Below are positions 1 to 64,000 of a stretch of DNA of 64,000 bases, in pieces (positions within the stretch are counted from its first letter, which is position 1; each line of letters opens with the position of its first letter). The stretch comes from a virus. The stretch spans positions 1-64,000 of the IMG/VR virus record IMGVR_UViG_3300020186_000001. One strand, given 5' to 3'. Both the position numbers and the translations under genes were made by a program. The notes under the pieces were generated by a model that saw nothing but the letters and a program-made list of their open reading frames with translations, made no database searches and was not told the origin of the DNA.

Positions 1-273
1 GGGTTTACTACAACCGCACACAACAAGAATGCTTTGGATCGGGGTGTTCCTTCGCTTCAGATTCTATTCGAGAACAGGAAGTTTGTTATTGGCAGGAAAA
101 CTGAGGCTGATCGCTTAATCACAGATAAGCTTATTAGCGAGCTGAAGTGTTTCACATGGCACGATGGCAAGCTTCAAGGCTTGGGTGCTCACGACGATAT
201 GGTGATGAGTCTTTGGATGGCAAACGAGTGTGCGAACAGTCACTCCTTCAGCTTCAGCTTTGTGGGGGAGTAG
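1..273 (+). CDS. terL: terminase large subunit, C-terminal end (partial)
   Basis: Frame is open from the window edge; ELKCF...GAHDDMVMSLWMA matches the C-terminal RNase H-like nuclease motif of TerL; lies upstream of the portal. Confidence 0.8.
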   Translation, partial: GFTTTAHNKNALDRGVPSLQILFENRKFVIGRKTEADRLITDKLISELKCFTWHDGKLQGLGAHDDMVMSLWMANECANSHSFSFSFVGE

Positions 274-1313
274 TGATTTTAATTGGCAATGCTTTTGATC
301 ATCTTAAAACGCTTTCATCTAATTCAGTGGATTGCGTTGTCACGTCTCCTCCGTACTACGGGCTTAGAGATTATGGCATGGGTGAGCAAATTGGGTTGGA
401 GCAGACTCCAGAAGAGTTCGTAATTAAAATGAAAGCACTCTTTAGGCACGTCCGAAGAGTCTTAAGACCTAATGGCACTCTTTGGTTGAATCTGGGTGAT
501 AGTTATTGGGGTGGCAAGATGGATGCGACCTCCAAGCAGCTTTCCAACTTGAACACGAATCAGCGGAACACTCAACGCTCTCATTCGACGCTCAAGCAAA
601 AAGACCTCATTGGGATACCCTGGCGTGTCGCTCTAGCTTTGCAACAGGACGGTTGGTATCTGAGATCAGACATCATATGGCACAAGCCAAATCCAATGCC
701 AGAAAGTGTGCGAGACCGACCGACCAAATCTCACGAATACATTTTCCTTCTGACTAAGACGGACGACTACTACTACGACTCTGACGCCATCCTTGAGCCG
801 TTTAGTGAAGAGCGTGGTGGCATCACAAAAGCGAGGGGTGCAACGGCCTACTGTGTGGCTCGTGGCAATGATCAATCAAACTCCGGTGGGTTTACCCGTT
901 CAAGGGACGGAAGAAACAAAAGATCGGTGTGGACGGTGACTACTGGCTCTTTCAAGGGAGCACACTTCGCAACATTCCCCAAGAAGCTTATCGAACCCTG
1001 CATTCTTGCGGGTTGCCCAAAAGGTGGAACGGTTTTAGATCCGTTTTTCGGTTCCGGTACTACGGGGCTTGTTGCCGAAGAGTTAGGACGAAAATACATC
1101 GGCATTGAACTCAATCCAAAGTTTGCAGCAATTGCTCAAGAGCGTCTTGGTGTGAAGAGGAGGACGTTCACACGTACATATCACTCAAAGAGGACTCGCG
1201 ATGGAGGATCTGAAAAGAAAGATATTCCAACACCTCGACGAGAAGTTGGAGATTTCAGTGAAGAGATCTCTGAACTCCGGTCAGGTAGAGGCGTTGGTGC
1301 GTTGCTTTACTGA
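273..1313 (+). CDS. DNA methyltransferase (N4-C/N6-A, beta class)
   Basis: DCVVTSPPYY catalytic motif, IIWHKPNPMPESV, HFATFP and VLDPFFGSGTT SAM-binding motif; GTG start at 273 overlaps the TerL stop, after GGGGAG. Confidence 0.92.
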   Translation: MILIGNAFDHLKTLSSNSVDCVVTSPPYYGLRDYGMGEQIGLEQTPEEFVIKMKALFRHVRRVLRPNGTLWLNLGDSYWGGKMDATSKQLSNLNTNQRNTQRSHSTLKQKDLIGIPWRVALALQQDGWYLRSDIIWHKPNPMPESVRDRPTKSHEYIFLLTKTDDYYYDSDAILEPFSEERGGITKARGATAYCVARGNDQSNSGGFTRSRDGRNKRSVWTVTTGSFKGAHFATFPKKLIEPCILAGCPKGGTVLDPFFGSGTTGLVAEELGRKYIGIELNPKFAAIAQERLGVKRRTFTRTYHSKRTRDGGSEKKDIPTPRREVGDFSEEISELRSGRGVGALLY

Positions 1314-1443
1314 ATGGGCAAGTGCAGAGCGGCTTAGAGTGGCGTTTGAGTCTGCACAGTCTGTGCGAGAAGGGTTTGTGGGAAAGAGGGTTAAAGAGGT
1401 TGAGTGTGACTCTGAGTTCATGTCGGATTTGGAGAGTTTGTAG
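1201..1443 (+). CDS. hypothetical protein
   Basis: ATG preceded by AGAGGA; overlaps the methyltransferase tail. Confidence 0.5.
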   Translation: MEDLKRKIFQHLDEKLEISVKRSLNSGQVEALVRCFTEWASAERLRVAFESAQSVREGFVGKRVKEVECDSEFMSDLESL

Positions 1444-1471
1444 TGGATCGTAAACAGGTGGAAGTCGTTGT

Positions 1472-1747
1472 ATGATTGGACGTGTGATTTGGTTTGACAT
1501 TAAAAAGGGCTTTGGGTTCATCCAAGCGGGTAAACTCGATGTGTTCGTTCATTATTCTAAGATAGTAGCTCAAGAGGGCGAATTCCGAGTCTTAGAAGAG
1601 AATGACGTTGTTGAATTTGAAGTCTTCTATTCTGACCGAAGCAATGGAACAGTTAAGCCGCAAGCAAAAGATGTAAAAATATTGGAGGATAAAAATGAGA
1701 TTTTACGAGAAAAGCCAGATAACTCTCAGCGAAGACTCGTCAACTGA
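1472..1747 (+). CDS. csp: cold-shock domain protein
   Basis: GRVIWFDIKKGFGFI (RNP1) and DVFVHYS (RNP2) motifs. Confidence 0.92.
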   Translation: MIGRVIWFDIKKGFGFIQAGKLDVFVHYSKIVAQEGEFRVLEENDVVEFEVFYSDRSNGTVKPQAKDVKILEDKNEILREKPDNSQRRLVN

Positions 1748-2045
1748 TCCAAAGCTAGTTCGCTTTGGCGAAGAGTTTGAGGACACAGATGTCACGGCTC
1801 TCACGAAATCAGTGTCGTTGCATCAATCACTGCCTGTTGGGGTGAATGTGATTGATCTTGGCAATATCACAGTTGGCAAACTTATAGTCGTCAAGCCGAA
1901 GGCAAAGGTTGTGTTGACGATTCAAGGTCAAACGATCTCGATTGCAGCGAACAAGGTGTTCAAGGCATGGGTGGATTTTACGTCTTTATCAGTCACAATC
2001 ACTGGCACTGCTGCCGAAGTTGTTCTGGTCGCGGCAGGAACGTGA
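1695..2045 (+). CDS. hypothetical beta-rich protein
   Basis: GGAGG Shine-Dalgarno before ATG; co-oriented in the operon. Confidence 0.65.
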   Translation: MRFYEKSQITLSEDSSTDPKLVRFGEEFEDTDVTALTKSVSLHQSLPVGVNVIDLGNITVGKLIVVKPKAKVVLTIQGQTISIAANKVFKAWVDFTSLSVTITGTAAEVVLVAAGT

Positions 2046-2052
2046 AGGCAGA

Positions 2053-2733
2053 ATGAATCAGGAAATCCTCAAATGGATAAGAATTGTAGTCATGCGAACG
2101 CTGCGAGAGAAGAACCTCACAAGGCTCGATACTTCGCAGCTTATATCGGCTGGGATGCTTGGATACTGCCAGTGTATTAAAAGGTTTGATCCCAATCGTG
2201 GCGTGAAGTTCAAGACTTATGCGGAGTACAGGATTAAGGGTGCAGTGCTCGATGAGGTCAGGAAGATGATTGGCGATGAGCGTTGTAAGAATAAAAAGCC
2301 GATCCAGGTTGAATTTGATTATACTGAGATCAGCGACGGCTCACGTTGGCAAAAGTCCATGGATTCGCAGATTGACTTTGATCGGTTTATAGACCGAGTT
2401 CCGCTAGATGACCGAGAAAAGAGCATACTTCAATCTCGGCTTTTGGGGATGAATCTAAGAGAGATCTCTCAGAAATTTAGTTTCAGTGAATCGCGTGCAT
2501 CACAACTTCTCGCAAAAATCAAGAAGGTAGTTTATGGTTATCTCAGTGATGAGTTAAATCTTGATTTCAAATTAGTAGCTTATGAATGTCCGGCGTGTTC
2601 TGGAGTAAGCCATGTTGGTAGCTATGTGTCTCAATTTAAATGCGATACTTGTGACGCTGATCTAGTGATTGTGGACCGTGTTCCGATACTGGCAGTAACG
2701 GAGAACTTTGATGAGGACGACGATGTTTTCTGA
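2053..2733 (+). CDS. FliA/WhiG (sigma28)-like RNA polymerase sigma factor with C-terminal zinc ribbon
   Basis: Region 2 RFDPNRGVKFKTYAEYRIKGAVLDEVRK; region 4 LDDREK...LREISQKFSFSESRASQL; CPAC...CDTC at the C-terminus. Confidence 0.85.
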   Translation: MNQEILKWIRIVVMRTLREKNLTRLDTSQLISAGMLGYCQCIKRFDPNRGVKFKTYAEYRIKGAVLDEVRKMIGDERCKNKKPIQVEFDYTEISDGSRWQKSMDSQIDFDRFIDRVPLDDREKSILQSRLLGMNLREISQKFSFSESRASQLLAKIKKVVYGYLSDELNLDFKLVAYECPACSGVSHVGSYVSQFKCDTCDADLVIVDRVPILAVTENFDEDDDVF

Positions 2734-3748
2734 TTTAGAAGAAGTGGCTTCCTTGCTTGACGATTGCATTGAAAAAGCATTCGCCAAAAAGGGCAAAGTT
2801 CAAAAGTACGAGGATTCGATCATCAAGGGGTTGAGCCATGATCCGTTCAATCCTGTTATGATGACCGAAGAGCAGCCATACTATAACCCGTATAGGCAGA
2901 TGCAAGATGGCTCATTTTTGCCGCATAGCGTGGAATACTGGGAGAGCCAGGGCAAGTCGTCTGACGATTACAATACTACCAGACAGTTTTATCAAAACTA
3001 CATTCCCGTTTCTCAGGCTAGAGATCGTCTTGAGACGTTTTCCAGGTCTCTCAGTAACGATCTCTTTAAGGCGGGTGCGGTGCCTGTTGGAACAGTCCAT
3101 ACATACCGAGACGGTCATAAATATAAGAAGATGGGAGAAGGGCAATGGGCACCTGTGGGCGATCCTTCGGAGCGTATGTCCACTTGGCTTAACCATTCGA
3201 AGCCAGAGTATCGCCAGCAGGCCAATCAAGAGATTGAAAGACATGGAACGCAGGTCACAGCTCTTGAAGAAATGATCAAGCGTAAACAATCCGAGCAGCA
3301 GACTCAGGAGAGGGTTAAGCAAGAGATGACGAAAGAGATCATGGGCAAGGTCAAAGATGCTATGTCAAAGCTTTACGATGGTAAAATGCCAGATGAGGTC
3401 TCACAGCATTTCGATAAGAACGAGGCTAAAGAAGATGGCAAGATCAAGCCAGAAGATGCTTTGAAGGATTTGGAGAGTAAGCTTTCGCAGAACTACACTC
3501 CAAAGCACGATGTCACAGTATCGTTTATTCACAATGGAAAGCGGTATGAGCACGTCTTTCCGAACATCCAGGCCAAGGGCCATCATGATGCGATTGACAA
3601 AGTTCAGGGTGCAATATCTCAAAAGTTAAAGGGTGCTCAGGTTACAGGCATTCAGGCGTCCAGATCTAAAGAAGACAAGGGGTCCAAGGAAGGCCGGCCT
3701 CAGCCAAAAGCTGCCAAAGAAAACAATCAAGGAGCGAGTAATGGCTAA
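2723..3748 (+). CDS. putative head-associated/internal virion protein
   Basis: Long ORF in the head cluster with IEKA, IIKG and LFKA sites; LFKA is followed by VGTVHTYRDGHKYKKMGEGQW. Confidence 0.6.
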   Translation: MFSDLEEVASLLDDCIEKAFAKKGKVQKYEDSIIKGLSHDPFNPVMMTEEQPYYNPYRQMQDGSFLPHSVEYWESQGKSSDDYNTTRQFYQNYIPVSQARDRLETFSRSLSNDLFKAGAVPVGTVHTYRDGHKYKKMGEGQWAPVGDPSERMSTWLNHSKPEYRQQANQEIERHGTQVTALEEMIKRKQSEQQTQERVKQEMTKEIMGKVKDAMSKLYDGKMPDEVSQHFDKNEAKEDGKIKPEDALKDLESKLSQNYTPKHDVTVSFIHNGKRYEHVFPNIQAKGHHDAIDKVQGAISQKLKGAQVTGIQASRSKEDKGSKEGRPQPKAAKENNQGASNG

Positions 3749-5873
3749 GGATCTGAATGGCATATTCGACGATTTGATCAAGGGCGAAGGCGAAGGCACA
3801 AGAGGTGGCCAAGTCATCGGTCACACAAGTAGTGGCAAGCCTATCTATAAAAACGCCAATAATGCAGCTCATAAGACGTTCTCCAAAGAAGATCACTTGG
3901 ACGCAATCCATGCTCATGGTGCAAAGGGAGAGAAGCTTCGGGATGAGTATCATGCTCAAAGAAATTCTGATGGGACTTCATCTAAGAAGCATTTCTCAAA
4001 TATGGAAAAGATAACAAAAGAAGCTAGGTTTCATGAAGATCAAAAGGCACGTCATAGGCAGAAGTACGAGCCAAGTGCTAAGTCTCCAGACCAAAGAGAC
4101 TTCGATAGAATGGACAGAAAGAATGATCCACAAAAGCGTTCAAGTGCATCAAGACTATCAATGAAATCACAAGGAGACGACAACATGAATTTAATCAAAG
4201 CCGGAGAGGGATCTAGGCATGGGCATATCATAGGTCACACTCGCAGTGGGAAGCCGATATACCGTGGTGCCAATCATGAGTCTCACAGTAGCTTTACACC
4301 AAATGACCATGTGGATGCGGCTGCGGTTAATTTCGCAGGATTGAATCATGATAATTCAGCGAGTCATCCTGAATTTCAACAGCAAGATAAGAGTGCGGCT
4401 CGTAATGGCGTGAGGCATCACGGTTCTGCAAAGCGTGTAAAGGGTGGAGAATTAAATGGCAAGAAGCTTCACGAGGTCTCAAGCAGCGATCTTAAGTCTC
4501 ATGGAATGAATCTCATGAGTGGTAAGGATCTTCGCCGATCACAAGGAGACGATATGAGTATTTTCAAAGCAATGGGAATCACAGTTGGCGAACCTGGATC
4601 TCTTCTCAGTGAGAAGGGCGGATTTACTTTTAAATCTTTTGAGACCAACGGTGGACAGGTTGTTCGCAAGGGTGGAGCTGGCAATCCAAGAGATATGCTT
4701 GAATCACAATTGTCTAAAGGCATGATCTCCGAGTTTGTTCCTCATTTGCCTAGACAATCAAAGAAGGACGATGAGGGCGACAGTTTCGGCGGCAAATACC
4801 TAAAGAACACTCACGGCGAAGAGCATCATACTGATAACGACAAGCAGGCTGAATTCCTTCAATCTGATGTAGACATAGTTGATTCTGCATTCACGATTGA
4901 AGATGAAGAGAATCCTTTGACCGGCATAAGTTCTAGGATAGGCAAAGACCGTTCAGGTCCAAAGCCAACTGAGAAGTCACTATCTAAAGAAGACCTTCTA
5001 CTCAAGGCTTTGGATGACATTTCGTGTGATAAGGGGTTTCGTGTAGGTGTTTCTAAGAAGGCTCCAAAACCACCAAAAGATCCTGAACAGATCAGAGAAG
5101 AGCGTGCAAGCAAGAAAGAGCTTATGGGCAAGTGGGCCAAGAAGTCCAACTCTCTAATTGATTGGCATGACGACGACAACGATCCAGAACTCATTGCCAA
5201 TGTCCATGAGAACTCTGAAGGCGTGAACGAGAAGCGTCACGTTGAGAAATCAGACATTGATGAGATGTGTGATTTGATCAAGGCTGGCTCTAGGAGTGGG
5301 CATATCATAGGTGAGAGTCCTCATGCTGTGGCGGCAGTCTCGAAGCCAGCACGCAGCGGCTTTCTCAAATCTGCCGGACCAGGTGGGTTGATCTTTGACT
5401 TTGGGCATATCACTGGAAACAAGATTGCAGATGAGGCGACAGCCTTGCTGAATGCTCATGGTGATCCAGTCCAGATGTCCAACGCTCAGTATCAAAGCAC
5501 TGCCTATCAGAAGTCCCTTACTGAATTTGTGACGAAAGGTAGCGACACACACAATAAAGAAACGACTCCCTTTGGCAATATCGACAAGGAGTGGGGAAAC
5601 CAGCTCAATAAGCCAATGGACCAGCAGGTTGCAGAAGCATTCGCCAGGGGTGAGATGACTGAAGATCGCAATGCTCCAGCTATTATAAATGACTTCAATA
5701 AGGTTGAGATCAATATCGGTGGTCAAATCATCAAGGCGACTTCTGAGACAGATGCGGCTCTAATCAAGATGATGCAAGAACAAGGCATGGATCTTTCTGG
5801 AATGAACATGGGAAATGTTGTTGATGTCACAGCAGGCGGAGCCGAAAGAGTCTGTGTTGACGCGACTAATTGA
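3741..5873 (+). CDS. putative internal head polyprotein with repeated LIK(G/A)-GxxIGHTxSGKPIY modules
   Basis: AAGGAG before ATG 3741; three copies of the module; hydrophilic and His-rich. Confidence 0.65.
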   Translation: MAKDLNGIFDDLIKGEGEGTRGGQVIGHTSSGKPIYKNANNAAHKTFSKEDHLDAIHAHGAKGEKLRDEYHAQRNSDGTSSKKHFSNMEKITKEARFHEDQKARHRQKYEPSAKSPDQRDFDRMDRKNDPQKRSSASRLSMKSQGDDNMNLIKAGEGSRHGHIIGHTRSGKPIYRGANHESHSSFTPNDHVDAAAVNFAGLNHDNSASHPEFQQQDKSAARNGVRHHGSAKRVKGGELNGKKLHEVSSSDLKSHGMNLMSGKDLRRSQGDDMSIFKAMGITVGEPGSLLSEKGGFTFKSFETNGGQVVRKGGAGNPRDMLESQLSKGMISEFVPHLPRQSKKDDEGDSFGGKYLKNTHGEEHHTDNDKQAEFLQSDVDIVDSAFTIEDEENPLTGISSRIGKDRSGPKPTEKSLSKEDLLLKALDDISCDKGFRVGVSKKAPKPPKDPEQIREERASKKELMGKWAKKSNSLIDWHDDDNDPELIANVHENSEGVNEKRHVEKSDIDEMCDLIKAGSRSGHIIGESPHAVAAVSKPARSGFLKSAGPGGLIFDFGHITGNKIADEATALLNAHGDPVQMSNAQYQSTAYQKSLTEFVTKGSDTHNKETTPFGNIDKEWGNQLNKPMDQQVAEAFARGEMTEDRNAPAIINDFNKVEINIGGQIIKATSETDAALIKMMQEQGMDLSGMNMGNVVDVTAGGAERVCVDATN

Positions 5874-5895
5874 AACTTGAAATGGTGGACTTGAA

Positions 5896-8800
5896 ATGAG
5901 CATTGTTCGCGATATGTTATCTAGTTCGATTGGGTTCATAAGGGAAGAAATCATGCCCTTAAGGACCGAACTTATTAAGGCAGGCATTCTCACGCCACAA
6001 CAGACGGCCTTCGAACAGAAGGCCAGCTTAGTCGATCCGTGGGCATATGGTAGTGTCAGTCAAGGCTACAAAGAGAAGTATAGCCTTTTGGATTACTCAA
6101 AGTGTCGGCAGATTACCTATGCAGATCCTATTGTGGCAGCAGTGCTTCAGACTAGACTAAATCAGGTTGCAGCGTTCGCCCAACTGCAAGCGGATAAGTA
6201 TAAGATGGGCTTTAAGATCGTCCTTAGAGATCATGAGAAAGTTCCAACAGGTCAAGAAAAGAAGCGTATCAAGGAAATCGAACAGTTCATCCAACACTGC
6301 GGCGTCCCAGAGAACTTCGAAGACACTCCTGAACTAAAGCGTAGAGATAGCTTTGAACTGTTTTTGCGGAAGGTCGCAAGAGACTCTCTCACGTTTGATC
6401 AGGTCAACTTTGAGATCACACCTAGAAGAGATGGCAAGCCTTATGCCTTCACGGCAATTGATGCGGCCACTATCAGGGTTATTCCAGACAAGAAAGAGGA
6501 GACTGAGAGGTATCAGGCACCAAACGTAATGCCTCTTATTGATGCAACAACGACCTCAGATAGTGAAAAATTTTTCCGCGTCTTCAAACCCAAACATCCA
6601 AGATATGCTCAAGTTATCAACGGTGTCATTCAGCATGTGTTTGATGAATGGGAGATGGCTTTTGGTGTTAGGAATCCTCGTACTGACATTCTTTCATACG
6701 GCTACGGTTTTTGTTTGCATCCGGATTCTCGCGTCGCTACGACCAGGGGAATGGTCAGAATATCTGAACTTGCTGAATCTGAAGGATTCGAGGTTGTAAT
6801 TGATGGCAAGACATCAAAGGCCAAAGCATTCAAGACTGGGAACAATCGCATATTCGAATTAAGAATGAAAGACGGCAGGATCTTAAAAGCCAGTCCAGAT
6901 CATCAAATTTACTCGCTTTCCGATAGCGGTGAGTTTGGCTGGAAGCGTCTCTCGGAAATTAAGTCAGGAGATGTCGTCGCGTGTGACTTGGCCGGTCAAG
7001 CTGGTGGGATCAAGAGCTTCGAGTTCCAGTTCCATCCTGGCGATAAACAGCGGTCTAAAGAGTGGGAAATAGAATCATTTGAAGAGGACATTTGGGAAGT
7101 CCTTGGCTGGCTGGTTGGAGACGGCAATTTCAGAGAGAAACATGGGAGTCAGAAAGGGATATCCACGTCTCTTTTCTACGAAAGAAAAGTAGAAGAATCT
7201 ATCATGCGTCGGCATCTCGATATTCTTGGCAAATACAATTTACCAGTCAATGTCTACGAAGGTCGCGATGACATCTACGAAGTCAAATTCAACCATCAAG
7301 GATTCGGAGAGTGGCTTAGGTCGTTGGGGTTCATTCCGTCGAATGGATGGACAAAACCAAATTGCTTGCCAGAGGTCGTGTTCTTTCTTCAAGAGAGAGA
7401 TAGGGCAAGCTTTTTAAGAGGGCTGTTCTCCGCTGATGGACACCTCGGTGCATCGGACACACCTCATCTTGGCTGCACCGATAAGGGACTTCTCCAGGAC
7501 ACGCAAAGACTATTGTGGTCTATGGGGATGAGATCCCATTATTACCACGGCAAAGTGGCTAAGGATTTAGGATGCGGTGAAAAAGAGTACGACGACGGAA
7601 AACTGTGGGTCTACGATAAAGTTAAATTCTTTGAGAAGATTGGATTTATCCAAGATCACAAGCAGCCAGTCCTAGACACTTATCGGGGAACGCGAGCCGA
7701 TGTTGTTGGAGAGAGCTTCGGAAGACGAGCAGCTTTAGAAATAAAAGTATCTGGCAAAGAAGATCGACGTATTCGGGGTCTAATCGAATCTCCCGCAAGA
7801 TGGGGTGTCACAAGATCGTGGCTCAAAGAGAGACTGCCAGAATCTTCTCAATCACTAAAAGACCTTCATTGGCATCACGGTGTCGTCGGGTCGGTTGTTG
7901 ACACTGGCGATGAAATAGAGATGTACGATGTCTCAGTTGAGAATGACTTTCACGCTTTCGTTGTTGATGGAATTGTTGTTCATAACTCAGAAATCGAGAT
8001 GCTTGTTACGACTATCACGAGTCACATGAACGCTGAGACCTATAATCGCAAGTTCTTCAGTCAAGGATCGAGCATTAAGGGTATTCTGACGTTCGAGGGT
8101 GCGGTTCCTCCAGACCAGCTAGAGGCGTTTAGAAGACAGTGGTATCAGCAGGTGACGGGTGTCAACAACGCTTGGCGTACTCCTATCATGGGCTTGGGCA
8201 AGGATTCTAAGCTCAATTGGACTTCGCTTCACTCTACCAACCGTGAGATGGAGTTCGGCAAATGGCTTGAATACTGTATCAAGGTTATTTGCGGTGTATT
8301 TCAGATTGATCCAATTGAGATTGGTTTTGATATTTCAAAGCAGGGTTCTGGTCAGCAGTCATCTTCTGGTGGGCTTGGACAGGGCAATCAGGCAGAACGT
8401 GTGTCGTTCTCTCAAGATCGCGGCCTACGTCCACTTTTGATATTTATTCAGCAGCTTCTTAATGATTATATTGTTTACCGTATTGATCCAAACTACGAGT
8501 TCCGCTTTGTCGGCCTCAACGTCAATTCTGAGAAAGATGATCTTGAACAGGCTGTTCAGCAGGTTAAAAGCTTTAAGACTATCAATGAGATTCGTGCAGA
8601 GCATGACCTTGAGCCGTTACCAGCCTTTGACAAGATTAAGAATCCTGGTGAAGTCGTACTTGATTCGTCACTTATCCAATTCATCACTGGTCAGATGCAA
8701 GCCGCTCAACAGCAGGCCGGTGTTGGACCAGACGGTCAGCCACTTCCTCCTGGTCAGGGCGGAGCACCTGGAGATCCTAGTCAAGCGGGTGGTGATCAAG

Positions 8801-8994
8801 ATCCAAATCAACCTCAAGATGAGGGCGAAGGCGATCAAGAAGAAGAGCCTGATTATGAGAGCATGGACGTTGAACAGCTTCAGCAGGAATACAATAAGCT
8901 CAAAGAACCACAATCTCCTGGAGAGCCAGCGATGGCTCCTGCAAAGGGCAAGGCGATGACTAAGAAGTCGTTCTTCAGAGAGATCGAATTATGA
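5896..8994 (+). CDS. portal protein (intein-containing)
   Basis: RDSLTFDQVNFE, RNPRTDI..YGYGF/SEIE, FRRQW..QVTGVNNAWRTP, EMEFGKWLEY and TINEIRAEHDLEPL are typical of Twort/SPO1-like portals. Confidence 0.92.
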   Translation: MSIVRDMLSSSIGFIREEIMPLRTELIKAGILTPQQTAFEQKASLVDPWAYGSVSQGYKEKYSLLDYSKCRQITYADPIVAAVLQTRLNQVAAFAQLQADKYKMGFKIVLRDHEKVPTGQEKKRIKEIEQFIQHCGVPENFEDTPELKRRDSFELFLRKVARDSLTFDQVNFEITPRRDGKPYAFTAIDAATIRVIPDKKEETERYQAPNVMPLIDATTTSDSEKFFRVFKPKHPRYAQVINGVIQHVFDEWEMAFGVRNPRTDILSYGYGFCLHPDSRVATTRGMVRISELAESEGFEVVIDGKTSKAKAFKTGNNRIFELRMKDGRILKASPDHQIYSLSDSGEFGWKRLSEIKSGDVVACDLAGQAGGIKSFEFQFHPGDKQRSKEWEIESFEEDIWEVLGWLVGDGNFREKHGSQKGISTSLFYERKVEESIMRRHLDILGKYNLPVNVYEGRDDIYEVKFNHQGFGEWLRSLGFIPSNGWTKPNCLPEVVFFLQERDRASFLRGLFSADGHLGASDTPHLGCTDKGLLQDTQRLLWSMGMRSHYYHGKVAKDLGCGEKEYDDGKLWVYDKVKFFEKIGFIQDHKQPVLDTYRGTRADVVGESFGRRAALEIKVSGKEDRRIRGLIESPARWGVTRSWLKERLPESSQSLKDLHWHHGVVGSVVDTGDEIEMYDVSVENDFHAFVVDGIVVHNSEIEMLVTTITSHMNAETYNRKFFSQGSSIKGILTFEGAVPPDQLEAFRRQWYQQVTGVNNAWRTPIMGLGKDSKLNWTSLHSTNREMEFGKWLEYCIKVICGVFQIDPIEIGFDISKQGSGQQSSSGGLGQGNQAERVSFSQDRGLRPLLIFIQQLLNDYIVYRIDPNYEFRFVGLNVNSEKDDLEQAVQQVKSFKTINEIRAEHDLEPLPAFDKIKNPGEVVLDSSLIQFITGQMQAAQQQAGVGPDGQPLPPGQGGAPGDPSQAGGDQDPNQPQDEGEGDQEEEPDYESMDVEQLQQEYNKLKEPQSPGEPAMAPAKGKAMTKKSFFREIEL
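6712..7986 (+). mobile_element. intein with in-frame LAGLIDADG homing endonuclease, in the portal
   Basis: Starts CLHPDS; block B SPDHQIY; LGWLVGDG and FLRGLFSADG motifs; ends MYDVSV...VVHN followed by Ser. Confidence 0.95.
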
Positions 8995-9236
8995 AGTTGA
9001 ATATCGAGGCTGAGTCTCAGGCTGAGTTCGATGCGAAACGGTATGACATCATCAAGGCGGTGGCGGGTTCGGTTTACGATGTGAGCGTCAAAAAAAAGGG
9101 TGAGAAATCTGCAAATGAGCCAAGAGAGCCGTTCTACAAATCTCAGGGCGAAATGCTTGAACATTGGGACGGTAAATTTAGGGACGTTTTGGAAACGATA
9201 AAGTTTGAAATAGGTAATATCATTGATGAAAAGTAG
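8991..9236 (+). CDS. hypothetical protein
   Basis: ATGA overlap with the portal stop. Confidence 0.6.
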   Translation: MKLNIEAESQAEFDAKRYDIIKAVAGSVYDVSVKKKGEKSANEPREPFYKSQGEMLEHWDGKFRDVLETIKFEIGNIIDEK

Positions 9237-12200
9237 TTTCTACGTAGAAATTCTTGGGTATTTTATTAAGTCAGATGTGGCCTCAGTTGCGGTCATGGAT
9301 GGCTCTAAAATACTTATGGGAAAGCGTCGAGACAGCGGTCGTTGGACTTTGCCTGGAGGTCACGCCGATCCGGGTGAAAAGAAGCACGATGCCGCAAAGC
9401 GTGAGTTGAAAGAAGAGGCTGGAATTGATGTTGATAAGGATGATCTAAATCATCTTGGTTCAAACAAAGTTACTACCTTCACAGGCAAGAAAAAGACCAT
9501 TCATGCGTTCCATGTAAAGCATAATGGCAGTAAACCGACTTCAGAGAATGATCCTGACAAGGAAGTTGAGAAGTGGGTTTGGGTTGAAACTAAGGCTGGG
9601 CTTCCAAAAAGAGTCAAAGAGAACCTGCATTCGCCGAAGAACCTGGTTCTTCAGAAGCTTGGTCTTCTCAAATCCAATCAGAGGGCAGAAGTCGTGGACT
9701 TTTATTTAAATGGTGAATTGTTTAAAGGTGGCTCTCATAAATACATCCGCAAATATATGCAAGACGGAGAGTGGGTTTACGTTTACAAGGAGCCGACAGG
9801 CAGGGCTAAGAAGATGACTCCCGAAGCGGTGTCTAGCCTTCATAAGTTGGCAGAACTTGGGAACGAGCACGCGAAAGGTCTTGTAGACAATATCGAAGAA
9901 GTCCATCCAGATCGTTTAGCGGTCTTGTACCGAGAAGCGTCGAATGGTGACAGAGAGTCCATTGATCATCTTAAAGAGCACTACGATATAGATCATCCTG
10001 GAAGGCCAGCTCCAAAGCTAGTCATCTCAACACCTCAAGTGAGTTCTCCAAGGACAGAGGCGGCAGAAGTAACTCAAGAGATGGCATCGTCTGAATACGC
10101 TAATGATAGATCTTCATCCATCGAGCAAAGAGGCGAGGACGTTCTGGGTTCTGCAAGGCACAGTGCTTTGGCTTGGACTACAATGAGAGACGCTCTAGCT
10201 TCGGGAGACGCAGAGCAGTTGTTCGCGAGAGACTTCTTGTTGTCCCAAGATCCTGTCGATTTCAAAAGCGAGATGAATTCGGACAACATGGATTTGAATC
10301 TTCTTTTAAACTTCGCTTTAAGGAAGTTCCCAGATCCAAAAATCCCCGCTTCATCCGAAGAAAACACTAATCGTCAAAGACAGTCATACTATGAGGCATT
10401 CCAGGCAGTAAAAGAGATCATCAAGTCTAACGCAAACAAAACAGTGCCTAGCACCGAACACAACGATCTGATGTTTCCTCACGAGAAGGGTTTGGCTTTA
10501 TATAAGAAGTCGGTTGAACAAGTTCATGCCTTATATGGTCGAACCAGGACTGGGCGAGGCTATGACGCGGGGACTGAGGCCATAAGAGAGTTCTACAATC
10601 TAATGGTTGGCCGTGGATCGAAGAGTCCAAAGGGTGCGTTGGGAGAGTTCCACACTAAGGGTGCTAGTGCGACAAAAGAAGAGCTAGTCGGAGCGGCTAA
10701 AAAAGTCATTGATGGAAAATCAATAAACGCTGCCTTCAATAAAGTGGAACGCAGAGACGCTGGATTCGATGTATCTGCTCAATACGATACTGCGGTGATG
10801 AAAAGAGAAGGCCCATCAAGTCGGTATACTGGTTCAAGGCAGGGTTTAGACATTCTCGATAAAAGTGCTGGCGGGGATATGAAAATGCGAGGCGTGCAGT
10901 GGGGGAAATCCGTCACTGATGCAGAGAGGTCGCATCACTTGAAGAGTGTGGTCGATTCGTTTGACGATCTCACTGATATCTTAGGTCTTCCAAAGGCGAT
11001 GGCTTCGTTCAACGGCAGACTTGCACTTGCTATTGGAGCAAGAGGCAAGGGCGGAGCACTTGCTCATTACGAGCCAGGAAAGCAGATTATTAACCTTACA
11101 AGGGCGAGCGGTGCCGGATCACTTGCTCATGAGTGGGGGCATTTCTTCGATCATACCATTTCAAATCTTTCGGAGGGCAGAACTGACAACTTTGATGCAA
11201 ACTTCGCCACTACCAGAGCTACCCGTGTTGTTGGGAACAATCCGGTAATGGCTGCGATGAAGAAGATGTATGAGAGTCCAGAGTTCAGAGCTATGAACGA
11301 CAGGATTAGGACAAGTGTGAGAAGGCTTAGGCTTGATACTAGCTACTGGAATAGCAATCTTGAGTTATTCGCTAGAACTTTTGAACGCCACATCCAGCAT
11401 AAGTTGGAGAAGGCTGGTCGAGAGAACACTTATTTGACTGCGGTGAGAAAACGCGGAGAGGATAAGGATAATCTTTGGCCAATGGATTCTGAGATAGAAA
11501 AACTTTCTCCCATGATGGATGAGATTTTTAAGCAGTTCAGAGAGAGCGATATGCTCACAAAGGCTTTGTATTATCTTTCAATGGATCTTTTCAAGGGTCT
11601 GAAGGGTCAATCAGTCGCAGGTCACAAGTATTTGCGAAAGTATATGTACGGCGGTCAGTGGGTTTATGTTTATCATGAGGGCGATCAGCATGGTCGTCAG
11701 ATACCAGAAGAAGCTTTTAATCACATCAAGAAGCTTGCTGAGTCTGGAAACGAACACGCGAAGGCGTTGCACGATTCGCTTCAGGCTCATGATGAAAAGA
11801 AGATGAAACTTCTCAGAGAGCTTGCGGATACCGGCAATAGTGATGCTCATGAGCATTTGAAGAAGCTTGGGATTAATCGCAAGCAGGAGAAACTAGAAGA
11901 GAAGCTTATTCCGAGAGTGGTGCGAACATCTGATGATCCAATTCATGAACTTGTCTCTGGTGACGCGAAGTCTCACATCATCAATCTGATTGGAAGTCAG
12001 CTTCATGAAAGCATATTTGAGCACTTACAGCGTCATTCTGGGAATGTGCTTCATGTAAGTCTTGTGAATGGTGGCATCACAAAAGACTCGATTAAGGCAG
12101 CTCTGTCCCATGAGAATAGCCTTTACGACATACTTGCAGAGCTTCATAAGCAGATGGATAAGATAGATACGGCTCACACTGGGATGAGATCGGTCAATGA

Positions 12201-13548
12201 GTCTGCAAACGATGCTGGCGGCTATGGAAACCTCGGATACAATCGCGTGGTAAAGCATCTTGAGGAGAAGGGTATACTTCCGCAAGGCTACTCTGAGATT
12301 CACACGAGAACAGCGTCAAGTGGTAGTAGTGTTTTTGAAGCTCCACCTGTGAGAGGGCTGGCTGAGAGACAGGAGAGGGCAAGGCGTGAGGAGGCTGAAG
12401 CATCGCGTCGAGAGGTTGGCGAGTATGCACCGAAGGTCGATGAGTTGGCAGAATATTATGGCAAAACTTTCACTTCAAAAGAGAAGAAGGATCTTGCAAA
12501 AGGCATAAAGAAGATATTTGGTCCAGCGTTCTCAATGAAGAAGTTTGACGGTTATTTGAATCCAGATCCAGCCAACAAGACGGTGATTCGCGTCAGTGAT
12601 GGATTTTTGACTGGGCTTATGAGTGGCGATAGTCGGTTTGGTTTTGGGTTTGCCATAAAGGACAGGGTGACTGGAGATCATATTACCGGATGTACTCGCG
12701 ATATTAGTGTTGACTCAGATCGCTCGATCACATGGCATAATGGTGTTTTCAGAAGGCCATCAAATGAACTTCTGACAAAATACAGTGGTATGTCTAAGGG
12801 ACTTTATGCTGGTGTTGAGACATTCTTAAAAGAAGTAACAGCGGATTTGCCAAAGTCTGCAAAAGACAAATGCAACATTTATATGAGTGCGGCAAATGGT
12901 GGATTTTCAGATGGGTACAAGGGTGCCGTCCTTTGGGCTAAACATTATTTTGATTTCAATGGATCTTCAAATCTTAATACATTCAAGAGCACCTATACTG
13001 CAAGACTGCCGGATGCTAAGGCCAAGTTGCCGGACCTAGCGGCAGAGATTGATGCAGCTATGGCCAAGATCGCAGATAAGAAGCATCCATTTGAATTTAT
13101 CAAATTAGGTATTCCTTTAACGCAGGCTCAGGCGGAGAAGGTCGTTGGTCATAAAATGGATTTCGATTATAAATCAATGTTTGCCAAGCCTGGAGCGACT
13201 ATTGATCTTGGTGAGATATTACTTGTCAAATCAGGGATGTGGTTTGACGGTATTAGTTATTTCAACAAGACCGCTGGAACACATCAGATGTTGAACGAGA
13301 AGAGAGCTGCTTATTATCAGAAGCGACCAGGTGTAGCGTCTCCTGCGGGGTTTAAAAGCTCTCGTGTTGACGCGACTGTTCGAGATAAGTGGAAGCCGAA
13401 GGGTAGAAGCATTGTGATGACTGATGCTCGCCTGCGTGAGATAGGGTCATGGTCAAAAGACGAGGTGGCAGAGTTTCATGCCAAAGCTCCTTTAACGACA
13501 GATGCGAAGAGACGTGTGAAGGAAATTTTAGACAGGATTGGTGGATAA
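9223..13548 (+). CDS. large polyvalent protein: Nudix hydrolase + LPD1-like HExxH domain + GNAT-like domain
   Basis: Nudix box GGHADPGEKKHDAAKRELKEEAGI; AHYEP..IINLT..SGAGSLAHEWGHFFD...ELFARTFE; AANGG..GYKGAVLWAKHYFDF; two approximately 95-aa internal repeats. Confidence 0.75.
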   Translation: MMKSSFYVEILGYFIKSDVASVAVMDGSKILMGKRRDSGRWTLPGGHADPGEKKHDAAKRELKEEAGIDVDKDDLNHLGSNKVTTFTGKKKTIHAFHVKHNGSKPTSENDPDKEVEKWVWVETKAGLPKRVKENLHSPKNLVLQKLGLLKSNQRAEVVDFYLNGELFKGGSHKYIRKYMQDGEWVYVYKEPTGRAKKMTPEAVSSLHKLAELGNEHAKGLVDNIEEVHPDRLAVLYREASNGDRESIDHLKEHYDIDHPGRPAPKLVISTPQVSSPRTEAAEVTQEMASSEYANDRSSSIEQRGEDVLGSARHSALAWTTMRDALASGDAEQLFARDFLLSQDPVDFKSEMNSDNMDLNLLLNFALRKFPDPKIPASSEENTNRQRQSYYEAFQAVKEIIKSNANKTVPSTEHNDLMFPHEKGLALYKKSVEQVHALYGRTRTGRGYDAGTEAIREFYNLMVGRGSKSPKGALGEFHTKGASATKEELVGAAKKVIDGKSINAAFNKVERRDAGFDVSAQYDTAVMKREGPSSRYTGSRQGLDILDKSAGGDMKMRGVQWGKSVTDAERSHHLKSVVDSFDDLTDILGLPKAMASFNGRLALAIGARGKGGALAHYEPGKQIINLTRASGAGSLAHEWGHFFDHTISNLSEGRTDNFDANFATTRATRVVGNNPVMAAMKKMYESPEFRAMNDRIRTSVRRLRLDTSYWNSNLELFARTFERHIQHKLEKAGRENTYLTAVRKRGEDKDNLWPMDSEIEKLSPMMDEIFKQFRESDMLTKALYYLSMDLFKGLKGQSVAGHKYLRKYMYGGQWVYVYHEGDQHGRQIPEEAFNHIKKLAESGNEHAKALHDSLQAHDEKKMKLLRELADTGNSDAHEHLKKLGINRKQEKLEEKLIPRVVRTSDDPIHELVSGDAKSHIINLIGSQLHESIFEHLQRHSGNVLHVSLVNGGITKDSIKAALSHENSLYDILAELHKQMDKIDTAHTGMRSVNESANDAGGYGNLGYNRVVKHLEEKGILPQGYSEIHTRTASSGSSVFEAPPVRGLAERQERARREEAEASRREVGEYAPKVDELAEYYGKTFTSKEKKDLAKGIKKIFGPAFSMKKFDGYLNPDPANKTVIRVSDGFLTGLMSGDSRFGFGFAIKDRVTGDHITGCTRDISVDSDRSITWHNGVFRRPSNELLTKYSGMSKGLYAGVETFLKEVTADLPKSAKDKCNIYMSAANGGFSDGYKGAVLWAKHYFDFNGSSNLNTFKSTYTARLPDAKAKLPDLAAEIDAAMAKIADKKHPFEFIKLGIPLTQAQAEKVVGHKMDFDYKSMFAKPGATIDLGEILLVKSGMWFDGISYFNKTAGTHQMLNEKRAAYYQKRPGVASPAGFKSSRVDATVRDKWKPKGRSIVMTDARLREIGSWSKDEVAEFHAKAPLTTDAKRRVKEILDRIGG
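9236..9252. promoter_or_regulatory. palindrome TTTCTACGTAGAAA, copy 1
   Basis: Perfect 14-bp palindrome at 9237-9250; the 17-mer is the exact reverse complement of 28902-28918. Confidence 0.45.
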
Positions 13549-13755
13549 ATGCTTGATGATGTCGGGAACCCGCTTGAAGACAACTTTTTAGATCTCGTAG
13601 AGTACGCTCCAATTCCTAGTGCCTTTCATCGAGGAGCGAAGCTGATGCTTGGGGATAATTACAAAGAGCTTGGTGCTCAAATTGTCAAAGAGCATCAGCC
13701 GAAGTTAATGAAGAAGTTTGAAAGTTATTTTGATGCTAACGAAGAAACAACTTAA
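13549..13755 (+). CDS. hypothetical protein
   Basis: Starts immediately after the stop of the polyvalent protein. Confidence 0.55.
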   Translation: MLDDVGNPLEDNFLDLVEYAPIPSAFHRGAKLMLGDNYKELGAQIVKEHQPKLMKKFESYFDANEETT

Positions 13756-14755
13756 AAAGATTGAAGAGCTGATCCGACGCAAGTTTCTTGTCTTCACTTA
13801 TGAGTCTCTCGGTGAGAGGGCTTTGACCAGAGATGAGTTGAATATGCTGAAGGATGCCGGACTTCTAAGATCCACTGTGAGAAGCTTCACAGGGGACGCA
13901 TTTGCATTGGGCAAGGTCGTTGCTGCGATAGACCGCACAAAGGCTATCAAGCTTGGGTTTGATGATCTGGCAAAGCTTGCAGCAAAATCTCCCATAACAA
14001 CTGTTGAAAAATACACCATCGATTGGGCTTCAGAGCACACCGGCCAATACATCAAAGGCATATCTGATGACATGGTTAAAGAGGTCAAGACTACGGTGAC
14101 AAGGGCTGCGTCCAGTGCGATACGGGCTGTTCAAGACGAGGTGGTTTCAGCAATCAGAAATCGCAAGACTGTGAGTGAGCTAAAGACTGCGTTATTTCAC
14201 AGAATTGACGATAAATATAGGGACTGGCAGAGGGTGGCTCAGACCGAGATGAACAATGCGATTCAAAACGGCATCTATTCGTCTATTCGAGACAAGCATG
14301 GACCTGATCAGTTGGTTTATAAACGTCCCAACGCGAGTGCCTGCAAGCATTGCAAGAGAGTCTATCTTGAGGATGACGGGTTTACTCCTATCATTTTTAA
14401 GATGACCGATCTCAAGGATTCAAACTACGGTTTAAAGGCTGCAAATTGGGAGCCGACTATTGGATCTGTTCATCCGTATTGTCAGTGCCAGCTAAGCGTA
14501 GTGCCTGATGGATATGGGTTCGGGAAGAGGCGTGTCGTCACAGTTCCGTTTACCATGGGTGATAAGAAGTTCAAAATGGGGATGCAAGTCCCAGATGGGG
14601 AGTTTGATGAGCTTAGTGATGAACACAAGGGCAATGTGGGTTATGATGCGATACTGGAATATAATGGCAAGACCACTAGGCCGACTGTCAAGAAGAGTCT
14701 GAATAATCTAATAATTTCCGATATGGCAGATTACAACTGCATTTGCTGTTACTAA
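13733..14755 (+). CDS. MuF-like minor head protein
   Basis: RVAQTEMNNA, ACKHC and HPYCQC motifs of the MuF/gp7 family. Confidence 0.8.
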   Translation: MLTKKQLKKIEELIRRKFLVFTYESLGERALTRDELNMLKDAGLLRSTVRSFTGDAFALGKVVAAIDRTKAIKLGFDDLAKLAAKSPITTVEKYTIDWASEHTGQYIKGISDDMVKEVKTTVTRAASSAIRAVQDEVVSAIRNRKTVSELKTALFHRIDDKYRDWQRVAQTEMNNAIQNGIYSSIRDKHGPDQLVYKRPNASACKHCKRVYLEDDGFTPIIFKMTDLKDSNYGLKAANWEPTIGSVHPYCQCQLSVVPDGYGFGKRRVVTVPFTMGDKKFKMGMQVPDGEFDELSDEHKGNVGYDAILEYNGKTTRPTVKKSLNNLIISDMADYNCICCY

Positions 14756-14767
14756 GGGGAATGACGT

Positions 14768-16936
14768 ATGCGTTTTACTATTGATCTTGAGAAATCTTTT
14801 CGTTCACACAAGTACGTAAAACGCACAGGGTCTCCTGGAAATTACAAATACTGGTACAAAATGCCAGATGGTTCAATCCAAGCTCCAGATGACGCACAGT
14901 CTCATGGCAAGATTGATCACGCCAAGCGTCTCCTTCTTGGAGCACATGCTGGCACGCATTCTATGAGCACTCAAGATATTGCACGCCATACCGGCTTAGA
15001 TCATGAGAAGGTGACTTCTGCTAAAAGAAATTTAGCTCGTGCTGGAACGACATGGCAGGGAAGAACTTTCGCTCATCACGAATACGAGAATGAACATCTG
15101 CATGAGGCTCTTCGCTTCGGTGAGGCTGAGCCGAGTGGGAGCATTTGGAGTGGCACGAATCCTGTAGAAGCATCGCCAGCAGACACAGAGGCTAGAGACA
15201 GGGCATCTCGACCTCGTGGCAGAAGGTCGTCTCCAACGACAACTTCTGGAGTTCCAGGCGACACTCCAAGAAGAAGAGCGACTCCTCCAGTCGCTGAAGC
15301 TGACGCTCGTGCAAGAACTGCTGTTGCAACTGCGGAGCGTACCGAGGCAAGGGCGGCAAGGCGAGACGCTGAAGCCAGGACGGCAGAGGCAGCCAGGACT
15401 AGAGAGATGGGTTTATTGACCGCAGAAGTGCAGAGTGCATCTTATGGAAGAAGCATTCCGATGACGAAGCTTTCTCAGATGAAAGATTTCGCTCGTGAAC
15501 TTGTTGAGAATGGGAGAACGGCAGTGGAAGCTGCTCGTCAAGCTGTTGATAGATTCGCAATAGCGGTTGCTATTCCAGACTTGACTCCTGCAACACCGTC
15601 CGAGCAGGCTCAAGAACAGCGAGCAATCGCTGCTACTACTGCTACGGAAGCTTCTAATCGTGAGGCTGAACTGATTGCAGCTTTGAGAGAACACGGCATT
15701 AGTATTCCACACAGCTCTGAAGCAGCAGCAGGTAGGACTGAATCAAAGAGAAGGGCGGCAGAGGCGGCTCGTTTGGCTGAGCGTGCAAGAGAGTCTTCGC
15801 CATCAGCACCGCACGCAGCGGCAGTCCATGAGGCATCACCGGATTTGGCAGCAGCGGATCAGCCTATCCAACGAATGGAGGCAGCACAGGCTGCTGGTGA
15901 CAACCCGTACATTTCTCGTGCAAAAGAGATCTATCACAATATCGTTGGTGATCTAAAGCCTGAGCGTAAAGAGGCTATTAAGCACGTTCTTCAGGCGATT
16001 GCAGACTTACAAGCTGGCGGTGCTCCGCTGAATGAAGCCAATATTGTTGATCGTTATAAAAGTCTTTCTGGCAAGCGTATCAGGGGTATTTCTGGCATTG
16101 CAGAAGAGTTTGAAAAAGGCACGTTCATGTCTCTTCAAGAGATTATGGAGAACAAGCCTGTTGATCCAGAAGTCGAACGTATGAAGCGTGGTTATGCGGC
16201 AAAGCAATTTGCTCGTGTGAAGCCATTTCTAAAATCAGCATGGTCAGATGCCAACCCCTCGGCCCCACCTCCGATGCCGACATTCGGTGACATGAAGTCG
16301 TGGACAGAACATGGATCAAGGCCGGATTGGGCTGGAACGACACGTCTTGCTGTGCCAAAAGAAGTTCATGATGCCGTTCACAAGGGTGCTGATGGTAAGC
16401 CAAAGTATCCGCCAGCGTGGATGCCGATTCACATGATGCCAACATGGAACTATGTGATGAAGAAGGCTGGCGATGATACCCCATACGAGGCTCGCAACGT
16501 CAACATCCAACAAGGTCGATTGAATCTTGGAAATCAAGCATCTTATCAAGAGGGCATGGTTATCGCATCGTTAAGAAAATACATTCAGATGCGTGGCGGA
16601 GCGGATCAATTGACTGACATCCCATCTCACAAGCTTTCTGAAGTTGGGTTGACTCATTCAGATATATTTAAGGCGGTAAAATTTGCCGATCACGATCTCT
16701 CTGATGCAGCAATCAAGAAAATCATGAAACACAAGATCCTTGATCCGATTGCCTTAGCACCGTTTATCGACAAAGAAGTCGGCGGCAAAAAAGACACCAA
16801 GAAGTCATTCTCGTTGGTTGTCGATACCAAGCTATCAGAGGTATCCTTTCGAAAGTCCTTTGTAGTCCGAGGCGAAGACGCTGTTAAGAAGGCTGAGTTG
16901 ATTTCGAAGATTAGGGCAATTAGAGCTAGGGGATGA
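14768..16936 (+). CDS. putative internal head protein with N-terminal HKY module and HTH
   Basis: LEKS followed by HKYVKRTGSPGNYKYWY; STQDIARHTGLDHEKV is HTH-like; Ala/Arg-rich linker. Confidence 0.6.
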   Translation: MRFTIDLEKSFRSHKYVKRTGSPGNYKYWYKMPDGSIQAPDDAQSHGKIDHAKRLLLGAHAGTHSMSTQDIARHTGLDHEKVTSAKRNLARAGTTWQGRTFAHHEYENEHLHEALRFGEAEPSGSIWSGTNPVEASPADTEARDRASRPRGRRSSPTTTSGVPGDTPRRRATPPVAEADARARTAVATAERTEARAARRDAEARTAEAARTREMGLLTAEVQSASYGRSIPMTKLSQMKDFARELVENGRTAVEAARQAVDRFAIAVAIPDLTPATPSEQAQEQRAIAATTATEASNREAELIAALREHGISIPHSSEAAAGRTESKRRAAEAARLAERARESSPSAPHAAAVHEASPDLAAADQPIQRMEAAQAAGDNPYISRAKEIYHNIVGDLKPERKEAIKHVLQAIADLQAGGAPLNEANIVDRYKSLSGKRIRGISGIAEEFEKGTFMSLQEIMENKPVDPEVERMKRGYAAKQFARVKPFLKSAWSDANPSAPPPMPTFGDMKSWTEHGSRPDWAGTTRLAVPKEVHDAVHKGADGKPKYPPAWMPIHMMPTWNYVMKKAGDDTPYEARNVNIQQGRLNLGNQASYQEGMVIASLRKYIQMRGGADQLTDIPSHKLSEVGLTHSDIFKAVKFADHDLSDAAIKKIMKHKILDPIALAPFIDKEVGGKKDTKKSFSLVVDTKLSEVSFRKSFVVRGEDAVKKAELISKIRAIRARG

Positions 16937-16937
16937 A

Positions 16938-17159
16938 ATGGAAATAGACTTGGACTGTCCACATTGCAGGGGCAACATCGTCAAGTCCTATGGTGACACG
17001 GTGAAGATGCGTTCAAAGCTTCTCAAGTGGGAGCGAGGTGGTATGTTCGCGATCTGTAAAGCTTGCGGCACAGACGTTCCAATTGATTTAGAGCTTATGA
17101 AATCTATCCAGGCTAAATTTATTTATGAAGTCAACTCTAAAAAAACTTGCTTTGAATAA
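16938..17159 (+). CDS. zinc-ribbon protein
   Basis: CPHC...CKAC. Confidence 0.7.
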   Translation: MEIDLDCPHCRGNIVKSYGDTVKMRSKLLKWERGGMFAICKACGTDVPIDLELMKSIQAKFIYEVNSKKTCFE

Positions 17160-17175
17160 AATACAGTGTAAGAAT
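17147..17175 (+). promoter_or_regulatory. putative sigma70-type promoter for the protease-scaffold-capsid operon
   Basis: TTGCTT-N17-AAGAAT with TG extension, at an AT-rich gene boundary. Confidence 0.4.
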
Positions 17176-17255
17176 TAAATATACCCACATACTACAGGCT
17201 CAAGTTTGGCGGAGCGTCGGGGTGTTGAATAAACATCTTTCTTATGACTTGAGCT

Positions 17256-18896
17256 ATGAGCAATTTTTACGTTGGCGAAAAAGATTTTAGAGTATGGCTT
17301 CCAGAAGTTGACTTCTGTGAGAAGGCCGATGACTCTGAATCATTTGATTCGCGAAAGCTGACTGGCATCATGTCCACTCAGCGTAAAGATCGTCAAGGCG
17401 AAGTCGTTGACGCGAAGGGTCTTGAGTTTGACGAATTCCTTCAAGCCGGTCACTTCAACGATAATCACTCCCAAGAAACATCTGCAATTGTGGGCTATCC
17501 GCAATCTGTTCGTTATCATACAAGTCTGGCTCAATTCACTGATAACAAGATTCAGGCTCCTGGCTGGACTTGTGAGGGATATGTTCTAAAAGGGACTAAG
17601 CGTGCAGATGGTATCTGGGAATTAGCGAAGGCTCTCAGAGAAGTTCCAAATCGCAAACTTGGATTCTCAATCGAGGGCAAAGTCCTTCGAAGAGCAGACA
17701 AGACTATCGAAAAAGCCAAGATCAGGAACGTAGCTATAACAAATTGCTTCCCTGGGGACACGGCTGTTTCAGGTGCCGCTGAAAAGGCAATGAGACGCTG
17801 GTATTCAGGAGATATGATTGAGATTAATTTGGCGACTGGAGAGAAACTCACCGGAACACCTAATCACCCTATATTCACGCAGCGTGGCTGGATAGCTTTG
17901 GGTGAGATTGATGAAGTCAATGATTGCGTTGGACGCTTCGATGTTGATCTCGCGAAAGCGGCTTCTTTTTCTAAGATCGCCCATGACATAGATGACGTTC
18001 CAACCACTATTGAGCAGATATTCAATGCGTCTCTTATTCCTGGAGACTCTCTCTGGATCAATAAGGCTAGAGAAAGAAATTTCCACGGCGACGGAGCCGG
18101 AAGCGATGTCGATGTTGTATTGTCCAACGGACTTCTGAGGGACCGCCTCAAAGCCTCTTTCTCGAATAAATTCGGCAACAATGTTCTCACCGTTGCCGAT
18201 AAAAAGTTGTCGAGATTCTTTAGTCTTCGACTTCTTAACAAGCTCGTCCATGCTGGACTTTGTTCCGCGTCTGGCTTCATTCGCAGCTTTAGCAAACAGC
18301 AATCTCTCGCTGGGGCTTCTTCTGGCATTTCTGGTTCTGTTGGTCTCTTGAATAGATCTAGCGATGCCGTGTCTTTTGGCGACATTGTGAACAGTTTCAC
18401 GAGTGACTCCGTATCGGGAGGCGATAAGGGAAGATGCCTCTCCGCGTCTATAGGCTTCAGCAATGTCACTCTCAAGCGAAGGTTCAATTTTTCTGGCCAT
18501 GTTTTTAATCTCGATACAAAAAATGGATGGTATCAGGCCAATGGCATAGTCGTCCACAACTGCCCAGTAAACACTGATTGCACTTGGGATCTAATCGCCA
18601 AATCATTTAATGAAGCAGACTCGGCTGTAAAGGCTATGACTGCTGGATTCGCAACATCTCCAGCCGCTCAGACGGGCGGTGGTGCAGTGAGATCTGAGTC
18701 TCTTGATTCAGATATCAAAGATGTGCATGGCGACAAGAAAAAGAAGAAAAGACAAGAGTCTCTGATGAGAGCTATCGCATTCGACGATATGGAAAAAGCA
18801 ATGGAATTGGTTTTAGAGCGTCGTCCTGATTTCGATGAGGATGCAGCGGCTATTTTTATTAAACATCTTTTCATGAAAGGAGGACAGCTATGCTAG
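17256..18896 (+). CDS. prohead protease (intein-containing)
   Basis: STQRKDRQGEVV, FNDNH, LGFSIEG (catalytic Ser) and VAITN/CPVN; lies upstream of scaffold and major capsid protein. Confidence 0.9.
   Translation: MSNFYVGEKDFRVWLPEVDFCEKADDSESFDSRKLTGIMSTQRKDRQGEVVDAKGLEFDEFLQAGHFNDNHSQETSAIVGYPQSVRYHTSLAQFTDNKIQAPGWTCEGYVLKGTKRADGIWELAKALREVPNRKLGFSIEGKVLRRADKTIEKAKIRNVAITNCFPGDTAVSGAAEKAMRRWYSGDMIEINLATGEKLTGTPNHPIFTQRGWIALGEIDEVNDCVGRFDVDLAKAASFSKIAHDIDDVPTTIEQIFNASLIPGDSLWINKARERNFHGDGAGSDVDVVLSNGLLRDRLKASFSNKFGNNVLTVADKKLSRFFSLRLLNKLVHAGLCSASGFIRSFSKQQSLAGASSGISGSVGLLNRSSDAVSFGDIVNSFTSDSVSGGDKGRCLSASIGFSNVTLKRRFNFSGHVFNLDTKNGWYQANGIVVHNCPVNTDCTWDLIAKSFNEADSAVKAMTAGFATSPAAQTGGGAVRSESLDSDIKDVHGDKKKKKRQESLMRAIAFDDMEKAMELVLERRPDFDEDAAAIFIKHLFMKGGQLC
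17745..18560 (+). mobile_element. intein (272 aa) in the prohead protease, without an in-frame homing endonuclease
   Basis: Starts CFPGDT; block B TPNHPIFT..GW; block F SGHVFNL; ends IVVHN followed by Cys; removing it restores AITN-CPVN. Confidence 0.92.
17805..18500 (-). CDS. antisense-encoded HTH + DUF559/Vsr-like (PD-(D/E)xK) endonuclease nested in the intein
   Basis: 231 aa from MARKIEP; HTH SSLIASRYGVTRETVHNVAKRHG; nuclease GENIVAEFIRERG..PQKSVGQYNIDIA..VAVEI...RIEYLLNSGWNVIYV. Confidence 0.82.
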   Translation of the reverse strand: MARKIEPSLESDIAEAYRRGEASSLIASRYGVTRETVHNVAKRHGIARSIQETNRTRNARRSPSERLLFAKAANEARRGTKSSMDELVKKSKTKESRQLFIGNGENIVAEFIRERGFEAVPQKSVGQYNIDIASGSVAVEISFSSLIDPERVSRNKRRIEYLLNSGWNVIYVMGDLRKRSRFREINIEASNAIIDFINLTQSYPATLREYRVIRCSGEFLSSRQINLNHIS

Positions 18897-19102
18897 GTCG
18901 ATTAGACGTTAGCGAAGTTGGACAATCTGTGTTGCATGACTTGCCCGAAAAGCAAGCCGCAGCCATTATGTCCAAGCTCGATGAGTTGATTGTATCAGTG
19001 CAGGCTTTATGTGCGAAGTTGGATGCAGATGGAGGCGTAACAGATACAGATTACGCCGCTACTGTTTCAGCTTCGTTAAAAGCCATTCAATTATCTTTAT
19101 AA
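18890..19102 (+). CDS. small head-associated hypothetical protein
   Basis: AGGAGG Shine-Dalgarno; lies between protease and scaffold. Confidence 0.65.
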   Translation: MLGRLDVSEVGQSVLHDLPEKQAAAIMSKLDELIVSVQALCAKLDADGGVTDTDYAATVSASLKAIQLSL

Positions 19103-19120
19103 CAAGGGAAGGAGTTTCAA

Positions 19121-19930
19121 ATGAGCGTCAAAGTAACAAAAGACAAAGTTGAGAAAGCTCTTGCCTCCCTCGAACTAGCGTTGGCTGGCGATGGGGATGA
19201 GACGGTTAGCAAGGCGTCAGATGACGACCTTGATCAACCAGAGGGTGCGGATATGGGCAATCCTGCAAAGGATAAGATGTCTGATTCTGCCAAATCAAAA
19301 AAGGCGATGAAAAAAGCCGAAGATGAAGATGAGGGCGATGAAGATTCTGGTGAGCAAATGGAGAAGAAAAAGAAGTCTTTCGATAAGAAAGCTCCTCCAT
19401 TCATGAAGAAGTCTTTCGACGATCTCCCAGAAGAAATCGAAACAAAGATTGACGTTTCTGATTTCCTCAAATCACTTGTCAACCATACTGGCGATTGTCT
19501 CGACAATCTGTCCGAGTTCGTTGCTAAAAGCGACCGCTTGAACAACCAGCGTTATGGAAGTCTTGAAGAGGCTGTTGAAGAAGTTCAAAAGTCTCAAGCC
19601 AAGATCGGCATCGTACTGAAGGCAATTTGCCAACGCATTGGCGTTATCGGTGCGGCTCCTGCCAACGCTCCCAGGTCTGAGACTGTTGTTAAATCAGCAG
19701 CAACAGCTACGGATCGTAGCTTCTCTTCTGGCTTAGAAGGCGAAGGAACAGAGGCTCCAATGTTTAAGAGTCTTTCGCAGAATCCAATCATCGCTAAATC
19801 ACAAATGGCTAATGCTCTTTGCGATCTAGTCCGAAAGGGTGAAGCACAAGATTTGGATGTTATCGGTTTTGAGAGCGGTGGATATATCCGTCCAGAACTA
19901 GTTTCTAAACTAAAAACAGTTCTTAACTAG
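19121..19930 (+). CDS. putative capsid scaffolding protein
   Basis: Acidic, coiled-coil character; immediately before the major capsid protein; more than 10 xxK(S/A) sites. Confidence 0.7.
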   Translation: MSVKVTKDKVEKALASLELALAGDGDETVSKASDDDLDQPEGADMGNPAKDKMSDSAKSKKAMKKAEDEDEGDEDSGEQMEKKKKSFDKKAPPFMKKSFDDLPEEIETKIDVSDFLKSLVNHTGDCLDNLSEFVAKSDRLNNQRYGSLEEAVEEVQKSQAKIGIVLKAICQRIGVIGAAPANAPRSETVVKSAATATDRSFSSGLEGEGTEAPMFKSLSQNPIIAKSQMANALCDLVRKGEAQDLDVIGFESGGYIRPELVSKLKTVLN

Positions 19931-19945
19931 AAAGGGGAATGAATC

Positions 19946-21403
19946 ATGTATCCAGCAGTAGATCCAAAGCAATTTGAATCGCATGGAGAGGGGTTCGGGA
20001 TCTCCGACGCTCAAACCGTTGCAGACCTGAATAAAGCACTAACAGCGGGCTACGCAGTCGATCCTGGCACGCAATCACAAGGCGGAGCATTGCGGGTTGA
20101 GTCTCTTGACTCTACTCTCAAAGTCGTCTCGTTCATGGAAAAGAACATTGTCATGTACAATGCTATTCCTAAGACGAAAGCCTACAACACTGTCGAAGAG
20201 TATAACCTGCTCTCGAAGTACGGTGGACGTGGTGGTTTCTTCATCGAAGAAGGTGGACTTCCTAGAACTGAAGATTCCAACTACCAACGCAAGGCAGCGT
20301 TCGTGAAATTCATGGGAACAACCCGTGAAATTTCTCACCCAATGTTGTTGGTTCGTCCAGCACACGGTAACGTCGTTGCTCTTGAAACTAAGAACGGTGC
20401 AAAGTGGATGCTTCAAAGGATGGAAGAGTCTCTCTTCAATTCTAACTCAAGCATCATCTCGCAAGGATTCGATGGTCTTCGCAAGCAATTGCTAGACGGC
20501 TATTCTGATCCAACTACGGCTGGCGACGGCATCTCAAGCGTGTCTACTGAGCATATCTTTGATATGCGTGGTAAGACCTTGGGTGAAGCAGTATTTGAAG
20601 AAGCTGCTCGCGTTCTTTTGGATAACTACATGTATCCAACGCATTGCTTCTTGAACAACACGAACCACTCTGATTTCAACAAAGTATTCTTCTCCAAAGG
20701 ACGCTACCAGCTTCCTGTCGGTGCAGACGCTACTGTTGGTTTCGTGGTTGATAAGGTCAAGACTTCTGGCGGAGTTGTTCAGCTTCATCCAGACGTGTTC
20801 CTTCGTGTCAATCAAACCGCTGCTGCTTCGGCAGACAACGCAGCGTCTCCTACGGCTCCTGCGACTGTCGCTATCACTGTCGGTGTTAAAACCACTTCTC
20901 GTGGATTCAAGGCTGGCGAGTATGGCACATACGCTTATAGCGTAGCTGCTATCTCAAAATCTGGTGAATCTGCTGCAACGGCTGGAAACGTGTCGGCTGT
21001 GATCACTTCGACTAACGTCGAGGCTACCATCACAATCTCTCGCGGTGCAGTATCGGGCAACGATTTGACTCAAGGCTACCGAATCTATCGCACACGTCTT
21101 GAAGACGGAGCGGCTGGCGTTAAGTATCTTGTTCGTGAAATCGCTTCTGCTGGTGCTTCGACTATCGTCCTTGACGGTAACGAAGATCTTCCAGGACATG
21201 GTACAGCATACATCGGTCAGATGGATGAAAGCGTGTTGACTCTAAGAGAGCTAAGCCCAATGCTTAAGTTCCCATTGGCAACCGTTGCGTCGTCGATCCG
21301 TTGGATGCAGTTGTACTACAATGTTCCAATCGTGTTCCGCCCTCGTGGTTGGATCGTGGTGAAAAACATTGGATTCTTGAAGCAACCAGATCTTTCGCTT
21401 TAA
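19946..21403 (+). CDS. major capsid protein (Twort/SPO1/A511-like)
   Basis: LNKALTAGY..PGTQSQGGALRVESLD, FDGLRK and ELSPMLKFPLA...PRGWIVVKNI resemble the Herelleviridae capsid protein. Confidence 0.93.
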   Translation: MYPAVDPKQFESHGEGFGISDAQTVADLNKALTAGYAVDPGTQSQGGALRVESLDSTLKVVSFMEKNIVMYNAIPKTKAYNTVEEYNLLSKYGGRGGFFIEEGGLPRTEDSNYQRKAAFVKFMGTTREISHPMLLVRPAHGNVVALETKNGAKWMLQRMEESLFNSNSSIISQGFDGLRKQLLDGYSDPTTAGDGISSVSTEHIFDMRGKTLGEAVFEEAARVLLDNYMYPTHCFLNNTNHSDFNKVFFSKGRYQLPVGADATVGFVVDKVKTSGGVVQLHPDVFLRVNQTAAASADNAASPTAPATVAITVGVKTTSRGFKAGEYGTYAYSVAAISKSGESAATAGNVSAVITSTNVEATITISRGAVSGNDLTQGYRIYRTRLEDGAAGVKYLVREIASAGASTIVLDGNEDLPGHGTAYIGQMDESVLTLRELSPMLKFPLATVASSIRWMQLYYNVPIVFRPRGWIVVKNIGFLKQPDLSL

Positions 21404-21420
21404 TCGCGTGATCTAAGAGT

Positions 21421-21456
21421 GGTGGGAGGGGTGAGATCCCCCTCCTACCCCTTTGT
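21421..21456 (+). terminator. Rho-independent terminator after the capsid gene
   Basis: GGTGGGAGGGG / CCCCTCCTACC stem followed by CTTTGT. Confidence 0.65.
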
Positions 21457-21477
21457 CGTTAGTTTGAAAGGACAAAA

Positions 21478-21756
21478 ATGCTACTAGTAAATGAGAAACT
21501 TCCCAATTGTAAATTCGCTCATGGCAAAGAGATCATTGAAACTGATGCCTCTGGCCACATTGAGTTAAAAGATAAAGAGGCGGTCGTTGCATTCCTTGCA
21601 AGCGGCTTCACAGAAGTCCAACGCAAAGCATCTGCAACTAAGGTTGACGCTGTAAAGGTCGAACCCGTAGTTAAAGAAGAGATCTTTGAAGAGGCGGTCA
21701 TTGAAGCTCCTCGTAGTGAAGACAAGCGTGCTCGCTGGTCTAGGAGTGAGAAATGA
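21478..21756 (+). CDS. hypothetical protein
   Basis: AAGGA Shine-Dalgarno; follows the capsid gene. Confidence 0.65.
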   Translation: MLLVNEKLPNCKFAHGKEIIETDASGHIELKDKEAVVAFLASGFTEVQRKASATKVDAVKVEPVVKEEIFEEAVIEAPRSEDKRARWSRSEK

Positions 21757-22136
21757 AAGAATTTGATCAGTACGGCATGGCTGGCGAGATTGATGCGGCA
21801 GAGCATTCTGCTCCTTCTTATTCTAAGAAAGTCATTCCAGGGCCGACGACATTCGCTCCTGATGATGATGCGACTCCAACAAGGACCAAAAATCCAATTG
21901 TTGGGGCAGTCGGCGGAGCATCTGCTGAGTTGACGCTTCTTCAGAATAAAGCTTATCGGGTGATTGCTGATGTTGCGATTTACTTCAGACTTTCTGTAAC
22001 TGGATCAACGGCTGTGGCCACTGACATCTATTTGCCAGCGAATACTCCGATAATCATTAAGACAGAATTGTGGCAGAGGCTTGCATACATTCAAGTGGCT
22101 ACTGGCGGAAATATCCAAGCAGTGGAAGTGAGATGA
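21753..22136 (+). CDS. hypothetical virion protein
   Basis: ATGA-coupled ORF, beta-rich. Confidence 0.6.
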   Translation: MKEFDQYGMAGEIDAAEHSAPSYSKKVIPGPTTFAPDDDATPTRTKNPIVGAVGGASAELTLLQNKAYRVIADVAIYFRLSVTGSTAVATDIYLPANTPIIIKTELWQRLAYIQVATGGNIQAVEVR

Positions 22137-22363
22137 GCAATTCAGATTTCCATACAGTGAACTACTTGTTTGCTACCTATCTTCAAACAAAAGAGGGTGG
22201 CAGTCATCGTATCGCTAAAGTGGAGAAGATGAGACCTGGCAAGGCCAAGTTTCATTTTGAATTGACTCCATCACAGGCTGAAGATTTGCAATTGAAGTTC
22301 CATAATTCAATTTGTGCCGAGTTCGAGCAGTTGAGAAAGACCACTATTGATCTTGCCTATTGA
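22133..22363 (+). CDS. small hypothetical protein (DUF5659-like)
   Basis: FHTVNYLFATYL..KAKFHF pattern; ATGA-coupled. Confidence 0.5.
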   Translation: MSNSDFHTVNYLFATYLQTKEGGSHRIAKVEKMRPGKAKFHFELTPSQAEDLQLKFHNSICAEFEQLRKTTIDLAY

Positions 22364-22373
22364 TTGGAGTGTC

Positions 22374-22487
22374 ATGATCGAAGCTGTGGTGGTCTTAAGT
22401 TTAACAGTAGAGGCTTTGGTCAGTGAACCTGGATCTGTCGAAGCCCTCTATGTGAAGCCTCTCATTATTGAGGCGTTGGAGCAGTGA
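22374..22487 (+). CDS. 37-aa microprotein (not in the ORF track)
   Basis: GGAG Shine-Dalgarno; MIEAVVVLSLTVEALVSEPGSVEALYVKPLIIEALEQ fills the gap exactly. Confidence 0.55.
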   Translation: MIEAVVVLSLTVEALVSEPGSVEALYVKPLIIEALEQ

Positions 22488-22488
22488 G

Positions 22489-22845
22489 ATGGCTTGTTTC
22501 GCAAAAGCTTTTGAATTTTACTGTGGGGAAGATAAAACTCTTTCCATTCAAATAAACACGCATGACAAATCTCTTGATTGCAAGCAGCCATTGGATCTCA
22601 CGGGTGCGACTGCAATCGAAGTTGAAATCCCAGCTAGTCCAGACAATCTGATATTCAGTCTTCTGACATCTCCGGTTGTCGTAGTAGATCAGCCGATCCT
22701 TGGTAAAATTCACATTGATTTAACGGATACCCAGACCAATCAGATGGTGACTGGTTCAATTATCGTTCGTATTACCAACAGTGGTAGGACAGTTTTTGCT
22801 GTTGCAGCGGCAGCGAGTAGGAAGCTTCTTATCCCTGATTGTTGA
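22489..22845 (+). CDS. BppU N-terminal-like Ig/beta-sandwich virion protein
   Basis: GEDKTLSIQI..PLDLTGAT..GKIHIDLTDTQT pattern. Confidence 0.55.
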   Translation: MACFAKAFEFYCGEDKTLSIQINTHDKSLDCKQPLDLTGATAIEVEIPASPDNLIFSLLTSPVVVVDQPILGKIHIDLTDTQTNQMVTGSIIVRITNSGRTVFAVAAAASRKLLIPDC

Positions 22846-22853
22846 GGAGCGTC

Positions 22854-23633
22854 ATGACTATAGCTAACAATTTAAGACCATATAGCGAAGGATTGATCCT
22901 CACTCCGCAGGAGTTGAAGGATATCTTTCTATTCGGTATTGATACGACAAATGATGATGGTGATGAGTTTCCTGAATCAATGTATGAGTTCTACATTAGA
23001 TCAGCACAAGATTGGCTTTCAACCCAACTCGGTGGACTGGTTCTTTGTGAACAGGAGATCGTGAATGAGGCTCATGACTACTATATTAACGATTATGTCT
23101 CCTACGGCTTTATAAAGCTGTTTAGATATCCAGTCCAAGAGGTTTCGTCAGTTGGGATTCAATTTCCACTCGCAACAACTGTTTTGCAGTTTGATCCATC
23201 GTGGTATCGAATTGAATCTGCCGGAGCACAAGTGAACCTTGTCCCTACGCAGGGAACATTCTCAAGCATCCTCCTTTCTCAGGGCGGATCGTTTCTTCCA
23301 TTGTTTTACTCTGGAATGCAAAGCGTCCCAAGCATCTGGCGTATAACTTATAAAGCTGGATTCAAAAAGGATCAGATTCCATTCAATCTTAAAGAGATCG
23401 TTGGGATGAAGGCTGCGATGGGACCGCTCAATACCGCTGGCGATCTTATCGCTGGTGCCGGTATAGCAACCAAGTCTCTTAGCATGGATGGATTATCTCA
23501 ATCTATTTCGACCACATCTTCTGCAACAAACGCAGGTTACGGTGCTCGCATTTTGCAATACAACAAAGAGATCGAAGAGAAGATGAAGGGTCTTAGAGAA
23601 TATTATCTTGGTATTCAAATGGTCGTTGCGTAA
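22854..23633 (+). CDS. head-tail adaptor/neck protein
   Basis: Position; ITYKAGF and AGIATKSLSMDGLSQSISTTSSATNAGYGARI as in Twort-like neck proteins. Confidence 0.7.
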   Translation: MTIANNLRPYSEGLILTPQELKDIFLFGIDTTNDDGDEFPESMYEFYIRSAQDWLSTQLGGLVLCEQEIVNEAHDYYINDYVSYGFIKLFRYPVQEVSSVGIQFPLATTVLQFDPSWYRIESAGAQVNLVPTQGTFSSILLSQGGSFLPLFYSGMQSVPSIWRITYKAGFKKDQIPFNLKEIVGMKAAMGPLNTAGDLIAGAGIATKSLSMDGLSQSISTTSSATNAGYGARILQYNKEIEEKMKGLREYYLGIQMVVA

Positions 23634-24427
23634 TGGCTGAAGACACTAAAAAAGCTAGAGGCGATCTTAGAGATGCGGTTATCGCGTCTGACAATCGTTA
23701 TGTTAAACGCAAACGTGCAAAGCCTGGTGCCGTTGGCTTTGTTCCTAGAGAATTTGATAACCTCCTCGAAGATCAGGGTGCAAGGATAAGAATCACTCCT
23801 TCAGTGCTTTGTCCAAACCGCACAAGTTTGACTGACACCAACCATGTTTTAGATTGTCCAGTTTGCTTTGGAGATGAGGTTGTGGACTTGGCTGGTGAAT
23901 GCCGTGAATCTTGGGCGTCGATCACTGGCATCAAGCTGGATAAACGCTTTGAAGAGAATGGCATCTTTGATGTTAGAGATGCGAAGATGACATTTCAGGC
24001 AGGCGTTAGAGTTTACTACTGGTATAAGGTTGAGATCTTAGATTTCGCTTCAACTTTCAATCAGATCTTAAACAAGAGTGATACTGATTATGATGCGACA
24101 AGGTATGAGACGACTCCAAATTGTGGTCTTCAATATCATTGCATTGATAATGCTGCCAGGAAGTATTACCAGAACGAGCATTTCAAGGCTGATGGTCACG
24201 GCATAAGATGGATCTCACCTGTTAGACCGGCAGTTGGAACTCTATTTAGTTTGATTTACCCCATCTTGCCAACATTCAGAATCCTGGAGTTGCTCAATGA
24301 CTCTCGTTATTACTACATCGGCTTCAAGCAAAAAGAGAAGACTCCAGTGGATCTTCCTCAGCAGGCCGTTGTTCGGTGGGACTACTTGTCCAAGAGGTCT
24401 GGAACGGGAGTTCCATTGGCACCATGA
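23633..24427 (+). CDS. head completion/neck protein
   Basis: LCPNR...CPVCFG motif; neck position. Confidence 0.6.
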   Translation: MAEDTKKARGDLRDAVIASDNRYVKRKRAKPGAVGFVPREFDNLLEDQGARIRITPSVLCPNRTSLTDTNHVLDCPVCFGDEVVDLAGECRESWASITGIKLDKRFEENGIFDVRDAKMTFQAGVRVYYWYKVEILDFASTFNQILNKSDTDYDATRYETTPNCGLQYHCIDNAARKYYQNEHFKADGHGIRWISPVRPAVGTLFSLIYPILPTFRILELLNDSRYYYIGFKQKEKTPVDLPQQAVVRWDYLSKRSGTGVPLAP

Positions 24428-25218
24428 ACTTCTCAATCAAAGCAGCACTAACTGAGAGGGGTTACAACGTCGATTCATTCAAGGACGGTGTGACAGAGGC
24501 GTTGAGGCTTGCGGTCGGCAACATTGCTGCGTCAGCTCAGGGCGAGTGGATTAGGCTGGCTCAAGCTAGACTTAATACAACTAAAGACATTTACGTTAAT
24601 GGACTTCAGCAGGGTCAATCTTTCAAAGTAAAACTCGGCACAGAGATTGATACATATGAGATACAGCTCATAGGTGAGATGCCGAATAATCTTGAATTTG
24701 GAATGGCATCTTTTGATATGAAGTCTGTGAGACCAGGTTGGCTTGGCGGTGGCAAGGCTAAGACGGCAAAAGATGGTCACAAGTACATTATAATTCCGTT
24801 CAGTCATTCGACAACCGGAGGGCGCGGAGCGTACACTGGTAAAGCGGCGGCGGTCTCTGCTCCTGATCTTAAGACTCAGCTTAAGACTACGATGAAGACT
24901 TATGGTTTGGATCGAATGGTCAGAACTGCCACAGGCAAAGTCGTTGAAGGGCCTGTTTCAAGGGTTCCAAAAAACGCTCCTGTCCATCCCTATTTGAAGG
25001 GTTTGACAAGGATTCAGAAGGGCACCAGTGGCACCACAGCGGGTGGAATGCAGAGAGGTTCTTCTACTTTGAAGACTTGGCGTGTGATGAGTGAGAACAG
25101 TCCTGCGTCCTCATGGATTCATCCAGGGCTGCAATCTCTGAACTTGCTCGCAGAAGTTGAGACTTATGTCGATAAGGAACTAGATGCAATAATCAGAGAC
25201 ATATTGGCGGCAGCATGA
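24424..25218 (+). CDS. neck/tail completion-type virion protein
   Basis: EFGMASFDMK, YIIIPF and WRVMSENSPASSWIHPG motifs; position. Confidence 0.6.
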   Translation: MNFSIKAALTERGYNVDSFKDGVTEALRLAVGNIAASAQGEWIRLAQARLNTTKDIYVNGLQQGQSFKVKLGTEIDTYEIQLIGEMPNNLEFGMASFDMKSVRPGWLGGGKAKTAKDGHKYIIIPFSHSTTGGRGAYTGKAAAVSAPDLKTQLKTTMKTYGLDRMVRTATGKVVEGPVSRVPKNAPVHPYLKGLTRIQKGTSGTTAGGMQRGSSTLKTWRVMSENSPASSWIHPGLQSLNLLAEVETYVDKELDAIIRDILAAA

Positions 25219-25991
25219 TGGGCAATTATCAAACTGAATATCCACCACAATCTTCTTCGAATGAGGTTGTTTATGGCGTTTTGCCTGTAGACTTTCTTCT
25301 TGAAGTCGTTCTCACGCAGGGCGTTGAGTGGTTTAAGAATGATCCAAAAGCTCCAAGCTTAGTCTATGGACATCTCTACAAGCCTTGGCTTGCGAAGTAT
25401 GGACCCGCGAAGGCTGTTGAGATCAGAGATTACGTCAGAAAGTACGGTGTCAAGGTCGCTCAAAGCTTTGCTCTGATTGATGCACAGATGCCTTCCTTCT
25501 CAATTCAGCTACTTGATGGCGGTGAATCAACAGACCGCTCTGGTCTTGTCGATCACCAGAGTATGGTTGATGCCGTAGACTTTGAGCAGAATGTCATCGG
25601 TCGTAGTGAGGTTGGATTCATTTCTATGACAGATAATGTTCACATCGGCATTCACAATATCAATACACCTGATCTGACAAAGTATTTGTATTACCTTGTT
25701 GTCTATATTTTAAGCTCAAGCAAAGACTTGATGGAGAAGTATGGCTTGATGCTTGGGACATTTCGTGCAACCGATATTTCAAGACTTAATGAATTTCTCC
25801 CAGAAAATATGTATTCTCGTTTTATAAATTTCTCAGTTTACACGATTGCATCGTTTGACAAGGGCAGTGTCCCGATTGTTGACTCCATTCAGGGCATCAA
25901 CGTGGCTACCGATCCAACAGATTTGTCCGATACAGATCTGGAATTGGAATTTGGTATGACGTTGAGTGATATTTCTCAAGGAGCTAAGTGA
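25215..25991 (+). CDS. putative tail terminator
   Basis: Position two genes before the sheath. Confidence 0.5.
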   Translation: MMGNYQTEYPPQSSSNEVVYGVLPVDFLLEVVLTQGVEWFKNDPKAPSLVYGHLYKPWLAKYGPAKAVEIRDYVRKYGVKVAQSFALIDAQMPSFSIQLLDGGESTDRSGLVDHQSMVDAVDFEQNVIGRSEVGFISMTDNVHIGIHNINTPDLTKYLYYLVVYILSSSKDLMEKYGLMLGTFRATDISRLNEFLPENMYSRFINFSVYTIASFDKGSVPIVDSIQGINVATDPTDLSDTDLELEFGMTLSDISQGAK

Positions 25992-26308
25992 TGACTAGAT
26001 CAAGAAGATTGGAAAAATCAGAGATTGTCGTTGGGAGTATCTCTGAAGATGTTGCCGAAACAGTGCTGGAAGCCAAAGTTAAGGCTATAATGGAATCAGC
26101 AATGCCTGAATCTCAGAAGCAAGAATATTTGCGTCAAATTGGTGCAATTACTCCTGCGTCCGATGAGGGGAAGATTCCTTATAATGTTTATGCAAAAGTT
26201 AGAAGAGTTCCAAGGGAAAGCCATAATGCGATGATGGTCTACCCTAAAGCTAAGAATGTTCGGTTGGCATCTCTCGGTGAATGGGATGAAATCTTTAAAG
26301 ACTTTTAA
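25988..26308 (+). CDS. hypothetical protein
   Basis: Coupled ORF before the sheath. Confidence 0.6.
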   Translation: MMTRSRRLEKSEIVVGSISEDVAETVLEAKVKAIMESAMPESQKQEYLRQIGAITPASDEGKIPYNVYAKVRRVPRESHNAMMVYPKAKNVRLASLGEWDEIFKDF

Positions 26309-26327
26309 AAAGTAGAGGAGATACAAA

Positions 26328-28466
26328 ATGTCTATCAAAAGAACCTTTAATGGAGCAACGATCATTAAGCCAGGTGCTTATTCAAAGATCGTTGTCGAAA
26401 ATCTAACAGGATTCCCTCTACAGCCAACTGGAACAGTCGGCATTATTGGGGAGGCTGTTGGTGGTGAGCCTGGAGTGTTGGATATCCTCAGCAAAGAGGG
26501 TATTCAGGATGCAAAAGCACGTTATAAGAGTGGACCTATCGCAGACGCTCTTGAACTGCTCGCGAATCCTTCGAATGACACTCGTATTCCGAATGGTGCA
26601 AGCAAGATCGTAGTCTACAAGACTAACGCTGGCTCGCGTTCCTCGAAATACCTGCAAAACGCTACACCTGTGAATATGCTTCAGCTTCTTTCAAAGAACT
26701 GGGGATCAGATGAGAACAACCTGAGCGTCTCGGCTGTTGCAGGTCAAATCACGGATAGTCAAGCGAAAGTTGATGGTTCAATCGCTGGGCCGTTTACGCT
26801 TGCTGGTGGCGAAACTCTGATCTTAGTTGCAAATAACGCGACCTACACGTTCACTGGAACGCTGACCGGATCGACAACGGCGGCAGCACTGATTACCGAA
26901 TTAAACACGGCGGCACGTTGGGCTGGAAGTTTAAAGCCAGTCGTCGCAAGCCTTGTCACTGGTACACAGCGTGTCAGCGTTATGCTAGACACAGCGGTGG
27001 TTGTGACGGGTGCTCTTGATTACGGTTACATCAAAGTCAACGCTGCATCGACTTTGGACACCATCGTCGGCATCACTGGCGAAGCTCGTGGTCTTAAAGG
27101 ATCTCGCGTCTTCACGTTTAAGAAAGAACTCGCTCAAGAAACTTCGCTTGAACTTGGTGGCGTGGATATGCTCAGCATCAAGTACGTTGGAGCTGGCACT
27201 GCCGCTACGATGGAACTTAAGCATGTCTCTGGAGAATTGAAGCTTCAAACGACTTGTACCGGTGCTGCTGGAGATAATCTGGACATTCTTCTTGTCGATG
27301 CTGAAGGCAAAAACAAGTATACAATCCAGTCTCTAGTGGATTTCATTAACTCGAACGCAGCTTATGACGCTGCGGTTCTTGCTCCAAGTCCTTCGACGAA
27401 TGCTTCTGAACTCGATTATTACTCTGCTCTTGATATCCGCAATGTTGCAGCGGTCCTTCGCAAGGACTCATCTGACATCGTGGGATACATCAACACATTC
27501 AGCCAGCTTGCTGATGCAGTCAGAATCGACAATATCTATGGTGCTCTCGCAGTTGTTTCTACTCCAGTGTTCTTCACTGGCGGATCAGATGGTGTTTCAG
27601 CCAACTCTGATTTCGTAACAGGTTTTGAAGCGTTCAAGGACGAGCGGATCAACGTCGTAGTGCCTTTGATATCGAAAGATATCGGAGCACTCACGATTGA
27701 TTCAATCAACGCCTTGGCTTTAGCACACGCTCAATGGGGTTGGTCTACAACTGGCAAATCTGAGCGTAGTGGTTTCGTTTCTAAATTGGGATCTAAGACG
27801 CAATATAAAGATGCTTGTAAAGCTCTCAACAGCGGTTACGTCTCATGTTTCGGACAACAAGTTAAGGTGCTAGACCGCACTGGAAGCTTTGTCTGGATGG
27901 ATCCATGGGCGGCGGCTTGTCTCGCGGCTGGTATGCGTGCAGGTGCAGAAGCTGGCGAACCTTTGACCTTCAAACTTGTGAACGTCAATGATGTTCGAGT
28001 TTTTGATGGATCTTGGAGTCCTAAGAAGGACTACGCGGAAATGATCGAAGCTGGTTGTACTTTCCTAGAAGGATTGGATAGCGGAGGATTCCGCTGGGTT
28101 GTTGGCAACACGACTTATGGTGTTGACGGTAGCTTTGTTTGGAATCGTGAGTCGGTTGTTCAAGCTGCGGGTGTGGTCTCCTACGATCTTCGCCTCAATC
28201 TTGAGCTAACATTCACAGGCCGCAAGGCTCGTACTGGAACTGCTGAAGCGATTGCAAACTTCATCAAAAACCGTATGTCGTCTTATCTCACGGCTGAGAT
28301 AATTGTTGGCGATGATTTGAACGAAGGTCTTGGGTACTACGCAAAGACTTTAAGAGTCTCTGTGCAGGGGAATACTGCGATCATCAATGTCTCGGTCACT
28401 CCAGTTCAAGGTATCGACTTCATGCTTCCAACGATCTATCTAGCCGACATTCGCCAAACAGCCTAA
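26328..28466 (+). CDS. contractile tail sheath protein
   Basis: IKPGAYSKI, GIIGEAVGGEPG, FTGGSDG, GEPLTFK and C-terminal VTPVQGIDF. Confidence 0.92.
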   Translation: MSIKRTFNGATIIKPGAYSKIVVENLTGFPLQPTGTVGIIGEAVGGEPGVLDILSKEGIQDAKARYKSGPIADALELLANPSNDTRIPNGASKIVVYKTNAGSRSSKYLQNATPVNMLQLLSKNWGSDENNLSVSAVAGQITDSQAKVDGSIAGPFTLAGGETLILVANNATYTFTGTLTGSTTAAALITELNTAARWAGSLKPVVASLVTGTQRVSVMLDTAVVVTGALDYGYIKVNAASTLDTIVGITGEARGLKGSRVFTFKKELAQETSLELGGVDMLSIKYVGAGTAATMELKHVSGELKLQTTCTGAAGDNLDILLVDAEGKNKYTIQSLVDFINSNAAYDAAVLAPSPSTNASELDYYSALDIRNVAAVLRKDSSDIVGYINTFSQLADAVRIDNIYGALAVVSTPVFFTGGSDGVSANSDFVTGFEAFKDERINVVVPLISKDIGALTIDSINALALAHAQWGWSTTGKSERSGFVSKLGSKTQYKDACKALNSGYVSCFGQQVKVLDRTGSFVWMDPWAAACLAAGMRAGAEAGEPLTFKLVNVNDVRVFDGSWSPKKDYAEMIEAGCTFLEGLDSGGFRWVVGNTTYGVDGSFVWNRESVVQAAGVVSYDLRLNLELTFTGRKARTGTAEAIANFIKNRMSSYLTAEIIVGDDLNEGLGYYAKTLRVSVQGNTAIINVSVTPVQGIDFMLPTIYLADIRQTA

Positions 28467-28489
28467 CACTTGGAAAGAGGTAAATAGCT

Positions 28490-28903
28490 ATGACAACAGT
28501 AATGACAGGAGCGAAAGCGATATTTAGACTCAATGGAGTCCAGGTCGCCTACGCTTCAAGCTGCACTTATAACGAAAACATTCAATTAGAAGAAGTCAAC
28601 ACGTTGGATCACCTTGAAGTGATAGAGCACGCTGAGGTTGGATACCGTGTTGACATGTCTTGCCAAACATTCCGCGTTGCTGACAAGTCTGTCAAACAAC
28701 TTGGTTTGATGAGCAAGCTTGGTCAAATCCTCACCCAAGGTGAGTTGACGGCTGAGGTCATTGATCGTGTATCTGGTGCAACACTTCTTCTTATGGAAGG
28801 CGTCAAACTAGAGAGTCGTCAAACGACAGTCGATGCTCGCGGTCTTATGACTGAAACTTGGTCGTTCAAAGGACGCAAATCTTCGGACGAAGCAGGGGCA
28901 TAA
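28490..28903 (+). CDS. tail tube protein
   Basis: 137 aa directly after the sheath; TGAKAIFRLNG...IEHAEVGY pattern. Confidence 0.85.
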   Translation: MTTVMTGAKAIFRLNGVQVAYASSCTYNENIQLEEVNTLDHLEVIEHAEVGYRVDMSCQTFRVADKSVKQLGLMSKLGQILTQGELTAEVIDRVSGATLLLMEGVKLESRQTTVDARGLMTETWSFKGRKSSDEAGA

Positions 28904-28918
28904 TTTCTACGTAGAAAC
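28902..28918. promoter_or_regulatory. palindrome TTTCTACGTAGAAA, copy 2
   Basis: Perfect palindrome at 28904-28917, abutting the tube stop codon. Confidence 0.45.
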
Positions 28919-28966
28919 CGCTTTTAGTTAATAATATAAACAAGTTAGATTGACCGAGGTTCCAAA

Positions 28967-29380
28967 ATGATGAAGAAACAGTATGGCTTGCCAAGCATGG
29001 ATCACAAGTTCTCGATTCAGGTTATTGGTGATGAATCTGGAATAAATTGGGTGGGCGACTTTCTATATCGTCGTCCCACCCTTTATGAACGCACAACGAT
29101 TGATGTTCTGCGTGCTCGGCTTAATGGCGATCTAGTGACTATTGACGCAGATGTTAGAGCTTTTAACGAAGCCTATGCCCATCTGCGTTGGACTTTGAAA
29201 GAATATCCAGACTGGTGGAAAGAGTCTGACTTTGGTGGAGCACTCTATGATGCGAACGTCCTTCTTGAAGTCTACAACAAGGCTGTAGAGTTTGAGGCGA
29301 ACTGGCGTAGGAAGGTTCATGGAGGAGATTCTAAAAAAGTAGAGGCTGGCAATGAAGAACCTGTCGGAGCTACTCCGTAA
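28967..29380 (+). CDS. tail assembly chaperone
   Basis: Between tube and tape measure; GDFLYRRPT...PDWW. Confidence 0.65.
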   Translation: MMKKQYGLPSMDHKFSIQVIGDESGINWVGDFLYRRPTLYERTTIDVLRARLNGDLVTIDADVRAFNEAYAHLRWTLKEYPDWWKESDFGGALYDANVLLEVYNKAVEFEANWRRKVHGGDSKKVEAGNEEPVGATP

Positions 29381-29846
29381 TCAGACTTTCAATAACGACA
29401 ACCTTCATCGCGTTGCCATCTCGAATCTCAGTGATCATGAAAGACGAATTCAAAGATGGTGGTGCAAGAAGTATAAAACACCGCTCAAGGACTTTGAGGA
29501 TCACACGATTGAGGAGCTGGTCGTTGAGATGTTGGAGGACTATTATGATAACAATCCATCCGAGATCGAGAGATTCCTTAGCACAGAGGGCGTTGATCCT
29601 GAGTGGGATGGGAAAATGTCTGCTGACTATGAAGCGGAGATTCAAAAGAGACTCAAAAAGATTAATGAACGTAATCATGTTGATCTTAAGAAATATCAGA
29701 CTCCTGACGAAAACCTTACTGATGATCAAATCCAGAGTATCCTTGATACTGTCGGCAAGAATCTTCCCAAGTCCAGGATGGTAACTAAGAACGAAGACGG
29801 ATCTATGACTCTTGGCAGTTCTGATGAGTTTGAAGATAAATTCTGA
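29352..29846 (+). CDS. tail assembly chaperone 2
   Basis: RWWCKKYKTP...LEDYY; precedes the tape measure. Confidence 0.55.
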   Translation: MKNLSELLRNQTFNNDNLHRVAISNLSDHERRIQRWWCKKYKTPLKDFEDHTIEELVVEMLEDYYDNNPSEIERFLSTEGVDPEWDGKMSADYEAEIQKRLKKINERNHVDLKKYQTPDENLTDDQIQSILDTVGKNLPKSRMVTKNEDGSMTLGSSDEFEDKF

Positions 29847-29854
29847 GGTGATAG

Positions 29855-32260
29855 ATGTCAAAAATAGCCAAGGTCTCGTTAAGTGCGGATGTCGGTGGAT
29901 TTAAAAGGCAGATGGATCAGGCCAAGAAAGTCCTTGGCGATCTTGGTAATGCAAAGATATCTCCTCAAGCCTCGCAGCAAATCGCAGCGATATTCTCAGC
30001 TCAAACTCAAAAGAAGGCCGATGAACTTAAGAGCACGATCTCCGGCTTAACGGATGAGCTAAGAGACCTCGCATCAGTCGGTCAAGCTGCTTGGAATGAA
30101 AAAAAGATAATCGCAGTCAGCACTCAGCTCACTGTCCTCAAAAAGAATCTAAAAGAAGTCAACGAACTTCAAGGTCAACTCGGTTTGCCAAAGGGAGTAA
30201 CTGGAGGCGGTGGAGCCGGTGGAGCACCTGCTGGCGGCGGATCCATGTTCGGCGGAATGATGCGTGGAGGCATGGGTGCCTTTGGCAAAGCTCTTGGCTT
30301 AGTTGGCGTTGGCCTTGGAATGAAGGCACTTGTTAGCAAACGCGAACAGATGGCAGATGAAAGATTAAAAATCACGCCACTGACGACTGACAACAAGATG
30401 GGTTCTGAAAGATCTAGCCTCGGCTACTCTCCATCAGAACGTCGCCAAAGTCAGGCACAGATTGCACAGCAGACTCAGGTCACAGGGAAACAGCTTGACT
30501 CCATGGTCAACATGGCTGAACAGCTTGAGCGTGGATACGGCATTGATCGTGGGACAACGGCTGAAGCGATTGGCTCGGCACGCAGGGCGGGTGTAGGTGA
30601 TCAGGAGAAGTATGTCGCAACCGCTATTGGAACAGCGGTGGCAGCGAGACTTGATGGTTCAAAGGTTGGTGAATATCTAAGTGCAATGAGCGGCTATCTT
30701 TCATCCATGTCTCAGGGTGTGGACATTGATTCTGCTTCATTGAACGGCTTTGCAGGTGCTCTCGGTTCTCTGCCATTCTTTAAAAACGATCCTAGCCGCA
30801 TTTTTGCGGCCATAGGCGGAATGGATGCTTCGTTTAAAGGTGGAGATAGGTTCCAACAATCGCAGGCTGCTGGTGCCATTCTGGACACTCCAGGTGCATC
30901 TGGAGCGTCTGCTGCTGCAATCGAAATGCGTCGTAAAATGGGACTCTTTGCAAATGTAGACAAAGAGACTATGGGCAATCTTAAAACCGCTGGGTTCAGC
31001 GATGAGGATCTCGCAGCATTGGGTGCCAGGGGTGGAGATCTCGTAAAATCTAAAATGATCAAAGAACTTAAGGCGACCGAGGGCGGTCCAGAGTCGTCTC
31101 GTGCTAAGCGGTTCGGCGAATCAATGGGCATGACGGAGGGCCAATCTTTGCCAATATACGGCAAAATAAGAGCCGCTCAAGAGAAGGGGCAAGACACCAC
31201 CAAGTTTATGGACGATATGCTTAAAGAAATAGAAGATATAACAAAAGATCCTCAGAAGCTTCTCGCAGATCGAATGAAGACCGTTGACAAGACCTTCAAC
31301 AATGTCGATGGCTCAATGAAAGATCTAACAGCTAAGATGGAGAGTCTTGGTGAAACTATTACAGACTCTCTAGTCGATCCGATGATCAAGCTCTCTGAAG
31401 GTATTGATAAGTTGGCAGAAGCCATGCTTGGCAAAAATGCTATGGGCGGAATGGGTGGAGACGCCTTGAGTCTTGCGACCTTCGGTGTCGGCTTAGCTGC
31501 TGCGATTGGAAGCCTTGGAAGTCTGGGAGCGATGTTGAGTGGTGTTGGAAGCATCGCAGGCAAGGTTAGTGGGGTGCTCGGCGGATTGTTCGGCGGTGCT
31601 GCTGCTGGTGCCGCAGGTGCTGGCGGTGTTGCTGCTGGGGGTGTTGCTGCTGGGGGTGTTGCTGCTGGGGGTGTTGCTGCCGCTAGTGGTTGGGCTACTG
31701 CTGGTGCTGCCGCTGGAACTGCCACTAAATTTGCAGGCAGAGCTGCCGGTCCAGTTGGACTCGCATACTCGGCTCTTAGTGCTGATGGTACTGGACCTGA
31801 AGAGTTCACGGATCAGAAGATCTTTGAGAGTCCAGAGAAGACTAAACAGTTTGATTCTCTAAAGACCGACAAGGAAAGAAACGCATATCAATCTGGGACT
31901 CCATACGATCAGATCATGGCTTCAAGAAATGCTGGCGATCTTATGAAAAAAGATCCAGATACTCTAAAAAAACTTATGAATACTTCAACAATGGGCAATG
32001 TTATTCCAATAAACTCTGCTGCGATGACTGCGGCAGGGATGCCAACAGATAGAATGCCAGGGTCGTCTGCGTCGGCTTCTTCCGCCACATCAGTTGCGAG
32101 TCCTTCAGTTGAATTTCCATCTGCCGTGGTGGGTGACAATACCTCTGCGATCCGCGAGCTAACCAATGCAATTAAAACTAAGAATGGAACTCCGTCTGGT
32201 TCGAAGATGCCATCCAACTCCTCCGTCTATAGCGGGAACAGATCTGCGGTGGGCAAATGA
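29855..32260 (+). CDS. tail tape measure protein
   Basis: Helical Ala/Gly-rich 801-aa protein with hydrophobic segments, after the chaperones. Confidence 0.8.
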   Translation: MSKIAKVSLSADVGGFKRQMDQAKKVLGDLGNAKISPQASQQIAAIFSAQTQKKADELKSTISGLTDELRDLASVGQAAWNEKKIIAVSTQLTVLKKNLKEVNELQGQLGLPKGVTGGGGAGGAPAGGGSMFGGMMRGGMGAFGKALGLVGVGLGMKALVSKREQMADERLKITPLTTDNKMGSERSSLGYSPSERRQSQAQIAQQTQVTGKQLDSMVNMAEQLERGYGIDRGTTAEAIGSARRAGVGDQEKYVATAIGTAVAARLDGSKVGEYLSAMSGYLSSMSQGVDIDSASLNGFAGALGSLPFFKNDPSRIFAAIGGMDASFKGGDRFQQSQAAGAILDTPGASGASAAAIEMRRKMGLFANVDKETMGNLKTAGFSDEDLAALGARGGDLVKSKMIKELKATEGGPESSRAKRFGESMGMTEGQSLPIYGKIRAAQEKGQDTTKFMDDMLKEIEDITKDPQKLLADRMKTVDKTFNNVDGSMKDLTAKMESLGETITDSLVDPMIKLSEGIDKLAEAMLGKNAMGGMGGDALSLATFGVGLAAAIGSLGSLGAMLSGVGSIAGKVSGVLGGLFGGAAAGAAGAGGVAAGGVAAGGVAAGGVAAASGWATAGAAAGTATKFAGRAAGPVGLAYSALSADGTGPEEFTDQKIFESPEKTKQFDSLKTDKERNAYQSGTPYDQIMASRNAGDLMKKDPDTLKKLMNTSTMGNVIPINSAAMTAAGMPTDRMPGSSASASSATSVASPSVEFPSAVVGDNTSAIRELTNAIKTKNGTPSGSKMPSNSSVYSGNRSAVGK
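31625..31680 (+). repeat. 15-bp tandem repeat (GGTGTTGCTGCTGGG) x about 3.7, encoding GVAAG
   Basis: Exact repeats visible in the sequence. Confidence 0.9.
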
Positions 32261-33984
32261 CTTCAAAATCTTCAGCAAGAACTCGTGAGTCAGGATTTGG
32301 CAGGTTCAAATTAGACAACCGTCGCAGCATCGCTTCAAGAAGTTGTTTCGCGAGTGTCGTTTATTTTCATTACAAGAATCAAAACCTTCTCAACGCATTC
32401 ACCACCAATCGGGATCGGAATGATCCCAACGCTGATGAAATGGCGGTTGAAACCGGTATCATTGAGACGGAAATATCATCACTGCGTGTCGCAAAGTCTC
32501 TAACATCTTCTTCAACATTCCAATTGACACTGTTGCCAAGTAAGAACTGGAAGCAAGTCCTTTCCCCTGGCGATTGGCTGATGATTTACATTCATGACAA
32601 TAGTAGTTTGAATAAGGGTGATGAGAGCATTCAAGACACAAAGAATCTCATTATGCTTGGGAATGTAGACCGTGTTTCACGCTCTTTGCAAAAAGACAAA
32701 GAGACTGACAAGACGACACTTCGTTACGTGGTCTCAGGGCGTGGCATCCAGAAGGTTTTTGAGAATACTGATATTTGGTGGAATCCTTATTTGGCCACAG
32801 ATAAAGAGATGGATGTAATTTTGCGGGATGCCGGATTAGAAATACTCGGCAATCCATCAATACTGACTAATAATTTGCTTGAAGTATTTCTTGGCAGCGG
32901 TGGCGAATTCGATGGTGGCAAAACGTCTGACATGGGTATGTGGCTTATACCTCCTTCGCTGGAAAGAGCTATGCGGGCACCCGTCACGTTTTCAGCCAGA
33001 TTTGATTCCAATCCCAATCCAGGTGTGTCTACTGACAGTGTGCCCGATTCGGCTCGGTTTGACGGTGTGGCCACAGCGGAGTTCCCTAGATTTTATGACA
33101 TCCTTGATATTCAAATTGAGAACCATCTTCCTGGATTTAAACAGAGGATGATGTTGACGGCCAATTCAAATGGATCGTTATTAGAACTTCTTCAGAGGTC
33201 ATCGAACTCTCTTGTCAACGAGCTTTATTTTGAAGAAGTCAGAGATAGTTCTGGATATGTTAGGCCAACAATTGTGCTTACGCCAAGACCTGTGCAGACT
33301 CCATTTTTTGAGTCGAAATCAGATGGTCTTAAGGGTCATTACAAGTCCCTTCAAGAACTCGGAGAGACAAACTTTGTTGAGATACTTCAGTCTGAGATTC
33401 TCTATGAGGATCTTGGTAGAGATGACCATTCGAGATTCAACCTTTGGTGGATGAATACTGACTCAAATATGGAGGGTGTCACCAACGCTCAGGCTGATAG
33501 GAATAAGACGACTGGTGCAATAAACCCAATTTTGTCATCAAAATCCATTCATCGCCATGGTCTAAGGAGATGGACACATCTCATGGAATTTTGTCACGCA
33601 AGCGGTGTCGGGTCTTCAACGCAGTCTGATCTTGTATTGTTCCAAGGATTTATGGAGCAGCTTTACGATATGAACGCGTTCAATCATCTATACGATTCTG
33701 GGACGATTGAATGCACCGGCATATTAGAGGCGGAGCTTGGCAAAGCTTTAATTGTCAAAGCTGATACAGCAATGGAGTCTCCTGATAAGATTTATTATAT
33801 CGAAGGCTATGAGCATTCGTGGAGTTTTCCCAGCACATGGCGAACAACATTCACACTAACTCATGGTCAATGGTTCACGACAGGAATAAATATATTTATT
33901 GATGCTGGCCGTTCCGATTATGGCAAGCTTGATGACGCACTAAGTTCGACATACGTTGCCCAAACCTTTACGAGCAAATCATGA
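32257..33984 (+). CDS. baseplate hub-like protein
   Basis: After the tape measure; YYIEGYEHSWSF..WRTTFTLTHG C-terminal hub motif. Confidence 0.7.
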   Translation: MTSKSSARTRESGFGRFKLDNRRSIASRSCFASVVYFHYKNQNLLNAFTTNRDRNDPNADEMAVETGIIETEISSLRVAKSLTSSSTFQLTLLPSKNWKQVLSPGDWLMIYIHDNSSLNKGDESIQDTKNLIMLGNVDRVSRSLQKDKETDKTTLRYVVSGRGIQKVFENTDIWWNPYLATDKEMDVILRDAGLEILGNPSILTNNLLEVFLGSGGEFDGGKTSDMGMWLIPPSLERAMRAPVTFSARFDSNPNPGVSTDSVPDSARFDGVATAEFPRFYDILDIQIENHLPGFKQRMMLTANSNGSLLELLQRSSNSLVNELYFEEVRDSSGYVRPTIVLTPRPVQTPFFESKSDGLKGHYKSLQELGETNFVEILQSEILYEDLGRDDHSRFNLWWMNTDSNMEGVTNAQADRNKTTGAINPILSSKSIHRHGLRRWTHLMEFCHASGVGSSTQSDLVLFQGFMEQLYDMNAFNHLYDSGTIECTGILEAELGKALIVKADTAMESPDKIYYIEGYEHSWSFPSTWRTTFTLTHGQWFTTGINIFIDAGRSDYGKLDDALSSTYVAQTFTSKS

Positions 33985-35036
33985 GCAGATACACAGAAGA
34001 TGGTGGAGTTTTAAGCTCAAAGATACCTATTGGAAACAATAGAAGTGAGCATAGGACTTTGTTTGGACTCTACCGTGGTGTCATCAAAAAAGTTGTCTAT
34101 CCTGATGATCCAAAAAGTTCCAACAGAGAACGCATTGAGTACGTTGTTAGAGTCAATGGACAAGACTATCCGAACGCAGTCAATATGCGTGAAGCTGGTG
34201 GAATAAACAACTATCGTGAGCGTGTTCGCAAGCCAGCAGAGAAGGCTTCAACAGGTGAATTTGATAAAGGGACATTCGATGAGAATCTCGATGGAGAGAT
34301 TGTCTACGTCATGTTTCTTGAGGGGTATGGCAATGTTCCAATTATCGTCGGTGGAGATCAGCATCCTAGACAAGCGAAATACAAAAAGTTCAAGAAAGCA
34401 GATGGGCTTTTTGATGAGACTGAGTTTAATGGTGTTAAGTTTCAAGTGGACAAGGACTCAAACTACACCATCAGTCAAGTCGGTCGCAAAAGCAAAGAAG
34501 GAACCACCGAAAACCAGTCTGCCGTCGGGGCATTGATTCGACTCGGTGGCAAGGATGGGGATATACTTCTCAAATCTGCTAAGGTGGGATTATTTCATCT
34601 CGACAAAGACGGCTCTGTGAAAATCATCTCAGCCGATGGCTCCATCATAACATTAAATGCCAAGGATGGAAGTTTGCTAATCGTATCTAAGGATGGGAAC
34701 ACCATCGCAATGGATAGTTCGGCAATCACAATCTCTGAGAAAAAAGGTAAAAGTGTCATTTCAATCAATGACTCTCAAGTCCAGATCACAGCAGACAAGG
34801 CTATCATTCAGTCTAAAGAGGCTACGCTTAACGCTGGTGCGGTGAATCTTGGGACAGGTGCAACTTTCACGGCAGTGATCTATGAGACAATGAAGGCAAT
34901 CTTTGATGCACACATCCATGCAACGGCTGTCGGTCCTTCTGGGCCTCCACTTCCTCCAAACACTATGTCTCTCATGGAGCTTTCGCCCGTCACTTCGGCA
35001 CAGGCTAAGTACATTAAGCTGAGGGGAAATATCTAA
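33981..35036 (+). CDS. baseplate central spike (gp5/gpV-like)
   Basis: N-terminal OB-fold (GLYRGVI..VMFLEG..PIIVG), beta-helix repeats and apex HxH motif (AHIHA). Confidence 0.8.
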   Translation: MSRYTEDGGVLSSKIPIGNNRSEHRTLFGLYRGVIKKVVYPDDPKSSNRERIEYVVRVNGQDYPNAVNMREAGGINNYRERVRKPAEKASTGEFDKGTFDENLDGEIVYVMFLEGYGNVPIIVGGDQHPRQAKYKKFKKADGLFDETEFNGVKFQVDKDSNYTISQVGRKSKEGTTENQSAVGALIRLGGKDGDILLKSAKVGLFHLDKDGSVKIISADGSIITLNAKDGSLLIVSKDGNTIAMDSSAITISEKKGKSVISINDSQVQITADKAIIQSKEATLNAGAVNLGTGATFTAVIYETMKAIFDAHIHATAVGPSGPPLPPNTMSLMELSPVTSAQAKYIKLRGNI

Positions 35037-35593
35037 TGGCGATGGACTCTGTATCAATTTGGAAAGCACAGTGGGATTTACTTCCGCTCGATCCAACTGG
35101 TTCGGCGTATCCAATCAATGTCGCCAATTTCTGTGGAGACCGCGTTGATGGCAAGATGACGGTGGCCACTCCAGTTGTGGGATCAACCAGTTTTACATTC
35201 AATAGGGCGGTCATGGCTGCCCAGATCGCTGGCTTGGTGCCATCGGTCACACCACTCGCAGGTGCAATAAAGATTGCAGACGCATGGCAATTGGCAGTCC
35301 TTGCATCGGTCTTCGTGGTCAATCCTGGAACTTTCATTGGATCAGCGGCACTCCCGACGACATGGAGTGTTATCTTTACAGCCTTGCCAATCACTGCGGC
35401 TGGGTACGTCTCTCTCATTGCAGGACTGATTGCTGCTCCCCTTGCTGGCGATCCTGGACAGAGTTCTTTCCCAGAAGAACTTCAAAAAGCGTTTAGTCTT
35501 TTGACCTACACTGTCACTGGGCTTGATAGTCAGCTACCTCCTCCGGCTGGTCCTGGTCCTCAAAGTCTTATCTACGTCACATCGGTGGTTTGA
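35036..35593 (+). CDS. hypothetical hydrophobic baseplate-region protein
   Basis: Coupled to the spike gene. Confidence 0.55.
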   Translation: MAMDSVSIWKAQWDLLPLDPTGSAYPINVANFCGDRVDGKMTVATPVVGSTSFTFNRAVMAAQIAGLVPSVTPLAGAIKIADAWQLAVLASVFVVNPGTFIGSAALPTTWSVIFTALPITAAGYVSLIAGLIAAPLAGDPGQSSFPEELQKAFSLLTYTVTGLDSQLPPPAGPGPQSLIYVTSVV

Positions 35594-36052
35594 ATGGCAA
35601 CACTGGTCACTACATTCAAAGGTGTTGAAGATAGCAGTGGAAGCTTGTTCTTTCAGTTTCCTGTTCGTGTCCCAATTCCAGGATTACCTTCAATTCCATT
35701 TCCTCCTCCGCTTGGTTTTACATTTCCATCGCTCCCGACACTCCCTTCATTACCGGCACTGGGTTTTGATTTTGCAGTCAATCTGCCAACGCTACCAACG
35801 CTTGCACTCCCTTCGATACCATTTCCTCCTCCATTGGGTTTCACGATTCCATCGTTGCCAACGATTCCGGCATTGCCAACATTTGACTTTGATTTCGCAG
35901 TAAAGCTCCCAACACTTCCGACACTCTCATTGCCTTCGATCCCGTTTCCTCCTCCTCTCTCACTAAGTCTGCCGACACTGCCAGCATTGCCTGGCCTTCC
36001 CAGCTTCTCCATGCCTGGCGTCACTGTGACGATAAGTACGTCAATCGAGTAA
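35594..36052 (+). CDS. proline-rich repeat protein
   Basis: About 2.5 copies of a 40-aa unit LPSIPFPPPLGFT(F/I)PSLPT(L/I)P...FDFAV(N/K)LPTLPTL. Confidence 0.65.
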   Translation: MATLVTTFKGVEDSSGSLFFQFPVRVPIPGLPSIPFPPPLGFTFPSLPTLPSLPALGFDFAVNLPTLPTLALPSIPFPPPLGFTIPSLPTIPALPTFDFDFAVKLPTLPTLSLPSIPFPPPLSLSLPTLPALPGLPSFSMPGVTVTISTSIE

Positions 36053-36067
36053 TCCGATAGGGGCTTT

Positions 36068-37918
36068 ATGGCTTTTGGAAATATATTAAATGATGTCAAG
36101 GGCGTACTCGCCACTGTAAACAGTCTTTTTGGAGGCAGTAGCTCCCCATATCCTGATCAAATAAACGGGGTGGGAATAGACCAAATATCCAATCAGCCTG
36201 CCTACAACGACAAGAACTGGAAAGCCTCCCGTGGTTATGCCTTCAGCGTCGTTGAGGTCGATCCAAAGTCCAACGCGATCATTGGCATCAACGATGGCAA
36301 CACTGATGCTTTGAACTGGGATGAGTTCCGTCTCCAGATCAACCCACAAGAATTGTCTCAAGATGAAGTCTTCGCAATCGAAGTTACACCAACCCTTCGC
36401 GGCGTGTTGGTTGAGCATCAAGGTGTTCTGATTAAGGATATCAGTATCTCTGGAACGACTGGTGTCTCTCCAATGAGAAGAGACGGTGGAGCGTTCTCTG
36501 ATACTGGAAACCCAATCTTTCAAGTCGGCCACTCTGGTTACAAGGAATTCCATGAATTAAGAACTTATTTCAGAGCGTATGCAGAAGCTAAAAGAACTGA
36601 AGACCGCTCTGAGAGCGAGCTTCGCATGGTGTTTAAGAATTTCAAGGATAACGAATATCTTTTTGTTGAGCCTCAGAAGTTCACCATGAAGCGTTCGGCT
36701 GACAAGCCGTTTCACTATGATTATTCGATTTCTCTCAAGGGCATTGGCGTTGCGTCTGGGATTAAGCCTCCTCAGTTGGACTTCTTTGAAAAGATCAATG
36801 CAGTCCTAGAAGACATCCAAGACTACTTGGACGCGGCTGTGAAGATCATCAGAGCGTCTTCCGGCATCCTCCTTCGCTTCCAAAGAGACATCAACAGCAC
36901 ACTGCTTGGGCCTCTCTTGGCTTTGAGGCAGGCTATTGCAGCAATCAAGGGCGGCAGGGCCTTGTATTTGACTCAGCTTGGTATCACAAGAAAGATTATT
37001 GATGATTTATTAAGCAAAACAAATGACATCCGAAATAACTTCAGTGATGGCATTGGACGCAGCATGTCTCTTTACAACGAATACTCTGGAAGGACTCCCA
37101 CTATTGTGGGATCTCCTGGTAGAATCTCGACGTATCAAGAGATCCAGATCATAAACGCTTTGAACAAGGTTGAGAAAGCTCTTCTTTTAACGGCATCTCA
37201 GCAATCAAAGCTCTTTGAGCAGAACATTTTTGATCGCAACCGCACAGTGGTCGATCAGTTCAACGGCAAGTTCGCTCTTAAGAATCCAAGCTCCGTGAGA
37301 CAGGTGACTATCAAGGGTTCTGACGATATCCATACGATTGCTTCTCGCGAACTAAGAAATCCAGATCGTTTCAGAGATCTCGTGATTCTCAACAACTTAA
37401 AACCACCATATATCTCGACGACTCCTGGTGAGGGTGTTTTGTCTCCTGGCGATCCTATTTTGATACCTCAAAACACTCCAAGTCAGGGCAGCACTGGGAC
37501 TCAGAAAAACAAACAATACAATATAACGACAGGGATGACTGAGGCTCAAAAGAACCTTGGCGTTGATCTGAGACTCAATGAGGACGGTGATTTAGTTATT
37601 TCAAACACTAAAGATTTGGATTTAGTGGCTGGAATGGATAACATGTCTCAAACGCTCTCACTCAGATTGTCATTGGAGAAGGGTTCTCTCAAACGTCATA
37701 CGTTTGTAGGAACAAGTCTAGTCACAGGTCGGAAGGTTTCAGCTCAAGGTCTCAGTGATTTGAGACAGCAGATTGTAACCTCTCTTACTACTGATTCGCG
37801 TGTTCTGTCGATTCCATTCATTGAGTTAATTCAAGATGGTGGGACGACAAAAATTAATATGGTTATAGCATTAAGAAATGTTGAGCAACCAGTTCCACTT
37901 TCGCTTGCAATAGGTTAG
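36068..37918 (+). CDS. baseplate protein with LysM-like and gp25-like domains
   Basis: IKGSDDIHTIASREL..LNNLKPPY..PGDPILIP (LysM-like); C-terminal GDL...LRLSLEKGSL.RH..G...DSRV (gp25-like). Confidence 0.7.
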   Translation: MAFGNILNDVKGVLATVNSLFGGSSSPYPDQINGVGIDQISNQPAYNDKNWKASRGYAFSVVEVDPKSNAIIGINDGNTDALNWDEFRLQINPQELSQDEVFAIEVTPTLRGVLVEHQGVLIKDISISGTTGVSPMRRDGGAFSDTGNPIFQVGHSGYKEFHELRTYFRAYAEAKRTEDRSESELRMVFKNFKDNEYLFVEPQKFTMKRSADKPFHYDYSISLKGIGVASGIKPPQLDFFEKINAVLEDIQDYLDAAVKIIRASSGILLRFQRDINSTLLGPLLALRQAIAAIKGGRALYLTQLGITRKIIDDLLSKTNDIRNNFSDGIGRSMSLYNEYSGRTPTIVGSPGRISTYQEIQIINALNKVEKALLLTASQQSKLFEQNIFDRNRTVVDQFNGKFALKNPSSVRQVTIKGSDDIHTIASRELRNPDRFRDLVILNNLKPPYISTTPGEGVLSPGDPILIPQNTPSQGSTGTQKNKQYNITTGMTEAQKNLGVDLRLNEDGDLVISNTKDLDLVAGMDNMSQTLSLRLSLEKGSLKRHTFVGTSLVTGRKVSAQGLSDLRQQIVTSLTTDSRVLSIPFIELIQDGGTTKINMVIALRNVEQPVPLSLAIG

Positions 37919-37928
37919 GAGTCCGAGG

Positions 37929-40900
37929 ATGGCATTTGAGCCTAGAGTTTATCCAGAGATCATCGGAGAGATGATCAGCCGTCTTATTTCTACAACTCCG
38001 TTGACAGACATTAACTTCGGATCTGTTTTCACAACGATGCTTGAAGCTGCCGCTCAAGAAGATGATGAGCAGTATTTTCAGATGTTGGAGATCATTCGCG
38101 GCTACTCACTTGACACAACCACTGGATCGGATCTTGATGACAGGGCTTTCGAATATGGTTTAACCAGGAATGCCGCACAATTTGCGAGCACGACTGTCAC
38201 TCTTGGCGATAGTTCGATAACAAAGATTTCAACAGGGGTTTACTCAGGTCTCTCAGGTGCGGTCGCAGGAAGCGTTAAAATCAACGGTGATTCGGCTGCG
38301 AGCTTCCCTGTGTCTGGAAGCATCATTGTTGGCAGGAACACTCCCAATGTAGAGACAGTCCTTTACTCTTCGATCACTGATAATGGTAACTACGTCACAT
38401 TCAATCTTTCATCATCTCTTGCCAACGATCACGGGACAGATGAAACGATCATTTATTCTCAGGGTGGCAATAGAACCATTGGTATTGGGGTGACTGTAAT
38501 CGTTCCAGCGTCAGATCTAAGTCCTCTGATAAGCTTTAGCCTCAGCACTGCTGCAATCATCTTGGATGGTGAATCAGAGATCACTGGTATTGTAGCTGTG
38601 GCGACTGTTGCTGGAAGCTCTGCGAATGTCCCAGTTGGATCTATTTCACAGTTCTCTTCGCTCCCATTCTCTACTGCGACTGTTACAAACCCTCAAAGGG
38701 TTACAAATGGCAAGGACATTGAAACGGATCAAGAGCTTCGAGATCGGATCAAGTCTCACATCCAAAGTCTTTCTCGTGGAACTGGCAAATCCATTATCAC
38801 TGGTATTACTGGCATCACTTCTGATTCAGAGAATAAGCGGGTTGTGTCGGCATCCCTCATCGAGCCAACAGTCCCAGCAGATGTTGTAAAACTGTTCATT
38901 GATGATGGCACTGGCTTTATTCCAAGCCTTGCCCATGTCGGATACGAGGAAATCGTATCTTCTGCAACAGGTGGAGAGAAGTACCTCAAGACTACGAACT
39001 TCCCACTAGTCAAAGCCTTCGTTGAAACTCAAAGCGAAGAGCCTTTCAATATTGTTCTTAATGACACAATATTCGTTGAAGTCGGTGGCAAAGTCGAAAC
39101 AATCACCTTCGCTCTTGGTGATTTTGTCACATCCGGTCAAGTGAAGGCTCAAGAGGTCTTAAAGAAGATCAACGTCTCGGCTGCTGCCTTTGAGGCTCGC
39201 GTCTCTTCTGGTGGATCTAAAGTCAGAATCTTCTCAAGATCAAATACTGATGAGCAGATCAGAGTGACAGGTGGAACGGCCAACGCTGCTCTAGCTTTTC
39301 CTACAGACACAAAGCACACCGCACGTCTCTACCTTGAGAGAAGCAATGCCCTAAGCCTTCTTAGCAAGGACGGAACAACGGCAAGCATCGAGTCTGGAAC
39401 CGCTGAGGGGTATGATTTCTCTGCGATAGATCATGATCTTTGCCTTGTTCTTGATGGCAGAGTTATGAATCCTCTTTATGCGTTCTTTATAGCTTCTGAT
39501 TTTGCGAACCCAGCTTCAGCGACAGCCACAGAGGTTTCTGATATTATCAATACTCAGGTGGGTGGATTATTCGCTGCAACGAGTTCTAACGATACTCGTG
39601 TAACGCTGGTCTCAAATATCAAGAGATCTTCAAGTTCTAAGATCAGGATTATTGAGAACTTCGATAGTGCTTTTAGATTCAATGGTGCCTACTCAGACAT
39701 CACGGCAAATGTGAAATCCTCGTCAACGGACTCCCAGGTATTCGTCTCAAATGGAGATACTCTCTACTTAGGACATCTTGATGTTCCATTCCAAACGATT
39801 TATTTCAATCCTGCGATTCCAGCGTCGGCTCAAATGGTCTACACGGCGGAGTTCTATGATGGAGTCGTCTGGCAGACGTTTGATCCTTATGATGGCACCT
39901 TGGGGTTCACTCAGGCGGGTCATTTACAATTTAGAATTCCCCACACTTGGCAAAAGACGCTGGTAAACGGTGTGACTGCTTATTGGGTTAGGTTGACTAG
40001 AAATGATGCTGGACTAGTGACTCCTCCAACAGAGAGTCGCATCAGGATTTGTTCTGCAAACGAGATTCTTGAATTCTCTGAGACAGAGATTCTTGGATCA
40101 AACAAAGACTACACACTGAATAGATTTGTTGGGCAAATTGAACTTGAGACTCCACTTCAAGCCACTGATCGTCTGACAATGGGATCGTATGATACGAGAG
40201 CTTCAGTGGTCTCCACTGGTGGGACTTTCAACCTATCCGGTGGCGAGGCACTCTCGGTTATTGTCGATGGTGTTTCAATCAACGTGATATTCCAGGTTGG
40301 TGATTTCGCAGTTGGTGGTGCTGCCACTGTCACAGAAGTTATCACAAGAATCAATACATCGCTTCCTGGTGCAACGGCTGTCGCAGTTGACTCTGGCACC
40401 AAGGTTAAGCTGTATGTGAATAAAATGGATGGGACTCTCCAAGTCGCTGGTGGAACTGCGAATGTCGCATTGATCTTTAATACTGATCTGCATACATCCT
40501 TGACTTCGCACGTTCCCTCTTTAGAATCCGCGACTGCTGAACCGTATGTCTTCAATCCAGGCAACACGGTCATCGTCGTTATAGACGGCAACGCTGCGAA
40601 TAACTTCACGCTACCATGTGGCAAGACTGGAACTCTGACCGGAGTCACATCTCCATCTTTAGTCGCAGACATTGGATTGATCAGCATATTCCCGAATTCA
40701 ACTGATCTACCTACATTTGATTTTCTTTTGACATCAAGATATGAACGAACGATCCAGGACATTCAATACATCAGCGATAACGTGAACAGGGCTTTTGTTT
40801 CTATCGAATATCTGACTGGCGGAACGGCTGGCCTTGAGATCGTAACGGTCACTGGAGCGGTGATCCAAATCGTTATTCAAAGTGGTGTATCGACTGCAAC

Positions 40901-41714
40901 ACAGATCAAAACAGCGTTCGATCTTGTCTCTGCGGCAACAGCACTCGCTTCTGCGACGATCACTGGAGTCGGTGGCAACGCTCAAACTGCGGTTGCGGCT
41001 ACGCTGTTGGCATCACCGCGTCGTGCTATCACGGCATACGCTCCACTGTCTGGAGGCTTGACTCTCGCGTCCTCTCTTCCATTCACACCTCTTTTGACAG
41101 ACACATACGAAATTAGTCCAACAAACGCAGATCAGGTCGTTCAAATTTGGAACAACAAGCAGATCACTTTAATATCCACTAAGGCAGATGTTCAGACATC
41201 AAGCGGCGGATTAAAAGTTCAGATAGCTTCCAAGGTCGCCGGAGAGGGTGCATCTGTGCAGGTGACAGGTGGAACTGGCAACGCGGCCCTTGCCTTCTCC
41301 GTGATCGCTGTGATTGGCGTAGACGGATACCGACACTTCACAGGTCTGGCTCAATTGACTCAGTGGAGTGTTGACGGACGTGATGACGATCAGGAGAACT
41401 ACCCTGGAATCAGGGCGGCTGGTGTCCAAGTTGAAGTAGCAGAGCCGGTCAAAGTCCCTGTGACAATCTCATTGACAATAACGACTCGCGAAGGTGTGTC
41501 GCTTTCTTCAATAACAAACGACTTGAAATCGGCAGTCTCCTCCTACGTCAATAACTTGAATGTAGGTGCTGACGTGATTCTTTCCGATATCATTGTTGCG
41601 GTTAAGGGTGTTTCAGGTGTGTTCGATGCAAAGATAACTTTGCCAATTGCGAATATCGCGATAGCCGACTCAGAATTGGCTCGCATCAACGAGAGTGACA
41701 TCATCATTGGGTGA
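37929..41714 (+). CDS. baseplate wedge J-like protein with large insertions
   Basis: GSVFTTMLEA, GSDLDDRAFEYGLTR, GKDIETDQELRDRI and RAAGVQVEV..P motifs. Confidence 0.85.
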   Translation: MAFEPRVYPEIIGEMISRLISTTPLTDINFGSVFTTMLEAAAQEDDEQYFQMLEIIRGYSLDTTTGSDLDDRAFEYGLTRNAAQFASTTVTLGDSSITKISTGVYSGLSGAVAGSVKINGDSAASFPVSGSIIVGRNTPNVETVLYSSITDNGNYVTFNLSSSLANDHGTDETIIYSQGGNRTIGIGVTVIVPASDLSPLISFSLSTAAIILDGESEITGIVAVATVAGSSANVPVGSISQFSSLPFSTATVTNPQRVTNGKDIETDQELRDRIKSHIQSLSRGTGKSIITGITGITSDSENKRVVSASLIEPTVPADVVKLFIDDGTGFIPSLAHVGYEEIVSSATGGEKYLKTTNFPLVKAFVETQSEEPFNIVLNDTIFVEVGGKVETITFALGDFVTSGQVKAQEVLKKINVSAAAFEARVSSGGSKVRIFSRSNTDEQIRVTGGTANAALAFPTDTKHTARLYLERSNALSLLSKDGTTASIESGTAEGYDFSAIDHDLCLVLDGRVMNPLYAFFIASDFANPASATATEVSDIINTQVGGLFAATSSNDTRVTLVSNIKRSSSSKIRIIENFDSAFRFNGAYSDITANVKSSSTDSQVFVSNGDTLYLGHLDVPFQTIYFNPAIPASAQMVYTAEFYDGVVWQTFDPYDGTLGFTQAGHLQFRIPHTWQKTLVNGVTAYWVRLTRNDAGLVTPPTESRIRICSANEILEFSETEILGSNKDYTLNRFVGQIELETPLQATDRLTMGSYDTRASVVSTGGTFNLSGGEALSVIVDGVSINVIFQVGDFAVGGAATVTEVITRINTSLPGATAVAVDSGTKVKLYVNKMDGTLQVAGGTANVALIFNTDLHTSLTSHVPSLESATAEPYVFNPGNTVIVVIDGNAANNFTLPCGKTGTLTGVTSPSLVADIGLISIFPNSTDLPTFDFLLTSRYERTIQDIQYISDNVNRAFVSIEYLTGGTAGLEIVTVTGAVIQIVIQSGVSTATQIKTAFDLVSAATALASATITGVGGNAQTAVAATLLASPRRAITAYAPLSGGLTLASSLPFTPLLTDTYEISPTNADQVVQIWNNKQITLISTKADVQTSSGGLKVQIASKVAGEGASVQVTGGTGNAALAFSVIAVIGVDGYRHFTGLAQLTQWSVDGRDDDQENYPGIRAAGVQVEVAEPVKVPVTISLTITTREGVSLSSITNDLKSAVSSYVNNLNVGADVILSDIIVAVKGVSGVFDAKITLPIANIAIADSELARINESDIIIG

Positions 41715-41717
41715 TAA

Positions 41718-42836
41718 ATGAGCAAGTTAGAGAAAATGTCGCGATTTCTTCCTGGGCTTTATCGTCCAACGATAAACCCGTATGTGAAGGGGTTGCTGTA
41801 TTCTTGGGCTGAAGAAGATGACCTTGTTGCAGAACAGGTCCAAGAGGCGAAGCATCAGATCTATGTGAAGTACGCTGAGAAGGGCTATTTGGACTCTCTT
41901 GGATCAAATGTAGGTGTGTTTCGACCACCGGCAGTGAACCTGAGCGATGATCAATTTCGAGCCTTAATTCCGGCACTGAGCTTTGATCCAAAGCAGGTCA
42001 GACCTACGATCATCAAAGTCCTTGAGGCTTTCTTTGGTGCGAACAATCCTCGCGTCAAAATCATTGAGGTCAATCCCAACCAGATCATTATCCAAATCCC
42101 AAGTTCTGTTCCAGCCTTAAGGCGTTCTCTTAGGGGTTCTGGCCATCTTAGCAACAACGCTGGAACGATTACAGCGGTAGACAATATCCTGAAACGTGTG
42201 ACCATCACGGCCTACGGTGCAAAATCGTTCATTACAGATGAACTTAGAAACGCAGATTTCGCTCAGGGGCTGTATTCTATCCCGATACTATCCAGCTCGG
42301 CTGGCAATAGCGGGGTGATCGTCCAACTGCCAGCGTCCTATAACCTGTCGTCTCTCGTAGTCGGTCAAGCCTTTACTACGACCAATCTCCCTGGCCTTCA
42401 GGGAAGTTTTATTCCAGACAAGACGAAAGCATTCAGTGTGACGCGGTTTCGCGGTACAATAGGACAAAACATAAGTGCTGGGAGTATTTACCCAAATCTT
42501 CTCATGACAGACGCTTCTGGAATACCGGATGCACCTGGAAGGCTGACTTTCAACTTTGGAAGAAATAATGAGGAAGCGGATATCAAATACTTCGGCAGAC
42601 CAAATAACACCTCTCTTTTGATTGATCCGGCCTATGTGTTTCAGAAGGATCATTCGATAGGGGAACTGGTCAATGTAATAGTTAAGCCATACAATCAGCC
42701 TAGAATTAATGGCCAAGATTTATCTGTTTATTTAGTTGGAGTAACAGCCGCAAGGGTTTTAGCACAAGACATCGTAAAATCCGTAGTTGCGTCTGGAGTT
42801 GTAATTAGTTGGAGAGTGGTCGATCCGGTGTGTTGA
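41718..42836 (+). CDS. baseplate wedge protein (P2 gpI/gp7-like)
   Basis: YAEKGYLDSLGSNVGVFRP..SDDQFR; follows the J-like gene. Confidence 0.7.
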   Translation: MSKLEKMSRFLPGLYRPTINPYVKGLLYSWAEEDDLVAEQVQEAKHQIYVKYAEKGYLDSLGSNVGVFRPPAVNLSDDQFRALIPALSFDPKQVRPTIIKVLEAFFGANNPRVKIIEVNPNQIIIQIPSSVPALRRSLRGSGHLSNNAGTITAVDNILKRVTITAYGAKSFITDELRNADFAQGLYSIPILSSSAGNSGVIVQLPASYNLSSLVVGQAFTTTNLPGLQGSFIPDKTKAFSVTRFRGTIGQNISAGSIYPNLLMTDASGIPDAPGRLTFNFGRNNEEADIKYFGRPNNTSLLIDPAYVFQKDHSIGELVNVIVKPYNQPRINGQDLSVYLVGVTAARVLAQDIVKSVVASGVVISWRVVDPVC

Positions 42837-42859
42837 TCACTGTTAGATGAGGTGTAGCT

Positions 42860-45082
42860 TTGCAAAGAAAACAAAGATTTGTCGCGGATCAGCGGTTAGA
42901 TCTACCCCACTTTGAATCAATGCAGGGGTATGTCGATGCTGAATTCAATTCGTATAACAAGGCGTTCCTCGCACCATCCAATTATATTGTTAAAAATTGG
43001 CAGGTGGTTGGCACAGGTGGCTTGAACATCAAAGTCGATCAATCGGTCGATTCAACTTTATTCAGCTCACTTAGGACGGGTAAAGAGAGCTTCATTTACC
43101 GCAAAGGTGCTGAAGCTGCCATCACTCTGGGCCTCACAGATAATGCGACAAACTATGTCGAATTAAAAATGACCACTGTGACGTGTGCTCAAGACACTGT
43201 TGCTGTTTGGGATTCCACTGCGAATGGTGGATTGGGAGAAGAGTTCTCACAGCTCTCTGATACTGCCACAGAAGAAGAGCCGTCTCTTGTTGCGAATACT
43301 ACGGCCTTCACAGGCAATACTGACAGGATTCCACTTGCTGTTGTCGTCACTCTCGGTGGCATTATCGTTAGCATCACAGATTCAAGAAGTCTCCTTTTTC
43401 ACAAGGCGACTGATTGGAACTTCGGAGTCACAAGAACTGATAAGACTATCTCTAATTTTAAAGAATCTTATGACGCTCTAACAACAGCTATAAAAGAAAT
43501 AAAAGGCACTTCAAACTGGTATGATATCCCTTATTCTGGAAATAAGGTTCTTAAAGAGTATCAGAATATGTTTATCACCGGTGGCGGTGCCATCGAGTGG
43601 GAAGGAAGTCAGCCAGCTTCAACTCTTGGTTGGAGTTCTGTCTTTCAAATTGAGATCGCAGATCGAGTCGATACATACACGATCAATGCTGGTTCTGTTC
43701 TACTTGCAGACGGCCAGGCAATGTATGTGGTCATCCCAGAAGGCACGCCTCCTGGAGCTTTGACGCCAATTGTTGCAAGCCTTGCGAGTGTCCCGATTGA
43801 TCCGTTCTCGGCAGGATACTCTGCCGGAATTCAGGTTCTCTTCTTTAGAAGAGGCAGCACTGTCATGGGATGGGTGGATATCCCAGACCTAAATCCTGGA
43901 GAGAGTGCGAGCATCGGTCAAGACCTCCCAAGCAAGCATCGTCAGCGTTTAGGGATTATCGACGAAAACAACTTTGTTGCTTATACTTCAACCACGAACA
44001 TCCTTCCCGTAGACTCGCACCCAGTTTCGATATCGAAACTGGACGCAGCTCTAGCGGTTGTTCAAGATCTTGCAAACACCAGTGAATCATCCATTGTGGC
44101 TCTCTTCGCAGCAGTCAATTCGATATTGACTAGCGATCCGATAGAAGAGCACTTCCTTGTCACTAACCCAGTCGGTCAAACCATCTTCAATGCTGCGGTC
44201 TTGAAATGGAACGTCGATGTGAATTCTGTGGACATCGAAGTATTCATGAACGGTCAGAAGGTTCTTCAAGACCAGGCTGGCGGATCCACATTCGCATTCA
44301 AGAAGAACTCTGAAACACAGATTGTATTCTCAGATACGGTTCCAGAGAACGCTCGCATCACGATTCGCAATACGCTGAGCTATCTCTATAAAACATACTT
44401 TGTGAACTATCTTTCAAACAGTTCAGGTCAAACTCAGTCGGTAGGCCAGACATTTGCTGCTGGGACAGAGCGTCTCGGTGTTTATAGAAACGGCATATAC
44501 TTGATGAAGACTTTGAGTCTTGGATCTCCTATTGACCGCTTTGTCGAGCAATCAAGTATCGCTGTAGAACTTGGTGTGACGGCTGATGCACTGACAGGTT
44601 TCGCGTTCGTCCATCAAGCCAAGGCTCCTGTATTCAAGCAATCTCAAACAGGTGTGACTGGTGCTGTGTTGACGGTCCCATCTCACACGGTCACAAGCGA
44701 CGCATTAAGAATCTATCGCAATGGTCTTATGATGAATAAGTCTGGATTTGGTGGCATTTCTGAGCAGTACGCAGACACATCTGCTACGTCAATTACTTTG
44801 GTTGATCCAGCAATAATCAGTGATTATTTTATATTTGAATACATGGATGCTGCTCCAACTTGGAGACAAGATATCACCGGAGTTGTTGGTGTCACGGTGA
44901 CATTTTCTTCCGTGTATGTTCTTGGGAATAAAAAGTTGCTAGTATGGAGGAACGGAATTCTCCTCTTCAACTCAGCAACTATTGGTTTGCCAGGCGACAG
45001 ATACCAGGAAGCTACGACTTTGACGATAACGCTCGGAGTCGCTGCTGCCTCTGGGGATACATTCACAGCGATCTATCAATAG
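42860..45082 (+). CDS. baseplate/fibre-attachment protein with C-terminal Ig-like repeats
   Basis: Four repeats carrying VFMNG/VYRNG/IYRNG/VWRNG. Confidence 0.6.
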   Translation: MQRKQRFVADQRLDLPHFESMQGYVDAEFNSYNKAFLAPSNYIVKNWQVVGTGGLNIKVDQSVDSTLFSSLRTGKESFIYRKGAEAAITLGLTDNATNYVELKMTTVTCAQDTVAVWDSTANGGLGEEFSQLSDTATEEEPSLVANTTAFTGNTDRIPLAVVVTLGGIIVSITDSRSLLFHKATDWNFGVTRTDKTISNFKESYDALTTAIKEIKGTSNWYDIPYSGNKVLKEYQNMFITGGGAIEWEGSQPASTLGWSSVFQIEIADRVDTYTINAGSVLLADGQAMYVVIPEGTPPGALTPIVASLASVPIDPFSAGYSAGIQVLFFRRGSTVMGWVDIPDLNPGESASIGQDLPSKHRQRLGIIDENNFVAYTSTTNILPVDSHPVSISKLDAALAVVQDLANTSESSIVALFAAVNSILTSDPIEEHFLVTNPVGQTIFNAAVLKWNVDVNSVDIEVFMNGQKVLQDQAGGSTFAFKKNSETQIVFSDTVPENARITIRNTLSYLYKTYFVNYLSNSSGQTQSVGQTFAAGTERLGVYRNGIYLMKTLSLGSPIDRFVEQSSIAVELGVTADALTGFAFVHQAKAPVFKQSQTGVTGAVLTVPSHTVTSDALRIYRNGLMMNKSGFGGISEQYADTSATSITLVDPAIISDYFIFEYMDAAPTWRQDITGVVGVTVTFSSVYVLGNKKLLVWRNGILLFNSATIGLPGDRYQEATTLTITLGVAAASGDTFTAIYQ

Positions 45083-45093
45083 GGAGTTTTGGG

Positions 45094-46203
45094 ATGCCAA
45101 TTCAATCAAATCAAATTTCAGATAAACCGATTGTCCAAGGTGCGGTAGCTGTTGCACCAATTACTGGAGCTGGCAAAGGTGCCTTCTACCCAAAAGACAT
45201 TGGTGCAGGCCAAATCGAAGGCTTCTGGGTCGATGAAGCTGGGATTGAGACTCAAATCACCGAGAACGGCTCAGTCAAGGGTGCTGGAGGCGGAGGAGGC
45301 GGATCGGTTAGCGATATTGCTTTCCCTTCTGGCTGGGATGGAGATGCAACGGGTGCTCCTTCTCGCAACGCAGTCTTTGATAAGATTAGTGCGATGGATA
45401 CAGCGATCTCTGGCAAACAAGCTACGCTATCAATACCAACTCAAGCTGAGGCTGAGGCGGGTGTTGCGACCACTGCAAGAGCTTTCACGGCTCAAAGAGT
45501 CGCTCAGGCGATTGCTGCTCTTGCACCTGGTGGTGGTGGTGGATCAGTTAGTGATGTCCCTTTTGCTGGAAGCTGGGATAGCGTAACAACGATTCCTCCT
45601 TCTAAAAATGCTGTTTATGACAAAATCACTGCGATGGACGTAGCGATCTCGTCCAACGCCTCGTCTCTCGCTGGGAAACAAGCCGCACTCTCCACTGTGG
45701 TGCAAGTCGAGGCTGAAGCCGGAGTCGCCACTACTGATAGAATATGGACTGCTCTGAGAGTTAAGCAGGCTATCTTGGCTTTGTCTCCTGGAGGCGGATC
45801 AACAGTTGTCCTCCACAGGCGTGTAACTACTACGAATGCTAACGATGTTCAGATTATTGCCTACGGTGCTTCTGCCGACATTGCGGCGATCACTGTCGTG
45901 AAGAGTTCAAATGGTGTCACACTGTCAACCATCCCTGCGGGGGTCCGACTGATCAGTGTTCAATCTTTTTTTAGTGGTGCCGATGTTGGGGCAAACACAA
46001 GCGTTTCAATAAGTTATCCCGATCCAAACGGAGCAACGACTTTGGCCGAGTCAATTTTGCCAACGATGACCCGATACACCACTGCGTTTAATCCATTTGG
46101 GACACAGGCTGGAACTATCGTGAATAACGCAGGGGTTATCACAGCGACACACTCAGGTGGGGTTGTAGCAAATAACTCTGCGGCATTGAAACTAGTATTC
46201 TAA
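45094..46203 (+). CDS. tail fibre-like protein
   Basis: Duplicated WDxxxxxxPSxNAVxDKI and QxEAEAGVATT fibre motifs; Gly linkers. Confidence 0.65.
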   Translation: MPIQSNQISDKPIVQGAVAVAPITGAGKGAFYPKDIGAGQIEGFWVDEAGIETQITENGSVKGAGGGGGGSVSDIAFPSGWDGDATGAPSRNAVFDKISAMDTAISGKQATLSIPTQAEAEAGVATTARAFTAQRVAQAIAALAPGGGGGSVSDVPFAGSWDSVTTIPPSKNAVYDKITAMDVAISSNASSLAGKQAALSTVVQVEAEAGVATTDRIWTALRVKQAILALSPGGGSTVVLHRRVTTTNANDVQIIAYGASADIAAITVVKSSNGVTLSTIPAGVRLISVQSFFSGADVGANTSVSISYPDPNGATTLAESILPTMTRYTTAFNPFGTQAGTIVNNAGVITATHSGGVVANNSAALKLVF

Positions 46204-46213
46204 GGATGAACTA

Positions 46214-47062
46214 ATGGCGAATGCAATTTTTAATGCCAAAATAACTCTAACGAGTTCTTCAGCAACAGTGAATGCTGATGAGTTCAATATCGTCGGAGCT
46301 GTCGTTGACAACGAGGGACTCTACAGCGGCATTGATCCTGTAGTTGGAGACATTCTGATACTAGATACGGCAGGCACTGAGCCTGGGACTGTTTCAAAAT
46401 ACAAAATACTTTCTTTCACATCTCAAACATTCGGTGCGATTTCTGCGAAGATTAAATACGATGATATTGGAACTGCCATTGATCCAACCGGAGCGGTCGG
46501 CATTGGTGGAATGATCTGTAGTGCATCTGCGAGTAGCAAGTTTCCTTGGCTTCCAGCGATTGACACACAGGGCTTATCAGTAAAGCTTTTCATATTCGCA
46601 AAAAACATCCTTGAAAGACAAAAGATTGATGGGAATTTAAGCGGAGGCGGAGGTTCATCTAATCAGAAGATTATGATTGGTGGATCAGCCTTAGCTGCTG
46701 GAGTTCCGGTTTCAAAGAATCCAGCAACTGGCAAAGTCATTCTTGCCGACTCAGACGGAGTTGGCACTCAGCAATTTTACGGCGTCACTATGACAACTTG
46801 TGCTGGCGATGGAAGTCCTGTCACAGTCCAACTTCCTGGTGCAAATTTAGCTGGAGTATTGACTGGTCTAGGATTTGCGGTTGGTGATGAGATATTCATG
46901 GGAGAAACTGCTGGCTCGTATGTGAACGGAGCTGGCGTTGATGCTTTTGTCGGAGCAAACGATTCAATCTTTAAACTGGGGATAGCAGACTGTGCAGCGA
47001 GTGCTGCCAGTGCGACTGCTGTTGACTTAATACTTCTTCCAGAAGTAGTAGCGAGACCATGA
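46214..47062 (+). CDS. virion structural protein (capsid-fibre/cement-like C-terminal domain)
   Basis: ALAAGVPV...VILAD...GFAVGDEIFM beta-domain pattern. Confidence 0.5.
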   Translation: MANAIFNAKITLTSSSATVNADEFNIVGAVVDNEGLYSGIDPVVGDILILDTAGTEPGTVSKYKILSFTSQTFGAISAKIKYDDIGTAIDPTGAVGIGGMICSASASSKFPWLPAIDTQGLSVKLFIFAKNILERQKIDGNLSGGGGSSNQKIMIGGSALAAGVPVSKNPATGKVILADSDGVGTQQFYGVTMTTCAGDGSPVTVQLPGANLAGVLTGLGFAVGDEIFMGETAGSYVNGAGVDAFVGANDSIFKLGIADCAASAASATAVDLILLPEVVARP

Positions 47063-47289
47063 TGGGCTTTCCAATGAACAACGTCCTAGAGATTCTAAGC
47101 CGAGATGAGGACAATATGACTGTCTTGGTTGAGAACATAAAAGACCCAGAAGTTGCGAGCAAGGTTGAAGCGTTAGTGAATTTGATTCAGGCAAAGCACG
47201 AAAGTTTTTCAAAAGAAGTTAGTTTGGCAGCCGATACGGCTGGTTCGAAAGTCACCGTGAAATCATTCATTGTGATGCAAACAACTTAG
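47059..47289 (+). CDS. hypothetical protein
   Basis: Coupled ORF. Confidence 0.55.
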   Translation: MMGFPMNNVLEILSRDEDNMTVLVENIKDPEVASKVEALVNLIQAKHESFSKEVSLAADTAGSKVTVKSFIVMQTT

Positions 47290-47305
47290 CGAAAGGGAAT
47301 TAGAC

Positions 47306-48664
47306 ATGGCGAATTTTGACTTATTAGTTATTGGCACAGGCGGTAGAAACGAGCGTAAGCCGTCTTCTGCTCAAACAATTGACTTTACAGGGGTGCGAAT
47401 TGGCGCATCCAATCTAACGATCACAGAATCGTCTGGCAAGTTTGACATGGGCGGAATCATCGTTGGCAACATCGCCGACGGTGCGGCTGCTGGTCAAGCA
47501 CTAAGCTTCAGTCAACGCGGAGCTAACAACGGTGTCGCAAGTTTAGATGGTGGCGGTAAAGTTCCAGTATCTCAGCTTCCATCGGCAGTCATGACCTACG
47601 AAGGTGTGTGGAATGCTACCACCAACTCTCCATCTTTGGCTGACGGTGCTGGCGACGCTGGTATGGTCTACCGTGTCGGTACTGCTGGCTCGCAAAACCT
47701 TGGTTCTGGATCAATCTCTTTTGATGTTGGCGACTATGCAATTTATAACGGCACAGTTTGGGAAAAATCTGACACTACTGACGCAGTAGCTTCTGTAAAC
47801 GGCCAAACAGGTGTCGTTGTTCTAAGCACAACTAACATCGCTGAAGGCACAAACCTCTACTTCACAGACGCCAGAGCTAGAACCGCTGTCATCACTCAGG
47901 TGATCACCAACGGTGTTGCTGATAGATCTCCTTCTGAAGACGCAGTGTTTGACGCTCTTGCTCTTAAAGCGGCCAGCGTCCACACTCACGTTGCTGCCGA
48001 TGTCACTGACTTCACCGCTGCTGCCAAGGCTGCTACTGTAGCTGACGCGATTGCTGATGGCGTTACCGATGTCGCTCCTTCTCAGAATGCAGTGTTTGAT
48101 GCACTGGCACTTAAAGCCGCTTCGTCACACACACACGTTGCTGCTGATGTTACTGACTTTACTGCCGCTGCTAGAGTGGCTGCTGTAGCTGATGCCATTG
48201 TTGATGGCGTTACCAACGTAGCCGCTTCCCAAAACGCAGTGTTTGATGCACTGGCTCTGAAGGCAGACGCTTCTAGCATCTCAGTTCCAACTCTTTCTAA
48301 GACCAATGACAACGGTGGCTCAATCACTGTTCGCCAAGCTGTCTACGTCAAAGCAAACGGCAATGTTGATCTAGCTCTTGCTGACGGATCTGTCGCACTA
48401 GAAGATTTTGCTATCGGTCTAGTGGCTGTCGCTTCGATTGCTACAACTGCTGCTGGCAACATCTTGTTTGCAAAAGGTGATCTAGTTAGCGGATTCTCTG
48501 GTTTGACTCCTGGTAGAAAGTATTATGTTTCCCGTACTTCTGGTGGAGCGATTGCTCTTTACTCTGCCATTTCTTGGGTTGCTGGCGACAAAGTGCAAAT
48601 GGTTGGTCGCGCCTTAAGTGCGACCGTTCTTGAATTTGACCCATCTTTTGAATTCCAATACTAA
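47306..48664 (+). CDS. fibre protein with 49-aa repeats
   Basis: GVASLDGGGKVPVSQLP, YEGVWNATTNSPSL, VASVNGQTGVV and EGTNLYFTDARA fibre motifs. Confidence 0.75.
   Translation: MANFDLLVIGTGGRNERKPSSAQTIDFTGVRIGASNLTITESSGKFDMGGIIVGNIADGAAAGQALSFSQRGANNGVASLDGGGKVPVSQLPSAVMTYEGVWNATTNSPSLADGAGDAGMVYRVGTAGSQNLGSGSISFDVGDYAIYNGTVWEKSDTTDAVASVNGQTGVVVLSTTNIAEGTNLYFTDARARTAVITQVITNGVADRSPSEDAVFDALALKAASVHTHVAADVTDFTAAAKAATVADAIADGVTDVAPSQNAVFDALALKAASSHTHVAADVTDFTAAARVAAVADAIVDGVTNVAASQNAVFDALALKADASSISVPTLSKTNDNGGSITVRQAVYVKANGNVDLALADGSVALEDFAIGLVAVASIATTAAGNILFAKGDLVSGFSGLTPGRKYYVSRTSGGAIALYSAISWVAGDKVQMVGRALSATVLEFDPSFEFQY
47930..48262 (+). repeat. 147-bp-period intragenic repeats (AVFDALALKA..HTHVAADVTDF)
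   Basis: GCAGTGTTTGA at 47942, 48089 and 48236. Confidence 0.8.
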
Positions 48665-48728
48665 GTTTGAAGCTTGATCCAAAGGGGAGGCATTACGCTC
48701 CCCCTCCATTGAGTTAAAGGAAAAACCT

Positions 48729-49022
48729 GTGGCGTTACGATATTTACAAATTGAAGATACTACGGGGAGGGTGCAACGCGGCCCTGCAAGTGTCTCAGCC
48801 TCATGGACTGATGAGCAGTTCAGTGTTGGCGGTGGCGGTGTAGCCACAGTCTCCCTTGCTTCAACTATCACAGGCATCACCAAGATTGACGTGTATGTGA
48901 ATGGAGTTTTGAGACGCGAGGGTGCCGGAAATACTTGGGTTAGAAATGTAACCCCTGCTAGAATTGATTTCGCTGAAACTATCCCACAAAACGCATGGAT
49001 TCTTGTCAGAGTATGGAGTTAA
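48729..49022 (+). CDS. small Ig-like virion protein
   Basis: IDVYVNGVLR resembles the repeats in 42860..45082. Confidence 0.6.
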   Translation: MALRYLQIEDTTGRVQRGPASVSASWTDEQFSVGGGGVATVSLASTITGITKIDVYVNGVLRREGAGNTWVRNVTPARIDFAETIPQNAWILVRVWS

Positions 49023-49025
49023 TAA

Positions 49026-52000
49026 ATGCCTATAGATAAACAGCAGTCTACTCAGATGGTGAACGAGGCACAATTGCCCGTTCTTCGCACAACCGCTCGC
49101 CAAGAGCTTGCGGCTATCTTCGGCCTTCTCAACAGCGAGCTACAGTCTCCTTTGAGGTTGTTCGCAAGTGATCCGTCGGACGCACTTCTCAACATTGCGT
49201 CTAACGCGGTGATTGGAGCCGACGGAGCTAGAAAGACGATCCTGAGTGCAGATGATGCGATAGGGCTGTTTGCAGCCACTACGATTAACTTGCAGACTGC
49301 TGCAATTGTCGGTGGGACTGTCCAAGTTCAAGGAGCGGCCTTCGCTCTACCAACGACAACGATAGGTCAATTTAGAAGATTGGCCTTGGTTTACTCAAAC
49401 TCAACGAACATCGTAAACACGATCTTCTCTGCTGCGGCTGCATCAGTTGCGGCCTTAAGCGATCCAGTCAACCTGTTCACAGCACTTGACGGAACGCCTA
49501 TCGGGTACATTGATCTCGAAGCTACTGCTGCGAACGCTTTTAAAACTGCTGGCTCTGCTACATCTGTTGTAGAGAACTCTGTTGGTGGCACAGCACGCAT
49601 CGTGAAGCCTGCCGCATCGGGTTCTGGCTCTGGAGGAGGCGGAGGCACTGATCTCAAGCTACAAGCGATTGCAGCGAACGTGGGGACTCTGAAGAAGGGG
49701 TTTCTACGCTATGACTCGACTCTAATCGGCCTTGAGGCTGATATCTCATTTAACCTTAAAACTGCGGTTAGCAGTCTTGGGGTTGTTGCTCCATCAGCAT
49801 CGACTTCTTATTACCTGTATCTTGACATGGGAGCGTTGCCAGTATCCTTGACGACTCACGCGAGTGTTGGTTTTCAATATTACGCAGTCTCTTCTGGAAC
49901 GACTGGAATGCTTGTGGTCTTAACTGCCGACGCTTCGACAGTAGACCTTAGTCGCTACATCCCAATCGCCCTTCTTAGAACAGATGGATCCAGTAACTAC
50001 GCACTAAAGGCTGATGCAGCAAGAAAGATTCACAGCGGCCCAAGCGTCAATGTCTCTCCATTAGTCTACGAGGACTCTGATCACTCTATCGGAACTGTTG
50101 GATCTGCTGGTCAACTCGCAACTTATGGTAGTCTGGCGACAACAGATTTCCCAAACACTACGACACTCCACGTTTATGGTGGGAATGAGGCTTCCGGCAC
50201 ATCTCTGAACGACTCTGCATCCTCCCCTATAGCTCTGACTGGGACTGCAACTCCTCTCTTCAACAGAGTTGGGTTCTTTGGAAGAGAGACGATACCTTCT
50301 ACTCTAAACGGATCATCTCAATTCTGGTCTTCTACAAACGCTGAGTTCTCTTATGCAACTGCCTCTGGAGCTACAAGCTTTGGGGGATGGTTCTACAAAG
50401 AGAATTGGGCTGATGCTACAGCTAGGACGCTGATGTCCATTGGAACTGCGGCTGCTACCTGTATCCGCTTAAGTCTTACTACTGGCAATACGGTACGAGT
50501 AGAGTCATTCGCTACTAGCATCACTCCTTCTGCTTCGACTTCGGGAATGGTTGGATGGAATCATATTTCAGTGACTCTCAGCACTACGACTGCAAGATTG
50601 TACATCAATGGACAGTTGATTGGTTCTGCTACGATCACAAGTGGGACAACTGGGAATGGACTATTCGTTGGAGCACTTAACGGTGCATCCGAGTTCTCCA
50701 ATATCTCAATTCAAGATGTCTTCATTCACAAGGGTACAGTCTTAACTGATAGCCAAGTGAACGTCATTGCCTCTAAGAGATACAAAGGCAAACAGATTGC
50801 AGGCGGTCACGTCTTAGCTACAGATAGCTTTCCTCTAAACTCTTTAGCGAGCAAAGTTTCATACTGGAACTTAGCTACTTTGAATGACTCATCTGGAAAT
50901 GGCAAGACTCTTACCAACGTAGGCTCCACGCCATTCACTGGACTAGACATCTTCGGAGTGTCGGGTGTCGCGACTCTTGACGGATCATCTCAAAGGTTTA
51001 CTTCTGCCGACGCACTCTTTAACCCTGGCAATACTCCATTCTCATACGGAGGATGGTTTAGCACTGACAATTGGGCTAGAAGCATTCAGCAGCTCATGGG
51101 AAATAATGGAGCATCTCACACTTGGAGAATTCACACTGACACGACTGGAATTGTATTCACTTGTGGGACAAGTGCTCCTACAGTGGTTCCCAGCATTACT
51201 CCACAAGCTGGATCTTGGAATCACTTAGCTTCGGTGTATGATGGCACTGGCGCATGGTATCTCTACGTGAACGGTGTTCAAGTTGGGACATCCTCTAACA
51301 CCAACACTGCCGCTGCTGGAACCTTTACTCTTGGAGCCAACACTGCTGGTTCTCAGTCATTCTTTGGCAGAATGCAAGATGTCTTCTTTGCCAGCGTAGC
51401 TTTGTCTGGACTAGACATTCTAAAACTTGCATCAGCTCGCATTGATCTTCCTTCCAATGTTGCGGTCAGACTTCAAGATCAAGACTGGAACGGTAATTTC
51501 ATCTCTGAAGACGGTCAAACTGTAAACGAGCTAAGCGATGCGTTCTTAGTTGATAAAGACAACACTAAGATTTGGGCGTACTTCGGTGGAGGCTCTGCAT
51601 CGAGAGTTAACCTTAGACTCTATGATGGTGGCCTTGGTGCGACTACGGTTCCAGTTCGTAAGTTTGACCGAAGCTACACTGCGGCACTGCCTACAACCAT
51701 TGCTCACGGACTTCCATCGCGTCCTACGAGCATCGAGATTCAGCACAATGAGAATGCTGACGGCAGGTATGTAAACTTAAATGCTGAGACATATCTGAAG
51801 TGTGATGACACGAACATCTACACGACAACATCTTCGCTCACGATTGATGCGACAAGAGATGTCAGAATCGTAGCCTCTATCGGTGTACCTGCGATCGGAG
51901 CGGGCGGCGGGGCAACGTCTACCGTGGCGGGTACAGTCACTAGTTTTTCTCCCATTGTTTTGTCTGCAGTGAATACGGTTTCAGCCGCTGGCTACACAAT

Positions 52001-52622
52001 TTTAACTGCCGATGGATATCAAACGATTGCCGTTTCCCTGATGTCAGGGGCCGACCGGACGATCACACTTCCAGCGACGGCGAGCAACGTGGGCCGAAAA
52101 ATCAGCGTCGTGAGAACTGCAACCGACGGAGAGGGTTCGTACAGAGTAATCATTAACGCCGCAGGCGCAGATGTCATTTACGGCGGACACTCCATCACAG
52201 CAACCACGTTAAACTTAGATCGAAGATTTCAATGTACAACGCTAGAGTGCCTTGCGTCAGGCATATGGTCACAAGTGGAAGCGACGGGCACAATCATCTT
52301 GGCAGCAAACTTAGATGGTAATTTTACAGCAGGAGCAATTTACGCCTATCGAATCGGGAACTCGATCACGATACAAATTTCAAGCCCCGCATGGACCGCT
52401 GGATCAACCTCGCGGTCGACCTCAGCAATCGTTTTACCGGCAGGGTTTCGTCCAGGAGTCAGAACAGTTTTTGCCTGCGCAGCTAGAAACGGATCCCACG
52501 GGTATGATGTTACATTTGTCGCTGAGACGACGGGGATTATCACAGTTCAGACAAGCGACGGCGCGGCGTCTAGTATGGACGATTACGCGGGCATATCCGG
52601 GAGTATTCTAATAAGGTTTTAA
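49026..52622 (+). CDS. tail fibre/receptor-binding protein with two LamG (ConA-like) domains
   Basis: GWNHISVT...RLYINGQLIG and GSWNHLASVYDG..YLYVNGVQV; C-terminal LPAGFRP tip domain. Confidence 0.8.
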   Translation: MPIDKQQSTQMVNEAQLPVLRTTARQELAAIFGLLNSELQSPLRLFASDPSDALLNIASNAVIGADGARKTILSADDAIGLFAATTINLQTAAIVGGTVQVQGAAFALPTTTIGQFRRLALVYSNSTNIVNTIFSAAAASVAALSDPVNLFTALDGTPIGYIDLEATAANAFKTAGSATSVVENSVGGTARIVKPAASGSGSGGGGGTDLKLQAIAANVGTLKKGFLRYDSTLIGLEADISFNLKTAVSSLGVVAPSASTSYYLYLDMGALPVSLTTHASVGFQYYAVSSGTTGMLVVLTADASTVDLSRYIPIALLRTDGSSNYALKADAARKIHSGPSVNVSPLVYEDSDHSIGTVGSAGQLATYGSLATTDFPNTTTLHVYGGNEASGTSLNDSASSPIALTGTATPLFNRVGFFGRETIPSTLNGSSQFWSSTNAEFSYATASGATSFGGWFYKENWADATARTLMSIGTAAATCIRLSLTTGNTVRVESFATSITPSASTSGMVGWNHISVTLSTTTARLYINGQLIGSATITSGTTGNGLFVGALNGASEFSNISIQDVFIHKGTVLTDSQVNVIASKRYKGKQIAGGHVLATDSFPLNSLASKVSYWNLATLNDSSGNGKTLTNVGSTPFTGLDIFGVSGVATLDGSSQRFTSADALFNPGNTPFSYGGWFSTDNWARSIQQLMGNNGASHTWRIHTDTTGIVFTCGTSAPTVVPSITPQAGSWNHLASVYDGTGAWYLYVNGVQVGTSSNTNTAAAGTFTLGANTAGSQSFFGRMQDVFFASVALSGLDILKLASARIDLPSNVAVRLQDQDWNGNFISEDGQTVNELSDAFLVDKDNTKIWAYFGGGSASRVNLRLYDGGLGATTVPVRKFDRSYTAALPTTIAHGLPSRPTSIEIQHNENADGRYVNLNAETYLKCDDTNIYTTTSSLTIDATRDVRIVASIGVPAIGAGGGATSTVAGTVTSFSPIVLSAVNTVSAAGYTILTADGYQTIAVSLMSGADRTITLPATASNVGRKISVVRTATDGEGSYRVIINAAGADVIYGGHSITATTLNLDRRFQCTTLECLASGIWSQVEATGTIILAANLDGNFTAGAIYAYRIGNSITIQISSPAWTAGSTSRSTSAIVLPAGFRPGVRTVFACAARNGSHGYDVTFVAETTGIITVQTSDGAASSMDDYAGISGSILIRF

Positions 52623-52786
52623 ATTTAGCGCGGGGTGTTGGTTCTATCGAGTCCCCAGGCACTTGGAATACAGTGCAGCTATTTGGCCACTCAAGCGGCA
52701 ATACCCTGACGCCAACAGAGCGAACGCTAATTATCAGGGATGTGCGAGAATGAATTCAGAATACGTCTCCGAAGGAGGACCAATAA

Positions 52787-52870
52787 ATGAGTAATCACTG
52801 GGTAATAAATAGTTCAACAAAGGCAATGATTGATCCAGACAACGTAACTTGGACGGAGGTGCCAGCATGA
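52787..52870 (+). pseudogene. 27-aa remnant resembling a tail-fibre assembly chaperone
   Basis: Strong AAGGAGG Shine-Dalgarno; MSNHWVINSSTKAMIDPDNVTWTEVPA ends in a DPxNVTWxxxP-type motif. Confidence 0.4.
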
Positions 52871-53319
52871 ATCCGATAGATACTAAACTAATAAGTCAGA
52901 GTACGGGTATAGTCAAAAGCATCGAATACCTGCACAATTTTAACCAAACTGATGGGTCCAATACTACTGACTTTGATTATGGGCCCCAAGGTGCAAAATT
53001 TGGCACGATGACTGGCCAACAATTCAAGAGAATTTCTTGGAGGTTTCCACTTGGACCAGGCGATGTTTTAGAATTTGAACTTTCTGAGAACACCGGACAA
53101 AATTGGGCTAAAAATGCCGATTTTAGTATGATATGTTCGTGGTCCCTACAAACAACAACTGTTTACGGCTATCAAGTAGCTAACTTTACAGCGACAACTG
53201 CTGATGTTTATTTTGGTTTGTATAGGAACGTAGCCACCGGAGCCTATGGTGCAGCAGGATATGCGTGGACAGGGCTTAGCAGCCATCGCTGGAGAGTAAA
53301 GAAGACCGCTTATTATTGA
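52867..53319 (+). CDS. fibre-tip-like hypothetical protein
   Basis: ATGA-coupled; beta-rich, ends RWRVKK. Confidence 0.55.
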   Translation: MNPIDTKLISQSTGIVKSIEYLHNFNQTDGSNTTDFDYGPQGAKFGTMTGQQFKRISWRFPLGPGDVLEFELSENTGQNWAKNADFSMICSWSLQTTTVYGYQVANFTATTADVYFGLYRNVATGAYGAAGYAWTGLSSHRWRVKKTAYY

Positions 53320-53367
53320 ATAGTGCCTCAATGTGACTTTTAGCAAATTATGATAAGGGGTATTAAA

Positions 53368-53603
53368 ATGAACTTAAAACGAAATTCACTAGGGATCTTT
53401 TTATCTCCACTGTTGCTTTTGCTGCGCCTGGGGATCGCTACATTGAGAACCAAACGAGCAACAAAGACATCATCTTTCAGGTCAACAAAGCTGGCGTGAA
53501 GACTGAAGTCATGAGAGCGAATGGCACTACTGGAGCTGTCTCTTTAAAGGGTGTCGCAAATACAAATAACTACGCAAAATTCTACGCTGTACGAGTGAGA
53601 TAA
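53368..53603 (+). pseudogene. frameshifted, internally shortened signal-peptide fibre-like gene
   Basis: MNLKRNSLGIF continues after a shift in the T5 run (53398-53402) as FISTVAFA-APGDRYIENQTSNKDIIFQVNK...FYAVRVR*. Confidence 0.5.
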
Positions 53604-53605
53604 CC

Positions 53606-54583
53606 ATGAAAACCTTGTTTCTAGTTCTTTTGCCCTTAATCACTAGCTGCGGTTGGGGACCATTCAAGAGGAAGCATGAGCAAGCAGACTCCACAACTCA
53701 AGGTCTTGACTTACTCGCCTCCAAAAAGCGACTCTACTGTGAACTGTCCAAAGACGCTTATGATAAAAAAGGGTATGTCGTTGCAAAATGCGACGGCTTA
53801 TTATTCACAAGCCTGCGGGGGATTGGCTGCCAAGATGCTGATGTCAGAGCTTTCGAAAGCACAGATAGACCAGGAAGATGGTACAGAAGTCCAACGCATG
53901 ATTGTTTTATCCCTTCTCAGGTGAATGTGGACAATGGAGCAAACTCCACTATCTCAAAAGACATGATACTCGGTCTCATGAACAACCTCTGGTATACTAA
54001 GAATCTAGCTGCTGTTGATCGAACTATTGAGTACGGCAAATCTCATAGCTGGATTATGGGCGAAGCCAAGGATGAAGCAACTGTCGCAAGCAAATGTGCG
54101 TTGTCTCCTGGCCTTATTTCAAACCTCTACGATATGCAGAGTAAACTGAATGGATCAGGACTTAATATTACTGCTCCAAGCTCAGAGGACGATGCTGTTG
54201 GAGTCAACACTGGATTCAGAGCACACTTGGATGTTCTACACGTCATTTTTTCCGGCTCTTTGTATGGTGCTATTAACGATATTCAAATCTCGACGTTGAA
54301 GAACCAGGCTAAAAGAATGCCTCGCAATGCTATGTATCAAGCTGCGAAATCAGCTTATGACGGTGGAGATCAGTCTGCGGCAGTGTCTCTTTTGATGGAT
54401 GAGAAAAGATTTCCTGCGGATCGTCTCCCGACATCTGCTGAATTTTGTTCAGATTACTTGTGGACAGATGATGACACCCCTAAAGATTGGGAGCCATGTC
54501 CCGATGGTAAGACTATCTATGAAGGACTTGACTTCATCATAGCCGCTTCAATTGCGGATGGATCATTCTTTAAGAGGCCGTAA
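53606..54583 (+). CDS. lipoprotein of unknown function
   Basis: Signal peptide MKTLFLVLLPLITS-C with lipobox. Confidence 0.7.
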   Translation: MKTLFLVLLPLITSCGWGPFKRKHEQADSTTQGLDLLASKKRLYCELSKDAYDKKGYVVAKCDGLLFTSLRGIGCQDADVRAFESTDRPGRWYRSPTHDCFIPSQVNVDNGANSTISKDMILGLMNNLWYTKNLAAVDRTIEYGKSHSWIMGEAKDEATVASKCALSPGLISNLYDMQSKLNGSGLNITAPSSEDDAVGVNTGFRAHLDVLHVIFSGSLYGAINDIQISTLKNQAKRMPRNAMYQAAKSAYDGGDQSAAVSLLMDEKRFPADRLPTSAEFCSDYLWTDDDTPKDWEPCPDGKTIYEGLDFIIAASIADGSFFKRP

Positions 54584-54784
54584 ATGAAACTCATCATCGA
54601 TAGAGAAAAAACTGTCGATGAAGCTGAGAAGCGGAAAGCTAAGAACGCAGATCTTATTGCAAGAATGAAGGCTGGCGAATCAACCTCTCTTTATAGCCCT
54701 CAAGCAACATGGTTTCCTCCTAGACCTATAATCGAAAAAGACAAAGATATAGTTAAAAAGCTTTTTGAGGTTGAAGATGAGTAA
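54584..54784 (+). CDS. hypothetical protein
   Basis: Abuts the previous stop. Confidence 0.55.
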   Translation: MKLIIDREKTVDEAEKRKAKNADLIARMKAGESTSLYSPQATWFPPRPIIEKDKDIVKKLFEVEDE

Positions 54785-55208
54785 CGAGATACTACTCACC
54801 ATAGCTAAAGACTACGGCCCGATATTTCTGTCGGTAGTTGGGACCATCCTTCTCGCAGTGCTCAGTGGTATCGGCTGGATGGTTGGCTACATCTGGAAGA
54901 ACGAAAAGAAAAATATCAAAACAATCGCAGATGGTTTCAAAAGCTTAGCCGAGTCTTTCACCGTTCTTGAAAAACAGAACATCTCAGAACATGGTAAACT
55001 ATGGGATATCATACAACAGCAGAGAGCAGAGCTTGGCATCCATATCAGAAGTAATGATCATTTGAAATCAACGATCATGAACCTGGAGGGAATTGTTAAA
55101 TCGCAGCAAGAGACCTTGTTTAAACACGTTGAGAAGATTACGAGAGTTGATTCTAAGCTTGAGGCGATATTCAGACACCTCGATGCACCAAAAAGAGCTA
55201 CAGATTAA
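54777..55208 (+). CDS. membrane-anchored coiled-coil protein (holin-like?)
   Basis: One N-terminal transmembrane segment followed by a coiled coil. Confidence 0.55.
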   Translation: MSNEILLTIAKDYGPIFLSVVGTILLAVLSGIGWMVGYIWKNEKKNIKTIADGFKSLAESFTVLEKQNISEHGKLWDIIQQQRAELGIHIRSNDHLKSTIMNLEGIVKSQQETLFKHVEKITRVDSKLEAIFRHLDAPKRATD

Positions 55209-55214
55209 TTCAAA

Positions 55215-55646
55215 ATGACCGATGAACAACTAACTTTAATTTGGAGGTTTTTTATGAAAGCTGCATTTTTCGCATTGGTATTTCTAAGTCTAGCCGATAT
55301 CGCACTGGCTGCTGATGTCATTGCAACCGTTGCACCAGTTGAGGCTGCTCCAAGTATGTTCGCTGGCATTCTTGCTATGATTATGAATCCAGCAATGATG
55401 GCAAAGATCGTTGCAATGATGGTTGGCCTTCAATTGATCCTTCGCGGTATGGCTGAAGGCTTAACCAAGATCTCGGTTTATACCGACAACAACTGGGATA
55501 ACAAGATTTCTGGGATGCTTTCTGAAGCTGCATGGCTTCTTGGATCAATCCTTGGCAAGTTCGGATACAGCGAACCATCAGAAGTCTCCAAATACAAAGT
55601 AGAACTGGCACAAGAAAAATCAGTCGCACAAGCTCCTCAGAAATGA
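55215..55646 (+). CDS. membrane protein (holin-like?)
   Basis: Hydrophobic segments; TDNNWDNKI resembles TxxxxDD holin-type motifs; alternative start at 55254. Confidence 0.5.
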   Translation: MTDEQLTLIWRFFMKAAFFALVFLSLADIALAADVIATVAPVEAAPSMFAGILAMIMNPAMMAKIVAMMVGLQLILRGMAEGLTKISVYTDNNWDNKISGMLSEAAWLLGSILGKFGYSEPSEVSKYKVELAQEKSVAQAPQK

Positions 55647-55930
55647 GCGAACAACCGGTTCAAGAGGCTGTGAAAAAACCACTCTCAACTGCACAGTTGG
55701 GATTGAGTCTTCTTTCTTTCATGGAGAAGTTCGGTCTTGCAGTCCTAATTGGCTTGTTAGAGCTTGCGAGGATTAAGCAGAAAAAAGCTGAGAACTCGTA
55801 TGCTCTTGAAAAAACAAAAGCCGAAGTGAGGGAGAAGCAAGATGCGGTTGATAAGAGAATGGCAGAGAAGAGTGATCGCGATGTTATTACTGATTTCCTA
55901 CAGTCCGATGACAAAGGCTCAGGAAGCTAG
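55643..55930 (+). CDS. membrane-anchored coiled-coil protein (spanin-like?)
   Basis: Hydrophobic N-terminal half, charged helical C-terminal half; overlaps the next ORF. Confidence 0.45.
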   Translation: MSEQPVQEAVKKPLSTAQLGLSLLSFMEKFGLAVLIGLLELARIKQKKAENSYALEKTKAEVREKQDAVDKRMAEKSDRDVITDFLQSDDKGSGS

Positions 55931-56183
55931 CTCGGTATCGTTTGACAAGCCTCTTCTTTGTCTTGATTCAAGAGATCAAACAAAGATCTCAAAAGCAATT
56001 AAAGATCTTTTGAAATGTCAAATTGATCTTGATGCTAAAAATAAACTCATTGATGAAAGATTGATCACCTATCAAAACACGCCAACGACTACATGGTGGC
56101 AAGAGCCTTCTGTGATCGTTGGCGGAGTAACTGTCTCATTTTGTTTGGGTGCGCTAGTTGCTTATTCGATGACTCGCAAGTAA
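55842..56183 (+). CDS. signal peptide + C-terminal transmembrane protein (lysis accessory?)
   Basis: N-terminal signal, coiled coil and WWQEP-TM C-terminus. Confidence 0.5.
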   Translation: MRLIREWQRRVIAMLLLISYSPMTKAQEASSVSFDKPLLCLDSRDQTKISKAIKDLLKCQIDLDAKNKLIDERLITYQNTPTTTWWQEPSVIVGGVTVSFCLGALVAYSMTRK

Positions 56184-56212
56184 AATTGCTACATCATTCT
56201 TCTTTCAGATTG

Positions 56213-56497
56213 CTATCCTCCTTGGAGTGCTTCGATGCTATCGGAGCATTCTTTTTGAGACTCCTTTACAATCTCTGACATCTCTTTTAAAAACGACAAG
56301 TGAATACCAAGTGTGTCTACAACGTCTTTTACAGCTTTCGCAGTTAGTGGAGAGATAAGCAGATACTCGTCGATGACTTTGATAAGACTAGAATTCGCAG
56401 CTTCAATAAAAATGATCGCATCATTTAAATGATCTTGATGCTCATCACCCTGCTCTTGCTTCTCAACCCAAATCTCTTTCATACGTCCCATAAGCAC
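56213..56497 (-). CDS. hypothetical protein
   Basis: GAGG Shine-Dalgarno; last gene of the - strand block. Confidence 0.6.
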   Translation of the reverse strand: MLMGRMKEIWVEKQEQGDEHQDHLNDAIIFIEAANSSLIKVIDEYLLISPLTAKAVKDVVDTLGIHLSFLKEMSEIVKESQKECSDSIEALQGG

Positions 56498-56514
56498 CTC
56501 AGTTGTTGCGAAAT

Positions 56515-56634
56515 TTAACGCTCCATATCGCTATCTTGGGCATCCGACACCTTGCCGGAATACCAGTCTTCAAATCCTTCTTCGCAGTCGCCAGACTCAA
56601 CCAACTCTTCCCATTCCAAATATAATTCGTCCAT
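56515..56634 (-). CDS. 39-aa acidic microprotein (paralog of 63808..63927)
   Basis: AAGGAG Shine-Dalgarno; MDELYLEWEELVESGDCEEGFEDWYSGKVSDAQDSDMER. Confidence 0.65.
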   Translation of the reverse strand: MDELYLEWEELVESGDCEEGFEDWYSGKVSDAQDSDMER

Positions 56635-56648
56635 TTTAGTCTCCTTGT

Positions 56649-56861
56649 TTAAGAGCCGACTTTGTCTTCAAGTTCAAGATTGCAAGCGAGCTGCGAGTCG
56701 AGAAATTTGAAATTTTGAAGATCAGCGTCTGCGCTTTCGCGATCCCGGTACAAGCCCAAAACTTCGAACTTGCCGTTTAGCTCACTCCATAACTCGTATC
56801 GCATCGACTTGTCTTCGCTTCCGACGGCGATCATCAAGCTGTATGTCCTGTAGGTCTTCAT
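56649..56861 (-). CDS. hypothetical protein
   Basis: AAGGAG Shine-Dalgarno; first gene after a promoter. Confidence 0.65.
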   Translation of the reverse strand: MKTYRTYSLMIAVGSEDKSMRYELWSELNGKFEVLGLYRDRESADADLQNFKFLDSQLACNLELEDKVGS

Positions 56862-56913
56862 CGCGTTCTCCTTTGTGTGTGTTTGCTTGGTTGTTGTATC
56901 TTTTACATACTAA

Positions 56914-56942
56914 TACATCGTACTTTTTCGTATTAAACTTTA
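56914..56942 (-). promoter_or_regulatory. sigma28-type promoter P1
   Basis: TAAAGTTT-N12-TACGATGTA. Confidence 0.7.
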
Positions 56943-57000
56943 ATAAATCTTGATACATCAATCACATCATAAGGTTACGGTCTGTTGAAATCGTAAAAAG

Positions 57001-57034
57001 AAAAAACCCCGTAAGATGTTGATCCTACGAGGTT
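57001..57034 (-). terminator. Rho-independent terminator
   Basis: - strand AACCTCGTAGGA-loop-TCTTACGGGGTT followed by a T run. Confidence 0.8.
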
Positions 57035-57077
57035 CATTCCGGTGGTTCTTAGTGGCTAAACGGAGAGCACCGGAAAT

Positions 57078-57374
57078 CTATGATTTAGTTAGCTTTTTCT
57101 TGGCCAACCTGAATCTTGGGTTCTTAAGGCTTTCTAGCTTCTTGAAATAGGCATCCTTATTCACGCCCATCCCAGCCTTAAAGCATCGTCCTTCAAAATC
57201 ACATGTTCCGCAAGTATTGTTCTCAAACTCCCAGAACCCGAAACACGATCCATCGACTGCCTTCAAATGTAGAGAGGACCGGACAATTGCAGCATTCAGG
57301 TATTCAACAGTGGCTTCTGGCAGAACTGGTATTCCACGAGCTTCACAATATTCAATCAGTTGTTTCTTGTTCAT
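57078..57374 (-). CDS. small Cys-cluster protein
   Basis: MNKKQLIEYC.. helical start; CFGFW..CGTCDFEGRC. Confidence 0.65.
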   Translation of the reverse strand: MNKKQLIEYCEARGIPVLPEATVEYLNAAIVRSSLHLKAVDGSCFGFWEFENNTCGTCDFEGRCFKAGMGVNKDAYFKKLESLKNPRFRLAKKKLTKS

Positions 57375-57523
57375 GGCTTCGTTATTTTGCAACGCCTACA
57401 GTAATTAACTTTAACTACACTGCTATCGACTCTCTTGAACTTGTGACCTAAGATCATGCAAAGGTACTCTGCCAACTCGTCGAACCAGTCTCTCCTTACT
57501 CGGCTTGATTTTAAAATACTCAT
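57371..57523 (-). CDS. 50-aa Zn-binding microprotein (DUF1660-like; not in the ORF track)
   Basis: LCMILGHKF...YCRRC; abuts the vWA gene stop and is ATGA-coupled to the next gene. Confidence 0.6.
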   Translation of the reverse strand: MSILKSSRVRRDWFDELAEYLCMILGHKFKRVDSSVVKVNYCRRCKITKP

Positions 57524-59347
57524 TCATCCCCCTACAATTTTGGCCAGCTTTCGCATAGCATCTTTTGGCAAATCCTTTACGTTTTTAAGAACTATGTAAT
57601 CAGAATAGAAGTGCTTAACTGAGTCAGTTTCGATACCTATTCCGATACATTCAATGCCTGACTTTTCAATAAGCTTAACCTTGTTCTTAAGATCGGAGCA
57701 TAAGATGCCGCGATTGCCGTCACCTGTTGACGGTTCACCGTCACTTAGGACTAGGAGTATTTTACGCTTCTCTTTGCGATTGCCAACCCGCTTCGCTGCC
57801 CAAGACACACACTCGCCATCAGGGTTCTGGACTCCAACGAAGAGGCTTTCAATGCCGCTTAAGGATTGAGTATCAAATGACTTGAAGACGTGAAGCTCAA
57901 GCCGCTCTCTGGTGCGGTTGAATCGACTTATATCGGCCTTGCGAGCCATGTTTATAACATTGCGGTCATCTTCCGAGTAGAACCCTGTCACTTCAAAGGG
58001 TATCTGAAGGTCTTTCAAAGCCTCTGCCATCGCGACGCAGGCCATCTTGGCAGTTCTCATTCTGCCAACCATTGAGCCAGACATATCGACTAGAATCTCA
58101 ACTGCAACATTGTTGGTCTCAGTCTTAGTGAACGATTTAAAGACTCTTCTGTTGTTAGGATTGACAAGCATTTTGTTGAGACTACGTGCGTCAATCCTGC
58201 CTCGCTCTTTGTCCGAGGTCCACTTTGCATCTTCTTTGACTTTTAGAACACGCTCAAGTTGGGACTTGATCGGTGCAACAAGTGAAGCGACATCCTGCTT
58301 TAATCTTGCGTAGGCTTTTGCATCACCCTTGCCGCTATGATCTGTAACCTTGTCAAATCTAGTAGTGAGAGGGATGGATCGTGAGCCTTCAAATATCGGA
58401 CTCATCACACCGCGAGCAGTTTCTTTGACTTCTTGCTTAATTGCATCTTTGATCTCTTTATTGATGAGACTGTGAATGTCATGGACGTGCTCATCAAACT
58501 TAGAATCTTTTGCATCAGGCTTCTCATCAAGCATCCTTCTTATTGCGGAAGGGCGACCACTACTGTCAGATAGCTTCTTCCCTTTCTTTGGACTACTTTC
58601 GCCTTCACTGGGAGTCTCACTTGAGCCTTCTCCTTCTCCTTCTCCTTCTCCTTCTCCTTCTGGACTTTCACTTTCAGGATCACCTCCGGTAGAGTCACCT
58701 TTTTCGCCTTTTCCTGAATCCTCTGGTTTCGACTCTCCATCTTTGGAGCTTTCACTACTTTTTTCTTCACGTTCTTTTTCCTCTTCTTTCCCAATCAATC
58801 GAACAATTTCTTCAGTAGCAACTCGAAGCTCAACAGTTGAATTGCAAGCTCCAAGGACGCTGGCCTTCTCACGCACAGCTTCTATATACCTTTTAGTATC
58901 CTTGTCAATACGAGGTTCTAAGCCTTCCATCATATCTGAGACGGCAAGTATGATCCTCACCAGCGGAGCGATCTCACTCCACTCATCGCTAATTCTTTTG
59001 CGAAGCTTCACATTGAGAGGATTTATATTGAAGGCAGTGCCAGGAAACTCATTAATAATCGCCTTCTCAATACGATTGTCTTCAGCCGCATTCAGCATGA
59101 TCTTATGAAAGTTTGAAATCACATATTTAATTTCATCCATTTTAGTGAACTTGCAATGAGCGACCTCGTGATCAAGATAGCCGTTCAGGTCTGCCCTTAG
59201 TTCTGGAGTGATATTAGTGAAGCTTGGGAGCACAATCTTTTTGCCGTCAGTGTAAGCCCCACTGCCTTCAAAGATCACATCAATATGGTATTGGCGAGCA
59301 ATGATACGAGCAATTTTCTCAAGAGAGGATTCAAATAAGTGACTCAT
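57524..59347 (-). CDS. CobT-like metallopeptidase-vWA protein
   Basis: AYTDGKKIVLP, DHEVAH and EDNRIE; acidic GE linker; MIDAS LVDMSGSM, LSDGEP and IGIGI. Confidence 0.88.
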   Translation of the reverse strand: MSHLFESSLEKIARIIARQYHIDVIFEGSGAYTDGKKIVLPSFTNITPELRADLNGYLDHEVAHCKFTKMDEIKYVISNFHKIMLNAAEDNRIEKAIINEFPGTAFNINPLNVKLRKRISDEWSEIAPLVRIILAVSDMMEGLEPRIDKDTKRYIEAVREKASVLGACNSTVELRVATEEIVRLIGKEEEKEREEKSSESSKDGESKPEDSGKGEKGDSTGGDPESESPEGEGEGEGEGEGSSETPSEGESSPKKGKKLSDSSGRPSAIRRMLDEKPDAKDSKFDEHVHDIHSLINKEIKDAIKQEVKETARGVMSPIFEGSRSIPLTTRFDKVTDHSGKGDAKAYARLKQDVASLVAPIKSQLERVLKVKEDAKWTSDKERGRIDARSLNKMLVNPNNRRVFKSFTKTETNNVAVEILVDMSGSMVGRMRTAKMACVAMAEALKDLQIPFEVTGFYSEDDRNVINMARKADISRFNRTRERLELHVFKSFDTQSLSGIESLFVGVQNPDGECVSWAAKRVGNRKEKRKILLVLSDGEPSTGDGNRGILCSDLKNKVKLIEKSGIECIGIGIETDSVKHFYSDYIVLKNVKDLPKDAMRKLAKIVGG

Positions 59348-59348
59348 G

Positions 59349-60419
59349 TTATTTGCCTCCCGCATTGCCAATCATGACACGTTGAATAATACCTTTGATC
59401 ACTTCCGCATCCTCTGGACTAATCTTATTCAAAATTGAGGTTTGGGCTGCTTTCATAGGATCACGGTATCGCACCATGAGCTTTGCCCAATCAAGCATCC
59501 TGCGAAGTGAGAACGTGCATTGTATCTCTTCTTTGTTGAAAGACTCTCGAATCATGCCAGCGACTTTGACAATCACTGTTGCGATCTTGACAGTCAACTT
59601 TGGGACAGAAGCAACAAGGACTTTGGCCTCTTCATCGGCTGGCAGATAATTGACGTGATAGACGCTCCAACGATCAAGGAAAGCTTCATTCATTAGATTA
59701 GTGCCTTGATACAAAGACCTGAATTGAGACATACACCCAACCGTATTGGCTGTTGCAAAAACTCTAAACTCAGGATGAGCGTGAACAACTTCGTGATCTC
59801 TTTCTTTTAACATCAAGGCACCGCTTGGCTCTAAGACGCTATTAAGAACTGAGAGGATCTCTTGCCCTGCAAAGTCAATCTCATCGAGAATCATCCAATA
59901 ACCCTCACGCATGGCTTTCGGCAGCACCCCGTCAACCCATACCATCTCGCCACCACGAACGCTCCACATGCCTACGAAATCAGAGATTGTCATTTGACCG
60001 TTTAAATTGACTCGAATAAGATTGTTCTTAGTGCGAGCTGCGATCTGCTGAATGATGGAAGTTTTGCCACAGCCAGTGTGACCTGTTAGCATGATTCTTC
60101 TGTTCTCCAAGATGTCAGTGCAAATATCACTGGCAAAATCAGAGAAGAAGAAAGCCTCATTTATGGCTGGGACAAAAACGCTGCCATTCGCAAGCGGCAT
60201 CTCAACATCACCAATCTTAATTGAGTCTTCTGACACGGCATCACTCCCACTCCAAACAACCTGGGTTTCATCGACATCGAACTTAAGCATATACCATGCA
60301 AGGATTCCATCTGCGAACTTGGAACCCTCTGGATGGCCAGCGTGCTTCTTCTCGATGTGATCAACTAGATCATCCGATTTGAAATCACAAATTTTACAAC
60401 TCAAATGCTTCTTACTCAT
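59349..60419 (-). CDS. CobS/CbbQ/NirQ-like MoxR AAA+ ATPase with N-terminal C2H2-like finger
   Basis: GHTGCGKT Walker A, ILDEID Walker B, FATANT and NEAFLDRW; CKIC...HIEKKH. Confidence 0.9.
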   Translation of the reverse strand: MSKKHLSCKICDFKSDDLVDHIEKKHAGHPEGSKFADGILAWYMLKFDVDETQVVWSGSDAVSEDSIKIGDVEMPLANGSVFVPAINEAFFFSDFASDICTDILENRRIMLTGHTGCGKTSIIQQIAARTKNNLIRVNLNGQMTISDFVGMWSVRGGEMVWVDGVLPKAMREGYWMILDEIDFAGQEILSVLNSVLEPSGALMLKERDHEVVHAHPEFRVFATANTVGCMSQFRSLYQGTNLMNEAFLDRWSVYHVNYLPADEEAKVLVASVPKLTVKIATVIVKVAGMIRESFNKEEIQCTFSLRRMLDWAKLMVRYRDPMKAAQTSILNKISPEDAEVIKGIIQRVMIGNAGGK

Positions 60420-60465
60420 ACAATGTTCTCCCCGTTTAGCCTTGGTTTTAGAACTTACATTGTAA

Positions 60466-60494
60466 TACATCGTCATATTTTGTATGAAACTTTA
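60466..60494 (-). promoter_or_regulatory. sigma28-type promoter P2
   Basis: TAAAGTTT-N12-GACGATGTA. Confidence 0.72.
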
Positions 60495-60503
60495 GGGAAT
60501 CTG

Positions 60504-60758
60504 TCAACTAGCTTTACTGACTAGCTTATTTTGCTTAACAAATTCATCCATTCCGAACGCTAGTAGGATTAGGACTGCCTCGGTTTTACTGACTTTCCGC
60601 GATCCTGGACCTCTTTGAGCCTCCAAGACCTTGATCGCTTGATCAATAAAGTGCTCTTGCTTCTCATTCAAACGAATGGTCAGCATTCTGATTTTCAATT
60701 CATCGTGCTCAATCACATTCTTGGCTTTCATACTCTTGCTCCTCTTTACATATTTCAT
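60504..60758 (-). CDS. ribbon-helix-helix-like DNA-binding protein
   Basis: MLTIRLNEKQEHFID...VSKTEAVLILL. Confidence 0.55.
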   Translation of the reverse strand: MKYVKRSKSMKAKNVIEHDELKIRMLTIRLNEKQEHFIDQAIKVLEAQRGPGSRKVSKTEAVLILLAFGMDEFVKQNKLVSKAS

Positions 60759-60772
60759 GAAACACTCCCTGT

Positions 60773-61618
60773 TTATATCAACCCTGATACGCTACACGCT
60801 TGCTGCATGGTGATATCGTGAAGATCCAATATCTTCCTAATGTCTTCTTGATAACCACCTGCCAGTGCAAACGCACAACCCTTTTTATGTTTTTTGCAAT
60901 ACTCAAAAACAATGCGATCTCTTCTGCGAATTTGGTCAACCGTGAAAACACCTCCTAATGGATCATTGATAAAACTATCCATACCTGCGTTGTATATGAT
61001 GAGACTGCAACCCTTAAATTGCCTCTTAAGGAACTTCGGTAGTGCTTTAAGCCAAGCCTCAGCGTCATCTGAGCGAACATCTGAATAGCCAAGGCTCCAA
61101 TGAGAGATATTCAAATCAAGTTTTTCTATGATGTCTTTTGTCCCATTCCCTGCGTGAGCATCAACATCAAAAATGCCAACCTTGCGAGCTAACCCTTTTT
61201 CTAGGACTTCAACTGCTCCAAGGACCAGGCTTCCGAAAGTGCAAAAGCCTCCGCCATGGCTATATGTGGCGTGATGGCTGCCACTGGTAGGAGACGCACA
61301 GATTTCCTTAGTTTCAGCGGCATGAACGGCTGCTGCCACCATGGAGCCACAAACCCAAGGGAGAGCGTCAGCGACACTCTTGAGCCTATTGTGGAACCCA
61401 TTATCTTGAGTACAGCTTAAAACGCCTTTAACGTAGCTGGGATCGTGTATCTTGCTTATCTGCTTGATAGAGGATGGTCTGAATGACCTGACCGCTACGG
61501 GCAGTCCTAGTGCCTTCCAGGACGCGACAACCTTTGCAGGCTTACCTGCCGATGGGCTAAAGCTATCGTTGTCTAAAACTGTTTGTTTTTCGTTGTAAAA
61601 CACCATAACCCTACTCAT
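60773..61618 (-). CDS. histone deacetylase-family (AcuC/HDAC-like) protein
   Basis: SGSHHA, GGFCTF, DVDAHAGNGT, YNAGMD...DPLG and LAGGY. Confidence 0.92.
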   Translation of the reverse strand: MSRVMVFYNEKQTVLDNDSFSPSAGKPAKVVASWKALGLPVAVRSFRPSSIKQISKIHDPSYVKGVLSCTQDNGFHNRLKSVADALPWVCGSMVAAAVHAAETKEICASPTSGSHHATYSHGGGFCTFGSLVLGAVEVLEKGLARKVGIFDVDAHAGNGTKDIIEKLDLNISHWSLGYSDVRSDDAEAWLKALPKFLKRQFKGCSLIIYNAGMDSFINDPLGGVFTVDQIRRRDRIVFEYCKKHKKGCAFALAGGYQEDIRKILDLHDITMQQACSVSGLI

Positions 61619-61647
61619 ACATCGCCTCCTTGTTGCTTACAATATCA

Positions 61648-61676
61648 TACATCGTCATTTTCCGTCTTAAACTTGA
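61648..61676 (-). promoter_or_regulatory. sigma28-type promoter P3
   Basis: TCAAGTTT-N12-GACGATGTA. Confidence 0.7.
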
Positions 61677-61708
61677 GTAAAACTCAATACACTAGTAATA
61701 TCATCGCT

Positions 61709-62380
61709 TTAGTGAGTCTTCGTTGTTTTTGATTTAGAAGCTTCGGCTTTTGGGATACTCAAGCCTTCATCACTAATCTGCGAACACTCGTATTTAGTCA
61801 AAGAAGACTCAAAGGTTGAAAGGATGACTGGCTCAGACTTGCGGTCAACAATCTCAACTTCAGCACTGGCAGCAAAGTTGAAGCAGAACCTTTTGACTTC
61901 AGAATCTTTAGTCAATTTAATCGAGATACGCTTCACGGCTTTCAATCGGTATTGGCCGTCAGAGGTGTCTGAGGGCAGGCGAAAGAAGAAGGTGTCATCT
62001 GAGCCTAGATAAGCCCTGCCAGCGGCACCATGGCCGTCTGAGGCAGCAAGGAACACCGTCATGCCTTGAGTGAGGTCTTTGAACCCAAGCTTAGCGTCAA
62101 ACTCTGCGTCATAGCCCTTGTACCCTGCGTCAGCGATCCTCTTAGCTAGACGGTCAACCTCGGCTGTGTAGTAGGCTTCAATGTCTCTGTAGTGCTCACC
62201 GTCAACACTCACATCAAAGGCACCTGAGACGGAGCCTGTGACTGATATCAGGCCAAGCTTTTCTTTAGGGCATTCTGCCTTGGATGAGTCTTTGGCACAG
62301 TCAATTTGGCTTTTGTCGTTAGTCATCTGACCGCAGGCTGTGTTTAAAATCACTGTTAGAATCGCTAGTTGTGTCTTCAT
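61709..62380 (-). CDS. lipoprotein of unknown function
   Basis: MKTQLAILTVILNTA-C lipobox. Confidence 0.7.
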   Translation of the reverse strand: MKTQLAILTVILNTACGQMTNDKSQIDCAKDSSKAECPKEKLGLISVTGSVSGAFDVSVDGEHYRDIEAYYTAEVDRLAKRIADAGYKGYDAEFDAKLGFKDLTQGMTVFLAASDGHGAAGRAYLGSDDTFFFRLPSDTSDGQYRLKAVKRISIKLTKDSEVKRFCFNFAASAEVEIVDRKSEPVILSTFESSLTKYECSQISDEGLSIPKAEASKSKTTKTH

Positions 62381-62430
62381 TTGATACTCCTTTTTAAAGT
62401 TACATTAGAATCATCACGCTTATATTATAA

Positions 62431-62458
62431 TACATCGTCATACAGCGTAAAAACTTTA
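62431..62458 (-). promoter_or_regulatory. sigma28-type promoter P4
   Basis: TAAAGTTT-N11-GACGATGTA. Confidence 0.75.
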
Positions 62459-62505
62459 ATGTTTCTTAGAATATCAATGAAATCATCAACTTGTAATCAG
62501 ACCTT

Positions 62506-63492
62506 TCATTCATCACCTCTTTTAAAACGTGAGCTTTTAGTTTTAGCGGCTTTTAAATCCTCTTGAAGTTTGAGCGAGGTACAATCCTTGGCGTTCAAGT
62601 CATCACGAAGCCTATGGAATGTCGGGTGTCTCAGCCTTCCAACAGGATTGTCCTTAGAGCGTTTTGAGGCTTGTATCTCTTGAGTGAAGACATCGACGAC
62701 CTTGCCCTTATAGGCATCGAAGTTTCGTCCCATATCAATTCGCAAGGTGTCGTCAAACCCAGATGCAAACCCAATCTCAATCAACTCTCCATTGTGATGC
62801 ACTGAGAGAGCGAGCGATCCAATGCTATCTGCGTACTTGCCGTTGCCAGCTTTCCAACCTGAAATAATACAACTCACATCGTAGGACTTTTTCATTTTGC
62901 ACCAGCCCATCCCGTAGCCTTGACGCAGGTCTTTCACGATAACGCCCTCGCCACCAGCGTTAACGATGCTTTGAAAATACTTGTGTATGTCGCCTGTGAA
63001 TTGTTCGATTGGTTTTATATATTTGTTATTCATTCTCTCAACAACAGCGACTAGGATTTTTCTACGCTTCTCAAGTGGAAGTCCTCGAAGATCCTTCCCG
63101 CGAAAGCGAACGATGTCGAAGACGTGATAGTTTAAAAATCCAAGCTCCTTTTGCTTTTGAACTGCAAGCATTGGCGAAGAATTCATGATTGAGTTTGTAG
63201 CGAGAAAATTCTCAGCCATGATCTCTCCGTCCAGTACCGTCCCTTGGAGATCTGCATACATCAGAGCGGTGATGTGAGGAACATTCGCAGTCCTATCAAC
63301 GTGCTTAGTGTCAACAACTGAGACTCTTCTTGAGAGAAGAGCATTGTTCGCTTGCCTCTCATACGGATCACAGCCGATATAAAGAACGTAGCGAGAACCA
63401 TCCATCTTAGGCTCTGCAACCAAATGAGGTTTTTCAAGGTCATTGGGCAAGATGCTAGTGCATCGTGATGGAATGATGAGTTCTACTTTCAT
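62506..63492 (-). CDS. lig: ATP-dependent DNA ligase
   Basis: EPKMDG (motif I), VLDGEI, YHVFDI, EGVIVK, WCKMK and RLRHPTF. Confidence 0.93.
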   Translation of the reverse strand: MKVELIIPSRCTSILPNDLEKPHLVAEPKMDGSRYVLYIGCDPYERQANNALLSRRVSVVDTKHVDRTANVPHITALMYADLQGTVLDGEIMAENFLATNSIMNSSPMLAVQKQKELGFLNYHVFDIVRFRGKDLRGLPLEKRRKILVAVVERMNNKYIKPIEQFTGDIHKYFQSIVNAGGEGVIVKDLRQGYGMGWCKMKKSYDVSCIISGWKAGNGKYADSIGSLALSVHHNGELIEIGFASGFDDTLRIDMGRNFDAYKGKVVDVFTQEIQASKRSKDNPVGRLRHPTFHRLRDDLNAKDCTSLKLQEDLKAAKTKSSRFKRGDE

Positions 63493-63815
63493 ATCTGCCT
63501 CAACTGTTGCATGAAGTTTAAAACTGGTTCGTCCTTCTTAATAGGGTCTTTCATAGGATCTTTCGGCCTCTGATACGGATGCTCTGAAGCAGAGCCTACC
63601 TTCACATAGCCTTTTGCAATCTTCTCGCGAATCTTTTTGTATACTGTGTCAGTACCCAAATACTCGGTCTCCTGCGGAGCAGCACCGATCCTTCCCCAAG
63701 AGGCGACATAGAGCGGCTGAGAGTGATCAACCGCTCTTATCTCCCAATATTTATTAGAACGCTCATCGGTATATTCATACCTGCCCAGAAAATCTAATAT
63801 CTCCCACTCATTCAT
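63489..63815 (-). CDS. WGR domain protein
   Basis: SNKYWEI...SWGRIG...EKIAKGY. Confidence 0.85.
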   Translation of the reverse strand: MNEWEILDFLGRYEYTDERSNKYWEIRAVDHSQPLYVASWGRIGAAPQETEYLGTDTVYKKIREKIAKGYVKVGSASEHPYQRPKDPMKDPIKKDEPVLNFMQQLRQI

Positions 63816-63927
63816 CGCAATCCCCTTTGTAAAGTGATTGAGTCAAATCTGCATACCAGTGCTCGAAGGTGAGATTGCACTCACCTGAAGCGACAAGATC
63901 AATCCACAAATCGTGAATGGTTCCCAT
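63808..63927 (-). CDS. 39-aa microprotein (paralog of 56515..56634)
   Basis: GGGGGA Shine-Dalgarno; MGTIHDLWIDLVASGECNLTFEHWYADLTQSLYKGDCDE. Confidence 0.6.
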   Translation of the reverse strand: MGTIHDLWIDLVASGECNLTFEHWYADLTQSLYKGDCDE

Positions 63928-64000
63928 TTAGTCCCCCAGGATATCTGCCAGATCGTCATCGGCTGACTTGGACTTAGATTTTGCCTTCTCAACTGCAAGT

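Follow-up and report, generated by a model that had tools for sequence, protein, structure and literature searches.

Lysine junctions resembling the capsid maturation site, followed by basic domains, as candidate prohead-protease sites in the head cargo proteins of a phage

The window (the whole 64,000-nucleotide stretch of DNA analysed, from an uncultured phage, positions 1 to 64,000 of IMG/VR record IMGVR_UViG_3300020186_000001) carries a head-gene block encoding portal, MuF-like, prohead protease, scaffolding and major capsid proteins, together with four further proteins of 346, 710, 1441 and 722 residues (Table 1). The gene of the 1441-residue polyvalent protein lies between the portal gene and the MuF-like gene, and this order is the same in relatives, where MuF-like homologues (45–57% identical) occupy the same place. 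The MuF-like protein, whose C-terminal tail comes after TVKK↓S, matched no Pfam family, Phage_Mu_F included. A megablast search with the whole head block gave no match. The strings quoted in the original prediction were recovered by a six-frame scan, with HKY in frame at 9736, 11623, 14807 and 3116 (out of eight such tripeptides over the six frames), G(H)T.SGKPIY at 3819 and 4233, and a partial copy at 5274.

Table 1. Features of the head-gene block, in window positions. Arrows mark the junction after lysine.
Feature	Position	Strand	Basis
346-aa head cargo protein	2708..3748	+	ORF position; no Pfam or PHROG match
Candidate site NDLFK↓A in 346-aa cargo	about 3062-3079	+	motif
Module VPVGTVHTYRDGHKYKKMGEGQWAPV in 346-aa cargo, after NDLFK↓A	about 3086-3163	+	sequence
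710-aa cargo protein, probable ATG start 3741	3741..5873	+	ORF
DDLIK↓G, then GHT.SGKPIY module 1	3774 to about 3917	+	motif, repeat
MNLIK↓A, then GHT.SGKPIY module 2	4191 to about 4331	+	motif, repeat
MSIFK↓A site in 710-aa cargo	about 4560	+	motif
CDLIK↓A, then partial GHT module (CDLIK↓AGSRSGHIIG)	5274	+	motif
Portal protein with intein and LAGLIDADG domain	5896..8994	+	Pfam Phage_portal, Intein_splicing, LAGLIDADG_3
Portal N-terminal candidate site TELIK28↓A29	5968-5982	+	conservation
1441-aa polyvalent protein, three predicted cassettes	9223..13548	+	Pfam NUDIX 6.2e-17, LPD1 7.3e-14
Cassette 1: Nudix	aa 19-127	+	Pfam
Cassette 2: ELFK168↓G, HKY domain 1 (aa 172-254), HEWGH aa 636, LPD1 aa 704-774	9736-9984 (HKY domain 1)	+	
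Cassette 3: DLFK791↓G, HKY domain 2 (H801), unknown C-terminal part	11623 to about 11892 (HKY domain 2)	+	
MuF-like head morphogenesis protein	13718..14755	+	weak phrog_2468 match (3.3e-4); position after portal fits family
722-aa conserved head protein	14768..16936	+	AF2 model, conservation
Leader MRFTIDLEK9↓S10, then HKY domain (aa 14-93) of 722-aa protein	14807-15046 (HKY domain)	+	AF2
Second site SDIFK635↓A636 in 722-aa protein	about 16661-16675	+	conservation
Prohead protease interrupted by intein	17256..18896	+	phrog_1028 1.4e-46
Copy of capsid N-terminus, ADSAVK459↓AMTAGF, in protease C-terminal part	about 18615-18650	+	alignment
Scaffolding protein, 12 h-x-K↓(A/S/G) sites in 269 aa	19121..19930	+	motif count
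Major capsid protein, SPO1/A511/phi812 type	19946..21403	+	phrog_752 4.7e-88
Predicted capsid maturation site ADLNK30↓A31	20021-20038	+	alignment with A511 K23↓S24

The capsid protein is 36–41% identical to those of Herelleviridae. A search with it matched 781 phage records, with 80% or more of the query covered in 774 of them, and, in the PDB, 9vel (chain 9vel_C, 2e-77), 5lii and 9row. K30-A31 was kept in 22 of 22 homologues. The original prediction had equated LNK↓ALTAGY with the site after which the A511 capsid protein is matured, and this agrees with the A511 Cps record, which annotates the mature peptide from residue 24: A511 DALK↓SFTTGYG aligns with ADLNK↓ALTAGYA of the window. The A511 site was reportedly identified by N-terminal sequencing. 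Chain 9row_B (439 aa) begins three residues ahead of TGYG, that is, directly after the K of VVK↓SFQTGYG in the 463-aa chain 5lii_P; we take both chains to be from phi812 or a phi812-type staphylococcal phage. Removal of an N-terminal propeptide after Lys is predicted for the window capsid protein.

The protease carries a copy of this segment (positions 18627–18794 versus capsid residues 29–84, 39% identity), and an alignment of both proteases and both capsid proteins revealed that the A511 protease carries one too. The window protease and those of two relatives (L003, L045) match phrog_1028. The Peptidase_S78 model of Pfam was unmatched by all three (residues 1–170 for the window protease), with no Pfam family at E≤0.01, and a phmmer search of PDB sequences with the protease N-domain gave no match. 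Since there is neither a Pfam match nor a solved relative, the specificity of this protease is deduced from the capsid site only. The scaffold has the highest site density in the genome, and the lysines of its sites are 83% conserved among 20 homologues, versus 52% for its other 20 lysines; a conservation value for the protease, which had only two homologues, was left aside. In the scaffold-like gp85 of A511 the motif occurs twice versus 1.4 expected, which is no enrichment; dense site use is therefore not general for this protease type. For the portal, [DE]L-x-K↓AG was present in all 12 sequences having a complete N-terminus.

The motif [LIVMF]xK[ASG] was found 67 times in the head genes (6120 aa), versus 29.2 +/− 5.2 expected from shuffles that randomised residue order and retained the composition of each protein; none of 500 shuffles reached 67. 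Neck and tail genes had 29 motifs (35.8 expected), and the remaining genome 75 (73.5 expected). The comparison of head with tail genes proposed in the original prediction thus revealed a head-specific excess, which is beyond chance. All five related genomes gave the same result, with 52–56 motifs in head genes versus 20–25 expected (0 of 300 shuffles each), and downstream genes at expectation; these genomes are not independent events, because their ancestry is shared. The motif had been expected throughout scaffold, protease, portal and MuF. This was true of the scaffold, and not of the portal (two in 1032 aa) or the MuF-like protein (one in 345 aa). Capsid, portal and cargo have D-L-x-K↓(A/G/S) in common, P1 being Lys. 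A stricter motif, [DEN]-L-h-K-[AGS], was set post hoc, after inspection of the data.

The polyvalent protein unites in a single chain at least two effector or enzyme domains that are unrelated to each other (NUDIX, LPD1, plus the HExxH motif). Its two long HKY copies are genuine repeats of one another (40% identity over 99 aa, E 1e-22), and its homology to relatives breaks at residues 159, 251, 778, 784 and 785. In one relative (L008), residues 159–785 correspond to a separate 692-aa gene that starts with MNNFELNLLK↓SRPHKY, and residues 778–1441 and 784–1435 reappear behind other N-terminal parts in two others (L004, L003). Peptide patterns retrieved no close relative of the 1441-aa protein from viral contigs, and a word search with residues 140–270 returned only the protein itself.

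Unrelated modules are preceded by the same leader, as is, once, a 12-residue C-terminal tail (P0151, P0157, L026_198_3773). Homologues of the 346-aa protein (L023, L025, L033, L036, L037) retain [DT]L[FEI]K↓[AG] and VP[VI]GT.HTY.DG..YKK. The HKY module proposed near position 3063 has to be redefined, as the family reads VP[VI]GT[VI]HTYxDGxxYKK...GxWxPV and, of six homologues, only the window copy spells HKY. The two GHT copies of the 710-aa protein are 58% identical over 45 aa (E 2e-15). The suggested search for this module across phages located it in seven database proteins, in up to three copies each and always after DL[ILV]K↓[AGS]. In the AlphaFold2 model of the 722-aa protein, residues 1–12 have a pLDDT below 50, and the hairpin (16–31) and helices (41–93) a pLDDT of 85–96; a disordered stretch, a helical part and a C-terminal domain follow. 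K635 is at least 90% conserved in 40 sequences, and the site H.[DE][IL][FY]K↓[AGS] is kept in most relatives.

A profile search of 1.84 billion representatives, also suggested in the original prediction, detected the HKY domain in 629 protein clusters at E≤1e-3 (129 at E≤1e-10). These are mostly phage polyvalent proteins, in which the domain lies between enzyme domains, with up to four copies per protein. Junctions were counted in the 149 top matches of the 629, which yielded 188 modules in 142 proteins, spanning clusters less than 50% identical to one another. K[AGS] was present at most 14 residues upstream in 171 of the 188 modules, 12 were located at a protein start of the form M-x-x-HKY, and five had neither. 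The spacing from K to H was 1 to 10 residues (3 residues in 103 cases), and P3 was L or I in 134 cases. In a variant, K[AS]xxGxxxxG-HKY, glycines between K and H are conserved. The leader ahead of HKY measured up to about 45 residues and was absent from the 12 proteins whose start coincides with the position after K; the leader thus seems dispensable, which argues against an essential loading propeptide. In the 11 matches with Pfam annotation, 22 of 22 HKY modules sit between Pfam domains; domains in HKY-bearing matches include SNF2, RelA_SpoT, PBECR2, MuF, ddrB-ParB, Zeta_toxin, 2H/Acb1, Kinase-PolyVal and ART.

The modules had been described as short and hairpin-like, whereas the AlphaFold2 models consist of a hairpin plus three to four helices, about 85 aa in all. 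In both models (722-aa and 1441-aa proteins) the K is located in a low-confidence leader, immediately ahead of a confident domain. Modules are strongly basic, with a mean charge of +3.8 over 25 residues versus +0.35 for random 25-mers, the search pattern itself forcing two basic residues. The idea of an acidic leader was abandoned, the 15 residues before K averaging only −0.54 versus +0.27 for random 15-mers.

Comparison of ten sub-segments with Pfam at E≤5 gave only chance-level rows, and nothing relevant for the HKY domain. No clear structural relative emerged from fold searches (VIA wide, best Z 3.4; BFVD, best E 0.053), and with the 722-aa model the best Foldseek match in the PDB had an E of 0.75. 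There are weak hints, from two structure searches, of a helix-turn-helix behind one hairpin, and the helix-turn-helix leads in the protein atlas are sub-threshold. The group has no cultured member, and a tblastn search of 50,697 phage records with both long HKY modules and the N-terminus of the 722-aa protein returned nothing meaningful. The tblastn matches of another protein, P0061, in cultured phages were to MuF or 2H parts only, and the translated protein of Acinetobacter phage Ab105-2phi is without HKY. The locus search used the narrower alignment A4, alignment A2 being too diverse. The strings HKYIKR, HKYVKR, HKYIRR, HKYLRK and SGKPIY were absent, in a phage context, from the literature searched (the one match is an unrelated plant paper), and no report of such sites was found in the literature on polyvalent proteins with MuF, proteolysis or virions. 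The HKY domain is an undescribed but widespread family, which may equal one of the LPD1-40 domains of Iyer et al. (2017).

In a second phage group (seven loci, both sites being read in only some), HKY is preceded by E-[LI]-K↓, directly after a Peptidase_S78 domain. At the capsid site this group has VELK↓A, VNLK↓A, TNLK↓A or VGLK↓A, E-L-K↓ being shared by capsid and cargo; the window group has D-L-x-K↓ in cargo and capsid alike. Seven proteases of the second group match Peptidase_S78 (1.7e-15 to 4.7e-6), and an eighth (L068) does so at 0.0047, below the model cut-off. The residues before the cargo site thus appear to change in step with those before the capsid site across two protease families, by a by-eye comparison of five capsid proteins and about ten cargo sites, which supports the cleavage reading.

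We consider it probable that the prohead protease of the phage itself cuts the cassette proteins of the head block at K↓(A/G/S) while they are in the prohead. We infer both the cleavage and the identity of the enzyme from comparative evidence, namely homology to the capsid site, the head-specific excess, the layout of leader and domain, the cassettes and the co-variation. The cleavage part of the original prediction, that of polyproteins cut by the prohead protease, is to this extent borne out; well supported but unproven, it is the most likely reading. With sites and a following domain in the cargo, large multi-enzyme proteins are therefore probably split inside the head.

The proposed scheme is as follows. 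The proteins of 346, 710, 1441 and 722 residues would be internal cargo, each built of cassettes, in which an acidic/hydrophobic leader ending in (D/E/N)-L-h-K is followed by A, G or S, a small basic domain and an effector or structural part. The junction, identical in sequence to the capsid maturation site, would be cut by the prohead protease in the prohead; the same enzyme would degrade the scaffold at its 12 sites, trim the portal N-terminus and cut its own C-terminal part. The 1441-aa protein would give three pieces: Nudix, an HKY domain with the zincin-like/LPD1 part, and an HKY domain with the C-terminal part. All pieces but Nudix would have a basic hairpin domain at their N-terminus, be it of HKY, GHT.SGKPIY or GT.HTY.DG..YKK type. 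Speculatively, and with much less assurance, these domains may tie the cleavage products to the packaged DNA, or have some other role in packaging or ejection. It is conceivable, but we think it doubtful, that leader, K↓(A/G/S) and basic hairpin domain form a portable cargo grammar used with at least two prohead-protease families, in which any enzyme placed behind the junction would enter the prohead within a polyprotein, be freed by the maturation protease, be held on DNA by its basic N-terminus, and leave with the genome.

The leader and basic domain might instead be an uncut interaction element, with (D)L-h-K-(A/G/S) as a linker or short linear motif by which cargo docks on scaffold, portal or capsid during assembly, the likeness to the capsid reflecting a shared docking site. 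T4 propeptides are said, in the part of the source available, to target proteins to the prohead core (PMC10052503), the protease's copy of the capsid N-terminal segment could be a docking mimic, and the conserved glycines of the K[AS]xxGxxxxG-HKY variant hint at structure between K and H. However, the homologous capsid position is a real mature N-terminus in A511 and in the phage of 9row_B, the leader seems dispensable and is of low model confidence, the K-to-H spacing is variable, and 12 scaffold sites are as expected of a degraded protein; docking without cleavage seems to us rather unlikely. That the whole recurrence is a functionless by-product of composition or common descent, in head proteins rich in Lys and in Ala, Gly or Ser and with duplicated modules, is disfavoured and highly improbable. 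Lysine is indeed followed by A, G or S more often in head proteins (0.29 of lysines versus 0.20–0.23 elsewhere in the genome), and the HKY pair and the GHT pair each represent an internal duplication, leaders included, but composition-keeping shuffles never reach the observed count, the lysines of scaffold sites are the better conserved ones, and the junction is kept in most modules of clusters less than 50% identical.

Processing of the polyvalent protein by its own zincin-like peptidase, with the prohead protease uninvolved, would fit its HEWGH motif beside the LPD1 match, and the available text of Iyer et al. (2017) argues for P1 DdrB being processed by a C-terminal metallopeptidase ahead of packaging (PMC5512222). 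We regard it as improbable. AHE[WFYL]GH occurs in only two ORFs of all fetched loci (L008, L067), whereas the K↓(A/G/S)-HKY junction is kept throughout; the same junction is found in the 722-aa, portal, scaffold and capsid proteins, all without a peptidase, and its sequence agrees with that of the capsid maturation site.

Polyvalent proteins rank with the largest phage proteins and with the least understood, also as regards the release and delivery of their many enzyme domains. Should the junctions be maturation sites, sequence alone would suffice to predict the mature products of hundreds of such proteins. The counter-defence enzymes in them (Nudix, RelA/SpoT, 2H/Acb1, kinases, ARTs, SNF2) would then work as individual molecules, and a domain that is widespread but unannotated (629 clusters at 50% identity) would gain a defined place in head biology. 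Cuts after Lys are invisible to ordinary tryptic virion proteomics, so that such processing may be overlooked in many phages. The cassette structure suggests a route to loading chosen proteins in phage heads. If the portable grammar were real, the HKY domain would be a general ejection or DNA-anchor address, with cassettes swappable in nature and in the laboratory.

The Herelleviridae (A511 Cps, 5lii_P, 9row_B, SPO1 Gp6.1) have a homologous capsid protein, the same K↓(S/A)-x-T-(A/G)-G-(Y/H) junction and the C-terminal copy in the protease. They differ in that A511 gp85 is without dense reuse of the motif, and in that the three module queries had no meaningful tblastn match in the phage records searched. 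In adenovirus, the virion protease trims precursors of basic, DNA-associated core proteins within the capsid; neither these proteins nor the protease nor the virus lineage is related, and the analogy concerns only the speculative role as DNA anchor.

In T4 and giant phages (SPN3US gp245, phiKZ, 201phi2-1), according to the portions of the sources available, one head protease cuts capsid, portal, scaffold-type proteins, itself and cargo at one motif, as proposed here. Their propeptides exit the head, and 14 sites in nine proteins are given for SPN3US (PMC10052503). In the same accounts, these proteases cut after Glu (A-X-E in SPN3US), whereas P1 is Lys here, and substrates lose N-terminal propeptides, with only the protease losing a C-terminal one, whereas internal sites would here split multi-enzyme proteins. 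Unlike in these phages, a conserved basic domain here follows each site, and the proteases are of other families (phrog_1028 type in the window, Peptidase_S78 in the second group). The polyvalent proteins of Iyer, Burroughs, Anand, de Souza and Aravind (2017, J Bacteriol; PMC5512222) are likewise large, multi-domain and encoded among head genes, here with Nudix and LPD1. The available part of that paper proposes embedded metallopeptidases and mentions neither prohead-protease sites nor an inter-domain hairpin domain; it predicts that polyvalent proteins are packaged and injected. Virions of phi24B contain an LPD1-bearing protein, according to the part available of a preprint (10.64898/2026.04.10.717836).

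The parent viral record is 108,329 bp long with direct terminal repeats, and the window is its first 64 kb. Its head-gene block (2.7-21.4 kb, + strand) is detailed in the following table. An N6/N4 DNA methyltransferase (5e-55; 147-1313) and a sigma-70-like factor (regions 2 and 4; 1942-2733) are encoded just upstream.

Genes of the head block, with positions in the window
Feature	Position	Strand	Match
Protein without assigned function, 346 aa	2708-3748	+	
Protein without assigned function, 710 aa	3741-5873	+	
Portal, intein-split	5896-8994	+	
1441-aa protein, NUDIX and LPD1 domains	9223-13548	+	
Weakly MuF-like protein	13718-14755	+	
722-aa conserved protein	14768-16936	+	
Prohead protease, intein-split	17256-18896	+	phrog_1028
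Scaffold	19121-19930	+	
Capsid protein, SPO1/A511/phi812 type	19946-21403	+	phrog_752 5e-88; 36-41% identity to Herelleviridae capsid proteins

The portal intein comprises Intein_splicing (aa 286-697) and LAGLIDADG_3 (aa 503-552); related portals span roughly 590-690 aa, mostly, it seems, without an intein. The insert of the protease is intein-like and about 270 aa long (aa 165-435; Pfam Intein_splicing 7.6e-7, below the cut-off). Among related proteases it is present only in that of loci L016/L025 (553 aa), the L003 homologue being intein-free at 283 aa, and a 250-aa ORF runs antisense through it (17805-18557, minus strand). A 73-aa ORF (16938-17159) separates the 722-aa gene from the protease gene; it has two Cys pairs (CPHC...CKAC), a zinc-ribbon-like look and three sites of the loose motif.

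The original prediction was that head polyproteins are cut by the prohead protease at hydrophobic-x-K↓(A/S/G) sites (↓, predicted cut), and that the modules behind these sites are tags. All strings that it quoted were found in frame where it had placed them. Two long copies of the HKY module truly repeat each other, with 40% identity across 99 aa (E 1e-22), and two GHT.SGKPIY copies share 58% identity over 45 aa. With exactly the predicted motif, [LIVMF]-x-K-[ASG], and residue shuffles as the null, the head proteins contained 67 sites in 6120 aa versus 29.2 +/- 5.2 expected, a number reached in none of 500 shuffles. The neck/tail block had 29 sites (35.8 expected) and the remaining genome 75 (73.5 expected). 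A motif no more frequent in head genes than elsewhere had been named as the refuting outcome; since the motif is in excess in head genes and near expectation in tail and other genes, this test does not refute the prediction. The recurrence is genuine and not due to chance. The densest gene was the scaffold (12 sites in 269 aa). Recurrence throughout portal and MuF, also claimed, did not hold up: neither was enriched (2 sites in 1032 aa and 1 in 345 aa, respectively). A stricter motif, [DEN]-L-h-K-[AGS], was set only after the data had been looked at.

The capsid protein provides the reference site. In the A511 record the mature protein is annotated from residue 24, and A511 DALK23↓SFTTGYG aligns column by column with ADLNK30↓ALTAGYA of the window, the lysine being invariant in all seven rows. 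The A511 site was reportedly determined originally by N-terminal sequencing. The 439-aa PDB chain 9row_B starts three residues ahead of TGYG, at the position that follows the lysine of VVK↓SFQTGYG in 5lii_P (463 aa), and the SPO1 Gp6.1 counterpart reads DALNK↓ALEAGH. K30-A31 was retained in 22 of 22 capsid homologues. The C-terminal part of the window protease (18627-18794) is a copy of capsid residues 29-84 at 39% identity, junction included, and the A511 protease also carries a copy of the capsid N-terminus; this segment may serve for self-cleavage or mimic the capsid for docking. The window protease itself had no Pfam match and no PDB relative.

Searches with the capsid protein yielded 18 viral loci (70-83% identity) and searches with the HKY module 48 loci. 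Five related genomes had both head and downstream genes available. In all five, head genes contained 52-56 sites versus 20-25 expected (0 of 300 shuffles each), and downstream genes were at expectation; these genomes share ancestry and are therefore replicates of one conserved state, not independent events. In 20 scaffold homologues, site lysines were 83% conserved and other lysines 52%, and all 12 portals whose N-terminus is complete had the N-terminal site [DE]L-x-K↓AG.

AlphaFold2 models were made for the 722-aa protein (alignment of 40 sequences, mean pLDDT 77.6) and for a polyvalent-type module (14 sequences, 77.1). Both have a low-confidence leader in which the site lies and DL-x-K forms a one-turn helix, followed by a confident beta-hairpin (HKYxKR...YxYxY) and three or four helices; in the models, hairpin and helices form a single predicted domain of about 85 residues. 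It had no Pfam family at E<=5 and no clear structural relative (best Foldseek PDB E 0.75, VIA Z 3.4, BFVD E 0.053). Helix-turn-helix proteins listed for the helices of the 722-aa protein in two weak searches are a lead only. The same protein has a C-terminal domain (aa 345-722; 15800-16936), with pLDDT above 90 across most of aa 340-570, that is conserved in 40 sequences with many invariant Pro, Trp and Arg and was without match in Pfam, PHROG and PDB. Its gene comes after the MuF-like gene in every relative with both genes available.

A profile of 18 HKY modules, run against 1.84 billion representatives, matched 629 proteins at E<=1e-3, of which 129 remained at E<=1e-10 and 2 at E<=1e-30. The best 149 of these 629 matches, the window's own protein left out, were surveyed with modules picked by a simple pattern, which gave 188 modules in 142 proteins, 34 of them with two to four each. 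The 33 listed matches of at least 1000 aa that were scanned are typical phage-type polyvalent proteins, bearing NUDIX, SNF2, RelA_SpoT, LPD1, PBECR2, MuF, MuF_C, ddrB-ParB, Zeta_toxin, Acb1/2H, PolyA_pol plus HD, Kinase-PolyVal and an ADP-ribosyltransferase; seven matched no Pfam family at 1e-5. A comparison of 11 annotated proteins placed all 22 of their modules between Pfam domains. The basic modules carry a net charge of +3.8 per 25 residues versus +0.35 in random 25-mers, a figure to which the search pattern itself contributes two forced basic residues.

Among the 188 modules from the best 149 of 629 matches, 171 had K-(A/G/S) at most 14 residues upstream, and 12 began the protein (M, two or three residues, then HKY), which is the position just after the lysine; five had neither. 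In these listed matches the residue after the predicted cut was A in 96, S in 43 and G in 32 junctions; P3 was L or I in 134, P4 was D in 74, and the lysine-to-histidine spacing ranged from 1 to 10 residues (3 in 103 cases). Because the spacing is variable, the leader dispensable and the model confidence low there, we argue that the lysine marks a boundary and lies outside the fold.

This leader, frequently in the longer form K-S-x-D-D-x-x-D-L-h-K, is also found in front of unrelated elements: GHT.SGKPIY modules, the GT.HTY.DG..YKK module of the 346-aa family, Gly-rich basic stretches and one 12-residue C-terminal tail. The clearest example of such putative site punctuation is a 1192-aa protein (L026, a related locus, 198-3773), in which six near-identical leaders, KSVDGALDDL-h-K↓, each precede a different Gly-rich basic stretch. 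Homology of the 1441-aa protein to its relatives is broken at the sites. Its residues 159-785 form a separate 692-aa gene in L008, starting MNNFELNLLK↓SRPHKY; L004 and L003 have residues 778-1441 and 784-1435 joined to other N-terminal parts; and L016 has a counterpart of residues 14-251 (Nudix and HKY domain).

In more distant HKY loci the head genes differ in type: the proteases are Peptidase_S78 and the capsid proteins phrog_1328/10/617. In three of them (L054, L059 and L061; ORF starts 9404, 6562 and 9404), HKY directly follows the S78 domain at residue 200 and precedes a C-terminal part, with a weak coiled-coil-type match in L061; protease, junction, HKY and C-terminal part are therefore one protein. 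HKY is here preceded directly by E-[LI]-K (EELEIK↓HKY, DLELK↓HKY), and the capsid proteins read VELK↓ALN, VNLK↓ALG, TNLK↓ALN and VGLK↓AHG, each ahead of a GTAGYA segment. Since cargo and capsid both shift relative to the window's group, the register of the cargo site (E-L-K here, D-L-x-K there) appears, in few sequences compared by eye, to follow that of the capsid site.

On the simplest reading, the prohead protease would cut the predicted cargo at the same K↓(A/G/S) junction as on the capsid protein. It would likewise break down the scaffold, trim the portal and cleave its own C-terminal part. Three pieces would arise from the 1441-aa polyvalent protein; from the 722-aa protein, a leader of 9 residues and a C-terminal part of 87 would be removed. 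The predicted new N-termini are A31 (capsid), A29 (portal), S10 and A636 (722-aa protein), G169 and G792 (1441-aa protein), the G behind DDLIK and the A behind MNLIK (710-aa protein), and the A behind NDLFK (346-aa protein). Processing could instead be due to the zincin-like motif (HEWGH, aa 636) embedded in the 1441-aa protein; Iyer et al. (PMC5512222) described polyvalent proteins and proposed that metallopeptidases embedded in them do the processing. Across all fetched loci, HEWGH-type motifs were found in just two further ORFs, which makes this a poor general candidate. Against cleavage by the prohead protease speak A511 gp85, which shows no dense motif use, the negative searches for Pfam and PDB relatives of the window protease and for cultured relatives, and the post hoc choice of the stricter motif. 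Our preferred guess, a tentative one, is that the basic domains act as DNA anchors or in ejection; the predicted cleavage of the cargo is well supported by comparative evidence. Maturation cuts after lysine yield peptides of fully tryptic appearance and are therefore invisible to standard trypsin-based virion proteomics.

No cultured relative was found by megablast of the head block or by tblastn of three module queries (50,697 phage records), and a literature search returned no paper on lysine junctions or the HKY domain. HKY is a widespread domain family that we found undescribed; it may coincide with one of the LPD families of Iyer et al. An LPD1-bearing protein is reported from phi24B virions in a preprint (10.64898/2026.04.10.717836). 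The nearest known system is that of T4 and the giant phages, in which the head protease matures internal and ejection proteins; for SPN3US, 14 sites in nine proteins at A-X-E are reported, where every substrate cut removes an N-terminal propeptide (PMC10052503).

Follow-up and report, generated by a model that had tools for sequence, protein, structure and literature searches.

An uncultured 108-kb phage, part of which is the 64,000-nucleotide stretch analysed here (the window), probably carries in its prohead protease gene a mobile intein with a Vsr-like endonuclease encoded on its antisense strand (probability about 0.8). The sequence-only reading had proposed a mobile element in which the sense strand supplies a spacer that is spliced out and the antisense strand a free-standing nuclease. 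The predicted fold, the selection acting on the two strands and the open frames of related inteins all support this proposal. The features of the locus are collected in Table 1.

Table 1. Features of the intein-containing prohead protease gene and of the antisense nuclease gene, in window positions.
Feature	Positions	Strand	Basis or remark
Prohead protease gene including intein	17256-18896	+	continuous ORF, 546 aa
N-extein, head maturation protease residues 1-163, C-terminal AITN	17256..17744	+	phrog_1028
Class-1 intein, 272 residues	17745..18560	+	Cys1, TPNH, GHVFNL, terminal His-Asn
Block B, TPNH, residues 201-204	17856..17867	+	minus-strand mirror is the RVIR core
C-extein, from the +1 Cys (CPVNTDC...) to the stop codon	18561..18896	+	sequence
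Antisense codon-aligned nuclease gene, 231 aa	17805..18500	-	sequence, profiles, AF2 fold
Shared triplet, His415 CAT of block F and antisense start ATG	18498..18500	both	
True double coding, ~50 codons	17805..17954	both	confident models both ways
Vsr-like nuclease domain, residues 100-224	17829..18203	-	VIA Z, column counts (75 sequences)
Invariant residues E105; N129; D131; E140	18186-18188; 18114-18116; 18108-18110; 18081-18083	-	
N-terminal HTH, nuclease residues ~7-43	18372..18482	-	AF2 helices 7-18, 23-30, 34-43
Weak Shine-Dalgarno-like CGAG, 10-13 nt upstream of the antisense ATG	18510..18513	-	complement of Leu CTC
Weak sigma-70-like promoter candidate, TTTACA/18-nt spacer/AATGAT	18602..18631	-	consensus match only

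The N-extein is a head maturation protease (PHROG phrog_1028, E 1.4e-46) and is homologous to SPO1 gp3.2-type proteases that have no intein. The splicing blocks of the insert, described as intact in the sequence-only reading, were all located (Cys1, TPNH, SGHVFNL and HN/C). The N-terminal nucleophile Cys1 is Cys164 of the ORF (TGC, 17745-17747), the last residues of the intein are His434 and Asn435 (Asn codon AAC, 18558-18560) and the +1 residue is Cys436 (TGC, 18561-18563). TPNH and the terminal His-Asn were invariant or nearly so across 26 protease inteins, and the closest protease-intein relatives were 58-64% identical within the intein. The Pfam family Intein_splicing was matched at E 2e-7, with a score of 31.2 bits that falls under the 35.8-bit cut-off. 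In the AF2 model of the intein both splicing lobes had pLDDT values above 90, and Foldseek matched the model to inteins only (probability 0.9-1.0, E 4e-3 and weaker). Since the head protease is essential and the full set of catalytic residues is present, the intein is predicted to be excised by protein splicing.

The opposite strand holds an ORF that lies wholly inside the contiguous intein. Because positions 17256 and 17805 are each divisible by three, the same triplets are used by both frames. The coordinates thus agree with the exact codon alignment noticed earlier, with the antisense ATG placed opposite the His CAT of SGHVFNL and with the antisense TGA as the complement of a sense Ser codon, TCA, at 17805-17807. 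A stop arises opposite only TTA, CTA or TCA, each of which can be avoided synonymously, so that an in-register overlap is sustainable. The avoidance of these codons claimed for the sense frame was confirmed: none occurs among the 22 Leu and 30 Ser codons of the sense centre, nor among the 14 Leu and 27 Ser codons of the antisense ORF. Finding none in 231 codons has a probability of 4e-4 with the codon usage of the phage, which falls to 9e-5 when the amino-acid composition of the antisense product is taken into account and to 6e-6 with that of the sense product. The in-register open stretch of 261 codons was the longest among the 36 large ORFs of the window, the next being 169 codons.

The sense motif FHGDG..DVDVV, previously read as a mirror image of the nuclease, does lie opposite antisense YNIDI..VAVE (as FHGD..DVDVV). 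Likewise, TPNH of block B mirrors RVIR, the core of the C-terminal nuclease motif Y-R-V-I-R. The mirrored block B motif was present in 74 of 75 sampled members of the nuclease family, the residue opposite the His being always Val or Met, which places these members inside inteins. Over the double-coded stretch, confident structure is predicted from both strands. The sense frame encodes intein residues 21-70, the strands of the N-terminal splicing lobe (blocks at pLDDT 86-97), and the antisense frame encodes nuclease residues 183-231, with a helix at 187-202 and a hairpin at 209-224 (pLDDT 72-97). Second codon positions in this stretch were 64% identical across 9 loci.

Synonymous codon choice in block F gives an ATG and a GAG(G) on the antisense strand. 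Among 38 distinct related inteins, 31 had CAT as the block F His codon, compared with a CAT share of 40% in the remainder of these genes (p 5e-7). The block F Leu codon was CTC in 30 of the 38, against a background of 32% (p 4e-9). GGAG or GAGGT preceded the antisense start in 28 of 38 related inteins, and the ribosome-binding site of the window, CGAG, is weak compared with the GGAGGT of many relatives. The sigma-70-like promoter candidate lies ~100 nt upstream of the antisense ATG. Four sigma-70-like sites were found in the region compared to 2.7 expected from shuffled controls, which is no excess, and no sigma-28-type -10 element (GCCGATAA, at up to one mismatch) was found on the minus strand ahead of the antisense start codon.

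The two strands differ in the selection acting on them. The exteins had sense dN/dS values of 0.04-0.11. In the intein centre, the sense frame had values of 0.62-1.29 compared to 0.13-0.28 for the antisense frame, in a Gordonia trio and a Vibrio pair that belong to other clades of the family than the window's own. In these related phage inteins purifying selection acts on the antisense frame and not on the sense centre, in line with the sequence-only reading. Within the window's own clade, at 40-55% divergence, both frames were about equally conserved. A sliding analysis over 25 codons, which is qualitative only because the intein start was misplaced, gave an antisense-like centre and sense-like flanks. 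The sense model had pLDDT values below 50 over intein residues 152-229 and moderate values of 86-88 over residues 121-143. The sense centre had no Pfam match, and the matches of the model to inteins align only via the splicing domain. These results, with the raised sense dN/dS, agree with the view that the sense centre is not a conserved domain. The antisense frame was expected to be uninterrupted in homologs, and it was open and in register in all 53 related inteins (13/13 phage records and 40/40 IMG/VR loci). Collectively, codon patterns, selection and structure models indicate that the antisense product is a genuine, selected protein.

In its AF2 model (pLDDT 92.4, pTM 0.78) the antisense product folds confidently into the HTH and Vsr-like nuclease domains suggested for it earlier. 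The best fold match by VIA was Vsr (1cw0, Z 9.9, 111 residues), and the homing endonuclease I-Bth0305I (3r3p) matched with Z 9.4 over 91/98 residues, as did 3hrl with Z 9.1. A profile of nine antisense members matched 3r3p at E 5e-6, and Pfam REase_MTES_1575 was matched at E 1.4e-5, under its curated cut-off. Foldseek E-values were weak for both the intein and the nuclease model (0.004-0.013), and the nuclease was assigned from the rank and probability of the matches, the VIA Z-scores and the sequence profile. The N-terminal HTH resembled the HTH domains of serine recombinases, IstA and Pax (VIA Z ~6) and matched the tandem-HTH chain 2lvs by profile (E 1.1e-7). Pfam HTH_7 was found in 6 of 9 aligned members, and relatives have one or two HTH modules, compared to one in the window nuclease.

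Residues E105, N129, D131 and E140 were invariant in the 75 sampled family members, and all four are present in the window copy. In the window nuclease, Asp148 stands where I-Bth0305I has its general base, His213; at this position the family has His in 38/75, Asn in 13/75 and Asp in 4/75. No acid is conserved at the equivalent of Asp222, and an invariant Arg/Lys158 lies in that stretch. The family therefore keeps the first two residues of the composite EDxHD motif (Glu170, Asp196, His213, Asp222) invariantly without conserving the whole, suggesting that it is a related but distinct Vsr-like subfamily. Since the window copy has Asp148 at the His position and the Asp222 equivalent is not conserved, its catalytic activity is uncertain.

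An intein-less allele with the junction AITN/CPVN (the slash marks the insertion point) had been predicted, and this empty site was found in at least 11 related phages. In 11 related phages and in SPO1 gp3.2, the uninterrupted junction reads ...VAITN-CPVNTDC... or ...VTANPVNTTC.... In the loci L020 or L023, the sequence reads ATCACAAAT before and TGCCCAGTG after the empty site. Among other phages, a pair infecting E. coli had an extein dS of 0.53 and yet 0 differences across 214 centre codons, and a Salmonella phage pair had an extein dS of 0.275 compared to ~0.01 in the centre. Such near-identical inteins within diverged host genes suggest recent transfer. Compared with the related locus L018, the window was 63% identical in the N-terminal splicing lobe and 42% in the centre of the intein, and 40% and 32% in the exteins. 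No near-identical copy of the window intein was found by a blastn search of the phage collection with the gene or by the IMG/VR locus search.

These observations suggest the following model. The late mRNA would be translated straight across the intein, and the splicing lobes (Cys1, TPNH, GHVFNL and HN/C) would then remove the 272-residue insert and join AITN to CPVN, the ~170-residue sense centre serving only as a poorly structured spacer. The opposite strand would act as a separate gene, with its own ATG provided by the block F His codon and a weak ribosome-binding site provided by the block F Leu codon. Its product would be an HTH and Vsr-like nuclease related to I-Bth0305I. We infer that this gene is transcribed and translated and that its product cleaves DNA. 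The nuclease would cut the intein-less protease alleles (IRNVAITN/CPVNTDC) of co-infecting relatives, and recombinational repair would copy the intein into the cut allele, which amounts to homing. We speculate that the nuclease might be made earlier than the late host gene.

Because second codon positions are common to in-register antisense frames, both translations can be aligned, and an antisense ORF could in principle be the mirror artefact of a functional sense centre. The similar identities of the sense and antisense centres at 40-55% divergence, and the moderate pLDDT of intein residues 121-143, would fit such an artefact. The evidence on the other side led us to reject it, and we regard it as the least probable of the alternatives. 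The dN/dS values favour the antisense frame three- to ten-fold, and the antisense model has a pLDDT of 92, whereas most of the sense centre stays under 50. By sequence profile (E 5e-6) and by fold (Z 9-10), the antisense product matches a solved nuclease from an unrelated context, the sense centre belongs to no Pfam family and has fold matches only through the splicing domain, and the synonymous sense codons are biased towards an antisense ATG and Shine-Dalgarno sequence. Hardly more probable is that the antisense protein is made and has a role other than homing, for example as a DNA-binding regulator or as a nuclease directed against hosts or competing phages. HTH domains do occur in regulators, and the strict EDxHD motif is kept only in part. 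However, the mirrored block B indicates that the nuclease gene is intein-borne, and its catalytic acidic residues do not vary across the family. At one fixed site the intein is present in some phages and absent from others, and near-identical inteins sit in diverged exteins, which is the pattern that homing produces.

We consider it unlikely, though clearly less so than either of these, that the family has a genuine antisense gene of which the window copy is a decaying or inactive relic, in an intein that is inherited vertically and needs only to splice. Asp148, at a position where half of the family has the His general base, would suit a relic, as would the weak Shine-Dalgarno sequence, the lack of a convincing promoter and the failure to find a near-identical copy in other phages. 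Against this, the ORF runs its full length without stop or frameshift, an outcome with a probability of ~1e-4 if selection were absent, and the four invariant residues and a confident fold are retained. Asp or Asn occupies the His position in 17/75 members that are otherwise intact, and the intein is closer to the L018 intein than the exteins are to the L018 exteins. The mobile intein with an antisense Vsr-like endonuclease remains the preferred reading.

The nuclease family is broad, comprising at least 1752 clusters at 50% identity (E<=1e-3). Its hosts include phages of Salmonella, Escherichia, Klebsiella, Pseudomonas and Vibrio and span several bacterial phyla overall, and the host genes of the lineage encode MuF, minor capsid protein 2, prohead protease, terminase and a protein with a uracil-DNA-glycosylase domain. 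We lean slightly towards the view that antisense-nuclease inteins are one old, very large lineage evolving as a unit, rather than the product of a rare accidental landing of an endonuclease. The nuclease gene was unannotated in all 13 phage records examined, which included Salmonella and E. coli phages that are therapeutic candidates, and at least one PHROG head-protein family has been built in part from the mirror translation. This exposes a systematic annotation gap for antisense nuclease genes. The locus is also a clear natural example of a pair of proteins read from the two strands of the same triplets, in which selection measurably switches strand along the gene, and it shows how a selfish nuclease can persist in a protein-coding gene without breaking it.

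The sequence-only reading had treated this layout as new. However, antisense VSR-like endonucleases in full inteins have already been described in actinobacteriophages (Gosselin, Arsenault, Gogarten, bioRxiv 10.1101/2025.01.02.630785), and the value of the window itself is accordingly modest. The authors report a model matching Vsr 1CW0 with Z 10.6 and 3R3P by HHpred, compared to Z 9.9 and a profile E of 5e-6 here, and call the layout rare, in contrast to the breadth of the nuclease family found here. Their inteins share with the window a contiguous intein, an antisense endonuclease ORF between the splicing blocks and a structureless sense centre. They occur in four extein types of actinophages, none of them a prohead protease, whereas the host gene here is the prohead protease of an uncultured 108-kb phage. 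In the sections of the preprint consulted there is no mention of the exact codon register, the ATG and Shine-Dalgarno sequence in block F or the double-coded N-terminal lobe. The window nuclease was 31% identical, over 95% of its length, to the antisense ORFs in the MuF inteins of the Gordonia phages Vivi2, Fosterous, Affeca and Angelicage (E 2e-24 to 6e-26).

I-Bth0305I, of the EDxHD family, is a Vsr-like homing endonuclease encoded on the sense strand in a group I intron (Taylor et al. 2011, PMC3239194). Like the window nuclease, it has an N-terminal HTH-type DNA-binding region and a C-terminal Vsr-like domain and is encoded within an element that interrupts a phage gene. Its Glu170, Asp196 and extra acidic residue correspond to the invariant E105, D131 and E140. 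In contrast, the window has Asp in place of His213 and lacks a conserved Asp222, and the identity between the two is only ~17-21%. In the 'fractured genes' found mainly in phages, a free-standing Vsr-like endonuclease gene lies between the halves of a split intein (Dassa et al. 2009, PMC2677866). There too, a separate Vsr-like gene sits where the endonuclease domain of an intein normally would. Fractured genes consist of two ORFs joined by trans splicing, whereas here the sense frame is open across the nuclease gene, so that the intein is contiguous and is predicted to splice in cis. The locus lends support to the idea that endonucleases are added, as independent genes, to splicing elements that already exist.

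LAGLIDADG endonucleases read in a frame other than that of their intein have been described, in Ssp DnaX among others (Gorbalenya 1998, Gogarten 2002), and a preprint on dnaX (10.64898/2026.09.14.751524) finds a +2 ORF, with omega low in the frame of the endonuclease and raised in that of the intein. The window resembles these inteins in having its endonuclease outside the intein's frame and in its frame-dependent selection; the nuclease family and the host genes are different. As in canonical bifunctional inteins such as PI-SceI and TliVMA, the homing function interrupts the HINT splicing domain at the same topological point, and the intein is inserted into a conserved motif and followed by a +1 Cys. 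In those inteins the endonuclease is an in-frame domain, whereas the predicted nuclease of the window is a separate polypeptide encoded on the other strand.

The window covers the opening 64 kb of its source record, which is 108,329 bp long, carries direct terminal repeats and is rated complete in IMG/VR. The intein-bearing ORF is followed downstream by a scaffold-like acidic protein and by the major head protein (phrog_752, E 5e-88). Over its N-terminal residues 1-163 it resembles head maturation proteases (phrog_1028, E 1e-46), and both of its ends can be aligned to SPO1 gp3.2-type proteases without an intein. Directly upstream of the protease gene, the phage group conserves a small zinc-ribbon-like protein (73-86 residues) whose Cys residues form paired CPxC...CxxC motifs and which has no PHROG match. 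A sequence-only reading had described an intein with a codon-aligned, homing-type endonuclease ORF on its antisense strand. Examination of both strands confirmed this observation, including its frames and all of its coordinates and motifs.

Features of the protease locus and its intein (L015, L017 and L020, IMG/VR loci; P0179 and P0180, related proteins)
Feature	Position	Strand	Details
Small Cys-motif protein	window 16938-17159; L015 1226-1486; L020 275-499		
Prohead protease ORF	17256-18896	+	546 aa; head module
Insertion site a, AITN-C	window 17742-17747		as in window
Intein	Cys1 at 17745; His-Asn ending at 18560	+	272 residues
Block B, TPNH	17856-17867	+	
Block F, GHVFNL (His codon)	18498-18500	+	His codon CAT
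Antisense nuclease ORF	ATG at 18500 -> TGA at 17805	-	231 aa
+1 Cys of C-extein	18561	+	
Insertion site b, CPVNTD-C	window equivalent 18561-18581		L015, L017, P0179, P0180
Candidate promoter of antisense gene	18631->18602	-	weak consensus match; sole such site upstream

Since 17256 and 17805 are each divisible by three, the sense and antisense frames read identical triplets. The antisense ORF starts opposite the block-F His codon, whose complement is its ATG, and stops opposite a sense Ser TCA, whose complement is its TGA. In this register, every stop codon reads as TTA, CTA or TCA on the opposite strand. In the other genes of the window these three account for 3.4% of codon usage; neither strand of the overlap contains any, although the sense frame has 22 Leu and 30 Ser codons and the antisense frame 14 and 27. 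The chance of such an overlap was 4e-4 by overall usage, 9e-5 by antisense composition and 6e-6 by sense composition. The in-register open stretch of 261 codons ranked top among the window's 36 large ORFs, the second being 169. The genetic code accounts for the register, since in no other frame could both strands dodge stops by synonymous choice alone. Strict double coding spans about 50 codons (17805-17954), which specify strands of the N-terminal splicing lobe (intein residues 21-70) and a helix plus hairpin of the nuclease (residues 183-231), both confidently modelled; substitutions within them follow a sense-dominated pattern.

The antisense product matched the Pfam family REase_MTES_1575 at E 1.4e-5, under the curated cut-off. 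A nine-member family profile matched 3r3p, the solved catalytic domain of I-Bth0305I (E 5e-6), the endonuclease-like protein 3hrl (E 1e-3) and the tandem-HTH protein 2lvs (E 1e-7). The AlphaFold2 model, built from a 75-member alignment, had a pLDDT of 92.4 and a pTM of 0.78, and its best Foldseek match was again 3r3p (probability 0.99). Using VIA-align, the model superposed on the Vsr-DNA structure 1cw0 with Z 9.9 (111 residues, 3.0 A), on 3r3p with Z 9.4 (91/98 residues), and on 1vsr (Vsr) and 3hrl with Z 9.1 each (1.9 A for 3hrl); its N-terminal 45 residues resembled recombinase, IstA and Pax HTH domains (Z ~6). E105, N129, D131 and E140 were invariant in 75/75 aligned members, and position 158 was Arg or Lys throughout. 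The general-base His site (His213 of I-Bth0305I; also in Vsr) is occupied in the window by Asp148 (18057-18059), a column with His in 38 members, Asn in 13, Asp in 4 and other residues in 20. In contrast to I-Bth0305I, the family does not conserve an equivalent of Asp222. The family is Vsr-like but falls short of the strict EDxHD motif of Vsr-like homing endonucleases; the catalytic set of the subfamily seems to differ from EDxHD, and nuclease activity of the window's own copy, with Asp148, is uncertain.

Start signals for the antisense gene are apparent within block F. With p-values that are indicative only, the 38 distinct family inteins being phylogenetically non-independent, the block-F His codon was CAT in 31 compared to a 40% share in the rest of these genes (p 5e-7), giving ATG instead of GTG on the antisense strand, and the Leu codon was CTC in 30 compared to 32% elsewhere (p 4e-9), which supplies GAG to a ribosome-binding site of the GGAG/GAGGT type, 9-13 nt ahead of the antisense ATG. 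The window's own putative site, CGAG, is weak. The region around the candidate promoter showed no excess of promoter-like sites, and no sigma-28-type -10 element was found upstream of the antisense ATG. A 12-pair hairpin (6 G-C pairs) followed by a T-rich tail, terminator-like, lies on the minus strand at 18172-18199, inside the antisense ORF (codons ~101-110) where the helical N-terminal half meets the nuclease domain; it may be a chance or an attenuating structure.

An open antisense frame could be a mirror artefact of a sense-coding centre. The sense intein model (45 homologues) was confident only in the splicing lobes (residues 1-70 and 236-273, pLDDT above 90); residues 152-229 had pLDDT below 50, and all fold matches were inteins. 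Among three Gordonia phages and a Vibrio phage pair, which are related, nucleotide-alignable and other members of the family than the window's, sense dN/dS was 0.04-0.11 in the exteins, 0.04-0.09 in the splicing blocks and 0.62-1.29 in the intein centre. The antisense values were 1.4-2.3 in the exteins and 0.13-0.28 in the centre, the splicing blocks being unconstrained in this frame. Centre substitutions fell mostly at sense position 1, the antisense wobble position. The homology, fold, selection and synonymous-codon results combined reject the mirror-artefact reading. The sense translation of the intein, including part of its centre (17736-18215, protease residues 161-320), is matched by the PHROG family phrog_15127 ('head protein', profile length 602; E 4.7e-37), so that this public family derives in part from mirror translation of the nuclease gene.

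A tblastn search with the nuclease matched 123 phage records (Salmonella 62, Pseudomonas 15, Gordonia 14, Klebsiella 8, Escherichia 6, Vibrio 4, and others). In 13/13 inspected records the match was antisense to an intein-bearing CDS annotated as MuF, minor-head or unnamed (hypothetical) head-module protein, and the nuclease gene was annotated in none of them. The in-register frame was open for 253-402 codons in the 8 tabulated records and, by pairwise comparison, across the intein in 4 of the remaining 5. Scanning IMG/VR with the protease-intein alignment gave 80 loci, 40 with an intein of the family; all 40 had the frame open (236-414 codons), and in the 38 with block F located by pattern it ran from block F to 6-41 codons past block B. 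Judged by sense homologues, hosts of this intein include prohead proteases, MuF (PF04233), minor capsid protein 2 (PF06152), a large terminase subunit and a UDG-domain protein. An exhaustive HMMER search for the nuclease yielded 1752 representative clusters at E<=1e-3 and 942 at E<=1e-10. Among sampled members, 74/75 end in a version of Y-R/W-V/M-I/V-R-G, the mirror of block B (TPNHP plus Ile or Val), with its His faced by Val or Met only. This implies that the family, as sampled, is intein-embedded throughout.

The predicted intein-less allele exists: eleven related phages have an uninterrupted IRNVAITN-CPVNTDC with the Cys already present. Their proteases are 56-73% identical to the window's, so intein presence is polymorphic among close relatives. 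Intein-less alleles occur among the IMG/VR loci L019-L031, for example the 273-aa protease of L020. Within a single conserved motif (...TNCPVNTDC...), the protease inteins occupy two sites separated by six codons, each taking one of the motif's two native Cys as +1 nucleophile, and the nuclease gene is present at both. In two E. coli Kagunavirus records (L002, L013), extein dS was 0.53 and 0/214 centre codons differed; in two Salmonella Guernseyvirinae records (L005, L012), extein dS was 0.275 and centre dS ~0.01 (6/188 codons differing). These sequence comparisons indicate that the element moved recently and horizontally between phages. The host in all four is the minor-head gene, and the nuclease is unannotated in each. 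The Vibrio pair had dS of 0.71 in the exteins compared to 0.12 in the centre, and the window and L018 share 63% identity in the N-terminal splicing lobe and 42% in the centre, compared to 40% and 32% in the exteins. Empty sites, together with inteins more alike than exteins, form the pattern that homing produces, and point to it indirectly, mostly through other family members.

Building on the observed anatomy, fold, selection and empty sites, we propose that the late transcript would be translated through the element and the HINT lobes would splice out the insert, the sense centre being a tolerated spacer where inteins usually carry the endonuclease domain. Minus-strand transcription would begin at a promoter within the C-extein region or past it, with the block-F ATG serving as the translation start. 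Targeting of the nuclease would fall to its HTH, the Vsr-like domain would cut the intein-less allele in a relative infecting the same cell, and repair would then copy the intein in. The interpretation originally made from the sequence, apart from expression timing, is supported.

The element belongs to a recently described kind, and its architecture is already known. A preprint by Gosselin, Arsenault and Gogarten (bioRxiv 10.1101/2025.01.02.630785) describes antisense VSR-like endonuclease inteins with hosts including minor capsid protein, a nuclease model matching 1CW0 (Z 10.6) and 3R3P (HHpred, 4.6e-5), and an in-frame centre without recognisable structure; it also cites earlier antisense LAGLIDADG inteins (Gorbalenya 1998, Gogarten 2002). 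A dnaX intein with an out-of-frame LAGLIDADG gene has frame-dependent omega (2026 preprint 10.64898/2026.09.14.751524), and Vsr-like homing endonucleases occur in split inteins and introns (Dassa et al. 2009, PMC2677866; Taylor et al. 2011, PMC3239194). In their passages on inteins, Salmonella and E. coli phage papers mention the capsid-gene intein and not the antisense gene. To these systems, our analysis adds a prohead protease host beyond the actinophages; per-frame selection measured for the VSR-like type; start signals built into block F and a double-coded N-lobe; and an indication that the nuclease family is very large and always intein-embedded.
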